Translations under genes and position numbers: made by a program | The notes under the pieces: model-generated | Told to the model about the DNA's origin: nothing | What the model saw: the letters and a program-made list of their open reading frames with translations, nothing else | Database searches by the model: none | NCBI RefSeq assembly: GCF_000497125.1 | Contig: NC_090598.1 | Coordinates: 806,001 to 870,000 of the forward strand | DNA: 64,000 bases | Direction: 5' to 3' | Source of the DNA: Spironucleus salmonicida | Taxonomy: Eukaryota | In this document: piece after piece, positions 1-64,000 of the stretch | Position numbering within the stretch: the first letter of the stretch is position 1 | How the letters are laid out: every line of letters begins with the position of its first letter

Positions 1-262
1 GTATGCCTCAATTTGCTCGCGGCGCCAATCTGGTGCTCGGGGCTAACGCAGGCTCGGAGGTCGCGGATCTGTCCACTCCGGGAGACGAAGGCGGAGCAGA
101 GGAAGCACTTTGCGGTCACGGTTCTTCCCGACGGGCCCAAACTGGTGTTGAAAGGTATACCAATACTCTGGATGTCCCTACATCGGCTGAGCTACAGATA
201 CAATGAAGAAATTATATAATAATATATTTTTAAATATATTTTATACCACTTCTATTTAATAT

Positions 263-766
263 ATGTCATCACGTGCATAGCGCCATCTACTTCGTGAATA
301 TTAGTAGCTACAACGAGATCCTATTCCAGGAATATCTGTTGGGCTTCTTAACGATTCTTTATTCTCTTGGAAGATTCTTATTTAAGGCCCTCCTGATTCT
401 CCTTTTGAATCAGGATTATTTCGCGCTATTTTAACTTTTCCAGACGATTACCCAGATAAACCACCTAAACTTAAATTTACATCTTCCGTTTTTCATCCTA
501 ATGTATTCACAGATGGGGCAGTCTGTATTTCTATTCTACATGCTCCAGGAGATGATCCTAATGCTTATGAAGATCGTAGCGAGAGATGGTTACCAGTTCA
601 TAGTGCCAGTAGTGTGATTGTTAGCGTTTAAAGCATGTTAGCAGAACCAAATTGTGAATCTCCAGCTAATGTTGACGCTGCAAAAATATTCAGAAATGAT
701 TAAGTAGAATATAAAAAGCGAGTCAAGAAATGTGTACGCCTTAGCTTAGAAGATGATGAAGAGTGA
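263..766 (+). CDS. UBC7: Ubiquitin-conjugating enzyme E2, Ubc7/UBE2G family (167 aa, code 6)
   Basis: Code-6 translation MSSRAQRHLLREYQQLQRDP...FHPNVFTDGAVCISILHAPGDDPNAYEDRSERWLPV...SPANVDAA. It has HPN, the catalytic Cys and the Ubc7-type acidic insertion. Ends gAGTGA. Missed by the ORF track because of in-frame TAG/TAA. Confidence 0.95.
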
Positions 767-1151
767 ATGATTTCTTATTACTAGTTATCTTATTTTAAAT
801 ATTTTGATTAATTAAGAATAATGAATTAAAACTTAACTTTTGTCTTGATTTCACAATTTTTATACTATTTAATTACTTAAATGATATAAAATTTAAGCTG
901 TTGCGTATTTAGGTAACCAGATAATATGCGTCTCAAATTTAAGTAGGAATACTTGTGATAAGTTTATATTGTGAAAAATCTTTACAATTTCCTTATTTAA
1001 AGATTTTCGACGCATTGTATATATCTGCAATTTTGAATAAGTAAATTTTAATATATTGCATCACAAAATAACTTTAATTTTTAAACTGTATTAACAAACA
1101 ATAATATTCATTATTTTAATTAACGATTGTTTTCCTTTTACTTAAACAAAA

Positions 1152-1403
1152 ATGGGAGCATGTTTACATAGTTCAAAAGTATAGCAGTCATTCTACTACA
1201 AAACTTTCATCTTTTAATAAGATTATGCCTAGCTTCCTTGTGATTTATCAATAGAAGAATAAAATAATGACGTTCTAAGGATTTAATTTTTCTAAAAACA
1301 GATTCTAGGATCAACTGGACTTATGGACGAAATGTCTTGCTCAATTACACAGCTATCAACAGGTGACTAGTATTCATTGATAGGAATAGATAGCTTTTTG
1401 TGA
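1152..1403 (+). CDS. Small hypothetical protein (83 aa) with MGAC..S N-terminus (possible myristoylation/palmitoylation)
   Basis: Open in code 6 from an A-rich ATG to TGA (MGACLHSSKVQQSFYYK...). No recognisable domain. Confidence 0.45.
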
Positions 1404-1428
1404 TATTGATCAATAATTCACTTTTTGA

Positions 1429-2033
1429 ATGAGGAACTCTTAGTAAGCTTTTTTAATGGGCCTAACACTTTTTTACATGCTACAGGATGATTAATATGTA
1501 GAGTATTTTAGCATTAATATATGTTATCACTAGCATCATCGCTTAGCTTATTAAATAAATTTTCAATTTCCAAGAGTTCATGATGAGTAAAAAAAATCAA
1601 AGAATCTCGTTAACTTTTAGGTTCAGTATGTTACTAGTATTATGTGAAATCAGATACATATTAACATTCCTATTCTTTAAAATCTCCTGTTGATGATATT
1701 TCACTAAATTACTCTTAGACAAATTCTAATTATGATGTTTATTTGCAACTATATACTTCTCTTGCTGACAAGGAGTCTGCAATATTGTAGTTAAGAGGCA
1801 TTTAAAGCTCATTAATATATGATATAGGAAGTATTGCTGTTTGTGTATAAGATAAAAGGCCTCTATCACAAGATTATATGTTGATATCGCTTACTGATTC
1901 AGAACCATAAATTCGCATTAAATGTGGTTTTGTTTGCCGGTAAGCCAAGATATTGTAGTTTGAGAATTATTATTTAAACCTTAATTTTACTAGTTTAGTC
2001 TAAGGCGATTTAGTAAAAGTTGTAATAAATTGA
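1429..2033 (+). CDS. Hypothetical protein with an apparent 1-nt frameshift at an A-run near 1589-1596
   Basis: Two overlapping code-6 open frames join if one A is added to the homopolymer. No homology recognised. Confidence 0.3.
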
Positions 2034-3721
2034 TGTGCTTCTATAAATGATTTATACTAAATATCTTTTGTTATTAATTACTTTAAATTGTATTTTACGA
2101 TATTAAAGGCTTCAAGTACAGTCGTATTGCCTTCTTAATCAATAAGTACTTATCCTTTCTACCTTTTCATTTTATACAGAATATTACATCTATATAAATT
2201 TAGAATATAATGTAAACATAAATTATTAATAATAACTACAATAATATTTAATATATATCATGTATAACTAATTAGTTTAAACTATTATCAGTATGATATC
2301 ATAATAAATTGTTTATTATTTAAATTATTCTAATTATTAATAAACCTGCAAAATATATAAAATTATTATTAATCAAATAAAAACAAGTATAATCAAACAT
2401 TGCTAAATAAATGTTAATTATTCTTTACATTTTAAATAAAATGTATAAATAAGTGAATAGCGGAGATAACTTATAAAGTTTATCAAATATAAAATCAAAT
2501 ATTCACAAATTACTTGCTAGCACTTTTAGAGATGATACCATATATTACAAAAGTAACAATATAATTTATATTATTACCAAATAAACATATAAATTAGAAT
2601 ATTATATTTTACTAAATTGTATTATTAAATTTAAATGTTAAATTCAAATTTAAAACATCTAGTTAATTAATATTCCATATACAATTAGTAAATACAATAT
2701 ACTTAATACTGGTAAACCCTAAATTGTATAATCCAAAGAAGTTTGTAACTGATAATTGTCGAACCTTAATATCAATAGAAACGCTATATGTCATGAAATA
2801 TAATATTTTAAAATTTAAATACAAAGAATTTACTCATTAAGATAAGTTCTTTTTATATTTTTGTTCTACAAATTGTTATCAACAAGTTTATATAGTTAAA
2901 AATACTGAATGAAAATTTAATTTGATTAAATATCAAACAGTTTACAATATACTTTTTAAACATATAGTTAGTTACTATAGTTGATTTTCAGGTGAAACCT
3001 ATAATAAATAGAAAACTTTCATGCAACTAGTTCTTAATTTATTTCACTATAAACTTTAACTACAAGAATCATTAAATTGCTGCTAATGACAAAAGGGTAC
3101 TTTTTCTAGACTTATTTATATTCTATTGAACTTATATGTACATAAATTATTTGAAGCAATCCTATTATTTTCCTGATTTCGTGTATAGATTTGAGTTAAC
3201 ATTAATAATAAGATACACCTATTGATATGATATGGTATACTAAATCATGCAAAAACTATAAACATAGGTGTTGTGTCGCCTTCAGTTCTATTAAAACACA
3301 TAACTAAATATCTTTCATAAATACTAATATTAAAAATACCAAAGATATAATTCACTAGTTTGTGGAATCAAATAATATAGGATCTACTGCTATATCAATA
3401 GAAAATTGTTATTTAATCTTATAACCCGAGGTTTCAACAATAATTTCTTTTTCAAGCATTTTAAATTAAAAATATAATATTCATATAATAATAATTATGC
3501 ATTTAAAGTATACAAAATAAATATGTCTTAATAATTTAATAAGATTCTTCAAACATAGTTAATATATTCTTGATAATTCTGATAAAATCATAGTAAGAAT
3601 TTCAATAACATTATTATATTCTATAAAATAATTTTATAAAATAGTCTATCTCAACGAAAACCATGCCATTTAGCATCCTGCCATGGCGGAAACGTTGGCA
3701 GCCCAGAAATGAAGGACTCGC

Positions 3722-3910
3722 TCACATGTACCTGCGCCCGGACCGGCGGTAGTAGGGGCTGGTGTAGAACTGGCGCTGGCCGATAACCTGGCAGCCGCCC
3801 TGGTCCGTACCCGTGGGGATCAGGCCCGTCGGCACTGGTGCCTCCGGCTGTACCTCGGGGTTCTCGATGAAGACGCTCAGCGGCTGGTGGCGGGACTGCG
3901 GGGCGCCCAT
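3722..3910 (-). CDS. Small hypothetical protein (62 aa), MGAPQS N-terminus
   Basis: ATG preceded on the minus strand by CCACTCCCGCAA. GC-rich codons, TGA stop. Confidence 0.55.
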   Translation of the reverse strand: MGAPQSRHQPLSVFIENPEVQPEAPVPTGLIPTGTDQGGCQVIGQRQFYTSPYYRRSGRRYM

Positions 3911-4300
3911 TTGCGGGAGTGGAGCGGACGCTGCTGGCGTCCTGGAGGGATGCAGGGATCTGGAGAATAGCTCGGCTAGCCAGCTTCACGCATTGGCATG
4001 CACATGGGTAAGGTCTCCATGGGACCTTGGCGGGACAGACGCACCAGAATTTAGCCTCCAGGCAGCGGCGGGAGCTGCTACATTCTCACGTGTGTCCTAC
4101 CCATTAGCAAGGCAGCGGTGCTTAGCGCGTCGCCAATTTGATGTTTATGACCAGTAACACCAGAGATACAGACTGTCTAAATTTGCGGCACTGGCATCTG
4201 CAGAAACCGATTTATTTAGCATAAACGCATTATACTTCCGGCAATGAAATCCAGAAACTCCGGTATCGGTCCACAATACGTTGCAACCCATATTCCAAAA

Positions 4301-4489
4301 ATGCCGCTCCACCTCCGGATAAACAGTTTCGTGCCCAAGATGCTCGCGTCGCCACGGTGCTGCTTCATCGAGAAGGTTGCCGATCTGGACAATTTATGCG
4401 TGCGGGACTTCACCATGAAGCAGATCAGCAAGACGTGCCTCGTGGATCAGATTTGTGACAGCGCGTCCACGAGCGACATCGTGTTCTGA
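4301..4489 (+). CDS. Small Cys-containing protein (62 aa), MPLHLR family, paralog of 11769..11963
   Basis: MPLHLRINSF...LDNLCVRDF...CLVDQICDS aligns colinearly with the ORF at 11769. A-rich ATG context, TGA stop. Confidence 0.7.
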   Translation: MPLHLRINSFVPKMLASPRCCFIEKVADLDNLCVRDFTMKQISKTCLVDQICDSASTSDIVF

Positions 4490-4522
4490 GTGAGTGCAGT
4501 ATCCGCGAGTATGGCAGCCTCA

Positions 4523-5035
4523 TCACTTCCTGAACATCAGGCTTCGCCTCTCTCGCACAGCTCGACCCGTCTTCAGTTCCTGCTCGGCCCGCTCCAGCTG
4601 CCTCCTCTGGGATACGATATAGGTGATCTGGGCGACCAGTGTCTCGACCGAAAGGTGGCAGCTGCTAATTCCCCGTAGATCTTTCTCTGGTGGTGCGCAT
4701 GGCAGGATGGTGTCCATCCCTATCTGCCGGAACTAGGCTTTCTGCCTACCGGTGATGAACCGGGTGGGGCGGGCCTGCGGAGGTGAGAATCCGCCGTGGG
4801 TGAAGAAGAAGGCCTCACTGTCCTCAGCCTTGATCACATCCCTCCCTTTGGGGACTGTGTAGCGACAAGGCTCCGTACAGTGCTGGACCCGGCGCTAAAA
4901 CTAGGTCACCGCTGCCTGCTGCTGCGCAGACCTGAACCCCTGAACCAGGCTCTATTGCCGTGCCGGCCCCGTGCGGAGGCGATACTGCATGAAGTGTACT
5001 GCGTGGTCGGGTACGTATTTCGTGGGGAATGGCAT
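4523..5035 (-). CDS. Hypothetical protein (170 aa, code 6)
   Basis: Continuous code-6 frame MPFPTKYVPDHAVHF...RERRSLMFRK ending aAGTGA. Divergent from the HAD gene. Confidence 0.6.
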
Positions 5036-5079
5036 TTTGGCTTTTAATATGTGTCCGCACCTCTAGAGACATCTCCAAA

Positions 5080-5694
5080 ATGCAGACGATCTTCTTCGAC
5101 CTGGACGGAACCCTGGTGGACTCCCTGGCATCCATCGCCACCGCACTCAACGCTTCGAGACTCGTATTCGGCCTGGACCCGCTCCCTGATGCCGAGGTGT
5201 GCCGCTGCGTTGGCTGGGGCGCGAAGGCCCTGGTGGAGCGCACGGCCCCCGCCGCTGTGTAGGAGCAGCTGCTTGCGCACTACCTAGCCGAGCTGCACGC
5301 AGCTACCCCGGCCCTCTTCCCTGGGGTCGTCGAGCTGTTAGACGCGCTGCGGGCGGCTGGAAGGAACCGGCTCGTGGTGGCCTCGAACAAGCCGGAGGAC
5401 ACCCTGCAGCAACTAGTGGTCAAGCTCGGGCTGGCGCAGTACTTCGACGAGGTCAGGGGCGTCGGGGCCTTCCAACCAAAGCCCAATCCCGCCATCCTAG
5501 CGTGCGAACAGCGGGCCGTTCTCGTGGGGGACAGCGAGGTGGACGTGCAGACGGCCATCGCGGCCGGCATCCCAGTAGTGGCGGTCACCTACGGTTTCAG
5601 GACGCGCGCCGAGCTGGTGGGAGCGACGATTATCGTGGACTCCGTGGCGGAAATCAGGGAGGCGGTGGAACGGCTCCTGGGCGAAGAGGAGTGA
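5080..5694 (+). CDS. HAD-superfamily phosphatase, phosphoglycolate phosphatase (Gph)-like (204 aa)
   Basis: Motif I FFDLDGTLVDS, motif II ASNK, PKPNP, motif IV VGDSEVD. One in-frame TAG (Gln) joins two track ORFs. Ends gAGTGA. Confidence 0.92.
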
Positions 5695-6454
5695 TACTAA
5701 TAATGAATATAGGCTGCCATGGCAGCGGAATAGATATTTGGGGACTGTCGCTAGGGCCGAGGCCAGAGCAGAGGGCCCAGCCGCAGAACGCGGTTGGAGG
5801 CCCAGCATGTCGGATCCATATAACGCGAGGCCGCTGCTGGTGCGGCACGTCAACTCTAGGTCCTTGAGGGAGCGGGACGGAGCGGGGAATGCGGGCGGTG
5901 GTACATATAATAATGCAGTTATCTAAATCGAGCGACGCCAAATTCAGGGAGGGCTAGCACGCTCGGACCTGCGAGGCGCACACCTGGCGGGCACTCATGG
6001 CACCTAGTCGGGCAAACTTCCCGACCGGGCGGAGAAGCAAACCAGTATATTCTGGAAGCGGGGTTGTAACTGATGGGTGTTTCTATCACATATTATACAC
6101 AACCCGAGCGCTTTCGCCGCCACGTCTCTACCCGTTGCATGCAGATCTCCTAAATATAGAATTTTACAATTTTAAATTAGAATTAACTTAGAAACAAACT
6201 AAAGCTGTTAAAATATAAGTATGCCAACGTAATTGCCATAATAGTATTAACCATAAATAAACCTTGTTATACATTAGTCTATATTTACTGATATTATATT
6301 GTTTTAGAAAGTATTATTTAAATCGATTGTTTCGCAAAAACTAACTAAAATGATATTGTTTTTACTTTTCAAAAGTTTATTTTTATTATTCTGAAAAATA
6401 TTAATTTTAATATAAATATATATTATATATTATTCTAAATTTCAATTCCACTAA

Positions 6455-7201
6455 ATGGATTAGGGTTTTATCTGGACAATTGTTAATATGGTTCTCGCCA
6501 TCCTTCTTTCAATTTGCTCAATTTTTAAGTTAAATTCGGATGCAGCCAATGACTTTAAGCATATTTTCCTAATTTTATTAGATATCATTATTATGCTAAT
6601 TCCTCTTGTTACTAAAATTCACCCTTATTTTCTGTTTCTCGTTAACGGCATTTGCTGCGCATTTTTGCTCATGATCATCGCACTGCTGGAATTCAGCTCC
6701 CTATCCGGATTTTGCACCAACGCCATCGCCGTGCCGATTTCGTGCTATTCCGACGTCATTACGACAGTAGTTTGGATTGTTTGTATCATTTAAATATTCT
6801 TACGAAAATCAGAGGTCCAAACGGTCGTTAATATGGTCAAACAGACCGCTATAAGCTCTATTTCTGCTCCCAAAGCATGTGCCGACGTCGAAACTGGCGA
6901 AGAAGGCAATATGAATTCTACGGCAAAAGTTGACGTCGTTGACGCAAGTTTGGAGCAGGATGATAAACAGAAGGCGATGGAAGAGAAGCTGAAGTAAAAG
7001 TAGGCTTCTAAAGATGAGAAAACAAGGCTAGCGAAGGAAGCGAAGGAAACTAAAGAAGCTAAATAGAAAGAGGTTAGAGCTGCCAAAGAAGCCAAATAGA
7101 AGGAAGTTAGAGAGGCCAAGTAACAACTGGCTTTGAATGTTAAAGATGACGCGGACGCTAAGGCTAAGGAACAAGAAGACACGGAAAATGAGGGTAATTG
7201 A
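6455..7201 (+). CDS. Multi-pass membrane protein (about 4 TM) with Lys/Glu/Ala-rich C-terminal tail (248 aa)
   Basis: Code-6 ORF after TTCCACTAA. Hydrophobic N-terminal half, then repeated KEAKQKEVR units. Confidence 0.75.
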
Positions 7202-8951
7202 TGGAAAATTTTATATATTTTGAGTTATTTTCGTAATTTTTATGTTTTTTTATGTAAAAGGGTTAAATTTTGCATATCCTGGTGATAGAATTGCTAAACT
7301 GGACTTGGGTTTGGGTTTAGTAAATTCATCGATATATTTTATAAAGATTAAAAGACTTGAAAATACTTGTTCATGATACAATAATGATCAAATAAGAAGA
7401 TATGGTGTATAATAAAACGTAGTGCACTGAAGAAACCAATAATAATTATAGATTTCAGATGTTTTTTATTAACGTTGAGAACAAATTGAATTATTGGAAT
7501 ACCTTTAATTTGTTAAATAAATTTATTCAAAATATAGATATAAAAACTATGATAGTATATATCACCATTTACAAATAAACTATTTTAAAATATTACAAGA
7601 TGGTAAAAAATGATTCTGTTGAGTTTATCATACTAAATATTGTCTAAGTACTAATTAAAGTTTTATTTTAGTATTACTAAAGTATATAAATAAAATGATT
7701 AATATATTTATACATGTATTTATTTTTCTTACCAGATTTTGATGATAGTTTACCATTGATAAATAGACATATATTTGATTAAGATTGTTTAGTTTTAATT
7801 ATAAATGTAGGATAATTTATACTTTTTTTAACTCTGTAATAATAAACCCATTCTTCTAAACTCAAATAATTTAAAATATTTAATGTTAGAAAGTATCAAT
7901 ATGCCGAAAATTAATTAGATTTTATGAAAATTTTGAGTATAAATAATTATATTATTTAAGTTGGTTTCTTATTTTATAAGGTATATAATAATATGTTAAT
8001 ATGGTTGATATTTATTTAGATTGACATGACACTTTTAAGACCTTTAAGAATTATTAAAGAGTGAATATTCAAACTAAGATATAAAAGCTACTTTATATAT
8101 TTTCTAATTGGTTATAATAAATTCTAAGATAATGAATTTATCCCTAAATTTCGTGTATAATGTAACTATATAAATATTTCATAAATTTTTATTTCTGACT
8201 AAACTTACATTAGATTTGTTTGTTTAATTATTAAGTTTTATTAGATAGTATCATTTTGTTAAAGGAGCAATAATGATTATTATTTTATAAATAGAGTTAA
8301 GATAATAAGTATGATCATAACGTATATGGATTCTTTATTATTAAAAAAATAGAGCCATAAATATAAAGACAGACATTTAAATAAAGATAAAACACAAATA
8401 ATAATAAAATGGAATTTATTATAATTATTACATATTTTCATTAAAAATATTAGTCAACCATAATAACTTCATGAACTTTTATAATTAATATAAATTATCA
8501 TGAAGAATAGTAAATATGAAAGGATACAAATTTTGAATAGAAAATATTAATCATATCAATAAGATGTAAAAGGCTAAATAGTATTTTCTTCATTTAAACT
8601 ATCCCTACAAATGAGAATATTACAACACCAATAATAACTAGTATTTATTAAGATAAAAAATACTTATTCCCATTATAACTAAATTGTACTCTTTTGTTAA
8701 ATTACATGTGAGTACGGCTTTATAATACAAAATAGAAAAAATACCAGTTAAAATTATATAATATAACTATATTGGTCATAGTTTTTACTGTTAATAATAA
8801 AGTATTAATGATGAATATTGACTTCATATAGATCCCACTAAAAAATTATGATATTATTTTAAATAAACTGCTAGAGAAAGGAAATATTTTACAACATCAG
8901 TTTTAAAATTATTGGCATTAAATACCATAAATTAAATAAATAATTTTATAA

Positions 8952-10730
8952 ATGCTAAGTCTGCTCGCTGTCAGCTGCTATTTACCCAACGCCACCTTCG
9001 TGTACAACCCGATTACCGGGATGGGCATATTGCGGGCCACGTACCTCCCGGAGTCCACATCGAGCGCCTTCGAAATCTGTCAGAAGCTCGACGGCAGACT
9101 CACCAGAGCATCAGTGGAACTGGCCAACGCCCAGGAATCCTTTTCCGAGAATTTTGAGTATCGCCATCAGCAGAACATTCAGATCAATATTCCCTTTGAG
9201 ACCGATGCGGAAAAAGAGGCCGGGCTTCTCACCACCCAGTCGAACTTCAAGATCACCTTCCTGGACATGGACGCCGAGGTGAAGCAGACCCTGGCCTACT
9301 TCTCGGTGCTAAGCTTCAACGCGAATGATTGCCTAGTTGACGTTAAGGCGTCTCTAGCAGCCAACGTCTTTACGATATCAGCCAAGCAAAATGGGTGTAA
9401 TTACTCGATTACACAGTTTGGCAAGAAACCCTCTGGGCTCGCACCGGAGTAGTTAAATGAAACTGTGTTAGCTGAGTTGGTAGTATTCGATTAGTCCCTT
9501 ATATTTTAGGTTGGCGTGCAGTTTTCCTCCCTCACTGAATCTTCACCTATCGAAGTGGTGTTCAACTGCAATAATTTTCCCAACGTAAGTGAGTGCGACT
9601 AGATGGTAAATAATATTATTTACAACGCCATAGTGGACCTTCAATTCAATCTTTATTTCTAACTAAACAATCCTGATACAGATTATCTTACATTCACAAC
9701 TTCAATAGATAACATTTTTGATACCAATCTTGTTAATTGCTACTCAGACTCCTCTTACCAAATTAACGGAGAACTTATAATCCTATACTTTACGCCTACT
9801 AACAAATGTGTGTTTTCATCAAATTTAACGGAAGTTATTGTTGGGATTACAAATTCTGAAATTGCAGGTGAAGGCGTCACATGGACGTACTAAAATAACC
9901 AGTCGGAATTCCGCTAAGAAACTACCACATTATCAGTAGAGTGCAAATAGGTTGAAGACCCCACTTGCATTGAATTACTATCCTTTCTAGGAAAGGAGGA
10001 GACTCTTCTTGTTTCAGTCACAGTCCTCGTATATAGAGACAACGGCGCGCTTGATTTCATAATATTAAATCCAAGAAGATATCAGTCGTGTTATGAATAC
10101 ACTTAGCTGACTGTTTAGTTCGAAAGCAATGCCGTCGAAGGATCAATTTAAATAGGCAATGCGCCGATTTATATTATAGGATGTACACTCCAAGTATAAT
10201 CCAGATATCTAATCTAAGTATCATTTTTTGAAAAAACGGTTAAAAATGGTTTAATAACAGATATCTTGCCTGAACCATTCCTAGTGCTCAGTCGACGAGA
10301 TATTTTTTCAGTGCAAAACTATTCTATCGCATTTGAAGATTCTGTGGACCGAGCCACTGCACAGAAAGTTTCATCTCTAATTACGAGCAAGAGGCTTTAT
10401 TGTATTGTATAATATGATCAAGTCATAATTCCCGTGATTTAGTTTTTCGATCAGACAAGAATATATAGTAATACGCTAGTGTATAGTATAACGGGGGTAT
10501 CTGGAATTGTGGCTGGATTGCTGATTTTAGCTTGTGAATGCTTTTGCAGAAAGTCTGGATCTGTGGATACACTACAAACGAAAAAGAGTGAGCTCAGAAC
10601 TTGTACTTCCTCCTGCCGCGCTCGGCGCGCTCCCTGGCCTTCGCGTATGCCTGGTCCATCTCCAGCTGCTTCTGCCGCTCGCCCTCGTCGTCGAAGCGGG
10701 ACTGGAACAGCCAGGGCCGGGCGACCTTGA
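8952..10730 (+). CDS. Type I membrane/surface protein with signal peptide, spaced Cys and C-terminal TM (592 aa as assembled; the true end may be near 10591)
   Basis: Continuous code-6 frame MLSLLAVSCY... to the TM segment LVYSITGVSGIVAGLLILAC. Joins track ORFs 8952 and 10479 in frame. Confidence 0.8.
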
Positions 10731-11121
10731 CCCAGAGGACCGCCACGGCGCCCAGCGGCAGGAGGAGGAAGCTCCAGCGCATCCCGTCGCTGAAGCTGAG
10801 CAGCACGAGGCAGAACAGCAGCACGTAGACCACGTCGAAGAGGGCCGAGAAGAGGTGGCCCTGGGTGATGGGCGAGTTGTTGCGCAGCGTCTGCGTGCCG
10901 TCCATGCTGGGCTGCGCGAAGCGGGCCAGGGCGCGGTAGATCGCGCAGACGGGCCCCATGGCCAGGCAGGAGCAGCAGACGCGCGGGAGCCGCACGGAGC
11001 GGGCCCGCAGGCCGTAGGAGAGGGCCAGGTGGAAGGCGAAGACGGCCGCGATCGCGCTGCGCAGCTTCCCCACGGTGGCCGCGTTCTGCTGGACGATCTT
11101 CTTCTGCGCGTCGTTCGCCAT
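10594..11121 (-). CDS. TMEM208: TMEM208/SND2 (DUF788) family ER-targeting membrane protein (175 aa)
   Basis: MANDAQKKIVQQN N-terminus, ...FDVVYV..., TM segments and a basic C-terminus (RAERGRRKYKF), all typical of DUF788. Confidence 0.8.
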   Translation of the reverse strand: MANDAQKKIVQQNAATVGKLRSAIAAVFAFHLALSYGLRARSVRLPRVCCSCLAMGPVCAIYRALARFAQPSMDGTQTLRNNSPITQGHLFSALFDVVYVLLFCLVLLSFSDGMRWSFLLLPLGAVAVLWVKVARPWLFQSRFDDEGERQKQLEMDQAYAKARERAERGRRKYKF

Positions 11122-11166
11122 TTGCGTAGAGGGGCCGGATATTGTATTATAAGGCATGCCCCCGGA

Positions 11167-11460
11167 ATGAAGTTCTACCGCAACTTCAACGGTCTGGCCA
11201 TCCTCGACTTCCGGGGCGCCAGCGTGCTGCAGTTCGACCTCGCGAGCGTCAGGGTGCCGTTCGACGGTGCGGACTTCACGGGCTCGCGGCTCGTGCGGCT
11301 GAGCGCCACGGCGCCGCTGGTCCTCCGGGTCCTGAAGCTGGCCGACTGCAGGGGACTGCGGTCCGCCGACACCGGCCTGGTGGAGGGCCTGGAGGTGCTC
11401 GACCTGCGGGGCTGCGGCCTGGGGCCCGAGGGCTTCAAGGTGGTGCGGGTGCTGGTGTGA
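11167..11460 (+). CDS. Small leucine-rich-repeat-like protein (97 aa)
   Basis: LRVLKLADCRGL and LEVLDLRGCGL LRR-like motifs. Divergent from TMEM208 across 45 bp containing TATTATAA. Confidence 0.55.
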   Translation: MKFYRNFNGLAILDFRGASVLQFDLASVRVPFDGADFTGSRLVRLSATAPLVLRVLKLADCRGLRSADTGLVEGLEVLDLRGCGLGPEGFKVVRVLV

Positions 11461-11768
11461 CTCCGCGGCAGGGTGGCTCAGCGGGCCGGAGGCAGCAGGA
11501 CCGACGGCCAGCGGCAGAGGACGGACCCTGCGCGGCGCAGCATTGCCCAGCCCCTTTCTAGATAGCCGTATTACGCGGGAATACGCACTGTATACTTTGG
11601 ACTTTCCGCTTTGTTTGGGAACTGGCGTCACAATGGCCTAATATGAGGTATGGAAAACGTAGAAACTGGTTTCCTTGCTAACTCATCTGCACTCGCGCAA
11701 ATGCCCTTTCCATTCTTGAGCGGCTCGCCTTATATTGATACCCCTTCGCCAGCACATCGCCAAGGAAA

Positions 11769-11963
11769 ATGCCGCTGCACCTGAGGCATGGCAGCTTCAA
11801 GCCCCGGCCCAAGGAGCCCATCCGGTGCGCCTTCGCCAGCCGGCTGATGAGCCTGGACAACCTGTGCGTGCGCGAGTTCAGCCTGGACGAGGTCAAGGAG
11901 TTCTGCCTGCTGGACGGTATCTGCGAGAGCTCGCTGGCACCAGACGACCCTGGGGACTAGTGA
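11769..11963 (+). CDS. Small Cys-containing protein (64 aa), MPLHLR family, paralog of 4301..4489
   Basis: MPLHLRHGSF...LDNLCVREF...CLLDGICES. Ends TAG(Gln)-TGA, forming AGTGA. Confidence 0.7.
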
Positions 11964-12905
11964 GTATGACGTGGATCACTGTGGGCAGGCCTTCGCGCCC
12001 TCTGGAGCAGCGGAGGGGACAGCCCGCTCTGGTGTAGCGCAGCAGCCCTATGGCGAGCCCGCCTACGGTGCCCGATAAGCACGGCAGCGACCGTATAATA
12101 AGTAACGAGTACCCGCAGGATAAAGAAATATAAATACTTGAAAGCGTCAGTCAAACCTTTGCGTCCTCAGTATTGAGTCTGGGGCGGCTGTAACTAATCA
12201 TCATGGGGAATGGGAAAACACTTTGATAGGAATGAACTCAAAGTAATTAAGATCATTATTTACGATTAAGATAATAGTACATTCCGCTGCAATATTATTT
12301 GTTGCGTTTGTCTGCTATAATAGCTAAGTTTAATAAAATACTCTGTATTATCAAGTATCACTCATTTTTATTTGTACTTTTGCAAAATTCTACTATTTTA
12401 AATACCCATAAGCAGTAAATTTTTATTAAGTCTAATATTAGCATCTAAGGAAATCGTAGCTTGAGTATGACTTGGGTCTCTAAGAATATTGTAGACAATA
12501 TACCTTAATCGGTACATGATAATTCCAAGTGAATGCTATTTAGGTCGAATACACCCTCTATAATAATTTACTAGTATGTATGCTCATTGGATAATAAAAC
12601 TAATAACATTAATTGTTATATTTTCTATGCTCCTAGCAGCAACCAGAGTTGTAAATATCAGTATGATTCTGCAATAATTCCTTAGATATTACATCTTATT
12701 TTTACCATGAGATGCAACTTAGTAAAATATGTTATGGCAAGAATGTGAAAGATTTAAAAATATCTTAAATAGTATTATTTCAATATTTTTGCATCAGCGT
12801 GCTCATAAACTTTACTTAGCCAGATTTTCCAAATCTGTTAAAGATATTAAAAATATTATCACATTATTATTTTATATTATAGTATATATTTAAAATAATT
12901 TAAAA

Positions 12906-13940
12906 ATGAAGCTATCAAAAATTGTCATTATAACTATTCTCACCCTCAGCGTATCCCTCCTCAACGCCCTACTAGTTAATCTAATCAATGCAAGCTACAT
13001 CTACGGCGAATATGCCCCATTTTTCTGCAATTACATCTACTACTTTTGCTGCATTCTAATGCTCCTTCACCCCAAAAACTGGAATTGGACGAAATTGTGG
13101 ACCCGCCTCGTTTGCGGCCTCGTAGACGCCCTGGGCGGAATTTTGATTACCTACTCGTACAAGTTCACCGCACCAGCCTCCGCGACGCTTCTCCTTTCCG
13201 TTTCCACTCCTTTTTCGATGCTTTTTTCGTTTTTGCTCAACAAGTACAGATACAGCGTTTTAGAGGTCATTCTGCTAGTCCTGACCGTGGGGTTCGCCGC
13301 CGGCTTCGCGGGCTCCGATTTTTCTGGCACGAACTGGCTCGGCAGCGTGCTGGCCTGCCTCTCCGGCGTCACGTACGGCTTCGGCACGGCGATAAACGAG
13401 CGCTTTTCGGCCGGCGTGACGATCGCGCAGTTCCTTTCCCAAATTGGCATTTCCGGCTTCGCGCTCAACTTCGCCGCCTCGCTGGCCGTCGAAATGCCGC
13501 TTTACCGCCTCTTCGGCTGGCAGATAGTGCTCATCCAGGTCGCCTGGGGCGTGGGGCTCTTCGCGTGGTACTGGCTGGCGGTCGCGCTGATCCAACGCGC
13601 CGGCGGCGTCGTCCTGAGCCTCGCGCTGCTCGGCTCGAACGTTTTCACGTTCCCGCTCGCGATTCTCATTTTCGGCAGAAAATTCGTCTGGTGGCAGGTG
13701 CTGCTCGGCGCCGGGCTGATTGCGTCCGTTGCGGCGTTTGTGTTCGTTAACGACCGCAGGAATCGGAGGGCGGGTGAAAGGGGTGAAAATGTTTATAATA
13801 TTTAAAGGGGTGAAAATGATGAAAATACTGAAAATACTGAAAATGCTAAAAATATTTAAAATGCTGAGTCGAGAGGCGAGTCGGGAGTCGATTCTGGAGT
13901 CGCAGGGACGCCGCTGCAGGTCGGTGCGAGTGAGGTCTGA
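12906..13940 (+). CDS. Drug/metabolite transporter (EamA/SLC35F-like), about 10 TM (344 aa)
   Basis: About ten hydrophobic segments and the DMT-like stretch YKFTAPASATLL..STPFSMLFSFLL..YRY. Reads through TAA to TGA at 13938. Confidence 0.85.
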
Positions 13941-13972
13941 ATTTACGGTCCAGGACGTTTAAATGGGAGGGG

Positions 13973-14091
13973 TAATGATAATGATAATGATAATGATAAT
14001 GATAATGATAATGATAATGATAATGATAATGATAATGATAATGATAATGATAATGATAATGATAATGATAATGATAATGATAATGATAATG
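13973..14091. repeat. (TAATGA)n hexanucleotide microsatellite, about 20 perfect copies
   Basis: Directly visible. Lies between two convergent stop codons. Confidence 0.98.
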
Positions 14092-14097
14092 GTTCGG

Positions 14098-15030
14098 TCA
14101 CTCGCAGAGAAGGATTTAGATCAAATCGTGCAGCTCGGTCCCCTCGTACTGGGCAAAATCTGCTAGAAATTCGTCGTCGTGCGCGAGGTAGGCCAGGTCC
14201 TGACTATCGCAGTGCTGCAGGACGCTGTACAGATTCCGCAGGTACTAGCCATCGAGAGCCAGGTAGGAGCGTCCGGAATTGCTGAGGAAGCATCCCAGGG
14301 CCTACGGGGCGTAACTGATGCAGTTCGGTAGGTATAGGTGGACGGTTTCCCGCACGATTCTACAGCTCTCAAAATTCATGCATATAGGCACAATGTCGTA
14401 GAAGATGCCGGCCTGCGCGAGCTTCACGACGGACCACACGAGGAAGTAGAACGGCGGGGAGTTGCTCAGGGCGTCGTAGCCCGACTGCGCGCCGTCGAAG
14501 AACTTCGAGCTAACGCCATCCAGGACCCGCTCGACCTGCACCAGGAGCGGTGTCGGGATCGTGAGCCGCTGGCTTGTGCAGTTGCGGATCAGGATGAACG
14601 TGAGGTACTGTGCCTCTGTGAGGTACTCCTCGGTGCGCAAAAATACCTCGAAGACGCCCGGCAGCGATGGCGCAGCGAAGAGGACCCCGCAGTCGTAGTC
14701 GGGGAGCAGGATCATGAGTGAGTCGAACACCATCCGCATGGGCTGCTGCAGAACGATGCTGAGCAGCAGCTCGTTGTAAAACAGCTTCGGGAGCTCGCTC
14801 TTGGAGAAGAACTGGAGGAGCTTGAACGCCCACGGGTAGTCGGCCAGCAGCAGGCTGGTGAGCTGCGCCTGCATGGCCGGGGAGTCGTTGATGATGATAG
14901 TGGCCTGGTCTGGGCTAAGGCTGCTGATCGCACCCACGAGCCCATCTAGGGTGTCAAAGTGCAGGGCGACGGGCTAGATCGGGAAGTGCTGCGCGAAGGT
15001 GTTCAGCTGATGCCTCCTGTAAACTTCCAT
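14098..15030 (-). CDS. Hypothetical helical protein (310 aa), full-length copy
   Basis: Code-6 frame MEVYRRHQLNTF...ILLCE. TATAAT plus CCACACTCC upstream, gAGTGA stop. Confidence 0.75.
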
Positions 15031-17665
15031 TTTGGAGTGTGGCGTATTATAATGTGCCTAAGCAAATATCATGCCAGCTAGGCCGGCTAATAGGGCAGTC
15101 CTTTGCCGTGCATCTTCTGCTCGCGGTAAATGCTCTCGGAGCTGAACCGGTGTTTTTTGCCGTAGTGCTGCCACGGGAAGCATGATGGGCCCGGCACGAA
15201 TCGGCTGAGCACAAAAAAAGCAAGCGTCACTTTCTGCCTCTGCCTCTGCCTCTCCTGGGTGGGATTTTGGTCACCTTGGCCACCTCTACCTTGTCGTTGA
15301 CTGCCACACCTTAGTGCTTAACGACTTTTCTGCTCACCCTTTTCTGCCACTTGGCTGGCATCGGTTTGGCCTCCTTCTTCACAAACACTTTTTCGATGAC
15401 TACAATGGGGGCCTGCTTGACGGCTAGCGCTTTGACGATGGAGCATTCCTGGACATCCGAAAAGTTAACCACGCCGCCAAGGCAGCCGCTTTTGTCTTCC
15501 ATAAATCTGGCGCAGTCCCCCTTGAAGCCAACGCCGTTCAGGAGCCCCACTAGGTAGTTGCCGGCTGATTGTGGCTGCGCCAGCGAAATATCTACGTAGT
15601 TCTTCGACTCTACAAGTTCTCTCCACTCTGTCTCGAAGTACTTCCCGGGATCCTTCTTCTCCCTCTTAACGAGCGAGTTGGACGGGAAATGACTGGATAT
15701 TATGCAGGATGCTGCCTAACACACCTGGGAGAACACACTTCCCTGAATCTTGCACATAGCGGGTGTGTTGGCACTCAGAACTTGAAAAAGCTCGCGAGTC
15801 TAATTAATCTGAAACCTAACCGTGGCATCGCAGTTTTGGGATATGCTCTGCACCAGCTTAAGATTACCCCTGATCAGGGCCTTGATGTTTTGCAACGCAT
15901 CCAGCGATGGCGTGGAAAATTAAATTTGGAATATGATCTCAAATATCTAGTAGAGCTGGTTTAGATGGGCCGACTGGTACGGTTTCGGAAGAACGAACGG
16001 CTGGTTCTCCAAGTATGCTCTGCTGACGTTCATAACAAAATCAATCTGCTCTCTGTCCTTTTCGGTCTCTTCGCCGTCAAAATTGAGAGAGGCCTTCTCA
16101 CAGCACTCGATAGCCTTTTGAAACTTCATGTTGCTAAAATAATACAGGGCCTTATTGTATTAGAACTCATAGTTTTTAAACTGGAGCGGGTTTGTGTTCT
16201 GCACTCCGCTTCTCGTGCAGCATGCCAGCTAGTTGACGCTCTGTTCATAGTTCTTGGTCGACTGCTGCGACTCCGAAGCCAGCTAGAAGTTTTTGAGGCG
16301 GTATGCGATCTACTATTTCAGGACGTCCGCCTTTGGGTGTGCTTCTGTAGACTTGAAGTACCAGTAGGCGTCCTTCTTGAGTGAATAGTCGCAGTATGCG
16401 CGCTCAAAGTCTAGCCCCTATTTCGGGGCGACCTCTAACGCCCGCTGAAGAGACTCTATGTCGTAGTTTTTGATATGGCATGCGCACACGAGTCTGCTCT
16501 TGATAGGTTCAACGAGGGACGCTGCACCGCTGATGACCTTACCGTACTCCTCGGCCTTGAAGAATTGGATGATTTGTTTGGAGATCATTTTATTGGAGTG
16601 GTGTGTAGATTAGCAAAGTATTATATGATTATTGCCTGATAAAGTATATGCTAGAGTCAGCTGCACGATTTCCATCTCGCGGCTTCGCTGCGATCTTTCG
16701 AAATCAGAAAATCACCTCAAACAGACAGTAACTACCCTATTGAATATACTTTATCTTTCTCTTGTCTCCAAGACGCTGTTGGTACTGCTTCCCATCAATT
16801 TACATCAGGCAAGTCTGCCCCTTCGCTATTGGCTTGGTCGGGGACAGCACCCTCACTTTAATGTCAAGGGCTAAGTTAAACAGAATAATGTCGGTGGACA
16901 TGAAGCTCACTTTCTGCAGGGTGATGTACCGTAAGATGACAAAGGAACTCTTGTTGGCAAGCACTGCTATCGCGTCGTACACGGTCTTATTATTCCATTC
17001 GGCTGTTACAACTTGTACGCTGATGTTCTTCTTGCAGGTTAGGAGTTGCTGCACCACAACCTCTTCTTGTGGGGTAATCGGAACCTTCTTGTCGCCAAGG
17101 ATATACAGTATGTGTGTTTTCCCTAAGTGGACCTTTTTCTGAGCCTAATAGCAGGCATACTTCGAATCCTTCACGATACTGAAAATCAGTTAGTTCTTAT
17201 TCATGCTCTGTATATTTCTGATAAGATACTTTTGTTTGAGTACCTTTTCACGTGCTGACAACCACGTTTGGCAAATCTCCAAAGATTTTTGCGGGGGGAT
17301 CTTGTTGTTGAAAATGCAGATCTTGCCTTTCTTAAACTAATCAGCGAAACATTTCTAAATATCTTCCGGGGTGTCGGCCCACATTTTATTCTTCACCATG
17401 TAGCTGAGGCGGTCAGTACTGCAAACTGGAGTTTTCACTACTGAATCGTTTCTATGGCCCAGTAGTTTGTTGCTCACGTTAAAATATCGCGGGAACTCCT
17501 GCTTTAGGCACCATGTGAAGTCCAGATTGTACCAAGAAAGTCCGATTTTTTGCATGTTCCAGGCGTGGTTTTCACCGTTGGAGGCCGGACCCGTCACGCA
17601 GATTGAAGCCTTGTTCAGCAGCTTGGAGAGGAGCTTGAACAGCTTCGCGAAGCCGGCGCAGACGG
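14379..17665 (-). repeat. Inverted duplication 1, native arm (3287 bp; partner 19414..22700)
   Basis: Position p pairs with 37079-p. Mismatches noticed only at 15411/21668 and 15874/21205. Confidence 0.97.
15227..16588 (-). CDS. SRP72: Signal recognition particle subunit SRP72-like TPR protein (453 aa), copy 1
   Basis: FERAYCDY, QIAYRL and YEFQYNKA TPR signatures. C-terminal PMPAKW...HQG resembles the PDPERW...QG RNA-binding segment, followed by a basic RGRGRGRK tail. Confidence 0.75.
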
Positions 17666-18191
17666 CCACCCCGTTAAATGGACCCAGCGGGCTGAACTGG
17701 CTGTGCTTCATATTCGTTTCAGCAATGTTGCCGTATCGTGAATGTTTCGTGATCCAAACTAAATATTTTTAAGCCAACGTGTTACGACTCGAAGTAGTAC
17801 TTTAAATTAACTTAGTTACATTATAAATAAGAGTATTTTATAATTAAATAGTATTAGTATCATAACTAAAATTAAGTTTCGTAATATATGGATTAGCTAT
17901 ATATGAACCAAAATCACACATATATAATTCTGGAATTTCATACGCGATAAACTTGCGAATAAGTTTATAATCGTCAATAGTAATTTTAAGAGATTCAGGT
18001 AACACTATTGATTATTATAACTAGATCATCGCATTAACTGAACGAGTAGCCAATACTTATTATGCTTTTTTAAATTTAACATAATAATAATCATTTGCAA
18101 ATCCATATAATTTGAGCTACTGTTTTGGTCTGGTTTAGTTATTTTTAGAGTCTGAAATTTATTTTACACCACCAACTGTTTTTCCTTTCAT
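16704..18191 (-). CDS. Transglutaminase-like cysteine protease (495 aa), full-length copy
   Basis: Cys-His-Asp triad motifs VCAGFAKLF, HAWN and WYNLDFTW. Continuous code-6 frame from MKGKTVGG. Confidence 0.88.
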
Positions 18192-18850
18192 TCCAGGGAG
18201 GATGCAATAACAATGTTATTATAGTGTTATTAATATATAATGATTGAGTACACAAAAATCTAATATTTTATATAGCATTAATATTTTATTAATAAATAGT
18301 TTAATCCCACAATATTTATATAATATATAGTCTAATATTATATTAATTATATCAATATATAATATTAGCATAACTAAATATTTTACATAATCAATAAATA
18401 TAAAAATATTATATGTAATGTTACAATACTCTAATTGATAACCTATTAATGCTCAATATTATACAAATGTAATATTTCACTTTTTAAGTATATTTAAATA
18501 ATTAATGATTAAAACTAATACGTATAATCTCTACTTTACAGTAACACTTACGAATAATAGTAAATATACTTTAACATTAATACTAATTTTTAGTAGCGAA
18601 ATAAATAAAGTCAGTATAATAATATTATGAATTACTTACAGTTTTATCAGCAGTGCAACATTATTTTTATTTTTTTGTATCAATATTCTTGATTTTAAAA
18701 ACAGATAGCAATAATAGGATTAGATTATAGCTTAAAATGATAGTTTAAACTTACTTAATCTATCTACAGTTCCGATATTTCTATATTTATGTTCACATAA
18801 AAATACATACTTGATACTCAGGTGTTAATGATATTTCATTTCTTCAGTCA

Positions 18851-19108
18851 TCATATTAAGCTTAATAGCTAACGCAGTACCATATTTAAATCACATTCTT
18901 CAAAATTATCTAATGATGGAGTCTTGCAAGGAGAAATACTTATATCAACTACATCTTATTTACGTAGTTTATACCATTTATTCTTAAGTTTTAGTACGGT
19001 TAGTCGCGGAAAAGCATTTTCCTATATCTTCCTCCAATCTTAACCATATATATGAACCTGAGATATAAGGCGTTCTTCCTCAACATAAGTCCATTAGTGT
19101 GCTGTCAT
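18851..19108 (-). CDS. Single-repeat Myb/SANT DNA-binding protein (85 aa)
   Basis: MTAHQWTYVEEERLISQVHIYGQDWRKIQENAFPRLTVLKLKNKWY shows Myb Trp spacing. Missed by the ORF track. Confidence 0.88.
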
Positions 19109-19355
19109 TTTTATATACCGTAGAATAAACGCAACGTTAGTTTTTGAATAAGATTTCAATATTTTAAAAAAAATATTGTTTTAGGAATTCTACCAGATAT
19201 GAAAAATTAATTATCTCATTTAATTATAATTACAATAGTATGTCAGTATTTAGAGAAAAAATATCGATACACTAACTTAAATACAATATGCGCACCTGTA
19301 ATAAATTTCCTAAATCACAAAAAAATAAGATTTAAAACTTATAGTAAAATCAATC

Positions 19356-20375
19356 ATGACCCATGCACAGGAAGATAATTATAATATTGTCAATAACAAA
19401 TTTAACTGCATGACCGTCTGCGCCGGCTTCGCGAAGCTGTTCAAGCTCCTCTCCAAGCTGCTGAACAAGGCTTCAATCTGCGTGACGGGTCCGGCCTCCA
19501 ACGGTGAAAACCACGCCTGGAACATGCAAAAAATCGGACTTTCTTGGTACAATCTGGACTTCACATGGTGCCTAAAGCAGGAGTTCCCGCGATATTTTAA
19601 CGTGAGCAACAAACTACTGGGCCATAGAAACGATTCAGTAGTGAAAACTCCAGTTTGCAGTACTGACCGCCTCAGCTACATGGTGAAGAATAAAATGTGG
19701 GCCGACACCCCGGAAGATATTTAGAAATGTTTCGCTGATTAGTTTAAGAAAGGCAAGATCTGCATTTTCAACAACAAGATCCCCCCGCAAAAATCTTTGG
19801 AGATTTGCCAAACGTGGTTGTCAGCACGTGAAAAGGTACTCAAACAAAAGTATCTTATCAGAAATATACAGAGCATGAATAAGAACTAACTGATTTTCAG
19901 TATCGTGAAGGATTCGAAGTATGCCTGCTATTAGGCTCAGAAAAAGGTCCACTTAGGGAAAACACACATACTGTATATCCTTGGCGACAAGAAGGTTCCG
20001 ATTACCCCACAAGAAGAGGTTGTGGTGCAGCAACTCCTAACCTGCAAGAAGAACATCAGCGTACAAGTTGTAACAGCCGAATGGAATAATAAGACCGTGT
20101 ACGACGCGATAGCAGTGCTTGCCAACAAGAGTTCCTTTGTCATCTTACGGTACATCACCCTGCAGAAAGTGAGCTTCATGTCCACCGACATTATTCTGTT
20201 TAACTTAGCCCTTGACATTAAAGTGAGGGTGCTGTCCCCGACCAAGCCAATAGCGAAGGGGCAGACTTGCCTGATGTAAATTGATGGGAAGCAGTACCAA
20301 CAGCGTCTTGGAGACAAGAGAAAGATAAAGTATATTCAATAGGGTAGTTACTGTCTGTTTGAGGTGATTTTCTGA
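19356..20375 (+). CDS. 5'-truncated chimeric copy of the transglutaminase-like gene (339 aa) or a pseudogene
   Basis: Identical to the 16704..17665 part from 19414 onward. N-terminus MTHAQEDNYNIVNNKFNCMT comes from unrelated AT-rich flank. Catalytic triad retained. Confidence 0.6.
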
Positions 20376-22700
20376 TTTCGAAAGATCGCAGCGAAGCCGC
20401 GAGATGGAAATCGTGCAGCTGACTCTAGCATATACTTTATCAGGCAATAATCATATAATACTTTGCTAATCTACACACCACTCCAATAAAATGATCTCCA
20501 AACAAATCATCCAATTCTTCAAGGCCGAGGAGTACGGTAAGGTCATCAGCGGTGCAGCGTCCCTCGTTGAACCTATCAAGAGCAGACTCGTGTGCGCATG
20601 CCATATCAAAAACTACGACATAGAGTCTCTTCAGCGGGCGTTAGAGGTCGCCCCGAAATAGGGGCTAGACTTTGAGCGCGCATACTGCGACTATTCACTC
20701 AAGAAGGACGCCTACTGGTACTTCAAGTCTACAGAAGCACACCCAAAGGCGGACGTCCTGAAATAGTAGATCGCATACCGCCTCAAAAACTTCTAGCTGG
20801 CTTCGGAGTCGCAGCAGTCGACCAAGAACTATGAACAGAGCGTCAACTAGCTGGCATGCTGCACGAGAAGCGGAGTGCAGAACACAAACCCGCTCCAGTT
20901 TAAAAACTATGAGTTCTAATACAATAAGGCCCTGTATTATTTTAGCAACATGAAGTTTCAAAAGGCTATCGAGTGCTGTGAGAAGGCCTCTCTCAATTTT
21001 GACGGCGAAGAGACCGAAAAGGACAGAGAGCAGATTGATTTTGTTATGAACGTCAGCAGAGCATACTTGGAGAACCAGCCGTTCGTTCTTCCGAAACCGT
21101 ACCAGTCGGCCCATCTAAACCAGCTCTACTAGATATTTGAGATCATATTCCAAATTTAATTTTCCACGCCATCGCTGGATGCGTTGCAAAACATCAAGGC
21201 CCTGCTCAGGGGTAATCTTAAGCTGGTGCAGAGCATATCCCAAAACTGCGATGCCACGGTTAGGTTTCAGATTAATTAGACTCGCGAGCTTTTTCAAGTT
21301 CTGAGTGCCAACACACCCGCTATGTGCAAGATTCAGGGAAGTGTGTTCTCCCAGGTGTGTTAGGCAGCATCCTGCATAATATCCAGTCATTTCCCGTCCA
21401 ACTCGCTCGTTAAGAGGGAGAAGAAGGATCCCGGGAAGTACTTCGAGACAGAGTGGAGAGAACTTGTAGAGTCGAAGAACTACGTAGATATTTCGCTGGC
21501 GCAGCCACAATCAGCCGGCAACTACCTAGTGGGGCTCCTGAACGGCGTTGGCTTCAAGGGGGACTGCGCCAGATTTATGGAAGACAAAAGCGGCTGCCTT
21601 GGCGGCGTGGTTAACTTTTCGGATGTCCAGGAATGCTCCATCGTCAAAGCGCTAGCCGTCAAGCAGGTCCCCATTGTAGTCATCGAAAAAGTGTTTGTGA
21701 AGAAGGAGGCCAAACCGATGCCAGCCAAGTGGCAGAAAAGGGTGAGCAGAAAAGTCGTTAAGCACTAAGGTGTGGCAGTCAACGACAAGGTAGAGGTGGC
21801 CAAGGTGACCAAAATCCCACCCAGGAGAGGCAGAGGCAGAGGCAGAAAGTGACGCTTGCTTTTTTTGTGCTCAGCCGATTCGTGCCGGGCCCATCATGCT
21901 TCCCGTGGCAGCACTACGGCAAAAAACACCGGTTCAGCTCCGAGAGCATTTACCGCGAGCAGAAGATGCACGGCAAAGGACTGCCCTATTAGCCGGCCTA
22001 GCTGGCATGATATTTGCTTAGGCACATTATAATACGCCACACTCCAAAATGGAAGTTTACAGGAGGCATCAGCTGAACACCTTCGCGCAGCACTTCCCGA
22101 TCTAGCCCGTCGCCCTGCACTTTGACACCCTAGATGGGCTCGTGGGTGCGATCAGCAGCCTTAGCCCAGACCAGGCCACTATCATCATCAACGACTCCCC
22201 GGCCATGCAGGCGCAGCTCACCAGCCTGCTGCTGGCCGACTACCCGTGGGCGTTCAAGCTCCTCCAGTTCTTCTCCAAGAGCGAGCTCCCGAAGCTGTTT
22301 TACAACGAGCTGCTGCTCAGCATCGTTCTGCAGCAGCCCATGCGGATGGTGTTCGACTCACTCATGATCCTGCTCCCCGACTACGACTGCGGGGTCCTCT
22401 TCGCTGCGCCATCGCTGCCGGGCGTCTTCGAGGTATTTTTGCGCACCGAGGAGTACCTCACAGAGGCACAGTACCTCACGTTCATCCTGATCCGCAACTG
22501 CACAAGCCAGCGGCTCACGATCCCGACACCGCTCCTGGTGCAGGTCGAGCGGGTCCTGGATGGCGTTAGCTCGAAGTTCTTCGACGGCGCGCAGTCGGGC
22601 TACGACGCCCTGAGCAACTCCCCGCCGTTCTACTTCCTCGTGTGGTCCGTCGTGAAGCTCGCGCAGGCCGGCATCTTCTACGACATTGTGCCTATATGCA
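19414..22700 (+). repeat. Inverted duplication 1, ectopic arm
   Basis: Reverse complement of 14379..17665. The genes at both ends are truncated. Confidence 0.97.
20491..21852 (+). CDS. SRP72: SRP72-like protein, copy 2 (453 aa)
   Basis: Same as copy 1 except I/L and A/V substitutions. CACCACTCC upstream, aAGTGA stop. Confidence 0.75.
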
Positions 22701-22900
22701 AATTCTTCTACAAATTAAATAGCTCTGCGTACTATTTAATTTTATATTTTTACCTTATAGTCTTTACGGTTTTTATTAGTCGATAGGACACTTTTTAATT
22801 CTATAAATCAATCAAATAGGTATTATAAATATTGTTATTTAAACTTGTAATACTAAGTAACATTTTAAAGTTATCTTACTAAGCGTTAAAAATTTTATGA
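22049..22900 (+). pseudogene. 3'-truncated chimeric copy of the 14098..15030 gene
   Basis: Identical up to 22700 (...DIVPIC), then reads about 66 codons of AT-rich flank to TGA. Confidence 0.65.
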
Positions 22901-23783
22901 TTTATATAAATGCGATTTTTTTATTAAGAGAATTTATTTACAAATCTAATATATAAATAATTTATCAATATCACATCATTCAATTGGTAGTCATTAAAGA
23001 TAAGTTGATTTTACTAAGCAAAGATTATTTTTTGGTTTAGAACTTAAAACTCGTTTACCATTCCATAACTTTAAATGATTTTTCTAAGAATAAACACTGA
23101 TGTAACTACCTGATAAAGATAATTCCATGTTATCTTTAGTATTATTTAAACTCTTTTATTGTTTATAATGATTACTATTCTAAAGCTACATATTTTCATC
23201 TTTAATTTTATTAATTTATGTTTACTACTTACGGAATACCTTTTTAGTATCTTCAGAGCATTTCAGTTTATATATATCAGATTTTTTCATTAAAAAGCAG
23301 TATATACTATAATGTATAATATTTACTTCTTATAAATCAAATAGTATCTAGATTTATTATAATTATTATACATAATAATAATAATATACTTTTTAATACT
23401 CTTACTAAGTAGTTTTTACTTAAAATACTAAACTAATTTATTTTAATTAGACGTATTATATTGTTATATTAGATCACATAAATATATACAAATCATGAAC
23501 ATCTAATATTAAAATTATTAAAATAGGCAATATAAATCTAATGAGTAAATTAATGTATAATTTGTTGTTTTAAATTTAAGTTTTTACTGATTATTTGAAG
23601 GACAAACTCTATATATTCTATAATATATATAAGTTAGTAGATTTTTAAAATACCATAATATGTGACAGAATAAATTTAATAATAAATTCATATTATTCCT
23701 TAATATTATTATTTTTAGAAAAGTTTATCATATACTAATAAGTAACAAATATAGATAAATTTATCATTAAAGCCAGAGAAAAA

Positions 23784-24038
23784 ATGGATGCAAATAATTT
23801 TCTTTTATTTGAGCTTACTTAAATATTAAATTTAAGTAATAACCGAAAATGGGATCAAACTGAGGATGGTATATTAACAAATATTGTTAAGTGTAATGAG
23901 TAAAAAACAAGCAAATTAACATGGAATTAAATCGCTTTACTTATTTCTTAATAAACTGGGAAATAACAGAGATCAGGTATACAAGTAAGCTAACGCTGGA
24001 GAAGGGTGATTAAAAAATAGCTAAAGAATAAATACTGA
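23784..24038 (+). CDS. Myb-like DNA-binding protein (84 aa)
   Basis: RKWDQTEDGILTNIV...TWNQIA...RSGIQVSQRWRRVI Myb signature in code 6. Confidence 0.85.
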
Positions 24039-24190
24039 CTGAGTAAATAGAAATAATTTAGGGCATATCAATTAGGTCATTAACTAATATTTTATTATCA
24101 AAATCAATTGATATTAATTTATTATATAATTATTAACAATTTACCTTTTATCATATTAACTTATTATATGGTATTAATTAAATTCTATAA

Positions 24191-24598
24191 ATGATTATAA
24201 TAAATATTTTTCGAGGTATTTATTTATTATATCTACTCTACAAGTTGAATCAACAGCTAAGACAGACAATAAATCTGGAGTTCAATATAAGCACAAAGTA
24301 TTATCTTCAGGATTCCTAAATTGATATAGTTAACTAACCTTTTATTGAACATAGTAAATCGCTTTTTATCATAATTCTCTCTTATATGATAGAAATTATC
24401 ATTCCATAGTTACAGTAATCATCATTGTATAGCATTTTGTCTGGAGCGAGCATCTGTTTCATATTAATTGGAGATAAGCATTAAAGATTATTTACAATTT
24501 TAGAAGACAGCACTATTCTAAGCAGCTCGCCCAATGAAACTCCAGAACCGCAAAATCCCACCACAATTATTACGCCAGAAATACCAGATTTGGACTGA
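24191..24598 (+). CDS. Hypothetical protein (135 aa), possibly membrane
   Basis: Open code-6 frame with hydrophobic stretches and a Pro/Thr-rich tail. No homology recognised. Confidence 0.4.
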
Positions 24599-24689
24599 TA
24601 AATTTTCTAACTTAAAAGCTATTTATTCTCATTTTTATTATATAATATTGCATTATACGTAAAAAATTTATTCCTTTCTAAATTTCATC

Positions 24690-25607
24690 ATGTCGCTGAA
24701 CCCGCCCTCTACGGTCAAGCGGGAATTCAACTCCCCCCTAGCCTAATTGGAGCTCAGCACGGTGAACCTGCTCTCCCTCACGCCCTTGTCGTGCTCGAAA
24801 CCTCCCTCTGCCGCAGAGCTCGAATCGGCCCCAAATTTCATCCCAGGGCACCTCATGGCCTACCCGAACGAGACGCTGCAGTCGCTGAAACTACACGAAA
24901 CGACGATTCCACCCTCCTACCCCACGCTGGTGCTGCCGCAGGACCAGTTCCACAAACTCTTCAGATGCGCCACCGCTCTGCGATTATCCACTCACTGCCG
25001 CTTCGCGGTTTTGGACACCTTCCACAAAATTTACTCGAATTTCGACGTGGCGGCCAAATTCGCGCCCGTCGCGTGCTGCGTTGTCTCGATTTGCTCGAAA
25101 TTTGAGCCGAATTTTGGCCAATTTTCCACTCTAAAACGGGTCGTGAATGTGCTTTTCGGCGCGCAGCAACCCGGCCTCTAGAAGCTGATTTCGTGGGAAT
25201 ACGCCGTTCTGGATGCCCTGGAATGGCGTGCGGAGAGCGTAAACGCGTGGACTTTTGCGGAATTCTTCGGCGCGGCCTGCCACTTCGACAGGCTCAGCAT
25301 GGCGTTTTATGAGTATCTGCTGGCGATTTGCTATTTGGATAGTCAGATTTACCACTTTAAACCGCTCAAAATCGCCGCTGCGGGGGCCAGTTTGACGTTA
25401 GAAAAGTTCAAGGGGATAAAATTTACCGTAAACTTGAAGCAGTGGAGTGGAGTTGAATATTAAGATATATGTGCTGAAATATAATATATTAAAGAAAAAT
25501 TTCGATAGGGAAAGGTGGTCCGCGGATTCTTGCACGAGTACTATTCTAGCGCCGAAATGGGCCGCGTCAGCGTCGTCGGGAGCGACGCAAATTGCATTTT
25601 TGAGTGA
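24690..25607 (+). CDS. Cyclin (A/B-type fold, divergent; 305 aa)
   Basis: Cyclin-box features SICSKFE, WEYAVLDALEW, YLLAICYLD...FKPLKIAAA. Ends gAGTGA. Confidence 0.85.
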
Positions 25608-25626
25608 GTTGTAGAATTTAGTCAGC

Positions 25627-27333
25627 TCAGGGGTACGAATTTATGATGTCAATCACGTTCATCACCACGGCCTCTACGCAAATGATCCCGTAGACCACAA
25701 TTAGGCACTTCGCTAAAATGCTGAAATCCTTCATCTCCTTGAATTTGCAATCGAATTCTTGGCGCTGCGCGATCTCGACGCCCTCGTCGATTTCCTGCAC
25801 CGCCTGCTCCAGCATGTTGACCACTTCCGTGGCTCCTGGGGCATTCTCTGGCTAGCTGTCCTGCATATTATCCGCATCGTTGCCCTTCAGATCGTTCCCA
25901 AAGCTTTGGTTCTTGCTACCGCTTCTGACGCGGACGTTATCCCCTTCGACGATAATGCTGACGGCTCTAGAACGGCCCACTGGGACCGTTTCCAGCGCGT
26001 TATACGGGCGCTCGTCAATGCCAAAAATTTTGTTGCTTAGCGCTCTGGCCCGGCCCATGTTCAAGTCTACGCCAGTCATTGCCATAAGGGCTACGGATAC
26101 GCTATCAATGGGCTATTCCGCGTTAGATTCGATGAGATCTCTTGATATATTCTACCTGCGAATAGCTGGTAACTTGATAATGATTGTGAAGGGAATGAAG
26201 AAATAGAAGAAATAACCCGCCAGCGCACCGAACAACCCGAAAATTTACACAATCGATTCTAGCACTAACGCTAATAATAATGTGCAAACAATATAGAAAA
26301 CTGCTACGCCAATCTGGACTAGATACTTCTTCTTTTCATTTAAGTTTGGAAAATAGGATGCAAAGGCTACTTTTAATGGATAAAGCGCTAAAGGATAAGC
26401 GATCATAATCGAAAATGCATAAACGAATGCTAGAACATTCATATAAGTTTAGTTACAGCCTGCGAAAGCTACAAATATATTATCTTTAATGTTAGAATTA
26501 AACATGGCTGATGTCATTAACCCTGTAACTAGATAGAATGTTAGTGACACACAAAGGGCAATAACTTCTGCTATCCAAACAATTTTTTTACGTATAATCG
26601 GAGGACCTTAGAGCTCATTGAGCATGTTTGGTATCAAAGTATGTACAGTAAAATATCCTTAAAGGCCAGGAATATACATGAAAAAATTCAAAATTTATTG
26701 GTAAACAGGTGTAGTAGCGGTTGATGGGAAGAATTCAAGCTTATATTAATTTCCACAAAAAGATTTGCTTTTCAAGAAAACAAAAAAGTATACTATGAAT
26801 GAAAACCCAGATACAAAAATGACTAATCCTGCTACAGATGCTACCTTTGATAACTACTTAAGAGATTTTATGCAAGAAAGTGGAAATATAACGCATACTG
26901 CTATTATTAACTTAACATACATAATGTTGAAATTGACATTAAAACTTTTTAAAAACATGTCTATGTTTTTAGCAGCAACTACAATATAACCAGTCAGATA
27001 ACCTAAAAATGATATATATAATGATGCATCTAATATATAGCCCGCTTTTTTCCCTAATACGGCTTGAGCCAATTCACGATATGTACCAGAAGAAGTATAA
27101 TGAGCTCCTGAAATAAAATAGTACATAAAAATTAGTAAAGACAAAACTGTATAAACGAATATAAAAACACCAAGAACTACACCCAACTTATTGAGTAAAA
27201 ATCCTATTGATAGTAATGATACACCCATCATTGAAGATATTAAGGTAATAGAAGTTGATTACATTTATTTGTCCTTTTTGCGTGTATTAGAATGCATTTA
27301 CTACTACCCATTTTGTTAAGGGTTGTTGTTCAT
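25627..27333 (-). CDS. Amino acid transporter, AAAP/SLC38 family (568 aa)
   Basis: SSMMGVSLLSIGF, FPLSCIKSLK, IMIAYPLALYP, IFGLFGALAG. Four track fragments are in one code-6 frame. Confidence 0.88.
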
Positions 27334-27778
27334 TATCAAATAAACTACAATTTAGATAGTATTCTATATTATATAAGATTTATTCAGATTCACAATATGA
27401 TTTTTTAATAATTAATTTATATAAATAAATAATGTAAATTCTATAATTTACTACTGAAATATTAGTAATTTTATAACAATATTTACAGATTCTCATTTGT
27501 TACTAAATTTTCTTATCTGCTTGAGAATAAATTAATATATAAGACATAAGATATTATGAATTTCTAGGTTAATTTATTCTCTCAGTTAAAAATATAAATA
27601 AAACAATCTTGAACTAAATAAATATTAACATATATAAAACCTATATAAAATAATACTAAAAATAATAGTCTTGTAGATATTAAAGTACGTATAATGAGTA
27701 TTCATAAGACTATTTTATAACACTATTAATTATTGATATAAATTACAAAAAAATACCGACTACTTTTTACAGGAGACG

Positions 27779-28765
27779 ATGTCGGCGTTCTCGGCGGTGC
27801 TGCTGGGCCGCGTGGCGGCGGAGGAGGCTATCGAGATCATCAAGTACGACAAGTCCGCGCAGTTCAAGAAGAACAAGAACAAGGAGGACATCACCTCCGT
27901 GACCGCCGAGTCCGGGCAGCCGCTGATGCTCCCCACCTCGGACCGCCTCATCTGGCCCGGGGACAACCTCGACCCGATGACGGTGCTCGCGATCGGCATC
28001 TCCGCCATCTCCCTGCGCGAGAACCCGGAGTTCCTGCTCCGGTACGCGCAGCGGATTCTCCAGTTCTGCGACATCCACGCCCGCCGCGCGGTGCCCTTCA
28101 TGATCGCGCTCGGCTTCGCGTCGAACCCGGACAAGCTGGCGATCTCGGACCTGGAGAAGCTGGCCCTCAACAGCGACAAGACGCTCTCGGCGAACGCGAT
28201 TCTGGCGCTGGGCATCGTGGGCTGCGGCAGCCAGAACTCCCAGATCTGCGGCGTGCTGCGCCACGCGGTGGAGAGCAAGTTCTACAGCGACGGCGTGATC
28301 GAGCACGTCCTGCTGAACGCCCAGATCGCGTTCGGCCTGCTCTACTGCGGGAGGGGCAGCCTGTGCATCAACCTGAAGAACCCCAAGTCCCTCGCGGCGC
28401 TGCTGAGCCTGCTCAACTTCGCCGCCCCCGCCGCGTCGGTGATGGCGAGGCCCAAGTGCACGATGGTGTACTACCTGCTGGCGTGCTGCCTCGAGCCGAA
28501 GGTCGTGACCTGCGTGGACGCGGACATGAACAGCGTCAAGGTCAGCGCGCGCGTGGGGAGGGAGATCGAGGACTACCAGAGCGAGAAGGGCGCCAGGCTG
28601 GTGGGCTTCTCCCTCCACGAGACGCCGGTCGTGAAGAGCGTCGGCCAGAGCCTGCGGGTCGTCAGCGAGGGCAAGGTCGGGCTGAACGAGGACTGCGGCG
28701 TGGTCGTGGTCGTGGACGGGGAGCAGCAGGGGCAGGACGAGGACGAGGATAACCTCTACAGGTGA
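27779..28765 (+). pseudogene. RPN1: 5'-truncated copy of proteasome Rpn1 (C-terminal 328 aa, in frame from an internal Met)
   Basis: Identical to the 3' third of 34599..37511. Upstream sequence is unrelated AT-rich DNA. Confidence 0.8.
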
Positions 28766-28975
28766 GCTGTTGCGCTGTCACTGCCGTCCGGCCCCCCCTG
28801 GTTTACGCTCCACACCCCATTCCGCTCCACGCCCTTCCGCACTTACTTCGGGGCGCGGCCGCGGGATGTCGGAACTCGCCTGCGGCTGCCGGTGGCCCGC
28901 CGCCGTGCGCTGGTGCCGCCCCTTACTTTTTAGTTACCAAGTATCTTTTTTCGAACCACTCCCAGTATACAAAGA

Positions 28976-29308
28976 ATGGAGTCCCGGCGCATCTCCGGCC
29001 ACCTGTTCATGGGCGTGCAGCAGAAGCTCCCGGAGCCCGACATGGCGGTCGTCAACGCCACCTTCTACACCGCCGCCGACGTGCTGGCCCGCCGCGACCA
29101 GCACTGGGTCAGCTACCGTGGCATGGTGTACGACCTCAGCCTCTACGTCGCCTACCACCCCGGCGGCGACTGCTTCGACTGGGGCTACGACATCACCGCC
29201 GCGACCACCGCCGCCCACGCCTTCGTCCACGCCGAGATGTTCATCAGACGCCTCGCCGTCGGCGTGCTCCAGGGCCCGCCGCAGACCCCGCCGAAGCGGC
29301 CCTTCTGA
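28976..29308 (+). CDS. Soluble cytochrome b5-like heme-binding protein (110 aa), copy A
   Basis: WVSYRGMVYDLSLYVAYHPGG...DIT....AH carries both axial His. CCACTCCC upstream. Confidence 0.88.
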   Translation: MESRRISGHLFMGVQQKLPEPDMAVVNATFYTAADVLARRDQHWVSYRGMVYDLSLYVAYHPGGDCFDWGYDITAATTAAHAFVHAEMFIRRLAVGVLQGPPQTPPKRPF

Positions 29309-29975
29309 GATTTTCCCCCACTCCACGGACGGCGAACCGGTGCATTCCCCGCAGCCTCCACGGGCGAGCTAGTGAACGCCCCCTCACTCCACGCTCCCCC
29401 GCGCCATGGCCTGCTTGCGAAATAGCCTTAAACTCAATAATAAGTTTTGTTTAATATAATATTTAGATCAGAGTATAAAAGTTCTACTAACTTAATAAAA
29501 ATACGAATATCAACAATGTCTTATATATCAAATTCTAATTATCCTTAATAATATAATTCTAACCAATAATAACCACCTAATGGTTATAATCAATAGAGTA
29601 ATGCGAATAACATGTAATAATATTCATAAATACAACCTATTATGGTATGTCCATAAATCCCAAATCATATCCCTCCTCATATTCCTAAATCCAATGTATA
29701 AAATTATTAATAGTAGTAATTACCAAATTAACAATAAAGTCATGGTTTTTTTGGAAGGTTTAAAAATGTGTGATTTATCTTATATAATATATTTATTTCT
29801 AATCCTAATTTTTTTTGATTTTCGGATAAGAATCCAAAATTTCACAAATGTAAAAATCAATATAATCATTTTGATATAACTTCCATTATTAGAGAATGGG
29901 ATATTCTTAATTTTCTTATTAAATCTAAAATACTTCAAAATAATAAAAAATTTAAAATCAATCAGTAAATTTAAA

Positions 29976-31325
<1,350 letters not shown>

Positions 31326-32981
31326 TCTATTTAATTTATTTTTTTAAATCATAAGCAATAAATTAAAGTCTATGCTGTAATGAATATTAATGATAAAAGA
31401 ATTATAAAATTATTTATAAAACTAATATTTTCAACGAGAATGAATGTATTCTAAATAATAGGATTTAGTACTGTATTAAATTTCTTAATAATTATGAATT
31501 ACACTAATGCCACTACAATTGTTACAATAAATTAGGCTAAGTTCATTAATATATTTACCATGATGACAAAGCTAGGAGATTTTTCATAACGTAAAAATCC
31601 AAATAAATACAATATAATATTTCCACTTATTATTGTGGCCCCAAAACCACTAATCTATGAAAATTAATCTATTTATTAATGCTAATGAAGAAGATATATA
31701 TCATTACCTTTATATTTTGACATTGCAGATAAAATTGAGCTTCTAATAACCATTTTTGTTTAAAGCTTAGTAATATAAATTTGATCTATTAATATAGTAC
31801 TAAATATTAATAATTTTATATTTTTTGTAAACGTTTTTGTATACGTTAGTGTTTTAGCTATAATTTATATATGCTAAAATTCATTTGAATGTTTTAATAG
31901 AACTATGATATACTAACATATAAATACAAATTTGAATCAAATAACTTGCTTATATGAAAATATTTTGTCAAAAATAAACATTTATATTAGGTATTTTTAA
32001 TATTATTTACTGTATCCATTAAACTAGTAAAAGAGTATTTTATATTGGTATCACCACTATTTCAATCTCGAGAAAAGCAATTTTAACACCTTAACATAAA
32101 ATTTTTCGTATTTATAAATTATAAAAAGATAATATTGAACACAAACATACAATAGGCATTTTTCATTGAAAAATAGGATTTTTGATTTATGAGGAAGTTC
32201 CATGAAATATAATTGATATCTATGGTAAATTATTTATATTATTACTTTAATTATAAAAAATGAAGTAATAAATTGAGATGAGATATTTTTATGATTTATG
32301 TTAACTGGGAGTAACTATGATATATAGTACTATAATTACTTCAAATATATTCAACTTTTTATATAAATAATCATAGCAGATTTCAAGATATCACAGACTT
32401 TGTTTATTAGTTAAAATGCTAAGAACATATAATTTAATATTATTTTTAATCATTACCTGGGTTTTACAAATCATGAGAATATACATTATACTCTGCCCTA
32501 TCTGGCTTTAACTTTTGAAGTAAACAAAATAGGAATTAAATTAGTTAATTCCTAATTTATTGCAAAAAAACAATGAATTCCAAAAACTTTATCATTTAAA
32601 ACGAGTAATATATTTATTTCCTTATAATTATATTAAACTACTTTTATCTATACTCAAATAACATATAACTTTACTTCGCAGCCTCACCATATCAAGCCAA
32701 CTAACCTAGCATTATTATTTTCACAGAATAATATTTTTATATATTAATATAATTATTTTTTATAAAAACAGAAATACTCATAATTTAATCCAAAAAACTG
32801 CCTAATTTACCACTATATTATTAATTTTAACACACAACCTTTCAACAAACCTTCTGAACTTTTACCTTTCCCAACCTCATATCTACTTCAATAACTCGAA
32901 AATTACGCTTTCCAAAAATAGTTTAATTTTTTTTCAAATTATATATTATCATTATTATACATTAATACCCATAAAATAAAA

Positions 32982-33707
32982 ATGGATTTGGCCTTCAACT
33001 TTGCCCTTTCGGACCAGCTGGCCACCATACGGCCAAACAAGTCCTGCAAACTCCCTACTGGCGCGCGAACGCATCGCATACTCCCAAATTTCCCGATTTA
33101 CGAGCGAATTCCGCAAAGCGCCGCAACGCTAAAAAGCAGCCGCGCGGTGTTCGCGCAGGAGCCGTTATCGCCTAGGCTGCCCCCTTGCATGCCGAAATTG
33201 CAGCCCTAACCGGAATTCGGCCTCGTTAAGCAGATTTCGCGCACCCCTGCCGTCTACAAGGGCCTCTACGACAGCGAAATCGCGAAAGCGGGAACGCTGC
33301 GCCCCGCGCGGGTGCGGGGGGCGGTGATAAGGCTCTTCCCGGAGGCGAAAATTGAGGTCTCAAGGACGATGCGGAAGCTGACGCTGCGCCAGATTTAGAG
33401 CTTTGTGGAAGGGAGCAAAAAAAATTGTGGGATGCAAACGGATATGGCCGATTTGAGCATTTTGCGCGGCGCTAGCAGCGTCCGCCGCGCAATTTGCAGG
33501 CAGCAGCAGCTGAGCATAGAGAACATGTCTGTTGTCGGCGACCAGTCCGATTTGTTTCATCTTTCGCTCATAAAGTGGATCAGGGGCATTGGCACGCAGC
33601 GGCTGGACATCGTAGAAAATCTGCGCAGGGACGTTATAAGGGCCAGCTATTATTTGAAAAATTAGCGGCTCATTGCGTCGGATTTGTAAAAATAGCCTTT
33701 AAAATGA
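32982..33707 (+). CDS. Hypothetical protein (241 aa)
   Basis: GC-rich continuous code-6 frame from an A-rich ATG to TGA, joining two track ORFs. Confidence 0.65.
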
Positions 33708-33791
33708 ATATATTTTATTGGTTTATCATTCTTAATTCTTAATTTTAAATATAGATCTTTGTTAATATTAAGTTATATATTAGTAATTTAA

Positions 33792-33980
33792 ATGAAGAAA
33801 CACAATTCATTCAAAAATCATGCTACGACGACTTTGACGGTGTACATCATCTAACTATAGACTAGCATAGAGGCTTAGATTAACAGAATGATTCGTCTCG
33901 AGGAAAATTGTGGTAGGCTAGACTTGTAGTTAGGTGAAATATTTCGCAAGCAGGCCATGGCGCGGGGGAGCGTGGAGTGA
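33792..33980 (+). CDS. Small hypothetical coiled-coil protein (62 aa)
   Basis: MKKHNSFKNH...ARGSVE ending ggAGTGA. Its 3' end lies inside duplication 2. Confidence 0.5.
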
Positions 33981-35596
33981 GGGGGCGTTCACTAGCTCGC
34001 CCGTGGAGGCTGCGGGGAATGCACCGGTTCGCCGTCCGTGGAGTGGGGGAAAATCTCAGAAGGGCCGCTTCGGCGGGGTCTGCGGCGGGCCCTGGAGCAC
34101 GCCGACGGCGAGGCGTCTGATGAACATCTCGGCGTGGACGAAGGCGTGGGCGGCGGTGGTCGCGGCGGTGATGTCGTAGCCCCAGTCGAAGCAGTCGCCG
34201 CCGGGGTGGTAGGCGACGTAGAGGCTGAGGTCGTACACCATGCCACGGTAGCTGACCCAGTGCTGGTCGCGGCGGGCCAGCACGTCGGCGGCGGTGTAGA
34301 AGGTGGCGTTGACGACCGCCATGTCGGGCTCCGGGAGCTTCTGCTGCACGCCCATGAACAGGTGGCCGGAGATGCGCCGGGACTCCATTCTTTGTATACT
34401 GGGAGTGGTTCGAAAAAAGATACTTGGTAACTAAAAAGTAAGGGGCGGCACCAGCGCACGGCGGCGGGCCACCGGCAGCCGCAGGCGAGTTCCGACATCC
34501 CGCGGCCGCGCCCCGAAGTAAGTGCGGAAGGGCGTGGAGCGGAATGGGGTGTGGAGCGTAAACCAGGGGGGGCCGGACGGCAGTGACAGCGCAACAGCTC
34601 ACCTGTAGAGGTTATCCTCGTCCTCGTCCTGCCCCTGCTGCTCCCCGTCCACGACCACGACCACGCCGCAGTCCTCGTTCAGCCCGACCTTGCCCTCGCT
34701 GACGACCCGCAGGCTCTGGCCGACGCTCTTCACGACCGGCGTCTCGTGGAGGGAGAAGCCCACCAGCCTGGCGCCCTTCTCGCTCTGGTAGTCCTCGATC
34801 TCCCTCCCCACGCGCGCGCTGACCTTGACGCTGTTCATGTCCGCGTCCACGCAGGTCACGACCTTCGGCTCGAGGCAGCACGCCAGCAGGTAGTACACCA
34901 TCGTGCACTTGGGCCTCGCCATCACCGACGCGGCGGGGGCGGCGAAGTTGAGCAGGCTCAGCAGCGCCGCGAGGGACTTGGGGTTCTTCAGGTTGATGCA
35001 CAGGCTGCCCCTCCCGCAGTAGAGCAGGCCGAACGCGATCTGGGCGTTCAGCAGGACGTGCTCGATCACGCCGTCGCTGTAGAACTTGCTCTCCACCGCG
35101 TGGCGCAGCACGCCGCAGATCTGGGAGTTCTGGCTGCCGCAGCCCACGATGCCCAGCGCCAGAATCGCGTTCGCCGAGAGCGTCTTGTCGCTGTTGAGGG
35201 CCAGCTTCTCCAGGTCCGAGATCGCCAGCTTGTCCGGGTTCGACGCGAAGCCGAGCGCGATCATGAAGGGCACCGCGCGGCGGGCGTGGATGTCGCAGAA
35301 CTGGAGAATCCGCTGCGCGTACCGGAGCAGGAACTCCGGGTTCTCGCGCAGGGAGATGGCGGAGATGCCGATCGCGAGCACCGTCATCGGGTCGAGGTTG
35401 TCCCCGGGCCAGATGAGGCGGTCCGAGGTGGGGAGCATCAGCGGCTGCCCGGACTCGGCGGTCACGGAGGTGATGTCCTCCTTGTTCTTGTTCTTCTTGA
35501 ACTGCGCGGACTTGTCGTACTTGATGATCTCGATAGCCTCCTCCGCCGCCACGCGGCCCAGCAGCACCGCCGAGAACGCCGACATCGTCTCCTGTA
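33940..35596 (-). repeat. Inverted duplication 2, native arm
   Basis: Reverse complement of 27768..29424. Both ends fall inside open reading frames here. Confidence 0.97.
34056..34388 (-). CDS. Cytochrome b5-like protein, copy B
   Basis: Identical to 28976..29308. Confidence 0.88.
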   Translation of the reverse strand: MESRRISGHLFMGVQQKLPEPDMAVVNATFYTAADVLARRDQHWVSYRGMVYDLSLYVAYHPGGDCFDWGYDITAATTAAHAFVHAEMFIRRLAVGVLQGPPQTPPKRPF

Positions 35597-37511
35597 GGAT
35601 GCGTGGGTCGTTGGATCCTGAATATGCAAATACCGTAATTAACGATTAGAGATATGCTGCTAGTTGCTTATTATCCTCTACAGCAGTAACTGCCATATGT
35701 TCGTTAGCTTAGTCAGGCTTCTTTACACTCTATAAAACATTTAAAATACTAGCAACAAATTCGTTACACTTAACAGCTTTATCAGCACAATTTGCTGCTT
35801 AGAAAAATATCAATGCAAGACCAATACAGCAGAGAGGGAAGAAACGAAGTAAACGTTGAGAACGTGAGTTTCCAGCGATAAGACGTAAAATTACGTTAGC
35901 GGAGTTAATATCACATGAACCCAAAGATATCATACCTAGTGCTAAGCAAGCAAATGATCTAGGATTTTTCTCCAATGATGGAATTTTCTCTGAAATATCA
36001 CAACTCGACTATCGCAAACGTTTAGCAATAATTTACTTACATTATTCATGGTTTGTGCCAAAATATGCCATTCCCATCCCGAATACTGCCAGTGCCTCCT
36101 TACAATTTGCCCATTCTACAGTAAGATCATTTTTACTGAGTTTGTCATGGTTTCTCGCATTTAATTAACAACCTGAACGATGAACTGTCAATTTAGCTTC
36201 AAGATCGCCAGACTCATCATCAAATGGGGTGAATTACCCAGCTAGTAATTTATAAACATAATCAAAGTGTTATGGGCGTGTTCCCTATGCAGCTATGCCA
36301 ATTCCTAATAAAGACCCTGCTCGGATATACTTATCAGTTGAATTCTAAAGTTTTATAAGCTATTCAAATGAACATTCATAACCTCCCCATAACCAAAGAA
36401 GACCAACTGAAGCAGCAGCCATGGCAGTAGATATATCACTTTTACCTGATTCTAAAGTTCCATTGGTCATTTTCAATAATAAGTTATATCCTTCTGGTAG
36501 TTACTTTTAATCGTTTCCAACGGCATTTTCAACTTTTTCTGTAGCAATTTAGCTTTCATTGACATTTTCCGTTTCCTGTGAAAAATCCATATCAGAATTA
36601 ATAAGAAAATCTGTTTTACAACCAGCATTCATGAATCCATTTTATAGAAAATCAGCAAGATAATGCTAAGACTTACTCCATTCTATTTGAATATCATCTC
36701 TCTTAAGAACATCATTTACAGATTTAGGAAGCGTTAAATTAAGTTATACTAACGAATTATTAAATAGTGGAGATTTATGCGCATTTCTTAATATAGGTAA
36801 ATGTTTTTCTTGAACAATAATTTAATCCTATATAATTTCTTAATATGGTGCTAGCATGAGTGAAATTTATAGCTTCTCAGCATCATTTGCACTATCATAT
36901 ATCATTTGCATCTATTACCAGTTTTAGGATTATATATAAAGTTTTGATGCCTAAATATAAAATTTTCCATTTGTTAAAATATTTGCTAAAAAATTGAATT
37001 TCTCGTATTAATCCTCATAATTTGTGGTTAGTTTAAGACAATTAATTAAATATAACATTACTCTATCCACGTTTTGTGATGTTAAAAATGGAGATATTAA
37101 CGAGTAGTCTACGATAGAAATACAGTCTAGCATATCTATTTCTCTATTTTCCTAATTGAGAAATAACAAAATTTCTGTTAATTTAGTATCCTTGCTTTGT
37201 GCTAATTTGACAGCTGCGATTCTGGCAAGTTCAATAGGTAGAGTTTTAAAGTTAGCTAAATTAGATAACTCAATAATTTAAGCATCTTCAGGTGTAAAAA
37301 TAAGCAATAATTTGAGTAAAAGTTAACCCGTTTATGGATACTTCTTAAGTGTATCAATATGATTTGATAGCTCTTACAAACAAAGCGATGTATTTAGTTT
37401 GGAATCCTCAGTTTATTAGGTTAGAAGATATAACTAGGAGGTTGAGTCTGGTAACCGAGTAATGAGTTCAGATATTGTTTATTAAATTTATGTCTTATCA
37501 GAGGAGGTCAT
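34599..37511 (-). CDS. RPN1: 26S proteasome regulatory subunit Rpn1/PSMD2 (about 970 aa)
   Basis: EIDMLD...NVDRVMLYL, NGFMNAG, PC-repeat segments, RRAVP...LG..SNP, AQIAFGLLYCGRG, VSARVG...GFSLHETPV. The ATG at 37511 is in frame with the track ORF. Not every internal codon was checked. Confidence 0.9.
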
Positions 37512-38220
37512 TTAGAGGTGTGGAAGGGGGTACCAAAAATGTTAATATTATATAAAAGTATGTTAAAAACTTGATTCTATTGGCAATAATTTGGTAGGAT
37601 TTAGTTCTCTAAATACAGTGAATGAAATTGATTCAAGAAAATATAAATACAAGTAATCATGTCCTAATATCTATTAGTTTAGCACACCATGAATATTCCA
37701 AGTTTAAAAAATAACTTGTTGATTTCACATTATATAAAGTAACAAATTATTTTGCCATCTGCTATATAATTTGAATTCTTACCTTGTTGTATATTAAAAT
37801 AGTTACTGAAATAGTTAGCTATTTCATATAGTTAAAATTTGTAATTATGACACTGAATATTCGATAATATTTTAAATCACACCAAAAACAAAATTTTGAG
37901 TTATATTATAGGTTCATCTATTATAAATATAAAATATTATAAATTTCTTAATACTGTTGATTATATTTTATCGAACAATTATTTACTTTATTTTATTATA
38001 TAACAGTAATAACTATAATTATTCATTCGAAAATTGAATTAAATAATTTACGTAACTTCAAATAACGAATTTTTAAGTTTTCATCACTATTATAATACTG
38101 AGTATCATATATTAATAATTATCTTTTAAATATCTAAAGTAAAAGTATGCTTGATTGGAAGTAGTAAGTTATTCATATCTGAATCTTATCAGTATTTAAA
38201 ACAATTATGATGGCCCGGTC

Positions 38221-39530
38221 CCTGCACCCAACCGGTACTTCGTGGTACATCTGGGCCCAACCGGTACTTCGTGGTACACCTGGGCCCAACCGGTACTTCG
38301 TGGTACACCTGGGCCCAACCGGTACTTCGTGGTACACCTGCCCCCCTACCGGTACCTGGGCCCAACCGGTACTTCGTGGTACACCTGGGCCCAACCGGTA
38401 CTCTCCCCCCCGTCGTGGTACACCTGGGCCCAACCGGTACTTCGTGGTACACCTGCGCCCAACCGGTACTTCGTGGTACACCTGGGCCCAACCGGTACGT
38501 CGTGGTACACCTGCGCCCAACCGGTACTTCGTGGTACACCTGGGCCCAACCGGTACGTCGTGGTACACCTGCGCCCAACCGGTACTTCGTGGTACACCTG
38601 GCCCAACCGGTACTTCGTGGTACACCTGGGCCCAACCGGTACTTCGTGGTACACCTGGGCCCAACCGGTACTTCGTGGTACACCTGGGCCCAACCGGTAC
38701 TTCGTGGTACACCTGCGCCCAACCGGTACTTCGTGGTACACCTGGGCCCAACCGGTACTTCGTGGTACATCTGGGCCCAACCGGTACTCGTGGTACACCT
38801 GGCCCAACCGGTACTTCGTGGTACACCTGGGCCCAACCGGTACGTCGTGGTACACCTGGGCCCAACCGGTACGTCGTGGTACACCTGGCCCAACCGGTAC
38901 TTCGTGGTACACCTGGGCCCAACCGGTACTTCGTGGTACACCTGGGCCCAACCGGTACGTCGTGGTACACCTGGGCCCAACCGGTACGTCGTGGTACACC
39001 TGCGCCCAACCGGTACTTCGTGGTACACCTGGGCCCAACCGGTACTTCGTGGTACACCTGGGCCCAACCGGTACGTCGTGGTACACCTGGGCCCAACCGG
39101 TACTTCGTGGTACACCTGGGCCCAACCGGTACGTCGTGGTACACCTGGGCCCAACCGGTACTTCGTGGTACACCTGGGCCCAACCGGTACGTCGTGGTAC
39201 ACCTGGGCCCAACCGGTACTTCGTGGTACACCTGGGCCCAACCGGTACGTCGTGGTACACCTGGGCCCAACCGGTACTTCGTGGTACACCTGGGCCCAAC
39301 CGGTACGTCGTGGTACACCTGGGCCCAACCGGTACTTCGTGGTACATCCTGGGCCCAACCGGTACTTCGTGGTACACCTGGGCCCAACCGGTACGTCGTG
39401 GTACACCTGGGCCCAACCGGTACTTCGTGGTACACCTGGGCCCAACCGGTACGTCGTGGTACACCTGGGCCCAACCGGTACTTCGTGGTGCATCTGGGCC
39501 CAACCGGTACTTCGTGGTACACCGGGGCCC
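38221..39530. repeat. GC-rich 29-bp tandem minisatellite, about 45 units of GGGCCCAACCGGTAC(T/G)TCGTGGTACACCT
   Basis: Directly visible head-to-tail units with no spacers, a few 1-nt indels, and alternating T/G variants. Confidence 0.98.
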
Positions 39531-40969
39531 GCGGCTCGGCCCCTGCGCCAGCCCGGGAGTGAATAAATATTTTACTAAAATCACGATTTCAGTATATATT
39601 AGTTGCTAAAATAAGATTTAATATTATAATAAAGCAAAATAAAATATTAATGCTCAATTATTATAATCATATATAATGAAATTTTGATTTATATTATCAT
39701 TTTAATTGAAGAGTTAATTAAAATGTTTAATTCCTAGTTTTTAATGCCAGTATTAATTTCTCATGGTTATTATTAGAATATTAAGGAATGATAATATAAA
39801 TCATATAATAAAATTTAAATATTTTAATCGCATAATTTTATGCAACCTAATACTTTTCTAAGATTTTTCTTGTTAATCTTTAAAAAATGTATTTACCTCT
39901 CTTATTTTAATAAATATATAATAATAATAATATTGTAAAAGAAATTTATATAGTTTTACAATATAAAACAAATTATTACTATCTGTAACACAAATAAAAA
40001 CTAAATATTTAACTTTTAACTAAAAATCTTGCTCAGTTCTCATAAAAACAAGTTGTTTTTATAGAAGTAATATTGTAATACAGTCCAGTACTTATAAATT
40101 ATGATATATTATTTAATAATTAATTTTTTGATGAAAATGATATCCTACATTAAATTACAATAAAATAAAGTTTCATCTTTAAATCCTAAATTTTCTAATT
40201 CCGATTCATTTCAATAATTAGCATATATAACAATTTTGCTAATAAATAAAATACTTTAAAAAATAACAATAAATTACAACCGTCAAATTTAGCATAATTT
40301 TTGATAAATCCAGGTGTGAAAATTTTGCTTATTTATGTCTGAATATTTAATACATAAGATTATAAATCATTTTGTACCATAAAAAATAAAGATAATGAGT
40401 GTAATTATATGATAAATGTAAAGAAGCATAAATATAAATTAAAGAATCATGATGTATATATTTTTCCAGAGGTTGGGAAAAGTGATTGATCTTCAAATTT
40501 TTCGTTGAAAAAATTATCGAGATTAAGCACAATAATAACAAAGAAATTAGTTTCTTATAATAAATTAATAGTTATTTAATAAATGAGTAATCACAAAATA
40601 GATAACAAAATGATTTTAAAAATATGAATTAGTATTATGAATAAACTATATTTGAAGTCGGTTTTATCTACCCAGAAGGATATTTTTAGAAATTATACTT
40701 TATGATTATGTTATAAATCATCTAATAAGAAAATATTTTTACTTGCTTAACACAACTAACAATGTATTACAGAAACAATAATATCATTAATATGTTTCAA
40801 TATAAAAAATTATGTTGATGTACATAAAAATATACAATACAGGTAATAACAAGAGTAGGGTTTTTTACAGTTACTGTTATAAACCACATTTAGATTTTAA
40901 CACTATTCATTATTATTATATGATATTTATGATATTTATTTCATTGGTTCTTAATAGATTTGTTTTAAA

Positions 40970-42319
40970 ATGCCCGCCAAGACCGTGCAAGATTTAAAGA
41001 ATGTACTTTAATAGAGAGATGCTCACAACATTGAATTCTGCCAAGCTGTAAACGAGGTAATTGACTCCTTAACAGTTGTGTTTGAAGAAAATCCAAAATA
41101 CATATCTGTATTTGAACAATTATTAGAACCAGAACGCGTTATAATGTTTAGAGTACCTTGGACTGATGATAAAGGAGAAGTTAATATTAACAGAGGTTAT
41201 AGAGTTTAATATAACTCTGCTTTGGGCCCCTACAAAGGTGGACTACGTTTCCACCCTTCAGTCAACATCTCTGTGCTCAAGTTCCTGGGTTTCGAACAGA
41301 TTCTCAAAAACTCCCTCACAACCCTTCCAATGGGAGGCGGTAAAGGCGGTAGCGACTTTGATCCTAAGGGTAAATCCAACGGTGAAGTTATGCGTTTCTG
41401 TCAGTCCTTCATGACCGAGCTCAGCAGGCACATTGGTCAGTTCACTGACGTTCCAGCTGGCGACATCGGTGTCGGTGGCAGAGAGATCGGCTACATGTTT
41501 GGTCAGTACAAGAGAATCCAGAACCAGTTTACAGGAATTTTGACCGGAAAGGCATACAGTTGGGGCGGTTCGCTTATCAGACCAGAAGCTACTGGTTACG
41601 GGGCAGTGTATTACCTTAACGAGATGATGCTCGACAACGGAGACGATATCAAAGGCAAGAGAGTTCTCCTCTCCGGATCTGGCAATGTTGCGCAGTTCGC
41701 ATCAGAGAAGCTCCTCCATTACGGTGCTATCCCGCTTTCTCTCTCCGACTCTAACGGTACCATTATCGAACCTAACGGCTTTACTGCGGAGCAGCTCAAG
41801 ATGGTTATGGACCTCAAGAACATTAAGAGAGGCAGACTCTCCGAGTACACCTCCATGTCCTCCACCGCCAAGTACTATGAAGGCCAGCGCCCATGGGCCG
41901 TATACGAAGGGAAAGTGGACGTCATCATGCCTTGCGCTACCCAGAACGAGGTCAACGGCACCGAAGCCGAGAGAGTCATCAAGCTTGGGCTCAGGTATGT
42001 TTCCGAAGGCGCCAACATGCCATCCAATGACGACGCTATCCACGCATACCACTCCAGCAAGGTTTTCTACGGCCCTGCTAAGGCATCAAACGCCGGCGGT
42101 GTCGCTACATCAGGTCTCGAGATGACTCAAAACTCCAACAGGCTTCAGTGGTCGGCCGAGAAGGTTGATGCTGAGTTACACGCCATTATGAAGAAGATCT
42201 TTTAACAGTGCAAGCAGACCGCGGAAAAGTACAACAAAAAGGGCAACTACCAGTTTGGTGCCAACGTTGCTGGATTCCTTAAGGTTGCAGATAGCATGAT
42301 TGATTAAGGATGCGTCTGA
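40970..42319 (+). CDS. gdh: NADP-specific glutamate dehydrogenase, copy 2 (449 aa)
   Basis: Near-identical direct repeat of 29976..31325, offset 10994 bp, with canonical RPEATG. Confidence 0.97.
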
Positions 42320-42587
42320 TTTGTTAAAATTAATATGAATTCTTTCCAGATATGTATATATTATGAATATAACTTATACAAATATCATTTGTGCACAGCA
42401 TTAATTAATAAAGAAATATAATTTTAGAGTTACATTTTCTGTTCCTCAATTTTATCATATAATCTGAATATTATTCTAGGTAATTTTTTATATAGAAAAC
42501 CTTTATCAAATAAAATAATTATTGATACCCTATAATCAGATACATATAAACAAAATTTAATAGATATATATGAATTTCACTGCCCCA

Positions 42588-43997
42588 TCATTTTTTAAGA
42601 TGTTTGTCAATATCGAACTTGATTAAATTTTAATAATATTTATCATCAACACCTGCCTTCTTTAATTCTGAGATTTTTTCTTATCTAAGTGCTTCTAACA
42701 TTTCTTTCATACGAGCTTCCTTGACTTTGATTTCTTCTAATTCATTATCTTTAGGATTTTCTTTCTCTAATCTATCAGCTCTTTATTTAATTTATTCTTC
42801 ATACATATCTTTTAGCTATAGAGCCTTTGTACATGCTGTTTCTCTTTCTTCAAGAAGCATAAGCTCCCACTCTCTCTTAGTTTATTTAGCAGCTTAAAGT
42901 TCTCTTGCCATTTCTTTCTCAATTTTTTATCTTCTGAGCTCTTTTTCTCTTTCTGACATAGATTTAGCTTCAAGTAACTCTTATCTTTATCTCATAACTT
43001 TTTCTCTAAGTTCTCTTTCCTTCCTTAAAAATTCTTTCTCAGCTTTTTCAAGTGCACTCCTTTCCCTAGCATTTTCAATGCTTTCCATAGCATTAGAATT
43101 CTACGAATGAACCTATAAAGATTTAGCCCATTCAGCATTCTTTCTTTTTTCTTCTTCTTAGCGTTTTCTTTCACGATCTTAATCTAAATAATCTTAGTGC
43201 TTGATATGCTCTAAGATTCTATCATCTTCATCCTTTTCGAAGTTTTTCCTTACATCTTTCAATCTTAGCTGCTCATTATTAATTTAAACGATTTCTTAGT
43301 TTCTTCTTTCTCTTTCAGCCTGCTATTCTATTGCAATTTACTTTTATAATTCAGTTTACCCAGATATAAACTTTTTAAATTCTTCTCCTTCTCTAAGTTT
43401 TTCTTCTTCATCAAGTAATTTTTGTCTTTCTTTTCTATCCGTTTCTGCTTTTGCAGCAGCCTTTAACTCTTCTAATTATCTTTATCTAGCAGCTAGTCGT
43501 CTAGATTCTTCATCTTTCAACTACTTTATAGTCTCTGAGTTAATTTGCTTGTCTTTTTCTTTTTCTAATTGTTCCTCAATTTTACTACGTACAGAAATGG
43601 CAGCTTGACGATCTCTGACAGCATTCACCTTTGCTTCAATCGAAAGAGTATTAAGCAATTTAGCAACATCATCTCTTTCAACTGTTACACGAGTAAGATT
43701 ATTAGTTAAAGATTACTTTCTCATTTCTTAAAGTTTTTCTGCAGAACTCTTAGGCATTTTCTAAGTTCTGATAGTTTCTGCCTAAATAAGTCTCTAGTTT
43801 CGTGATTAAATCTCAACTTCTTTATTATCAATTCTTGCAAAAGTGCGCGTATTTTAATCTACTTCAGATTATTTAATTGATTAAGAATTTTAACGAATTC
43901 TATCAAGATCTGATGAGGAAATGATCTGTGCAACTTTTTAAGAATGAGGAATTAACTTCTTTAGTTAATGTGTAGGCACAATATGAGGTTAAGACAT
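42588..43997 (-). CDS. CFAP45: Cilia/flagella-associated coiled-coil protein, CFAP45 (CCDC19)-like (469 aa)
   Basis: ERDDVAKLLNTLSIEAKVNAVRDRQ resembles the CFAP45 segment DEVKKLN..ILNAKCHAIRDAQ. Long E/K/R/Q coiled coil, C-terminal ELKKAGVDDKY. Absent from the ORF track. Confidence 0.8.
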
Positions 43998-44185
43998 TAT
44001 TAAAAAGAAATTGCGGAAATGTGGAGTGGAATTTACATTAGTAGGAATATCATATAATATTTATTTAGAATTTCAAAATAAATATATGACAATTCCTAAG
44101 CGATAATTTATAATAGATTCTATGCACTAAAATTAGTATATAATTTAAATTTACCCATAAATAAGTGTATTTAAAGATAAATATT

Positions 44186-45828
44186 TCACAGATCATCATC
44201 AGTTTATAATTTAGTTACAACTCTTTTTCTAAAGCTTAACAACCCTTTATACTGAAGTATACGGATAATAAGTAATGCTATAAAAATTATACCAATGACT
44301 AAATCTAATGTAAAAATTATTTCCAACAGCATAGCGTAGTTTTCACTATACCTAATTCCAGAGATTAATGTAAATGAATCTTTACCACTTTTAAAAGTAA
44401 AGCTAACAGATGATCCTGATTTATATAGATCACATAATTTTCTAACACCATCTTAAGTATTAGATTCTATACAAATTTCTCCTAATTCTACAGAATAATT
44501 GATTATACAATCTAATTAATAAGCATCTAAGGTTATTGAAAATTTAATTTGTACTTCAGACTAGTATGGACAAAATTTTGAGCCTTCGTTCTCAGAAAAT
44601 GTTCCACATATTTTATTTTGATAATGTATAGTATAAATACTTGCCCAACATGTATCTTATGTATTTTTAATAATGTTTGACGCATATAAATACATTTAAC
44701 CACTAATATCATAAAAATAGTAATGTAGTAGAACATCAACCTCTTCCAAATTATAATTCTAAAGATACAATAAAATTTCTGAACATGCTCCCCCATCACT
44801 GTTATCGTCACAAAATATTCCTCTATCAATTATTGGGAACTCAAATGAATCTGTAAGAAATAATAAGTTGACTACTGTTTCTCCATCTACTTTGCTAAAA
44901 ATTTCATATCTAATATAAATACTAGATATTCTGGATCCATATAGAGCATCTAGTTCAGCTGCATTAGGAAGTGGGTCAGCTATAAGAGAAAATATTTAAG
45001 CCCATACGATAAATATTGGATTTAAATACATTTCACCTAATTATAAACTTTATACCAAACTTAAAACTGCCTTTTGAACAATTAATATTTCATCTGCTAC
45101 TAATTTTAAATATATATTAATAGAGTTATAACTATTTACAATTAAATTTGAAAATTCATAATTTATATCAATTTTAACAAAATTATCTGTAATTTATTCT
45201 TTTACAATTTAGTTTCCTTCATCATCTATTGCGTTGATAACAATATTATCAATTGTTCCATCAATTCGAAACAATTGTATATTACATTCATAATCAGGAA
45301 CACCGTATTAAATACAATTATTAGTTAAATAAAGTATTAGTTTAGCTTCATCACTTTGCCAAAACATTGCAAAAACCGTATTATCATAGCAATTTTATAA
45401 ATCTGAATGCTATATTAGTATTTAGCCTACTGGAAGTGAGATTTATCTTGTTAAATATTTTAAATTAACTTATGCAGCTTCTGTGTCTTAAATATACCCA
45501 CATAAGCTATCATCACCGAGAATAGGGCACTTATAGCAAAGAGTTGTTTAAGTGTTATAGTATAATCTTAAAATTCTCCTCTTATGGTTCTATTAGAGAA
45601 ATTTGAAAGTAATACATCCATATATACACCTGATGGCATCTACATACAAGTATCAGCAAAATTAATATCAAATTGAATGCATAAATATCCATTATCAATA
45701 TATGTTATTAAAATGTTATTTCTTCCATAACAATACAGTAATGGTCTAGGGTTGTAATACTAATCTTCATACTCTTGAATAGTACTCTGATTTATGAAAA
45801 GTGCAGTTATTGATAGGCCTATGAACAT
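44186..45828 (-). CDS. Type I membrane/surface protein with spaced Cys and C-terminal TM; one apparent frameshift near 45555-45575
   Basis: Signal-like MFIGLSITALF, long code-6 frames and a TM segment IIFTLDLVIGIIFIALLII. Total length 1643 = 3n+2. Confidence 0.6.
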
Positions 45829-46694
45829 ATTTAAAATAAATTTATCTTTAATATTATAAAAAATATCGAATGTTAAATTATAAAATATTTTTTTTCTGTT
45901 ATCGCTAGCTGTTGTATAGAAAATATAATAACAGTAGACTGAAGTTTTCAATGAAAAAATTGAATATAATTTTAATTTACGATTTAAATTACTATTAATT
46001 ATGATAAAGTAAAATAGTTTAGTATTCAAGAATATAAGTTTATTTTACTTTGACTTAAATGTAATGAGAACACCCCTTTATTAAACAGAATAATATCTAA
46101 TATTAATAATTTGTTATAAAAATAATCATTATTCTAATCTTATTAGATTAATACTACGGAACAAAATTTAAGTAATGCTATCACTTTAATTATATTCTAG
46201 TTTCAAACCCATTGATATGTAACTATACCCAATTAAAATAAAATATTAAAATATAAATAAAATATAAAAAATTAGTATTTAACTCAAATTATACTATCTA
46301 ATTTACTATTTAGTAGGGCAAATTTGTAAGTTTTCCTAAATTAATAAATACCAGGGGCTATCTGCTATAGATCTTAACTACCAGAAGAGGATGGCGTGAT
46401 TTCTACTAGCCTATTCAAATTTGATAACCTTCGATTGAAGGTCTTGATTAAGTGCGTCTAATGTGTGATACATGATAATATTTTATATTACTATTATTTA
46501 GTATAGTCATAAGCTAACCGTATCATATCATAGTTTGGTGGTAATATTTGTAAATTCATTTATGAAACTTTTGTTTAGTCTTTAATCATTTTAATAATAT
46601 TTTATAGTATTATATACTTTATTTTTAAGATAATAATTTTATATTATAAATAACTATTATATACCATAAAATATTATTTATATAGACCTCTAAA

Positions 46695-47927
46695 ATGTCC
46701 CTTATTGACTCAGCTTCTATTTTAAAGCTTATGTCCAAAACACCATTTGATACTACTAGTGTAGAAGAAGAAATCAAAGCCCTTTAAAATGAAATAACAA
46801 AAATATCAGGTGTTCAAGAAATTCCTACTGGTTTAGCACCATTACAACATTGGGACTTAGAGGATGATTTGCGCATTATTGAAGGGCGCTAGTTTACTGC
46901 TTTATAGGTGGCTAGAATCTCCAAAATTCTACCTGGTGAGACGTTCAGGGCATGTATTTCAATTCGTCATTCTACTAACTTCTTAGTAGGAAAAAATGAA
47001 AAATTGAGCGAAGATAATTTAGAAGAGGATATGAGAGTTGGCCTAGGTGCAAAATTAGAGGTCAAGGTACCACTCCCACCTTCATTGGATCCTACGGTGT
47101 CGCTTATGCAGGTAGATGATAGGCCTACAACTACGTATGCAGATGTTGGCGGATGTTCTTAGCAATTAGATTTAATTAGAGAAATCATAGAATTGCCAAT
47201 TTTGCATCCTGAAAAATTCGAAAAACTTGGCATTTAACCTCCTAGAAGCTGTATTTTATATGGCGTTCCAGGAGTTGGCAAAACTCTTACCGCTCGTGCG
47301 ATTGCCAATAAAACCAGATCGACTTTCATTAGAGTCACAGGCTCAGAGCTAAATTAAAAATACGTAGGCGAGGGGGCTAGAATGGTCAGAGAGATCTTTT
47401 AGTTAGCAAGAAGCAAGAAGCATGCTATTTTATTCTTCGACGAGGCGGACTCTTTCTGCCAAAAACGAAGCATAAACGCGCAGGAGACCGGCGATACTGG
47501 GGTCTAGAGAACTATGTTAGAGCTAATCAACCAGCTGGACGGATTTAGAAAGCGAGGTAACGTCTTCGTGCTAATGGCCTCCAACAGGCCCGACACGCTA
47601 GACGAGGCCCTGCAAAGGCCAGGGAGGCTAGACAGAAAGATCGAATTCAAACTCCCAGACTTGAACGGCAGGGCTGAAATCTTCAAAATTCAGACCAAGA
47701 AAATGGCAGTTTAGCAAAACATCAGATGGAAGCTGCTGGCCAGGCTCTGCCCTGACGCCAGCGGGGCCGAAATCGCCTCCGTCTGCAGAGAGGCTGGCAT
47801 GCTTTGCGTAAGGGAGAGAAGAAGAGAAATCATCGAAAGCGATTTCGTGAGAAGCATCGAAAAGGTTATTAAGGGGTACAGAAAGTTCTTGAATTAGGGC
47901 AAGTACATGGCTGCGAACGTGATGTGA
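46695..47927 (+). CDS. RPT1: 26S proteasome AAA ATPase Rpt1/PSMC2 (410 aa)
   Basis: TGLAP..WDL and LQVAR N-terminal Rpt1 signature, Walker A GVPGVGKT, Walker [18 protein letters not shown]. Confidence 0.93.
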
Positions 47928-48042
47928 GCTAAATACGTTATCTTGAGTTTAAAAGTTTACTTATGATTTAAAAATAACATATTTAATACTATATATTATA
48001 TAATATATAGTAAAGTGAATTTTTAAAAATCAGTTATACAAA

Positions 48043-48360
48043 ATGCGAGGTATGCATCAGTCATTTAAACTGTACATGAAGAATGAGCAGCCTGTGATGC
48101 CGCCTCCAGAAATCATAAACACTCTGATTGGCGACGAAGAGATTTCGAAACACAGAGATAGCTAGTCTTTTTACGTCGTTTACAACCAGTTCGTATATGA
48201 CATCGCGAAATATGTAAAATATCACCCTGGTGGTGCCAAGTGCTTTGCAACCAGGGATTATGACATAACTTCTGCGGTCAAGAAGGCGCACGCGTGGATT
48301 TAGGTGGAGAAGTATATTTTGCACTGCATAAGAGGCAAATACGCTAAGAGTGACTAATGA
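48043..48360 (+). CDS. Soluble cytochrome b5-like protein, divergent paralog (105 aa)
   Basis: Code-6 translation ...FYVVYNQFVYDIAKYVKYHPGG...DITSAVKKAHAW. Missed by the ORF track. Confidence 0.88.
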
Positions 48361-48374
48361 GATATTTTCACGAT

Positions 48375-50165
48375 TCATACGGCAGACAGGCTGTCCAGAC
48401 ACTCCAGCTCCTCCATGACCTCCTTTAGCTGCTCCTCCCTGCCCTGCTCTTTGTACAGATGCGCCAAGTTCTGCAGCCCGGCCCTCTTGCCCGAAACGTC
48501 CCTAATCTTGCCGCTAAACTCTACTAACTGCTGCAAATACTGCTCGCCCTTGCCGTCCAGGTCCAGCAGCCCCGCAAGGCACAAACTGTCCTAAAAAAGC
48601 TGCTCCGGCAGCGGATCCGCGTCCCGGAAGAACACCGGCGCCGCCAGAAGGTACGCAGACGGGTCATTTTCGGCCAAAAACGCACCCTCGCCATTCTGCA
48701 TCGCCTGCACCACATTCCGAAGCGACATTCGCGCCTAATCGGACCTGTGCGCCTCGAACTGCGCGTAGCTCAAATTGAATGCGCAGAGCTGCGCCAAAAA
48801 CGCCGTTTCTGGCCCCGCCAGAAGCGCGGCCTTCTAATAGTACGAAATAGCTTATTCCGCGTCCCCTGCGCTCTGGCCAGCCCGCCCGCAGCAGCGCAGC
48901 GCCCGGACGCGCCCGAAAACGTCGTTTACCGCCTCCGATTTTTCCAGACTGATCACGAAGTGATCCAACGCGGTGGCGTACTCGCTGAGCTCGTAATAGC
49001 AGCAGCCCAACATCACGTACACGTCAGAGAGCATTTTGGAAGCCGCCTCAGACGCGAATTCGAGCACGAAACGCGCCACGTCGCTGAGCGCCGAAATCGC
49101 CTGCGGAAACTACAAATTCTGCATCAAAATACGCGCCCGCGTGAGCTCCAGCGGCACCTGATCCAACGACGATTTTGCGACTTTCAGCGGCCGCGAAATC
49201 GCTAATTGAGACCGTTTCGGAGCGCTGCGCTTCTCATTCGCGCCCTGCTGCCGCCAGAACTCGTTGCGCTTCCCTATGAACTGAATTCCGCCAGAAACGC
49301 TCTGAGCGAGCGAGCTGCACGTCGCATTCAGCTTAGCGTCATTTTGGAGCAAATTCAAGAGCTCCAAATCGAGTTCTAGAGGATTTTTATGCCTGATTTT
49401 TTTCTTGATTTGCGGCGTAATTTTTTCGACCGGAGCCGCATAATAAGCCGTATTCGGCGTCGCCGTCGCGTTAACGGAATTCGTGCCCAGGCAGTCGTCG
49501 AGCTGCACCAAAACGCCGGATTTCGGCTCTGCAATAACGCCTTAGCGGTGGCAGAGGTGCTAGAGGCACGCCTGGCACCTGCAAGCGCACTATTTCGTCG
49601 CAAAGTACATGTCGCGGCAGGAGGAATTCTGGCAGCCCAGGCAGCCGCAGAGGCAGCGATTCTGATTTTTGCTGTTGAAATCCGTCAGAATCAGCGCCTT
49701 GATTTCGGTGGTGTCGAAATTCGGATTCTGAGGCGTTTGGTGCAAATTCGGATCGAAGTCGACGCAGGTGTCAACGGCCTTCAAAATCGCCTCTTCCGCC
49801 TTCTAAACGCCCAGCTGAAACTTCTTCACGTCTGGCCTCCGCTGGTACGCCTTGTAGTAGAACGCCAGCGCGTTCTCGAATTGGCCGCCTGTGTAGAACG
49901 ATTCTGCTTTCTGGTAAAATCCGGAGTAAAATGTGTCGTCTTTGCCGATCGCGTCAGTTGCGTCTTTTATGGCCTCTTCGGTCCGGCCGAGCGAAACTAG
50001 GCAGCGTGAGCGGTTCAAAAGGACGTTTCTGTCTACGCTATAATAGAGAGATTTCGAATAGGCGTTTACTGCTTTTTCGTACAGTTATTTTCTGTAGCAG
50101 GTGTCGCCTTCGGCTATATATAGTCTGGACAGCTCTTCAGCGTTTCCGGCATCCGAGGAGGTCAT
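48375..50165 (-). CDS. TTC25: Outer dynein arm docking subunit ODAD4/TTC25-like TPR protein (596 aa)
   Basis: YIAEGD, NRSRC, YQKAE.FY..GQFE.AL.FY, RPDVKKFQLGVQKAEEAI and FWRQQ motifs. Confidence 0.85.
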
Positions 50166-50243
50166 TTTTTGTAATTTGCGGAGCGAGTTTAGGATACTAT
50201 TTTTATATGCTAATAATATAATTGTTTCAATTTTTTTCTATAT

Positions 50244-50258
50244 TTCCACTCCACGTGT
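50244..50258 (+). promoter_or_regulatory. C-rich CCACTCC-type upstream motif (representative instance)
   Basis: Recurs within about 20 nt of the ATGs at 3910, 15030, 16588, 20491, 28976, 50259, 56448, 58693, 62750 and 63915, often after a TATTATA-like box. Such a motif is known from Spironucleus salmonicida. Confidence 0.75.
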
Positions 50259-50720
50259 ATGGCCGACTTAGTCCGTTCCGCTGATTATAGAGATCTCCTC
50301 CGTATCTTCAACACCAATGTTGATGGTAAGCGTAAGCTCGAAATTTCCCTCACCAAAATTCTTGGCATTGGTAGACGTTTTGGCCGTGTTTGTCTTGAAA
50401 AAGCTAGCATTGACCCCTTCAAGCGTGGTGGTGAAATGACTCTCAAAGAAGAAGAAGAATTGCTCAAAATTTTCCAGGATCCCGTAGCTCATGGTATCCC
50501 CGTTTGGATGATCAACAAGAGAAAGGAAGTCATCACTGGTAAGGATATTCATATTACCTCATCTCAGTTCTCCCAGCAAACTCGTACTGAATTAGAAGGT
50601 ATGAGAAGAAACAAGTGCAACAGAGGTCTCAGGCATGCTGCTGGTATCAAAGTTCGTGGTCAGCGTACTAAGTGCACTGGTCGTCGTGCTGGTGTCGTTG
50701 GTGTCCAGCGTAAGAAGTGA
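50259..50720 (+). CDS. RPS18: 40S ribosomal protein S18 (uS13)
   Basis: LRIFNTNVDGK, GIGRRF, IPVWMINKRK, RGLRH..GIKVRGQRTKCTGR. TTCCACTCCAC upstream, aAGTGA stop. Confidence 0.98.
   Translation: MADLVRSADYRDLLRIFNTNVDGKRKLEISLTKILGIGRRFGRVCLEKASIDPFKRGGEMTLKEEEELLKIFQDPVAHGIPVWMINKRKEVITGKDIHITSSQFSQQTRTELEGMRRNKCNRGLRHAAGIKVRGQRTKCTGRRAGVVGVQRKK
50716..50720 (+). terminator. AGTGA stop codon/polyadenylation signal (representative instance)
   Basis: Stops at 766, 4523, 5694, 11963, 14098, 21852, 25607, 33980, 50720, 55404, 56345, 56771, 58484 and 63772 are all AGTGA. Dual use is known from Spironucleus. Confidence 0.75.
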
Positions 50721-51410
50721 TATTAATTTTTAAGTGATATACAATCTTTCGATAACATTGTATAGGGAATTTTTAGTAAATAAAGAAATACTCATATCTA
50801 TATATTCATAAGAATCTATCTACCCAGTTCTAAATCCACCCAATTAGCATTAACGTATTAATTAACAAAAGATTCGACAATTTCTTCAGATAGCAAGTAA
50901 TAGTTTATAATACAATTAACAAAATAATCTTTATACGCTATTTCGTCATAGAATGGTACACACCAGAAAAATAGCAGTAGTTTAATATTATTTTTCCAAT
51001 ATACCTTATTAGTACATAAATAAAGCAGTTTTATTGTTGTGATCATATCAAATTATAGTTTATCTAGATTTTACTTTTTAAATATAAAAATTACAACCTA
51101 TCTAGTTGTATTCACATCCACTTGTGAAATGAAGATGTTATTTAGTTATGCGTAAGATATAGAGCTAGTTTTTTTAAATTAATTATGTATTATTTCAATA
51201 TGTTCTATGAAGACATATGATATTATTTATGAAGTGGATATTGTCGAAGAAGAGCTTGAGCTTTATGAGGAAAACGTTCCCAAAGTAGCTTATGATCTTT
51301 AATAATCTGATGACATTTTAAATTGATTTATAAATTTAGGGTATATAGTATAAGTTTAGATCAACTAAGTATTAGAATTTTCTATATTAGATATAGAAAA
51401 ATAATTATAT

Positions 51411-51492
51411 GTCACTTTGGCCGAGTGGTTAAGGCGTTGGACTTGAAATCCAATGTACGTTGTACGCATGGGTTCAAACCCCATAGGTGACG
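51411..51492 (+). tRNA. tRNA-Ser(TGA)
   Basis: GTCACTT/AGGTGAC acceptor stem, TGGCCGAGTGG A-box, TTGGA-CTTGAAA-TCCAA anticodon arm, long variable arm, GGTTCAAACC T-loop, G discriminator, T-run downstream. Confidence 0.96.
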
Positions 51493-51627
51493 ATTTTATT
51501 TGTTTTTTGATAATTATAATAAAATATTATATTATAATAAAATTTTACATATTGATTTATTTTGTATAAAAATATAGTTTAAAATTAATAATAATTACGC
51601 ACAATTATTCCTTTCACTTCTTAAATC

Positions 51628-53274
51628 ATGTCAAGATCTGAAGCATCAGAGTCTTCGCCTTTGGTTGAAGGATCTACACAATAGGATGCATCACTTAGAA
51701 AAAGATCATCACTAATGTATGGATTGTCTGTATTTTTAGTCGTTATCATTTTATTATTTTCCTCATTAATTTTAATGGCTATTAATGTTTCTGCAACTTA
51801 TGATATTCTTTCAGCCGTAGACAAAACTCAACAACCTGAGCAATACATGCTTCCTAAATCATTTAGAATTAAGACTGTACCTTCAGTCAAAGATTAGGCA
51901 TCAAGAGGAACATGCTGGGATTTTGCAACTATGAGATTTTTAGAAGAACGCTATAACAAACAGTTTAATTTAGAAAAATAATACCTTAAGTTTTCAGAGT
52001 AAGCACATGGTAAATCCATGATTGACTTTTGTAGATAAAACCCTAAAAAGTGCCCGGATACTCCTACTAAAGATGGATCTGCCACAGACGGCCAAGCTAG
52101 CTGGATTTATCATTTTAACGAGTTTTTAAAGGATAAATTAGTACCTGATATGAAATCGTGTCCCTATATGCCTTAAGAGGGTACCGATGAAGTTTGTCCA
52201 GGATATGAAGAATTTATCAAATCATCACCAATTAAATATAGCATTGAAAATTATAAGGCTCTTTATTAAATAGACGATATTAAAAAGGCGTTAGTATCTA
52301 AAAATTCAACATTCCCACTTATCACAGAATTATTCTTTTAGCAGTTTTTCATCCCTTGTGATTCTACCTTAGGTTATAAAGATACGAAAGCTTGCCTTAC
52401 AGCTGAACTTTGCCCATAGTTTTTATAAAATTAAAATTATGACAGAAAATGTACGATAATGGACTTATTAACTACTGCAGAAGCATCATTCCTTACAAGA
52501 ACTTATAAAAATCCCACTACAATTGGTGCTCATGCTATGTTATTAGTAGGCTATAATGACGAATTTTCAACTCCTGGGAACTCGCCAGGCGGTTTTATTG
52601 TATTAAACTCTTGGGGCCCTCAACTTTCTCACTCTGCTGAATATTTTACAGGTGAGATTTCTCGTCGTGATGACGATTATCTATGTCCAAATGCTGAAAA
52701 CCCTAAGAATTGGGTCCCAGTAGATCATGAAGATGAGGATAAATGGAAACTCCGTAATACTACTGTTCTTAGATACATAAAAGATGGATATAAACCTGGT
52801 CATTTCCATACTTCTACTCCTAGTGTTTTTATGGAAGCTTTGGACAAGTTATTATCGGATTCTGAGGTTTATGCTATTCTCAAAATCACAGACTCCGTAG
52901 ATGCTACTCATCGTGTAGTCCTTAAAGCTGCTAAATCAGCATAAGATATTTACGACGAAAAATTCACCAGAGAAATAGTTCTTCCATCCGCTCCTATTGA
53001 TATGCTCGCTTTTGCATTTGAGCCAATGGGCACAAGTGATTTAAGCAGCAACTTTGTAGATTAATGTGGTTATTACTTCATACCATATGACTTTGTCAGA
53101 AAGGTTTAAGAGACTGGTGGCCTTTGGTTTGTTGAGTAAATGGACGTAAAATTCGAGGCAGGTAGCGACAAAATGAACGATATGATGAAGGAAGCTTTAC
53201 ATGAATAAACGATCATAGAGTTTGTTAGTCATACACCCTGGTTAGATGACGAGAACATGGTACCTAGATACTGA
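51628..53274 (+). CDS. Papain-family (C1A) cysteine protease with N-terminal TM anchor (548 aa)
   Basis: DQASRGTCWDFA (oxyanion Gln encoded by TAG, catalytic Cys), FSEQ, HAMLLVGY, NSWG. Confidence 0.92.
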
Positions 53275-53618
53275 AATTGAATCTTTTTATTTATATTTTT
53301 TTAATTGCATTCTACGTTAATAACATTATGAACTTTTTAGTATTGCTTTATTGTATACAAGTAATTACAGTAGATATATTTTGTAAACATAATGTTTTAA
53401 AGTCACAAATCAATCAATTATAATATCTTGGTAATTAGTCTGAGTATTTCAATCATCTCATCACCGTCCACCCTCCATACTTAAAATAAAATTCCTTCTA
53501 TCGTAGCGAAACACAAAAAACATATTAAAGGGTTATTATATATTATAATTTTTATTTCTGTCCTATTTTTTAACAGTTCATATTTAATTATCAGATACTA
53601 TTCCGTTTCAATTATAGA

Positions 53619-54113
53619 ATGGCATTTTCTACCCAAGCATCTGCCTCGTCATCTTACTCGCAGGCATTCACAGATATACAACTTAATTAACAGGTTTAAC
53701 CGATTTTTGATATTTCTACCTACGCACAGGCCTTTCTGGACACGAAGCTGAAGCAGCTTACACTATCTCAAATTGAGCCGTTTCTAGAGAAGAACTTCGG
53801 GAACTTTCAGTAGAATTTAGAGAAACTAACTCGGGGAAAGCCACCTGATTTGATCGACTACGAACTCTATTTACGCGTGTGCCACGCTACTTTACGGCAC
53901 GTCAAATCGGAGGTCGAATTGCTGTTCTATTTTGCGTCTTCGACATTTGACGGCTTCACGTCGGCACAACGTTTCGGGGTTGTATACAGCAACTTCGCAG
54001 GTAAAAGCTACAAATAAGTCAAAAAATGCTGGGAGGCGCTCAGGATTGAGGATCTCACGATCGATTTAGAAACTGCAAAAAAGTGGGTTTCGCTAGTTAG
54101 AACGCTAAAATGA
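53619..54113 (+). CDS. Hypothetical protein (164 aa)
   Basis: Continuous code-6 frame MAFSTQASASSSY...LVRTLK, with AGTGA just after the stop. Confidence 0.65.
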
Positions 54114-54825
54114 ATAGTGAATTATACGTAGTTTTAAGAGTTTTAAGATTTTATTTTTATTATAGATGTTCAAAACATGATTATGTACACATACCATTGA
54201 TATTATTTGAAGTTATATAATTGGTAGAAAATGTTTTAAAAATTAATTATATAAAGGTGAATAAGGAATATTGTAAAATAAAGGATTGATTTTTACGAAA
54301 ATATAATAATCATAATATAATAATCAGTTTTTACAATTTTAAAGTTATATTAGTGAATAAGACATAATAATATTTCTGTAAAAATGATAAAATGTTCCAA
54401 ATCCCCGCACCGGGCCAGAAAGCCCTACGAACGCGCAGACGCCCCCACATATCAGAAGATGTAAACGCAGAGGATCCAGCTCAGCCAGTATGAGTGGGAG
54501 TGGTGAGGAGTGACTAGTATTCTAGCCGTTCGGCCGGTATGGGCAGCCTACTGGATAGGCACACTATGCCTGTCACATTTCTGAAGTGGGTCTAGCCTAG
54601 GAGTTGCGCTGGCACCTGATGCGCCAGGCCTGCTGGAGCGAGGCTGAGGCTGAGGGGGGTGGGATAGAATACGCAGGGTACATTCTATGCGTGGCACCGC
54701 CCGCAGCCCGCACAGGCCGGTGCAGGGCGTTCGCGGTGCAGGGGATGGGCCGTGCTGTGATGCGCCATGGCCGGTGGAGCGATACGCAATATCCGCCTCT
54801 TATACATTCCCTGCGAAGTGCAAGA

Positions 54826-55404
54826 ATGCGGCTGTTCGACGACCTGCCCTTCGGCGTCCAGCGGCAGTTCGCCCAGCTGGAGGCGCTCCGGGTCCTGGAC
54901 CTGGGCAACCTCATGAAGTACTTCGTGGCCAAGCTCTTCTACTACGCCGGGGCCAAGACCGCGGACCAGCTGCTCGCGTTCTACACCGGCCTGCTCGACC
55001 TGGGCGGCCAGTACCACTTCGCGGTGCTGTGCGATATCTTCGGCACGGAGCGGCTGGTCATGGCCGTGAGCCAGCACAACTTCCCCTTCTTCCGCGCGCT
55101 CTCGGGCGTGTTCTACGGCCCTGCGTCCTGCTTCGTGGGCGTGGACGACTTCGAGGACCAGCTGATCACGATCTGCCGCATCGTGGAGACCCTGGCAGCC
55201 AAGGCGCCGTCGGTGGCGGAGGGCATCCGGCAGGTGTACCGGGCCCGCGAGACGGAGGTGCTCCGGCAGAAGGCCTTCAAGGGATACCGCATCGGCGGCG
55301 ACGCCAGCCCGCACATCGAGGGCCGGCAGTTCCGCGGGCGCTGGGACATCGGCTACCTGGTGGACATGCAGCGCCCCAGCCGGAGCGCGGGCGGCGGGAA
55401 GTGA
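54826..55404 (+). CDS. Hypothetical protein (192 aa)
   Basis: Strong GC3 bias in this frame (MRLFDDLPFG...), aAGTGA stop. Confidence 0.7.
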   Translation: MRLFDDLPFGVQRQFAQLEALRVLDLGNLMKYFVAKLFYYAGAKTADQLLAFYTGLLDLGGQYHFAVLCDIFGTERLVMAVSQHNFPFFRALSGVFYGPASCFVGVDDFEDQLITICRIVETLAAKAPSVAEGIRQVYRARETEVLRQKAFKGYRIGGDASPHIEGRQFRGRWDIGYLVDMQRPSRSAGGGK

Positions 55405-55519
55405 GGCCGCCCAAGAACTCGGCGCAGTTTCGGCTCGATAAAGAGAAGCGGGGTCTCCGCACTCCCGAGTACAATAGCACCGCCCGCCGCACCAACTCTC
55501 TTTATCCCCCTCCACACAA

Positions 55520-55834
55520 ATGGGAGGAGTGAGCTCGACCGAGGCCGTGCTGATCTCCGTCATGGTACTGCTCATGGTCTTCATCGCCAGCGGGGCCATC
55601 ACCTTCTGCTGTTGCTGCTGCAAGGTCCAGCGCGACCAGAGGCGGACCTACCACGACTACATGGACCAGGTGCAGCAGGTCCTGGGCATGGTCAAGACGC
55701 AGGCCTGCCGCCAGGAGACCGTCGAGGTGGCCGGCCAGGGGGTCCAGCCAGCCTGGCAGGTGATGGGCGCCGGCGGGGACCAGCTGCCCCGGATCCCGGT
55801 GGTCAGGGACGTCGACAGCCCCCAGCTGCTGTGA
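55520..55834 (+). CDS. Small single-pass membrane protein with a CCCCC juxtamembrane cluster (104 aa)
   Basis: C-rich leader CCCCCTCCACACAA, MGGVSS, a hydrophobic helix, then FCCCCCK. Confidence 0.7.
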   Translation: MGGVSSTEAVLISVMVLLMVFIASGAITFCCCCCKVQRDQRRTYHDYMDQVQQVLGMVKTQACRQETVEVAGQGVQPAWQVMGAGGDQLPRIPVVRDVDSPQLL

Positions 55835-56162
55835 GCGCCCGGGCGCGGCGAGTGAGCATTGTTGTATTCCATTCCGGGCGGGCCCGCTCCGCCTTCCGCG
55901 GAGGACGGCGCCTACATGGTACTCCGCTCCGAAGGCCGCCATAGAAAAGCCCAGTGTGCGCCGCAGCGAAACGCAAGTAAAAACAGTTTCTGTCCTGGCG
56001 GGGCCGCGGTATTACGGGGGATGCGGCGTCTGTTCTTAAGTGTGCCGAAACCGGTTTCTGGAGCGGCCTATTACGGTCCGATACCCAGGGCGGGGCTCCC
56101 CTCCCAGACGCGCGCGTATTATATACCCGCAGCGGCCCGCGGCCCAGTAACTGACGCTCCAA

Positions 56163-56345
56163 ATGAGCACGCTGAGCGCCCTGCACCGCCCCCTGATCCA
56201 CCCCGCGGCCGTGATCCGCTTCGACCTGCCCGGCGCGCGGCCCGTGCCCTACGTCCAGGCGCGGCGCTTCTTCGACGCGTTCTCGCGCGCGAAGGTGGAG
56301 CTGCTGGAGCTGGGGCGCCGCCTGGAGGCCCTCGAGCGGGAGTGA
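56163..56345 (+). CDS. Small hypothetical protein (60 aa)
   Basis: TATTATA plus CTCCAA leader, GC3 bias, gAGTGA stop. Confidence 0.55.
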   Translation: MSTLSALHRPLIHPAAVIRFDLPGARPVPYVQARRFFDAFSRAKVELLELGRRLEALERE

Positions 56346-56447
56346 GGGTGTACAAAGTATACAGCGCTTTACGTTTTGTATACTTTGGGTAAACGGGATT
56401 GGGCCGCGATCCCGATTCGCGGGTCATAAATCTGCGCCCACTCCACA

Positions 56448-56771
56448 ATGTCATTCCAGACCATCATCCACGCAGCCGTCGAGAACAACAAGCACGTGCC
56501 CCACATCACCGTCACCGGCAGCAAGGTCCACGTGCAGTGCGGCGAGAAGGAGCTCCACCCCACCTCCGACAAGCACTACATCGGCGAGATCAAGATCTAC
56601 GGCCTCAAGGGCGCCGTCCTCATCGAGCTCGGCTCTGCCCACTTCTACCCCGGCCTCACCGAGCCCGTCGCCGAGTTCTCCGTGTTCGAGATCGCCAGCT
56701 ACTCCAAAATCGTGGCCACCTCCTACTGCAACCTCCACGGCATCTTCCACGCCGAGAAGGAGCTCAAGTGA
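56448..56771 (+). CDS. sor: Superoxide reductase (1Fe-SOR/neelaredoxin type, 107 aa)
   Basis: Iron-ligand motifs KHVP, HP, HYI and CNLHG. CCCACTCCACA leader, aAGTGA stop. Confidence 0.95.
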   Translation: MSFQTIIHAAVENNKHVPHITVTGSKVHVQCGEKELHPTSDKHYIGEIKIYGLKGAVLIELGSAHFYPGLTEPVAEFSVFEIASYSKIVATSYCNLHGIFHAEKELK

Positions 56772-56835
56772 TATCTTGTCATTTTCTTTGTTTCCCTCTA
56801 GGGCCGCATGCGCGTCGGTGGTCCACTCACCCCTG

Positions 56836-57153
<318 letters not shown>

Positions 57154-57784
57154 GCATTACATATGAATGTATTGTGTATATTTATATTCTATTTTACGCT
57201 ATTCGAATCGATGAATTTTAATTTGTTTTTATTTTTAATCTCATTTCTTGACTACTTGATTTGTATCATTGGTGTATGGGTATTGGTTCTATTTATATGA
57301 TTTGTGACATGCTTTTTAATTGGTCCTTGTGGATTTCTGGTTTGCTATTCGGGTCACCCGGTTGTTTCTTGGGTATCTGTGCGACTAATGATCTCATTTC
57401 TTATGATTTGATGGGTATGGTTCTATTCAAAAATTCGGCGCTTGGGCGACCCAGCCGGCCCGCAGTGTCTAAAGAGATCGCTGGATTTTGGGCTGGATAT
57501 CCATCATATATGATAAATCGATCAAGATTCATGTATTATAAATAATAATGCCTGCGATTTTTCGGAAAATTGCATTTGTAAACTATTGATCTGGGCCCCT
57601 CGTGTCCTGAATCCATAAATTTGAGCGATGCCCTTTATGGGTTACATGCGTAAAATGATCCTTACTTCTAATGATGATTCCATGCGTCATCGTCTTGCAT
57701 CGATAGATGATTCAATATCTATGCATTATGCATAACAATACTGTGTCTTTGTCATTTCTGAAATGGGTTTTACCGATCTTGCTT

Positions 57785-57825
57785 TTACTTACTTACTGAC
57801 TGACTGACTTACTTACTTACTTACT
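57785..57825. repeat. Short compound (TTAC)n/(TGAC)n repeat
   Basis: ttacttacttactgactgactgacttacttacttacttact. Confidence 0.9.
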
Positions 57826-57868
57826 AATTAGTTGATTCACTCACCACCAGCTCGCATCCCATCCTACC

Positions 57869-58453
57869 ATGCCCATCCCCCGGCCAGCGGCAGCCCCGAG
57901 CAGCGAGTCGGAGGCGGAGGAGGACGCAGAGGCCGCGCCGCAAAGCGAGCCGGAGCCCGTGCTCACTGCGCGCGAGGCGCTGGAGCGCTTCTACGCGCGG
58001 CTGGGGAGGTACGACGAGGTCCTGCACGGGCTGGACTACCTGCGCACGCACGACTTCGTGCAGACGCTCCCGCCGCCGGCCCGGCTGGCCTTTGCGTTCC
58101 AGGGGGCCGTGCCGCGCACCCACGTGTCCCAGACCGAGGAGTTCCGCATCCTCGCCGTGGAGGCCGTTGCGCTCCGGTGCTGGCTGGACGGGCGGGCCGC
58201 GCAGCTTGTGGTGGACCGCGAGAAGGTGGCCCTGCCGCACGCGGCGTTCGGCTTCGAGCTCCCGGTCACCATGCAGCGGCTGGGGCGGCGCCAGGTGCGC
58301 GTCGGGACCCTGCGGGCGCGGGCGGTGGTGGAGATGCAGGAGGAGGACGCCGACCACCTCGCAAAGGTGCTGCAGGTGTACCAAGACCAGTTCGCGGCGG
58401 CCAGGGCGCTGGACCTCGGGCAGTGCGACCTGTACAGCGTGCTGGGCGTGTGA
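57869..58453 (+). CDS. Hypothetical protein (194 aa), acidic N-terminus
   Basis: Strong GC3 bias, C-rich leader, TGA stop followed by AGTGA. Confidence 0.7.
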   Translation: MPIPRPAAAPSSESEAEEDAEAAPQSEPEPVLTAREALERFYARLGRYDEVLHGLDYLRTHDFVQTLPPPARLAFAFQGAVPRTHVSQTEEFRILAVEAVALRCWLDGRAAQLVVDREKVALPHAAFGFELPVTMQRLGRRQVRVGTLRARAVVEMQEEDADHLAKVLQVYQDQFAAARALDLGQCDLYSVLGV

Positions 58454-58483
58454 GGCCGCCCGGCGGCGTAGTGATGCATGCAG

Positions 58484-58693
58484 TCACTCGCAGCAGGCCC
58501 GCAGCAGCTTGAGCAGCTCGCCCTCCTGGGCCGGCGCGGCGTCCTTGCGCATGCGGTAGTGCTTGTTCTTGATCACGGCGACCGAGAGCCGCGGGAAGCT
58601 CTCGCACCGGATGCGCTCCCACTGGCTCCCGTGGCGCTGCACGACCTGGTGGAGGCGCTCCTCCTGCTCGTAGGTCCATCGGTAGGCTGGCAT
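58484..58693 (-). CDS. Single-repeat Myb/SANT protein (69 aa)
   Basis: MPAYRWTYEQEERLHQVVQRHGSQWERIRCESFPRLSVAVIKNKHY. CCACTCCACA leader, gAGTGA stop. Paralog of 18851..19108. Confidence 0.88.
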   Translation of the reverse strand: MPAYRWTYEQEERLHQVVQRHGSQWERIRCESFPRLSVAVIKNKHYRMRKDAAPAQEGELLKLLRACCE

Positions 58694-60056
58694 TGTGGAG
58701 TGGCGAGTACATTGGCGACAGGGACGCGGGCGGGTCCGACGCCGCGTGCCGTAGAAAGCAGGCGTGGGCCCGAGAATACCCCGCGATAGGGCAGTTTTTT
58801 CTGCGAGTACGAGGAGCGGTGAGGAAAGGAAAGTGTCACTCGTGGTGGGCATGGCCGTGGTCGTGCCCATGATCGTGCCCGCCGGTGACCACCTCGATCA
58901 CGTTGCTCACGCTGACGAGGCCGAAGCCCAGCAGCGTCCACAGCGCCCCGCCGGCGACCTCGCGCGCGGTGCCGGTGATCTCGTGGCCGAGGATCTCGAC
59001 CAGCACGATCGCCAGGAAGGTGCCCGCCGCGAAGCTCATGAAGCAGTCCTTGGTCACGTTGAAGGCCACGCCCGCCTCGCTCACGTGCGCGAGCCGCATG
59101 ACCGCGAAGGTCACCAGCTGGGCCACCGGCGTCGCGAAGGCGATGGGCAGGGCGAAGGCGAGGTTCTGGCGCCGGCTGAGCCCCTTGCGCATGCCCGCGA
59201 TCACCTGGCACGACACGTCGCACCACTTGTGCATCAGGATGGCGAGCGCCAGGAACGCGCCCTCGTGCAGGTCGGTCTGGAAGCCGAGGATCACGCCCTC
59301 GGACACGTCGTGGATCATGAGGCTGAGCATGAGCGCCTTGATGGTGGAGTCGGGCCTCACTGCGGGTGGCGCGGTGGCCTGGCAGGTCTCGGTGCAGTTG
59401 TCCGCGTCGTGGTCGTGGCAGTGGTTGTTGCGGTCCACCACGCAGGAGGGGCCGCAGTGGCCGAAGGTCATGGACGCGTGGGCCTCGCAGTCCAGCGGCG
59501 CGCTGCCGGTGTCCGAGGCCGAGGCGTTGTCGGGGTGGCCGTGGTCATGGTCGTGCCCGTGGTTGTGGCCCACCTGGATCACCACCAGCATCGCGAGGAT
59601 GCCCAGGAAGAGCACCACCGAGCTCACCGGGAAGTCCCCGCAGGCGTGGTTCAGCGCGTCCCCGGACTCGGGGATGATGTGCAGCAGCGCCACGCCCGCC
59701 AGCATGCCGCCCGAGAGGCAGTTCATCCGGCCCGTCACCCGCGTGCTCTTCGCGAGCCGCTGCACCAGGTAGGGCAGCACGCCGCCCAGCAGGGCCACCA
59801 CGAGGATCAGCAGGGCCGAGAGCGGTTGGAAGATTTCGATCGCGAGGGCGCTTGACATTGGGGGAGTGGTGCGGCGGAAAGAAAGCCGAATTTTGGGGGA
59901 ACATCTCGCGTACCGTATAATATCCTAATTCCCCGCGCCGCTCCACGCCGCCCAGTATCATTCCCCACGCCGGCCGCACTCCCGCCCGGCCCCCGCCAGG
60001 AGGCGCTGCACCCGCCCGCACAGCCGCGCGTCACTGCACAGGTCGTGGGCCAGAGG
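58608..60056 (-). repeat. Inverted duplication 3, left arm (the partner runs off the window end, so the left limit is a minimum)
   Basis: Position p pairs with 122608-p. Mismatches at 59977/62631, 59894/62714 and 58644/63964. Confidence 0.97.
58836..59858 (-). CDS. ZIP (SLC39) zinc/iron transporter, copy 1 (340 aa)
   Basis: GGMLAGVALLHIIPES, His-rich loop, HDVSEG and AILMHK metal-site motifs, AAGTFL. Confidence 0.93.
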   Translation of the reverse strand: MSSALAIEIFQPLSALLILVVALLGGVLPYLVQRLAKSTRVTGRMNCLSGGMLAGVALLHIIPESGDALNHACGDFPVSSVVLFLGILAMLVVIQVGHNHGHDHDHGHPDNASASDTGSAPLDCEAHASMTFGHCGPSCVVDRNNHCHDHDADNCTETCQATAPPAVRPDSTIKALMLSLMIHDVSEGVILGFQTDLHEGAFLALAILMHKWCDVSCQVIAGMRKGLSRRQNLAFALPIAFATPVAQLVTFAVMRLAHVSEAGVAFNVTKDCFMSFAAGTFLAIVLVEILGHEITGTAREVAGGALWTLLGFGLVSVSNVIEVVTGGHDHGHDHGHAHHE

Positions 60057-60313
60057 TGTACACGTTCTGACAAACTTTAGAAAATACTAAAATTTTAAAA
60101 CATAGATTATATGTATTTATGTATATGAAGATTCGAATGGGTAGATATTTCTGAAAAGATACAAAATCAGAAAGTAAACTGATGGATGAGATGAAAGGAA
60201 AATAATGTTTTGAAATTAAAATTATCTATTACCATCTTTATATCAAATATAATACAATATAAACCACAAATAGTAACTATAACAATATTATATAATATTT
60301 ATATTTATAAAAA

Positions 60314-62650
60314 ATGACGATCTAGTTTACTATAAATAACTACACAACATAGCTAGGCGAAAATTTATATATTATAGGATCTCTGCCAGAATTAGGTGAA
60401 AACAATATTTATAAAGCAATTCCACTAAAGTTTATAGACAACAAATGGTAAATTTAAGTTCATTTTAAATCTATCAAATCTGGGACATATAAGTATTTTT
60501 CAAACCTAAACCAGGACACGTACCTCCGAAAGCTGCCAATAATGCCCCAAAATACGACGGAAATACTTGAAATTTCGGATGATTGGTCTCCGCAAAGAAC
60601 CGACCCCTGGTACTCGGAAATTTATGATATAATACAACCGAAAACGCAGTTTAAAACTTCAATTCTTGATAATCTAAACCCAGCCGTTGAGTTCGAGGAG
60701 CAGCGGGTAATCATCCGCTGCTTCGCGGCGTACGAGGCTGGGACGCTCGAAATTTCGGGGTCCGGGAACCAGCTACTGAACTGGTCCACACGCTTTAAAA
60801 TGAACCAAATTGCACCCCGCACGTTCGAGCTGGAGCTGCTGTTCGAGCCACAGGAGGAGCCCTTTGCATTCAAATTCCTCAGGGACGGCACATACGAGGC
60901 CGGTCCCAACCGCTGCTTCTCCTACCGTCCAGGCGTGCAAGTACTAAACTGCTTCTACCGCTATGACTGCATTCCGCTGCTCCGCGTGGCCGGAATTTCG
61001 CTTGTGCGGACGCAATTTCCGCTGCAGAAAGTCGAAAAAATGGTCGATTTCGCACACAGCGCCGGTTTCAAAACCATAGCATTCCCATGCATCCATGCGG
61101 TCGACAGCAGCTTCGCGCTCGATCACGCAGTATTCGGCCTCGATGATGCCAGTGTACGCGCCGAATTCGACCGAATTCCGCTCTTCGAGCGCGTGGAAAG
61201 CACAATATAGCGCGTTCAGCGCAGCACATCGCTGTGCTACTGGCTTCCCGGCTACGCTGTCTACCGCGCCGTCTAGGGCGATCCTGACCTTCTCGGCAGC
61301 TTCGCGACGGACCGCGAGCGCGAAGGCTTCATAAGCCGCGTTTTCTTCACCGAAAAGCGCTTCCAGAGCGCGTATTTCGTAGCGTTTGAGCAGCTGCTGT
61401 TGCATGAGCTCCTGGAAACGGCCGTGCGCTACGCGCACGCGAACGGCATATTCCTGACCGGCGAGTTCTCGTTCACGATACCACGCAAGTCGCACAATTT
61501 GTGGCAGTTCGGACGCTTCTATACGCAGGGCTCGCAGGGTGCCGTGGACCTCGAGGCGCGCACGTCCTGCAATTTGAACTGTCCGGTGCTGAACTGGGGG
61601 AGCCTCAAGGAGGCCAATTACGTGTTTCTGCAGCACCAGATCTCGCAGTTGGAGCAGTACTTCAAGCACGTCGTACTAGCGACCTCCGAGCAGTTCTTCA
61701 GGACGTGGGAAATACCGGCAGAGTGCTTCCGCACAAACGGGCGCTTGGGGCGCTTTTCACCTGCGAATCCGATCCAAATTTCGAGCATTCCGGTGCACAA
61801 CCCACAGCGGCTCGTGCTGCCGAATCTGGCGATTTCGCACCTCGTGCCAGCCGTGATCAGCCGTGAGCAGGGGCAGCGGCTGGTATCGCTGGATATTCTG
61901 ACTGTTAAAGGCGATTCCTACGAGTTCCAAATGAGCGAAAAAGCGGCATGTAAGCTCCTGCACGATCAGCCTGTTTTGCAGGAATCCGTGCAAAAGATCA
62001 ACGGAAATCGCTGCATGGCGCCTGATCTCGCATACCCGCTGCTGAACTGCCACCCACTCATCCAGAACTAGCTGCAGTGCAGCGAAACGGCGTTTTTCAA
62101 AAGCCTCAGCCAGGCCGAGCAGGACGTCTTGCGTGGCATTTCGGGAAACTACTTCTGGAATCAGCACTGCTGCTGGATTGCGCGCGGCCACGAGCGATTA
62201 CAGTGGCTCCAGGGCATCGGCCAGGTCTTGTTTTCGTGTCGTGGTAGGAGCGAGCACTAATTTGAGGCTGAGTTCCTGAAATAAGGGATTTTGCTCAGCA
62301 ATCAGTTTCAGTTTCAGGGCAGCTCTGCCAGGGGGTGGATGAGCCTTACTGAAAGCAACATCTCATTTCGTGACAGTTTACTCGAGTAAAAATTTCGTGT
62401 TGATGAGTATATTAAGTCTATTAGTGGTGAAAGAAACTCGTAGAATTCTACAAAAGACAAAATAAAGATACTAATGACAGAAATGCTTAACTCAGATTCT
62501 ATGATCACTTTGGTACACTTGGATGATATTATCTCGCTGGCCGACGGCACGCCTCTGGCCCACGACCTGTGCAGTGACGCGCGGCTGTGCGGGCGGGTGC
62601 AGCGCCTCCTGGCGGGGGCCGGGCGGGAGTACGGCCGGCGTGGGGAATGA
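60314..62650 (+). CDS. 4-alpha-glucanotransferase DPE2-like (2x CBM20 plus degenerate GH77; 778 aa)
   Basis: N-terminal CBM20 (TQLGENLYIIGSLPELG), second CBM20 (GSGNQLLNW...FKF...E.GPNR), AVRYAHANGIFLTG, PVLNW, FFRTWEIP. One continuous code-6 frame. Confidence 0.82.
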
Positions 62651-62749
62651 TACTGGGCGGCGTGGAGCGGCGCGGGGAATTAGGATATTATACGGTACGC
62701 GAGATGTTCCCCCGAAATTCGGCTTTCTTTCCGCCGCACCACTCCCCCA

Positions 62750-63772
62750 ATGTCAAGCGCCCTCGCGATCGAAATCTTCCAACCGCTCTCGGCCCTGCTG
62801 ATCCTCGTGGTGGCCCTGCTGGGCGGCGTGCTGCCCTACCTGGTGCAGCGGCTCGCGAAGAGCACGCGGGTGACGGGCCGGATGAACTGCCTCTCGGGCG
62901 GCATGCTGGCGGGCGTGGCGCTGCTGCACATCATCCCCGAGTCCGGGGACGCGCTGAACCACGCCTGCGGGGACTTCCCGGTGAGCTCGGTGGTGCTCTT
63001 CCTGGGCATCCTCGCGATGCTGGTGGTGATCCAGGTGGGCCACAACCACGGGCACGACCATGACCACGGCCACCCCGACAACGCCTCGGCCTCGGACACC
63101 GGCAGCGCGCCGCTGGACTGCGAGGCCCACGCGTCCATGACCTTCGGCCACTGCGGCCCCTCCTGCGTGGTGGACCGCAACAACCACTGCCACGACCACG
63201 ACGCGGACAACTGCACCGAGACCTGCCAGGCCACCGCGCCACCCGCAGTGAGGCCCGACTCCACCATCAAGGCGCTCATGCTCAGCCTCATGATCCACGA
63301 CGTGTCCGAGGGCGTGATCCTCGGCTTCCAGACCGACCTGCACGAGGGCGCGTTCCTGGCGCTCGCCATCCTGATGCACAAGTGGTGCGACGTGTCGTGC
63401 CAGGTGATCGCGGGCATGCGCAAGGGGCTCAGCCGGCGCCAGAACCTCGCCTTCGCCCTGCCCATCGCCTTCGCGACGCCGGTGGCCCAGCTGGTGACCT
63501 TCGCGGTCATGCGGCTCGCGCACGTGAGCGAGGCGGGCGTGGCCTTCAACGTGACCAAGGACTGCTTCATGAGCTTCGCGGCGGGCACCTTCCTGGCGAT
63601 CGTGCTGGTCGAGATCCTCGGCCACGAGATCACCGGCACCGCGCGCGAGGTCGCCGGCGGGGCGCTGTGGACGCTGCTGGGCTTCGGCCTCGTCAGCGTG
63701 AGCAACGTGATCGAGGTGGTCACCGGCGGGCACGATCATGGGCACGACCACGGCCATGCCCACCACGAGTGA
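62750..63772 (+). CDS. ZIP zinc/iron transporter, copy 2
   Basis: Protein identical to copy 1. CACCACTCCCCCA leader, gAGTGA stop. Confidence 0.93.
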   Translation: MSSALAIEIFQPLSALLILVVALLGGVLPYLVQRLAKSTRVTGRMNCLSGGMLAGVALLHIIPESGDALNHACGDFPVSSVVLFLGILAMLVVIQVGHNHGHDHDHGHPDNASASDTGSAPLDCEAHASMTFGHCGPSCVVDRNNHCHDHDADNCTETCQATAPPAVRPDSTIKALMLSLMIHDVSEGVILGFQTDLHEGAFLALAILMHKWCDVSCQVIAGMRKGLSRRQNLAFALPIAFATPVAQLVTFAVMRLAHVSEAGVAFNVTKDCFMSFAAGTFLAIVLVEILGHEITGTAREVAGGALWTLLGFGLVSVSNVIEVVTGGHDHGHDHGHAHHE

Positions 63773-63914
63773 CACTTTCCTTTCCTCACCGCTCCTCGTA
63801 CTCGCAGAAAAAACTGCCCTATCGCGGGGTATTCTCGGGCCCACGCCTGCTTTCTACGGCACGCGGCGTCGGACCCGCCCGCGTCCCTGTCGCCAATGTA
63901 CTCGCCACTCCACA

Positions 63915-64000
63915 ATGCCAGCCTACCGATGGACCTACGAGCAGGAGGAGCGCCTCCACCAGGCCGTGCAGCGCCACGGGAGCCAGTGGGAGCGCATCCG
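63915..64000 (+). CDS. Myb/SANT protein, copy of 58484..58693 (partial, window end)
   Basis: MPAYRWTYEQEERLHQAVQRHGSQWERI, with one V>A difference. Confidence 0.85.
   Translation, partial: MPAYRWTYEQEERLHQAVQRHGSQWERI

Follow-up and report, generated by a model that had tools for sequence, protein, structure and literature searches.

The window, which is the whole 64,000-nucleotide stretch of contig NC_090598.1 (C3 below) of the hexamitid diplomonad Spironucleus salmonicida that was analysed, contains three long inverted pairs and no more, as obtained by self-BLAST and base-by-base comparison (E = 0, far beyond chance). An earlier sequence-only reading had placed the pairs at the same coordinates and claimed 0–3 mismatches for each; the measured numbers were 2, 0 and 3 for P1, P2 and P3, respectively. 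The features of P1 are as follows.

14379..17665: left arm of P1, 3,287 bp; genes run on intact past both ends
19414..22700: right arm of P1, inverted, 2 mismatches; both ends pass into AT-rich DNA
17666..19413: spacer of P1, GC 0.25; Myb gene and 5' part of the transglutaminase-like gene
14098..15183, minus strand: gene of unknown function over the outer edge of P1, start uncertain
21896..22900, plus strand: copy of this gene in which read-through into AT-rich DNA takes the place of the 3' part
15227..16675, minus strand: SRP72-like TPR protein, 482 aa, complete in each arm; the other copy at 20404-21852, plus strand
16704..18191, minus strand: transglutaminase-like gene, 495 aa; Transglut_core match below cut-off
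19356..20375, plus strand: copy of the transglutaminase-like gene lacking its 5' part; an in-frame ATG precedes the arm edge by 58 bases
18851..19102, minus strand: Myb-domain gene in the P1 spacer, assigned by Pfam

The two mismatches of P1 are located at 15411 and 15874, and its arms are separated by 1,748 bases. At the inner end, 14 additional bases with 4 mismatches were detected, a residual homology score that was reached by 2 of 100 shuffles; beyond the other four of the five ends compared, decayed homology was undetectable. The second pair is composed of arms of 1,657 bases without a mismatch, which flank a spacer of 4,515 bases.

27768..29424: left arm of P2, 1,657 bp, GC 0.66
33940..35596: right arm of P2, inverted, 0 mismatches
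34599..37511, minus strand: 26S proteasome subunit Rpn1, 970 aa, intact; crosses the arm edge at 35596
27779..28765, plus strand: partial Rpn1 copy made up of the 328 C-terminal codons; its start is an internal ATG that lies 11 bases within the arm
28976..29308, plus strand: cytochrome b5-like gene, complete in each arm; the other copy at 34056-34388, minus strand
29976..31325, plus strand: glutamate dehydrogenase (GDH) in the P2 spacer, assigned by Pfam; a direct copy (98%) lies between unrelated flanks at 40970-42319

The third pair is seen in the window as 58608-60056 and 62552-64000 with 3 mismatches and a spacer of approximately 2,495 bases. These coordinates hold, but position 58608 is not a true edge, as it mirrors the edge of the window. 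The full run pairs 54371-60059 with window-equivalent 62549-68527, giving arms of approximately 5.7 kb (5,686 and 5,976 bases).

54371..60056: left arm of P3, true extent approximately 5.7 kb; holds the desulfoferrodoxin gene, the GATT microsatellite, the truncated 194-codon gene, Myb, ZIP and the last 33 DPE2 codons
62552..64000: right arm of P3, extending past the window to G000:C3:874527
60314..62650, plus strand: DPE2-like 4-alpha-glucanotransferase (CBM20 + GH77), 778 aa, in the P3 spacer; 3' end in the right arm
58836..59858, minus strand: ZIP metal transporter, 340 aa; second copy at 62750-63772, plus strand, and third beyond the window
58484..58690, minus strand: Myb-domain gene in the P3 arm, three copies
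57869..58453, plus strand: C-terminal 194 codons of a 467-aa gene, ATG exactly at the junction; whole copy at G000:C3:876076-877479
56448..56771, plus strand: desulfoferrodoxin (superoxide reductase)-like gene inside the P3 arm
56836..57149: GATT microsatellite inside the P3 arm, longer in the partner arm

The inner 2.2 kb of P3, which are the first 2.2 kb of its right arm, also pair with a third copy at G000:C3:876898-879111. By gene continuity, the right arm and the third copy have one intact end each. The pairs had been regarded as independent, which does not apply to all of them: P3 is nested with this third copy, and 509 bases of P1 recur in an older paralogue upstream. The gene names given earlier (SRP72, cytochrome b5, ZIP, Myb, GDH and DPE2-like) were reproduced by Pfam, with cytochrome b5, ZIP, Myb (two loci), GDH and GH77+CBM20 above the curated cut-off, while the name SRP72 depends on an SRP_TPR_like match below its cut-off. 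Each pair had also been described as having one arm that ends inside intact genes. P1 answers to this description at both ends, P2 at its outer end and P3 at its inner end. The P2 inner end is located 116 bases beyond the cytochrome b5 stop, and P3 has AT-rich DNA on both outer flanks (GC 0.17 and 0.16). Copying at the DNA level was supported by the intergenic DNA inside the copies. Equally supported was the lack of visible element ends, as neither a target-site duplication nor a terminal repeat was found at P1 or P2, where the longest common words are 7 and 5 AT-rich bases lying out of register.

The most informative feature of the locus is a GC step, which was not mentioned in the sequence-only reading. 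Within Rpn1, 169 of 171 fourfold sites are G or C inside the P2 arm versus 46 of 244 outside (Fisher p = 8e-70, odds ratio 364), and this step from 19% to 99% is located at 35596, no more than a few codons from where the arm ends. All 40 TAA/TAG glutamine codons of the gene lie outside the arm. The Rpn1 protein was aligned with its Giardia counterpart and is collinear across the arm edge, so that it is not a chimera. If the arm part was once like the rest of the gene, approximately 137 of its 171 fourfold sites have changed in both arms together, and long homogenisation after birth is therefore needed. The transglutaminase-like gene 16704..18191 exhibited a fourfold GC content (GC4) of 83/133 in its duplicated part and 9/50 outside, and a second sharp step was identified at the edge of the third copy, inside the transglutaminase-like gene. 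GC4 of the DPE2-like gene is 25/27 inside the arm and 210/315 outside, that of ZIP is 192/195, and the gene at 14098..15183 showed no significant step (89/105 inside, 30/38 outside). Altogether nine open reading frames were hand-picked as likely genes, eight of them from 42 edge-crossing candidates plus DPE2; GC4 was significantly higher in the duplicated part of six, flat in two and reversed in one, which may be a false frame. Most of the 42 candidates look like false frames, the code having TGA as its only stop, and 4 of the 13 scanned gave a Pfam match.

The frequency of such arms was estimated from 264 kb of C3 around the window, 40 kb of C1 and family searches. Arms cover 30.7% of the 264 kb with a GC content of 0.572 versus 0.353 in unique DNA, and they contain 62 of the 78 bins with GC of at least 0.6. 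Arm GC varies widely (0.44–0.73), and many arms reach a GC4 of only 60–65%. Non-coding DNA has a GC content of 0.52–0.66 inside arms and 0.16–0.22 outside (five stretches each), so codon selection is not the cause. Among the matches of at least 1 kb, 16 are inverted and 5 direct; direct repeats are GC-rich as well (0.54–0.55), and thus orientation is not the cause of the GC content. No inverted arm was present in the 40-kb sample of C1, which indicates that pair density is regional. GC-rich islands that have no partner occur at approximately 13000-14378, 24500-26300 and 47500-50500 and in the DPE2 spacer; they exhibit blurred edges and intermediate GC. Genome-wide, equal-score Myb matches on four contigs fell into 12 inverted groups and 2 direct ones, and TAA/TAG codons were absent from 27 of 29 grouped matches versus 6 of 45 single ones. 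For this count, 17 of 91 rows were left out, namely the 16 members of a tandem array plus an unplaced duplicate. Among 128 kinase matches, 13 have at most one TAA/TAG codon, and 7 of these 13 are without an equal-score partner as read by eye.

Conversion between old paralogues is visible in the same region. Codons ~150-311 of the transglutaminase-like gene are near-identical to those of a full-length paralogue 21 kb upstream (G000:C3:800949-802436); DNA identity amounts to 97–100% over codons ~150–300 and 41–63% elsewhere, a block that is demonstrably a conversion tract as judged from the aligned DNA. We therefore consider it probable that the pairs are old, local, often partial inverted duplications, of which the arms are kept near-identical by ongoing GC-biased non-allelic gene conversion. 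That they are old is judged from their composition. In this process, mismatches between arms would be resolved towards G or C, so that neutral arm sites would drift to 60–99% GC against an AT-biased background of ~19–21%, and a sharp GC step would arise where homology ends. A crossover would do no more than flip the spacer of an inverted pair but would delete a direct pair, and this difference presumably makes inverted pairs more numerous. The interior arm mismatches are GC-versus-AT in 52 of 57 cases, unpolarised; odd-one-out sites in six three-copy sets gave 30 GC>AT and 21 AT>GC changes with no significant direction (p = 0.26). Mismatches were in excess near the arm ends (37 among 1,300 edge sites, compared with 57 among ~35,000 interior ones), which was set aside because BLAST extension inflates edge mismatches. 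In a simple two-copy model, a bias of primate size (0.7) leads to only 35% GC, and 99% needs approximately 0.997 per contest or several rounds, of which seven at 0.70 suffice.

The sequence-only reading had explained the pairs by a recurrent process of short-range inverted copying. Its local, recurrent, mostly inverted and often partial character was borne out, but the Rpn1 step from 19% to 99% at the edge of arms that are identical speaks against an active, recent process. The near-identity accordingly appears unsupported as a mark of active, recent copying, and the arm pairs are probably not recent copies. Recent copying could still be considered if GC-rich DNA were the more frequent template and the breaks fell at GC steps already present, since the 0–3 mismatches, the truncated genes, the absence of decayed homology past four of five edges, the partnerless GC islands and the nested order in P3, which shows repeated births, all agree with it, and C. 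elegans commonly has young inverted duplicates that are partial (PMC2728529). However, a break would have to lie no more than a few codons away from the Rpn1 step, the step itself inside a conserved single gene is left unexplained, and the same is encountered again at the third-copy edge. The blurred islands of intermediate GC are as expected of relics, and the conversion between old paralogues also speaks against this explanation, which we regard as improbable. A different source of GC would be a repeat-directed change from AT to GC, in which paired repeats (fold-back or heteroduplex) are subject to a near-absolute GC-directing repair or mutator. The Rpn1 odds ratio exceeds what a bias of 0.7 gives in the two-copy model, and the ZIP value points the same way; an ordinary bias can, however, be amplified in large populations or by a high copy number per cell. 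For a mutator confined to transitions, the codon counts speak neither for nor against. No peculiarity was seen among the repair families searched (2 MutS, 1 UDG and 1 HhH-GPD match), a GC-directing mutator by itself would not hold arms identical, and the GC4 of 60–65% in many arms also disagrees with it, making it quite improbable.

An assembly artefact, either fold-back reads or alleles set side by side, was evaluated with read-derived contigs for window 16300-36299 in four runs of one sample that is possibly the source of this DNA. In all four runs, the P1 arm contigs were 1.4 to 3 times as deep as the unique contigs next to them. For P2, doubling was observed in two runs (19.9 vs 10–12; 25.6 vs 12–15) but not in the other two (175 vs 126–193; 9.6 vs 12–13). 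Unique contigs stop 30 letters inside the arms at 19414, 22700, 27768, 33940 and 35596, which is one letter short of the 31-letter bridging rule. The read contigs branch exactly at the arm ends; a single 5.1-kb contig links the outer edges of P1 and P2 in three of the four runs. These data fit two copies of the P1 arms and of the P2 arms. The unplaced contig C25 is identical (100%) to window 32232-46087, with P2 in the same orientation and depth not doubled in the part examined, and the assembly therefore holds some redundant sequence. This redundancy, the two runs without doubling of P2 and the single sample are in favour of an artefact. On the other hand, spacers of 1.7–4.5 kb with two different flanks are not fold-back products, and an artefact cannot create a GC step within a gene, which renders it highly improbable. 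A mobile-element or retrocopy origin is largely refuted and retains barely any probability: reverse transcriptase genes are present in the genome (six matches, at C3:1.47-1.49 Mb and on C34), but none matched in the window, the copies are local, several housekeeping genes and intergenic DNA are carried by the arms, and the element ends sought at P1 and P2 were not found.

For the birth of the duplications, which GC-biased conversion would subsequently have homogenised, template switching, circle reinsertion and staggered-break inversion are candidates that look alike here. Template switching during break repair would fit P1, where both gene-continuing ends are on one arm. The layout of the P3 right arm and the third copy would be explained by a spacer that flipped at a later stage or by staggered breaks during an inversion; gene continuity would here imply a spacer turned against its ancestral order, which it does not for P1. 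Flipping of the spacers, as proposed earlier, appears geometrically possible, and Myb, GDH and DPE2 would stay intact.

It can further be speculated, although we consider this unlikely, that mismatches between local repeats go to G or C almost always, by approximately 0.99 per event or by an ordinary bias multiplied across many copies in a two-nucleus polyploid cell, and that birth and death of gene-sized inverted repeats writes the GC mosaic of the whole genome. If so, arms are live GC patches and partnerless islands fading relics, and the codon usage of essential genes is rewritten mid-gene with removal of reassigned TAA/TAG codons. In three cases, a truncated arm starts at an in-frame ATG, and shortened proteins might result. 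Rpn1, with 19% versus 99% neutral GC at one edge, provides an internal control of unusual clarity for biased conversion in a protist. In this genome, duplicates cannot be taken as young because they are near-identical, and neither GC nor codon usage can be taken to indicate lateral transfer or expression level.

In the AT-rich genome of S. salmonicida, abrupt changes in GC and genes whose GC3s is close to 1 were called hard to explain (PMC1805757, PMC2874811). Of the genome, 19.2% was reported to be duplicated with a GC content of 44.7% versus 30.7%, and a duplicated GDH with distinct upstream sequences was described (PMC1805757, PMC2874811, PMC9509377, PMC3916229). The main texts of these four papers contain neither the string "invert" nor a statement connecting repeat edges with GC steps; the one mention of gene conversion concerns surface-protein genes (PMC9509377). 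No paper linking converted inverted repeats to the published GC patches was found in the literature searched, and the Hexamita inflata paper (PMC11787283) has no occurrence of "invert", "palindrom" or "gene conversion". A likeness to inverted repeats of Blastocystis was considered and dropped, as the main text of PMC3129679 does not contain "inverted repeat". GC-biased conversion of repeats could explain the GC-rich patches of diplomonads, and if the published patches are converted arms, the GC question is directly testable.

Among known systems, Giardia muris, also a diplomonad, has identical inverted VSP gene pairs, head-to-head and tail-to-tail, with a gene-bearing spacer as found here; it has seven pairs of one surface-antigen family, for which the available text reports no GC effect, whereas housekeeping genes and fragments are involved here (PMC7641422). 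In Drosophila, staggered-break inversions leave unique gene DNA inversely duplicated on both sides of the inverted segment, a layout that matches the P3 right arm and third copy. The Drosophila copies average 88% identity and are at most 1.9 kb, in contrast to more than 99% here, and P1 has both intact ends on one arm, for which an inversion is unnecessary (PMC1885836). Partial inverted duplicates of C. elegans are local, truncated and without synonymous divergence, similar to those described here, but were taken as young, while composition argues for age in our case; in yeast, low divergence often reflects conversion (PMC2728529). The closest likeness is to the X/Y palindromes of primates, which share near-identical gene-bearing inverted arms (more than 99% here), a unique spacer and arms that are richer in GC than the flanks (PMC8981503). 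Spacers of intermediate GC, explained there as former arm, occur likewise in our region. GC-biased arm-to-arm conversion is established for the primate X palindromes, with a bias estimated at 0.7 (PMC8981503). The primate arms have a median of 37 kb and a GC excess of ~4–5 points, compared with 1.2–5.7 kb and up to 80 points at fourfold sites here (PMC8981503), and, unlike those palindromes, the present arms cover 31% of a gene-dense 264 kb and cut housekeeping genes. By this analogy, the best reading is that the same process would operate in S. salmonicida, in a far stronger form.

Self-BLAST and base-level comparison recovered all three near-identical inverted pairs claimed by the sequence-only reading, and its view of them as local inverted duplication at the DNA level was borne out. 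Each pair comprises a left arm, a spacer, and an inverted right arm.

14379-17665 / 19414-22700, inverted: pair P1, 2 mismatches
27768-29424 / 33940-35596, inverted: pair P2, 0 mismatches in 1,657
58608-60056 / 62552-64000, inverted: in-window part of pair P3, 3 mismatches
34599-37511, minus strand: Rpn1 gene, 970 aa, spanning the outer edge of P2

The size first assigned to P3 was too small; with neighbouring DNA included, the true match is 54371-60059 versus window-equivalent 62549-68527. The pair continues past the window, so that position 58608 simply mirrors where the window ends. On the same contig (C3), where the window spans G000:C3:806001-870000, the ZIP-Myb block of P3 occurs a third time, at C3:876898-879111. 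Two further inverted arms (3704-6128 and 8951-12217) have partners upstream of the window. The GATT microsatellite of P3 (56836-57149) differs by approximately 290 bases in length from the partner arm, the arms being otherwise >99% identical; changes in length thus evade homogenisation or outpace it, unless the assembly is in error there.

Within the P2 arm, 169/171 fourfold sites of Rpn1 are G/C versus 46/244 outside it (odds ratio 364), and this switch was located within a few codons of 35596. All 40 TAA/TAG codons of the gene lie outside the arm. The protein aligned collinearly with Giardia Rpn1 across the switch, and the only other Rpn1 matches in the genome were the second arm and the unplaced contig C25. 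If the arm part started like the rest of Rpn1, changes have occurred at about 137 of its 171 sites without leaving a single difference between the arms. The near-identity, which had been taken as a sign of recent copying, is therefore probably not such a sign. Non-coding GC was 0.52-0.66 in the arms versus 0.16-0.22 outside. Nine edge-crossing ORFs were chosen by hand as likely genes (eight from 42 candidates, plus DPE2), of which six were significantly richer inside the arm, two were flat, and one was reversed.

That the pairs are an assembly artefact was weighed using contigs from four runs of a single sample, which may be where this DNA came from, compared over 16300-36299. Read depth, proposed earlier as a check, was raised for P1: in all four runs its arm contigs exceeded the depth of unique neighbours 1.4- to 3-fold. 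For P2 the outcome was mixed. Its arm formed one contig, exactly 1,657 letters long, in three of the four runs, and its depth was doubled in two runs but undoubled in the other two. Unique contigs ended 30 letters into the arms at five junctions, which is the pattern of a graph branching there; the bridging threshold was missed by one letter. A loose end at 22700 in three runs matched the outer flank of the left arm. The assembly does carry redundant DNA, as G000:C25:1-17924 repeats 32232-46087 at 100% identity, with 4,068 extra bases between the matched parts at the position of a tandem array. Because its depth was undoubled over the part compared, C25 is probably an alternative allele or an alternative assembly of that array. 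Against this redundancy and the undoubled P2 runs stand the raised depths and the branch-like contig ends, which leave an artefact very improbable.

We favour old inverted duplicates homogenised by GC-biased gene conversion. Partial duplications would arise and grow old, while conversion between arms would favour G/C and hold the copies identical; from their geometry, inverted pairs would persist longer than direct ones, as a crossover flips the spacer instead of deleting it. Conversion itself is visible in the sequences of the transglutaminase-like gene (16704-18191) and its full-length inverted paralogue 21 kb upstream (G000:C3:800949-802436; L014:4949-6436). Their DNA is 97-100% identical over codons ~150-300 and 41-63% elsewhere, so only the catalytic middle is near-identical, and G/C at fourfold sites in the paralogue is 0.60 throughout. 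Odd-one-out sites in six three-copy sets (30 GC>AT versus 21 AT>GC, p = 0.26) showed no significant direction. A two-copy model with a bias of 0.7 yielded 35% GC; reaching 99% took a bias of 0.997 per contest or, at 0.70, seven rounds. Such extra rounds might come from a large population or from many copies in each cell. Searches for MutS, UDG, and HhH-GPD gave an ordinary small set, with nothing unusual in these repair genes. GC-rich islands with no copy found in the genome (~13000-14378, 24500-26300, 47500-50500, and the DPE2 spacer at 60650-62550) have blurred edges and intermediate GC, and GC3 of the amino-acid permease and 26S ATPase genes rises gradually toward them. These islands may be relics; they also weigh against a strict link between arms and GC. 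A cytochrome b5-like match (37% identity) lies in one of them, at 48000-48360 (G000:C3:854043-854318).

Regarding the birth of the copies, no reverse transcriptase was found in the window, and neither target-site duplications nor terminal repeats were seen at P1 and P2. No flank homology beyond the arms was retained at four of five ends. Both intact gene ends of P1 are on the left arm, the layout expected after a copy-and-insert or two-switch event. The right arm of P3 leaves DPE2 intact, and the third copy does the same for a 467-aa gene at the opposite end, which would fit a spacer flip or staggered-break inversion (PMC1885836). The P3 left arm bears both broken junctions, suggesting that the right arm served as its template in a later copying event. 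Since the left arm carries the last 33 codons of DPE2, all spacer genes should stay whole after a flip. Three truncated gene copies start with an in-frame ATG, at 27779 (11 bases inside the junction), 19356 (58 before), and 57869 (exactly at it), and may be translated.

Across 264 kb of C3, 16 inverted and 5 direct matches reached 1 kb or more; two of the inverted rows represent one arm, and three of the direct rows stem from third copies. Inverted arms made up 30.7% of this DNA, with GC of 0.572 versus 0.353 in unique DNA, and contained 62 of the 78 500-base bins with GC of at least 0.6. A 40-kb sample of contig C1 lacked inverted arms altogether and had two direct pairs, whose GC was likewise high (0.55). 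From the 91 genome-wide Myb matches, a tandem array of 16 copies and an unplaced duplicate were excluded; grouping those of equal score lying within 35 kb then gave 12 inverted versus 2 direct groups on C3, C4, C5, and C6; TAA/TAG was absent from 27/29 grouped matches versus 6/45 single ones. Inspection of 128 kinase matches by eye showed only two inverted pairs; 13 matches carried no more than one TAA/TAG, and 7 of these lacked an equal-score partner. Inverted pairs are thus a general, regionally uneven feature of the genome. The excluded Myb array (G000:C5:692439-710458) has 16 matches spaced 1,193 bases, the matched part lacking TAA/TAG. The tRNA-Ser(TGA) gene at 51410-51493 has relatives at C4:1072750-1075688, C6:547930-578026, and C9:265379-326147, which are equal-score pairs on opposite strands.

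Long reading frames appear only if TAA and TAG are taken as Gln, codons that family matches also read through, and the sole non-self match of Rpn1 is that of Giardia, which together mark a hexamitid diplomonad. Rpn1, cytochrome b5, ZIP, two Myb genes, GDH, DPE2-like GH77+CBM20, and desulfoferrodoxin scored above the Pfam cut-off; the SRP72-like and transglutaminase-like genes fell short of it. Self-BLAST detected a direct GDH pair (29970-31338 and 40964-42332, 98% identical) with homology limited to the coding region and 25 differences, 11 of them within the last 35 bases; position 30591 is TAA (Gln) in the first copy and Glu in the second. A GDH duplication in which the copies have distinct upstream sequences is noted in PMC2874811. 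A GC-rich 29-base tandem array (38227-39530; 45 copies, 92% matches) is open in all six frames within AT-rich surroundings.

Sharp GC patches of S. salmonicida, with GC3s near 1, have been described as hard to explain (PMC1805757, PMC2874811), and its duplicated regions as GC-rich, their orientation not being given in the main text (PMC9509377). The present reading offers a testable answer to this puzzle. A search in which subscription journals were largely outside reach found no literature joining Spironucleus with palindromes or biased gene conversion. Seven identical inverted VSP pairs are reported for Giardia muris (PMC7641422). The same process as read here is described for primate X palindromes, whose arms have ~46% GC versus 41%, with a bias near 0.7 (PMC8981503); the inverted pairs here are probably an extreme form of this known process, and new in this form.

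Follow-up and report, generated by a model that had tools for sequence, protein, structure and literature searches.

The gene for Rpn1, a regulatory subunit of the 26S proteasome, changes base composition and codon usage abruptly within its reading frame in Spironucleus salmonicida, at the point where an inverted duplication ends. Judged from the sequence, this step is probably best accounted for by GC-biased gene conversion that is bounded by the extent of homology between the two copies. The window analyzed comprised 64 kb of the genome (GCF_000497125.1, NC_090598.1, positions 806,001-870,000, forward strand) of this AT-rich diplomonad parasite, in whose genetic code TAA and TAG encode Gln, and all coordinates given here refer to it. 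Genes were called by frame, using GC at third codon positions (GC3) together with Pfam matches, after longest-ORF calling had chosen wrong frames in GC-rich DNA. The GC-rich repeat arms carry long false ORFs on their opposite strand, where gene finders are misled.

The duplication, designated I2, is a 1657-nt block in which a short spacer separates the last 332 Rpn1 codons from a complete cytochrome b5 gene, and is present as two inverted copies 4.5 kb apart. The right arm (33940..35596) and the left arm (27768..29424) each have a GC content of 0.664 and do not differ at any of the 1657 nt, and identity falls to 17-30% in their flanks. Total GC changes at 33944 at the inner end of the right arm and at 27769 and 29419 around the left arm, which is flanked by DNA of GC 0.18-0.23. 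Rpn1 occupies 34599..37511 on the minus strand and was identified as an ORF of 970 codons, with TAA and TAG translated as Gln. The predicted protein matches the Pfam families RPN1_RPN2_N (PF17781, E = 3e-10) and PC_rep (PF01851, E = 7.6e-9), both beyond the cut-offs. It has 241 homologs with E <= 1e-10, shares 26-39% full-length identity with the available protein homologs, and aligns colinearly with homologs across codon 639 and over its whole length. The single-copy, AT-rich 5' part of the gene (35597..37511, minus strand) contains codons 1-638, and the duplicated, GC-rich 3' part (34599..35596, minus strand) contains codons 639-970 and the stop. Mirroring of the arm places a truncated copy of the 3' part at 27779..28765 on the plus strand, with an ORF whose initial Met, 11 nt in from the arm end, is the equivalent of residue 643. 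P0004, a database protein of 328 aa, matches Rpn1 residues 643-970 with 100% identity. The cytochrome b5-like gene (34056..34388, minus strand; Pfam Cyt-b5, E = 4.5e-8) lies entirely within the right arm, with its second copy at 28976-29308 on the plus strand of the other arm, and has a GC content of 0.66, 0.45 and 0.98 at the three codon positions.

Third positions are G or C in 150 of 638 codons of the single-copy part of Rpn1 versus 327 of 332 in the arm part, a rise in GC3 from 0.235 to 0.985, and G/C at four-fold degenerate sites rises from 46/244 to 169/171. Codon choice changes at the same place. Gln is encoded by TAR, CAA and CAG in 40, 7 and 1 cases in the single-copy part versus 0, 0 and 13 in the arm part (Fisher p = 1e-8), and the corresponding counts for Leu codons TTR, CTW and CTS are 42, 36 and 8 versus 0, 1 and 39. 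The per-codon change point falls at codon 639, or base 35594 (2-log-likelihood support 35591-35617; log-likelihood ratio, LLR, 302), and thus agrees with the arm end at 35596 to within about one codon. The change point for total GC near this arm end is at 35610-35620, and GC-richness overshoots the arm by 22 nt. The preliminary description had reported a switch in GC and Gln codons within Rpn1 at the edge of the duplication, no TAA or TAG in the duplicated part, and a distance of no more than about 25 nt between switch and arm end. All of this was borne out, and the switch proved sharper than claimed.

The GC enrichment appears to be regional rather than codon-specific, as the non-coding DNA of the arm is GC-rich as well. 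The spacer (34389..34598), which separates the stop of Rpn1 from the start of cytochrome b5, has a GC content of 0.63 without three-base periodicity, and non-coding GC within the I2 arm is 0.63-0.66 compared to 0.28 just beyond its inner end. A codon switch had also been suggested for an ORF at 33792; the GC step there is genuine (33940-33944), but the ORF is only 62 aa long and lacks supporting evidence. Amino acid composition is shifted too, with the GARP fraction of Rpn1 rising from 0.17 in the single-copy part to 0.25 in the arm part. In comparison with the homolog P0005, differences with GARP in Rpn1 and those with FYMINK in Rpn1 stand at 7:27 in the single-copy part and 10:5 in the arm part (p = 0.003); the single-copy part mostly holds the FYMINK residue and the arm part is balanced both ways. 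The same contrast against three further homologs gave p = 0.03, 0.03 and 0.21. A test for faster evolution of the arm part gave identity ratios (arm to single-copy part) of 0.77-1.14 for pairs with Rpn1 and 0.86-1.13 among homologs. Lateral transfer of the GC-rich part was considered and rejected, because similarity to homologs is about the same for both parts (0.41 and 0.38 to P0005) and the arm duplicates Rpn1's own 3' end.

Across the window, 8 of 10 inverted-repeat arm ends have a strong GC change point (LLR >= 20) no more than 25 nt away, compared to 2.15% of 9057 control positions. Copy-side arm ends are GC edges by construction, and therefore only ends inside continuous genes are informative. 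Extreme GC3 was found in 35 of 84 arm windows versus 21 of 342 windows elsewhere. Non-coding DNA in arms has a GC content of 0.58-0.73, and past every arm end identity to the mirrored flank falls to the level of random sequence (17-33%).

The window contains two further inverted repeats, I1 and I3. The left arm of I1 (14379..17679; partner 19400-22700) differs from its partner at 6 positions in 3301 nt, four of them at 17666-17672, and is not uniformly GC-rich (GC 0.50, GC3 range 0.35-1.0). It cuts a transglutaminase-like gene (16704-18371) and a gene at 14098-15030. The transglutaminase-like gene does contain the GC3 step ascribed to it, but at 17756, a distance of 77 nt beyond the limit of the arm (17679). 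The gene at 14098-15030 is GC-rich on both sides of the boundary, and its GC3 changes from 0.89 to 0.71 at 14394, close to the arm end at 14379 (Fisher p = 0.002). GC-richness extends past the arm ends by about 75 nt in the former gene and by 281 nt in the latter. A tandem repeat is present at 13973-14091. The left arm of I3 (58608..60059; partner 62549-64000; GC 0.68), which contains a ZIP transporter gene with GC3 0.97, differs from its partner at 4 positions in 1452 nt, has GC change points at 60064 and 62534, and belongs to a repeat that runs off the end of the window. The switch noted at the end of the DPE2-like gene was recovered as the GC step at 62534, next to the I3 arm end at 62549; only the last 34 codons of that gene are inside the arm, and they resemble a run-on tail. 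Identity of the arms, as described earlier, is therefore strict for I2, while the 100% given by the repeat finder for I1 and I3 is a product of rounding. Finally, the GDH gene (40964..42332, plus strand; Pfam ELFV_dehydrog; GC 0.48) duplicates 29970-31338 in direct orientation; the copies differ at 25 of 1369 nt (98.2% identity), and their homology stops at the ends of the coding sequence (CDS). The GDH copies had been described as sharing identical AT-rich 5' ends; the 5' end is AT-rich, but the duplicate is direct, spans the whole CDS and carries these 25 mismatches.

Under homology-limited conversion, the two arm copies would repeatedly repair one another and so keep their identity. If mismatch correction prefers G/C, AT-to-GC changes would spread to both copies and GC-to-AT changes would be erased. 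As conversion needs homology, it would be confined to the homologous stretch, and the enrichment would break off where the arm ends, midway through the Rpn1 reading frame. All sites of the arm that are free to change would be pushed to G or C, including the synonymous first positions of Gln (TAR to CAG) and Leu (TTR to CTS), and amino acid use would be moved under the same drive. A process restricted to paired copies would be expected to leave its step where homology ceases, as is seen here to one codon. We infer that conversion is ongoing and GC-biased and that the 3' part of Rpn1 was AT-rich before it was duplicated. On the assumption that this part started out as AT-rich as the rest of the gene, the arms would be older than their identity implies, as previously suggested, and about 249 third-position changes would have occurred if the arm began at the GC3 of the single-copy part.

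Several results count against this mechanism. In a two-copy model with the primate bias of 0.70, GC settles at no more than 0.35, and a GC of 0.985 requires either an effective bias of about 0.997 or exchange among many copies. A neutral bias predicts like values at silent and non-coding sites of the arms, unless short intergenic DNA is constrained, and yet four-fold sites in arms reach 0.99 G/C (silent sites 98-99%) while non-coding DNA there stays at about 0.63-0.66. The GC of 0.50 in I1, the AT-rich GDH 5' end and the overshoot of GC-richness past arm ends were likewise counted against it, as was the abundance of GC-rich DNA without a partner: 55 of 127 GC-rich 200-nt windows are duplicated within the 64 kb, and 72 have no partner there.

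These 72 windows also argue for a different order of events, which appears unlikely overall but is the strongest competitor. GC islands of 1-3 kb would be made in place by another local process, such as GC-biased conversion between alleles or GC-biased repair where breaks recur, often over the 3' ends of convergent genes. Being break-prone, such islands would then be prone to inverted duplication, and the duplicates would follow from the islands rather than cause them. Consistent with this order, sharp GC3 steps occur in genes unpaired in the window, namely the amino-acid transporter (26241), DPE2 (60689), cyclin (24684) and Rpt1 (47361), and the unpaired TMEM208 and superoxide-reductase genes have a GC3 of 0.96. 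Islands also bridge convergent genes at their 3' ends (cyclin and amino-acid transporter, Rpt1 and a TPR gene, an SLC35F-like gene and the gene at 14098), and the island at 12939-15585 reaches 1.4 kb past the I1 arm. Islands or island parts without a partner in the window lie at 3644-6038, 10609-12093, 12939-14378, 24684-26241, 46807-50013, 54403-56836 and 60689-62345. A search for a truncated copy of the amino-acid transporter C-terminus among 143 protein candidates returned none that was significant, a result that does not establish single copy. However, formation of the islands in place leaves unexplained the closeness of duplication breakpoints to island edges, within one codon in Rpn1 and within a few nt at 33940, 27768 and 29424, as well as the drop in GC3 at the arm end in the gene at 14098-15030, which is GC-rich on either side. 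Furthermore, unpaired islands may have partners beyond the 64-kb window, since 19.2% of the genome is duplicated at lengths of at least 2 kb according to the available text of PMC9509377.

The arms could also be identical simply because the duplication is very young, their GC-richness being older and of separate cause, without ongoing conversion. This account is improbable, even though the 0 to 6 mismatches per arm pair are equally compatible with a young duplication and GC steps at copy-side edges arise by construction. It requires both ends of the block to match pre-existing GC edges of the source by chance (35596 versus 35594), it requires four separate near-identical duplicates in 64 kb all to be very young, and it leaves the origin of the GC block unexplained. 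GDH homology is limited exactly to the CDS, with unalignable flanks, suggesting an old duplicate that has been kept similar rather than a young segmental copy.

Selection acting on these segments in favour of G/C-ending codons or regional GC, through translation, mRNA stability or DNA structure, is less probable still. The excess of G/C at silent sites of the arms over their non-coding DNA, at about 0.64, would fit it, and a low effective codon number of high-GC3 genes was taken as a sign of selection by Andersson et al. 2007 (PMC1805757, as far as the available text goes). Against it, codon use flips at codon 639 within one mRNA, the same pattern is seen in the truncated, probably non-essential Rpn1 copy, and non-coding DNA and amino acid composition are shifted as well. 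The codons favoured by S. salmonicida genes with high expression are, moreover, a mix of GC-rich and GC-poor ones in the portion of PMC1805757 at hand. The preliminary description was right to doubt translational selection: with GC3 passing from 0.235 to 0.985 inside one ORF, the expectation of a uniform bias affecting synonymous sites only does not hold, and translational selection therefore cannot explain the step. An artefact, whether a chimeric join or an identity of the arms imposed by consensus polishing, which can yield perfect repeat identity from multiply-mapped reads, is hardly credible, since polishing cannot create GC-richness, Rpn1 is colinear across the junction and its homolog P0003 aligns through codon 639, a separate record (P0002, 782 aa, with 774 of 776 aligned residues identical over Rpn1 residues 1-774) spans the junction, which is therefore not an assembly join, and the published assembly, if the window derives from it, was verified with optical maps and long-read pile-ups (PMC9509377, available sections).

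GC-biased conversion between the arms, which the preliminary description had proposed, would account for the location of the step at the end of homology and for the shift in non-coding DNA and amino acids. Its extension to the whole genome, with the GC mosaic as a map of ectopic conversion, found no support in the window, where only 55 of 127 GC-rich windows are paired and unpaired genes carry GC3 steps. That nearly the entire mosaic, including the genes with GC3 near 1, was written by homology-limited GC-biased ectopic conversion is a tentative proposition, on balance doubtful.

The compositional background agrees with published accounts of the species, which, in the text available, describe the same AT-rich genome with TAA and TAG as Gln codons, a minority of genes whose GC3s is close to 1, located in GC-rich regions (PMC1805757, 2007; PMC2874811, 2010), and duplicated regions of 44.7% GC against 30.7% for the remainder (PMC9509377, 2022). 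S. barkhanus orthologs of the high-GC3s genes do not have high GC3s (0 of 14), and the pattern was termed hard to explain in both 2007 and 2010 (PMC1805757, PMC2874811, available portions). As far as the accessible parts of these three reports extend, island edges are not linked to repeat ends and GC-biased conversion is not proposed. The term 'gene conversion' does not occur in the 2007, 2010 and 2014 S. salmonicida papers and occurs once, in reference to surface-protein families, in the available text of PMC9509377. Among the 25 papers listed by a literature search for GC-biased conversion in Spironucleus or Giardia duplicates, none mentioned Spironucleus, and one Giardia paper invokes gBGC for rDNA only.

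Comparable patterns are known from other systems. Primate X/Y palindromes (Jackson et al. 2021, PMC8981503, in the sections available) similarly have near-identical inverted arms, a unique spacer and arms that are GC-richer than their flanks, and their arm borders shift over time, leaving GC-enriched former arm in spacers and flanks. The contrast is much weaker there (46.3% versus 41.2% GC, compared to 66-68% versus 18-30% in the S. salmonicida window, with four-fold sites at 99% versus 19%), and the arms measure tens to hundreds of kb rather than 1.5-3.3 kb. Unlike the palindromes, the S. salmonicida arms cut ordinary housekeeping genes, whereas the palindrome substitutions, unlike those considered here, were polarized with an outgroup (PMC8981503). 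Mouse Fxy at the pseudoautosomal boundary is likewise one gene in two recombination regimes with a compositional step within one transcript, and its AT-to-GC gains, amino acid replacements included, are confined to the highly recombining part; the driver is allelic meiotic recombination in Fxy (PMC2631073, available text), while that proposed for Rpn1 is ectopic conversion between two copies on the same chromosome. A further parallel is found in multigene families under concerted evolution, whose paralogs are held similar by conversion and turn GC-rich at silent sites. The Hsp70 family is one such GC-enriched case. Others are histones, rDNA and human segmental duplications (cited in the available part of PMC8981503). 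These families consist of whole genes or arrays, whereas in Rpn1 a fragment of an essential single-copy gene is paired with a truncated copy, and therefore the boundary is visible inside one ORF.

Rpn1 represents a natural experiment in which silent-site G/C passes from 19% to 99% within one essential-gene transcript, with a boundary defined to about one codon. Because the boundary lies within one transcript, both parts share the level of expression, the function of the gene and its chromosomal surroundings, and only pairing with a second copy differs. The result offers a concrete, testable cause for the GC mosaic of S. salmonicida that was puzzling in 2007 and 2010. GC tracts of this kind distort analyses of codon usage, dN/dS and gene age, and gene finders fail there. 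If confirmed, the mechanism would mean that conversion bias can almost wholly overcome strong AT mutation pressure. Should the reading also hold for the mosaic as a whole, the effective bias at silent sites would be greater than any measured so far, GC islands would record present and past duplications, with partnerless islands as 'ghost arms', and parts of essential single-copy genes would be routinely recoded, with their amino acid composition shifted.

Overall GC content in the window was 42.7%, arranged as a mosaic of blocks ranging from approximately 16% to 70% GC, and its genes are open only if TAA and TAG are read as glutamine. The inverted repeats comprised I1 (arms 14379-17679 and 19400-22700; 3301 nt, 6 mismatches, 4 of them at 17666-17672), I2 (27768-29424 and 33940-35596; 1657 nt, no mismatches), and I3 (58608-60059 and 62549-64000; 1452 nt, cut by the window end, 4 mismatches). 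Past each arm end, identity between the mirrored flanks drops immediately to 17-33%, the random level. The entire coding sequence of GDH is duplicated in direct orientation (40964-42332 versus 29970-31338), with the copies 11 kb apart, homology beginning and ending at the ends of the coding sequence, and unalignable flanks; the pair looks like either an mRNA-sized copy or an old duplicate in which homogenisation has been restricted to the coding part. GC content was uneven among duplicates, with a mean of 0.50 in the I1 arms and an AT-rich 5' end in the near-identical GDH pair. The preliminary description had treated identical AT-rich GDH 5' ends as an exception; the AT-richness held, and the duplicate covers the whole coding sequence, with 25 mismatches in 1369 nt (98.2% identical).

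The gene encoding the 26S proteasome regulatory subunit Rpn1 (34599-37511, minus strand; 970 codons containing the Pfam RPN1 N-terminal domain and PC repeats) has 241 homologs at E <= 1e-10 and is colinear with homologs through the region of codon 639. Codons 1-638 are single copy and codons 639-970 lie inside the right I2 arm. Third positions were G or C in 150/638 single-copy codons versus 327/332 arm codons, and four-fold sites in 46/244 versus 169/171. Glutamine was encoded by TAR, CAA, and CAG 40, 7, and 1 times in the single-copy part and 0, 0, and 13 times in the arm part, and leucine by TTR, CTW, and CTS 42, 36, and 8 times versus 0, 1, and 39 times. Per-codon maximum likelihood placed the change point at codon 639 (base 35594, support 35591-35617, log-likelihood ratio (LLR) 302), next to the arm end at 35596. 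The switch in GC content and Gln codons first noted at this duplication edge is correct, and the edge is even sharper than the distance of about 25 nt then given. An artefactual junction is unlikely, since Rpn1 residues 1-774 recur without a difference in P0002, an independent database entry 782 residues long, which therefore spans it. Another database protein, P0004 (328 residues), equals Rpn1 residues 643-970 and corresponds, as placed by arm mirroring, to the ORF of a truncated Rpn1 copy in the other I2 arm (27779-28765, plus strand). This copy is an intact ORF of 328 codons with AT-rich upstream DNA and a Met start only 11 nt inside the arm, and it may yield a free C-terminal fragment of Rpn1.

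The enrichment appears to be regional rather than tied to codons. Non-coding DNA inside the arms had a GC content of 0.58-0.73 without three-base periodicity, compared with 0.28 just outside the inner I2 arm end. From the single-copy to the arm part of Rpn1, the amino acid set GARP rose from 0.17 to 0.25 and FYMINK fell from 0.30 to 0.23. At positions that contrast these sets between Rpn1 and its homolog P0005, Rpn1 had the FYMINK residue in 27/34 single-copy cases versus 5/15 arm cases (p = 0.003), and the corresponding comparison gave p = 0.03, 0.03, and 0.21 for three further homologs. Translational selection, already considered unlikely in the preliminary description, can be set aside as the main cause because the step falls inside one ORF and both non-coding DNA and amino acid composition shift as well.

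On balance, arm-limited GC-biased gene conversion is the best explanation. Because the step coincides with the place where homology stops, a process that depends on the second copy is likely; the arms would convert each other, with repair biased toward G/C. The same mechanism is known from primate sex-chromosome palindromes, which are reported to have arms of 46.3% GC, flanks of 41.2%, and a bias of ~0.70 (PMC8981503). The logic matches that of mouse Fxy, described as having gained AT-to-GC changes only in its 3' part after entry into the pseudoautosomal region (PMC2631073). The GC-rich state of the arm part is probably derived (AT to GC), as suggested indirectly by the AT-richness of the rest of Rpn1 and by Spironucleus barkhanus orthologs lacking high GC3s: of the 14 genes whose GC3s exceeds 75% in S. 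salmonicida, none is reported to have an S. barkhanus ortholog that reaches this value (PMC2874811). The nearest full-length Rpn1 homologs are proteins at 26-39% identity, and the ratio of identity in the arm part to that in the single-copy part spans overlapping ranges, 0.77-1.14 for pairs including Rpn1 and 0.86-1.13 among the homologs. If the arm part started at single-copy GC3 (third-position GC), ~249 third-position changes would have been fixed in both arms with identity retained, and the true age of the I2 pair would greatly exceed that implied by its zero divergence.

Silent sites in the arms were 98-99% G/C while non-coding DNA in the same arms was ~0.64, a poor fit to conversion; either short intergenic DNA is constrained or an extra force acts on codons. 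A two-copy model, with AT-biased mutation estimated from the single-copy part, reached an equilibrium GC of just 0.35 when the bias was 0.70; an equilibrium of 0.985 required an effective bias close to 0.997 or amplification across many exchanging copies. The needed effect may come from arms that exchange very often, possibly in a cell that is polyploid and has two nuclei. The uneven GC content of the duplicates and the overshoot described below also sit awkwardly with conversion.

The best GC change point lay within 25 nt (LLR >= 20, offsets 1 to 24 nt) at 8/10 arm ends in the window, compared with 2.15% of 9057 control positions, half of these ends being uninformative because a GC-rich copy in AT-rich DNA makes GC edges by construction. 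Informative ends are those that, at the source locus, interrupt a continuous gene. In Rpn1 the match was exact. The gene at 14098-15030 is GC-rich to either side of the arm end at 14379, yet its GC3 falls at 14394 (support 14385-14424), from 0.89 to 0.71. In the transglutaminase-like gene, another of the informative cases, the step lies at 17756, 77 nt outside the arm end at 17679. The step of the DPE2-like gene proved weaker than claimed, with only the last 34 codons inside the arm and resembling a run-on tail, and the "33792 ORF" is a 62-codon ORF without support as a gene. The DPE2-like ORF (CBM20 and GH77) continues into arm I3 (62549-62650) before a stop, its tail reading as non-conserved, and I3 may have replaced the original 3' end. 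GC-richness overshoots some arm ends by 22 to 281 nt; similar overshoot in primate palindromes is attributed to arm borders shifting over time (PMC8981503), which is assumed to apply here.

Extreme third-position GC was found in 35/84 arm windows versus 21/342 others (odds ratio 10.9). Of 127 GC-rich 200-nt windows, only 55 have a duplicate within the window, which does not show the GC mosaic to be a map of ectopic conversion, as had been proposed. Sharp GC3 steps also occur in genes with no partner in the window, namely the amino-acid transporter (26241), DPE2 (60689), cyclin (24684), and Rpt1 (47361) genes, and GC3 is 0.96 without a second copy there in a TMEM208/SND2-like gene (10597-11157, minus strand) and a desulfoferrodoxin-type superoxide reductase gene (56448-56771, plus strand). 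Several islands without a partner in the window span the 3' ends of convergent gene pairs, with GC3 steps within genes: cyclin/amino-acid transporter (24684-26241), Rpt1/TPR protein (46807-50013), and SLC35F-like gene/gene at 14098 (12939-15585). Short-unit tandem repeats are located at island edges at 56792-57088 (8-13-nt units, NQSI repeats in one frame) and 13973-14091 (CT-type units, read as SLSL repeats). Unpaired islands may have partners elsewhere in the genome; duplicates of at least 2 kb are reported to make up 19.2% of the 2022 assembly, a cut-off that excludes duplicates as short as I2 (PMC9509377). The unpaired islands could equally stem from a separate island-forming process that seeds duplications too.

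The window matches published features of S. salmonicida, described as an AT-rich genome with TAA/TAG as Gln and many duplications (PMC1805757, PMC2874811, PMC9509377), a GC mosaic whose GC-rich regions carry a minority of genes with GC3s close to 1 (2007, PMC1805757; 2010, PMC2874811), and higher GC in duplicated regions (2022, PMC9509377). The mechanism is of an already known kind, and the GC mosaic and GC-richer duplicates are already published. In the available text of these three papers, neither a link between island edges and repeat ends nor a proposal of GC-biased conversion was found. The literature search returned no report of GC-biased conversion in diplomonad duplicates; one Giardia paper invokes it for rDNA only.

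Within an open frame at 38207-39562 are ~45 copies of a 29-nt unit (GC 0.64); as this unit length is not divisible by 3, each copy is shifted in frame relative to the one before. Long false ORFs lie opposite the GC-rich arms (33892-35859, plus strand; 27493-29433, minus strand; 58551-59855, plus strand), because TGA, the sole stop codon, seldom occurs in these blocks, where gene calling by longest ORF breaks down.

Follow-up and report, generated by a model that had tools for sequence, protein, structure and literature searches.

Tandem repeat arrays that occupy one site per chromosome and consist of chromosome-specific units are described in Trypanosoma brucei (PMC1868937). According to the available text of the respective sources, these arrays are bound by a kinetochore protein and partly transcribed into small RNA (PMC12975129), and they are much longer than assembled (PMC3292466). 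Besides CIR147, there are divergent arrays of ~29-30 and 120 bp. Most of the arrays are AT-rich (49-75% AT); their true length is 20-120 kb, they are flanked by retroelements, and in part they belong to one family. Topoisomerase-II cleavage and ChIP of the kinetochore have proven their function. A second system is the GC-rich DR1/DR2 repeat of kaposin in KSHV, whose non-triplet unit of variable copy number is reported to give one peptide repeat in different reading frames (PMC8906436; bioRxiv 10.1101/2024.09.20.614208). In this way, 23-nt repeats encode 23-aa repeats, and the abundant transcript gives rise to detected proteins (PMC8906436). Finally, the genome of Spironucleus salmonicida itself, with nine chromosomes, is reported to be AT-rich and to contain GC-rich, homogenised duplications with sharp edges, which are gene-bearing, segmental or inverted and found in many places (PMC9509377).

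The 29-bp array analyzed here is located on the chromosome-scale contig C3 of S. salmonicida, in a stretch of 64,000 nucleotides referred to as the window. Together with counterparts on other chromosomes, it resembles the T. brucei arrays in the apparent pattern of one array per chromosome, with short units that differ between chromosomes and with only a few kb represented in an incomplete assembly. In contrast to T. brucei, the arrays are GC-rich, 5-12 kb long as assembled, built from an own unit each and embedded in gene-dense DNA; as centromeres, they are candidates. The C3 array has the additional feature of lying between divergent genes. With a GC content of 63%, a 29-bp unit and Rpn1/GDH flanks, it falls outside the CIR147 type, which is characterized by AT-rich ~147/~30-bp units and INGI/DIRE flanks. 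The C3 array may function in the manner of the T. brucei arrays, though it is no member of that family. The likeness to kaposin lies in the GC-rich, non-triplet unit of variable copy number that can be read as the same peptide repeat in different frames; the C3 array differs in that its expression is at most very low and that its seven sibling arrays are without a consistent gene bracket. Like the S. salmonicida duplications, the arrays are sharply bounded GC-rich repeats within an AT-rich genome, but they are short-unit tandem repeats at one locus each.

Genomic context of the 29-bp array

The minisatellite array extends from position 38227 to 39530 of the window (no strand assigned; period 29, 45.1 copies, 92% matches), at 0.465 of the length of C3. 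The preliminary description, made from the letters of this stretch, had reported about 45 units containing GGGCCC, ACCGGT and two GTAC palindromes within about 3.4 kb of AT-rich DNA, and both statements hold: the palindromes are present in the unit, and the gap of ~3.4 kb between the end of the Rpn1-like gene (37511) and the start of the glutamate dehydrogenase gene (GDH, 40970) contains a left spacer of 21% GC (37512..38206) and a right spacer of 18% GC (39563..40969), both without assigned strand. The proteasome Rpn1-like gene on the left (34599..37511, minus strand) encodes 970 aa in code 6, with matches to PF17781 and PF01851, and the GDH gene on the right (40970..42319, plus strand) encodes 449 aa in code 6, with matches to PF00208 and PF02812. 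Both housekeeping genes point away from the array, at distances of 0.7 and 1.4 kb. The host is a hexamitid diplomonad, a parasite of fish. Since the Rpn1-like and GDH genes read through TAA and TAG, it uses code 6, with TGA as the sole stop codon.

On the plus strand, the array is preceded by a GC-rich head (38207..38226) that begins with ATGATG and, judged by eye from the sequence, resembles the tail motif in degenerate form. The GC-rich tail (39531..39562, plus strand) consists of repeat-like pieces, occurs at a single locus and ends with AGTGA, a putative stop/polyadenylation signal of S. salmonicida in the available text of PMC3916229. A putative open reading frame runs through the array from head to tail (38207..39562, plus strand). 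As had been proposed, its ATG at 38207 is in frame with the TGA at 39560-62 (gAGTGA), giving 451 aa in the window; the corresponding frame in the longer version of the locus described below has 1,807 aa.

Further repeats were observed in the window. Three inverted-repeat pairs of 1.5-3.3 kb are 100% identical (14379-17679/19400-22700, 27768-29424/33940-35596 and 58608-60059/62549-64000). The arms of the latter two are GC-rich, and in the pair 27768-29424/33940-35596 the 3' portion of the Rpn1-like gene is duplicated together with a small neighboring ORF. Two near-identical GDH genes (29976-31325 and 40970-42319) lie 11 kb apart with 98.5% DNA identity. Microsatellites comprise (GATT)76 at 56836-57149 and (TAATGA)20 at 13973-14091.

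The array is collapsed in the chromosome assembly

The assembly (G000) consists of 42 contigs, nine of 0.62-1.92 Mb and 33 small ones. One of the small contigs, C25, represents the same locus as the window, with flanks that are identical over 5,995 and 6,568 bases. Here, the array spans 5.4 kb (G000:C25:5996-11367) and 184 units, namely 172 of 29 bp, 11 of 32 bp and one terminal unit. It is thus a homogeneous multi-kb tandem array (92% matches) with higher-order variant blocks, as repeated blocks of 5-9 units are found in its variant string. The 32-bp unit is absent from the window, where seven of the 45 units have odd lengths, and none of five odd-length words from the window that were compared with C25 occurs there. 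In a DNA sequencing run (X1), two array words were found at 18.4x and 16.3x the depth of a neighboring single-copy contig, a ratio that is not equal to a copy number, and X1 may be the assembly's own sample. The same words have 22 and 18 copies in C25 and two each in the window, and the depth in X1 fits C25. The array in the window is therefore a collapsed, error-bearing copy, and C25 is about four times longer. A minority short allele may exist beside the C25 version.

This bears on the T/G alternation of neighboring units, which had been noted as a 58-bp higher-order pattern over about 39030-39350. The alternation is present (~39041-39476, no strand assigned), but the collapse accounts for part of the long 58-bp run. 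T and G alternate in 55% of the steps in C25 overall and in 76% of those in the last 22 units, where a higher-order pattern of 4-5-unit blocks is seen at the 3' end. As several arrays are under-represented in the chromosome assembly, ORFs read from them are unreliable.

Long tandem arrays across the chromosomes

A check of the per-chromosome distribution of the repeat had been proposed. The C3 unit itself is confined to one locus: all 207 matches in the genome fall on the window (40) and on C25 (167). When metagenome contigs were scanned once for the exact pattern, no match to the unit was obtained. Arrays of a similar kind, however, are present on eight chromosomes. They were identified by scanning the small contigs (487,755 + 5,152 = 492,907 of ~520,000 bases) for arrays longer than 3 kb whose period is 18-69 bp, class limits that were in part fixed during mapping and are hence partly post hoc. 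Eleven arrays were obtained and mapped to the nine chromosome-scale contigs, five of which start with telomeric repeats.

Two of the 11 arrays map to C1, a GC-rich 33-bp array (contig C24, C1:908-916 kb) and a 21/22-bp array of 31% GC (C18, C1:1,001-1,005 kb). C2 harbors a 37/19-bp array (C35, C2:539-545 kb), C3 the 29/32-bp array (C25, C3:844-846 kb) and C4 an 18/20-bp array (C26, C4:833-834 and 841-853+ kb). The remaining non-coding arrays have units of 22 bp (C31, C6:991-1,002 kb), 25 bp (C17, C7:827-828 kb), 34/35 bp (C22, C8:199-209 kb) and 44 bp (C13, C9:428-429 kb). The last two of the 11 are coding repeats with unique ends, an in-frame 33-bp repeat in a 2,584-aa ORF (C30, C6:1.34 Mb) and an in-frame 54-bp repeat in a 2,900-aa ORF (C36, C4:0.11 Mb).

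Eight arrays are GC-rich (59-72%) and apparently non-coding; they differ in their units and are 4.8-12 kb long, reaching 8-12 kb where the assembly is best. As on C3 (207/207), a single locus holds all pattern matches for the arrays of C6 (601/601) and C4 (259/259, in two blocks 7 kb apart); for the other five arrays, the single locus was judged among the matches listed. At two loci, the repeat recurs in a short additional block at a distance of 7 kb, inverted at C1:908-916 kb and direct at C4:833-853 kb. The ORFs flanking the other arrays gave a Pfam match in six of 27 cases, too few to derive a rule of divergent neighboring genes.

The eight units share 66 6-mers, compared to 40 expected. 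Some short words are common to the units above the level of dinucleotide shuffles: CCAG/CTGG in all eight and GGTACC, GGGCCC and GAGCAC in subsets. Shared motifs were nevertheless rejected as a marker of a family because they are also enriched in the coding arrays of C36 and of C5 (45-bp unit). Word sharing that includes coding arrays points to a bias in the word content of homogenised repeats throughout the genome.

Several repeats were set aside before the arrays were counted by chromosome: telomeric TAGG arrays, simple repeats of period 1-8, 345/672/1,504-bp arrays of telomere-bearing contigs and the coding C30 and C36. In addition, either C18 or C24 was left out, depending on whether the class is defined as GC-rich and non-coding or as non-triplet. 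Among the simple repeats set aside, the (TAATATAG)n arrays are subtelomeric, those of C11 and C16 are interior, and C19 and C42 are unmapped. The (TAATATAG)n arrays extend over multiple kb on C20, C37, C38, C39, C40 and C41, and their shared flank maps to C1, C2, C3, C4 and C7, in each case no more than about 30 kb from an end of the contig. The interior arrays of C11 (C1:195 kb) and C16 (C2:359 kb), 3.7-7 kb long with the motifs (TATAT)n and (TAATAC)n, are alternative AT-rich structural candidates. Contig G000:C27 (3,188 bases) is essentially one T run and probably an assembly artefact.

Distribution along the chromosomes

The GC-rich non-coding arrays lie on eight different chromosomes in eight of eight cases (C1-C4 and C6-C9; length-weighted P=0.006). 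The same 8/8 count is obtained for the non-triplet class, in which C18 is included and C24 is not. Such an array is thus found on eight of the nine chromosome-scale contigs. The relative positions range from 0.19 to 0.69, with five of the eight within 0.46-0.60, and the mean offset from the chromosome middle is 0.11 (P=0.002-0.004 in a post hoc test) vs 0.29 for five other long arrays. The support depends on the class: P is 0.026 if both C1 arrays are counted, which lie 85 kb apart, and 0.11 for all 11 arrays. Likewise, nine non-coding minisatellites together with the two interior simple-repeat arrays give P=0.11, and adding the coding arrays gives 0.25.

The main alternative to a chromosomal function is a neutral VNTR, in which slippage and unequal exchange expanded a short intergenic duplication and biased gene conversion raised its GC content, the pattern of one array per chromosome arising from chance and from the definition of the class. 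The widest definition (P 0.11-0.25) agrees with this explanation, as do the confinement of the unit to a single locus, its absence from the metagenome scan, the two arrays on C1, the lack of an array in the sampled part of C5, and the reported GC-richness of duplicated S. salmonicida regions in PMC9509377. The openness of the frames, the palindromes and the folding, all near chance, point the same way. On the other hand, both the placement of eight arrays on eight distinct chromosomes and their central position have P<=0.006 under the narrower definitions, and coding and simple-repeat arrays do share array-bearing chromosomes and are not central. Overall, we consider neutrality an unlikely explanation that must nonetheless be taken seriously.

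C5 was predicted to carry a ninth non-triplet array. None was found in the ~197 kb sampled (11% of C5), which were densest at 753-1,005 kb. A 34.7-kb run of N is located at 916-951 kb (0.53-0.55 of C5), with no array touching its edges. A 45-bp array at C5:878,023-881,160 was rejected as the ninth member because its period is a multiple of three and it is in frame, between unique ends of 230 aa and 221 aa; its unit has one 9-mer in common with the C2 and C6 units. As this coding array exists without a small contig, the census of arrays is incomplete: arrays assembled without a small contig escape it, and a statement of exactly one array per chromosome is beyond its scope. Together with C30 (33-bp) and C36 (54-bp), the locus at G000:C5:877.3-881.8 kb (45-bp) makes three giant ORFs on in-frame repeats with 70-180 copies.

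Open reading frames and transcription of the C3 array

That the array is open in all six frames had been regarded as a distinctive feature. There is indeed no TGA inside the array, neither in the window nor in C25, and all three frames of one strand are open, as in kaposin. When the unit was shuffled, however, 72% of the shuffles were without TGA on one strand, 45% on both strands, and 12% were without any standard stop codon. Since only TGA stops translation in the host code and 45% of the shuffles are open on both strands, six open frames are unremarkable. Similarly, the palindrome content of the unit is reached in ~5% of the shuffles (P about 0.05), single-strand folding of the array shows no excess over shuffles (z=+0.95), and the Rfam 15 covariance models gave no matches in the window region 37400-41000 at E up to 1. 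A minus-strand ATG at 39493, proposed as a further gene-like signal, sits in an internal variant unit, and 37 such CAT sites are found in C25.

The array could be a gene or a lncRNA, with a plus-strand transcript that starts just upstream of the ATG at 38207, ends at the AGTGA signal and either encodes a kaposin-style protein of ~1,800 aa or functions as a repeat RNA. The best point in favor of a gene is the frame from ATG to AGTGA: the GC-rich block starts at the ATG and stops at AGTGA, in frame both in the window and in C25, where 183 units (61 x 3) are preceded by a head of 27 nt and followed by a last unit of 57 nt. Of the 2,039 TGA words in the window, 88 belong to AGTGA, the putative stop/polyA signal (PMC3916229). 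Kaposin provides a precedent for the frameshift-proof repeat protein that had been suggested (PMC8906436), and the frame is maintained over 1,807 aa in C25. The openness itself is at chance level, though, and the duplications do not proceed in steps of three units. Repeated blocks in the C25 variant string have offsets of 5, 18, 7, 10 and 81 units, and duplication offsets of at least five units fall on residues 0/1/2 mod 3 in 4/4/3 cases. Without a preference for multiples of three, no selection on the frame is seen, and the stop would be expected to fall out of frame if one unit were gained or lost. A non-triplet unit and the lack of frame selection speak for non-coding DNA, yet the ATG-TGA frame is intact in both versions.

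Comparison with other loci also argues against a gene. A comparable pair of ATG and stop encloses the C9 array (-14/+55), and the exact AGTGA ending is found in none of the nine neighboring ORFs that were read as genes. AGTGA was also observed at most ~10 bases past the right edge of the C8 array (G000:C22), a weak parallel to the C3 array; it was not seen beside the other arrays in the flank stretches examined. The ORFs of the window and of C25 are absent from the protein collection in which both flanking genes are present, a weak criterion as the giant coding-repeat ORFs of C30 and C36 are absent as well. Pfam returned one 9-residue match at the cut-off, and the ESM Atlas yielded bacterial hypothetical proteins of low recognition with a best score of 0.87.

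Repeat words were found in unstranded contigs from three runs of one study, which are presumed to be RNA, in line with a transcript. The depth per array copy is ~1.5-4 in these presumed-RNA runs, a level that DNA carry-over could give, vs 3,600-5,600 for GDH in two of them. It is compatible with faint transcription or DNA carry-over. In the region 39470-41300, no contig of the three runs covers the right spacer or the unique tail, although contigs cannot show absence. Taken together, a gene or lncRNA at the C3 array is improbable.

A candidate CenH3-like histone

G000 encodes a candidate CenH3-like histone. The divergent H3 at G000:C3:1,310,189-1,310,578 has a loop 1 that is seven residues longer than in canonical H3, and it carries F and T substitutions which we take to be CenH3 hallmarks. 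In a comparison with PDB, the best match is a plain H3 (9e-21), followed by Cnp1 of fission yeast (1.6e-19) and then by CENP-A chimeras. A longer loop 1 is described as a trait of CenpA, and diplomonads are reported to be without CenpC, in the available text of bioRxiv 10.1101/2021.03.14.435266. Further divergent H3 genes were observed, a 146-aa variant with matches at C6:750 kb, 855 kb and 1,505 kb and a short variant at C7:282 kb. A paper on cenH3 of Giardia has reportedly been published.

Candidate centromeres of S. salmonicida

A centromere is the simplest explanation for a tandem array that occurs once per chromosome and in a mid-chromosome position. A centromere-like or other structural satellite had been among the first suggestions for the C3 array. 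It gained support from the per-chromosome distribution, with the modification that the chromosomes share no common repeat and each has its own unit. From the sequence data, we would give an even chance to the proposal that C3 has a small regional centromere with the 29-bp array as its DNA core, this array being one of a chromosome-specific set. Slightly less confidence attaches to the broader proposal that on each chromosome its own 5-12-kb GC-rich array among housekeeping genes would be the centromere and that the C3 array might also yield low-level polyadenylated RNA ending at AGTGA.

Under the centromere proposal, the CenH3-like histone would load on the arrays, and the kinetochore would form there. 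The arrays would evolve separately from one another via unequal exchange and conversion. This would account for the differing units and, with GC-biased conversion, for the GC content as well. Both the openness of the frames and their bracketing by ATG and AGTGA would be by-products, or at most features of a low-level non-coding transcript. Some observations argue against centromeres: the C3 array is GC-rich and close to housekeeping genes (0.7 and 1.4 kb), unlike the mostly AT-rich T. brucei arrays, none was found in the sampled 11% of C5, and C1 has two candidates (33-bp GC-rich; 21/22-bp, 31% GC). Another structural element present once per chromosome, such as a pairing or cohesion site, a nuclear anchor or a dominant replication origin, would explain the same distribution, and chromosome mechanics may be unusual in diplomonads given the reported lack of CenpC, but nothing positive points to such a role and the centromere is the common repeat element of this kind, which makes this explanation very improbable.

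No description of diplomonad centromere DNA or of arrays of the C3 type was found in the freely accessible main texts covered, and the word stem "centromer" is absent from the available text of PMC9509377, PMC3916229 and PMC7641422. As far as this search reached, the eight arrays would be the first candidates for centromere DNA in diplomonads. The outcome of the analysis is a set of eight coordinates and a candidate CenH3 gene. If the centromere proposal is true, the chromosomes of S. salmonicida, which belongs to a lineage whose kinetochore is reduced, would each have a satellite centromere built from its own unit.
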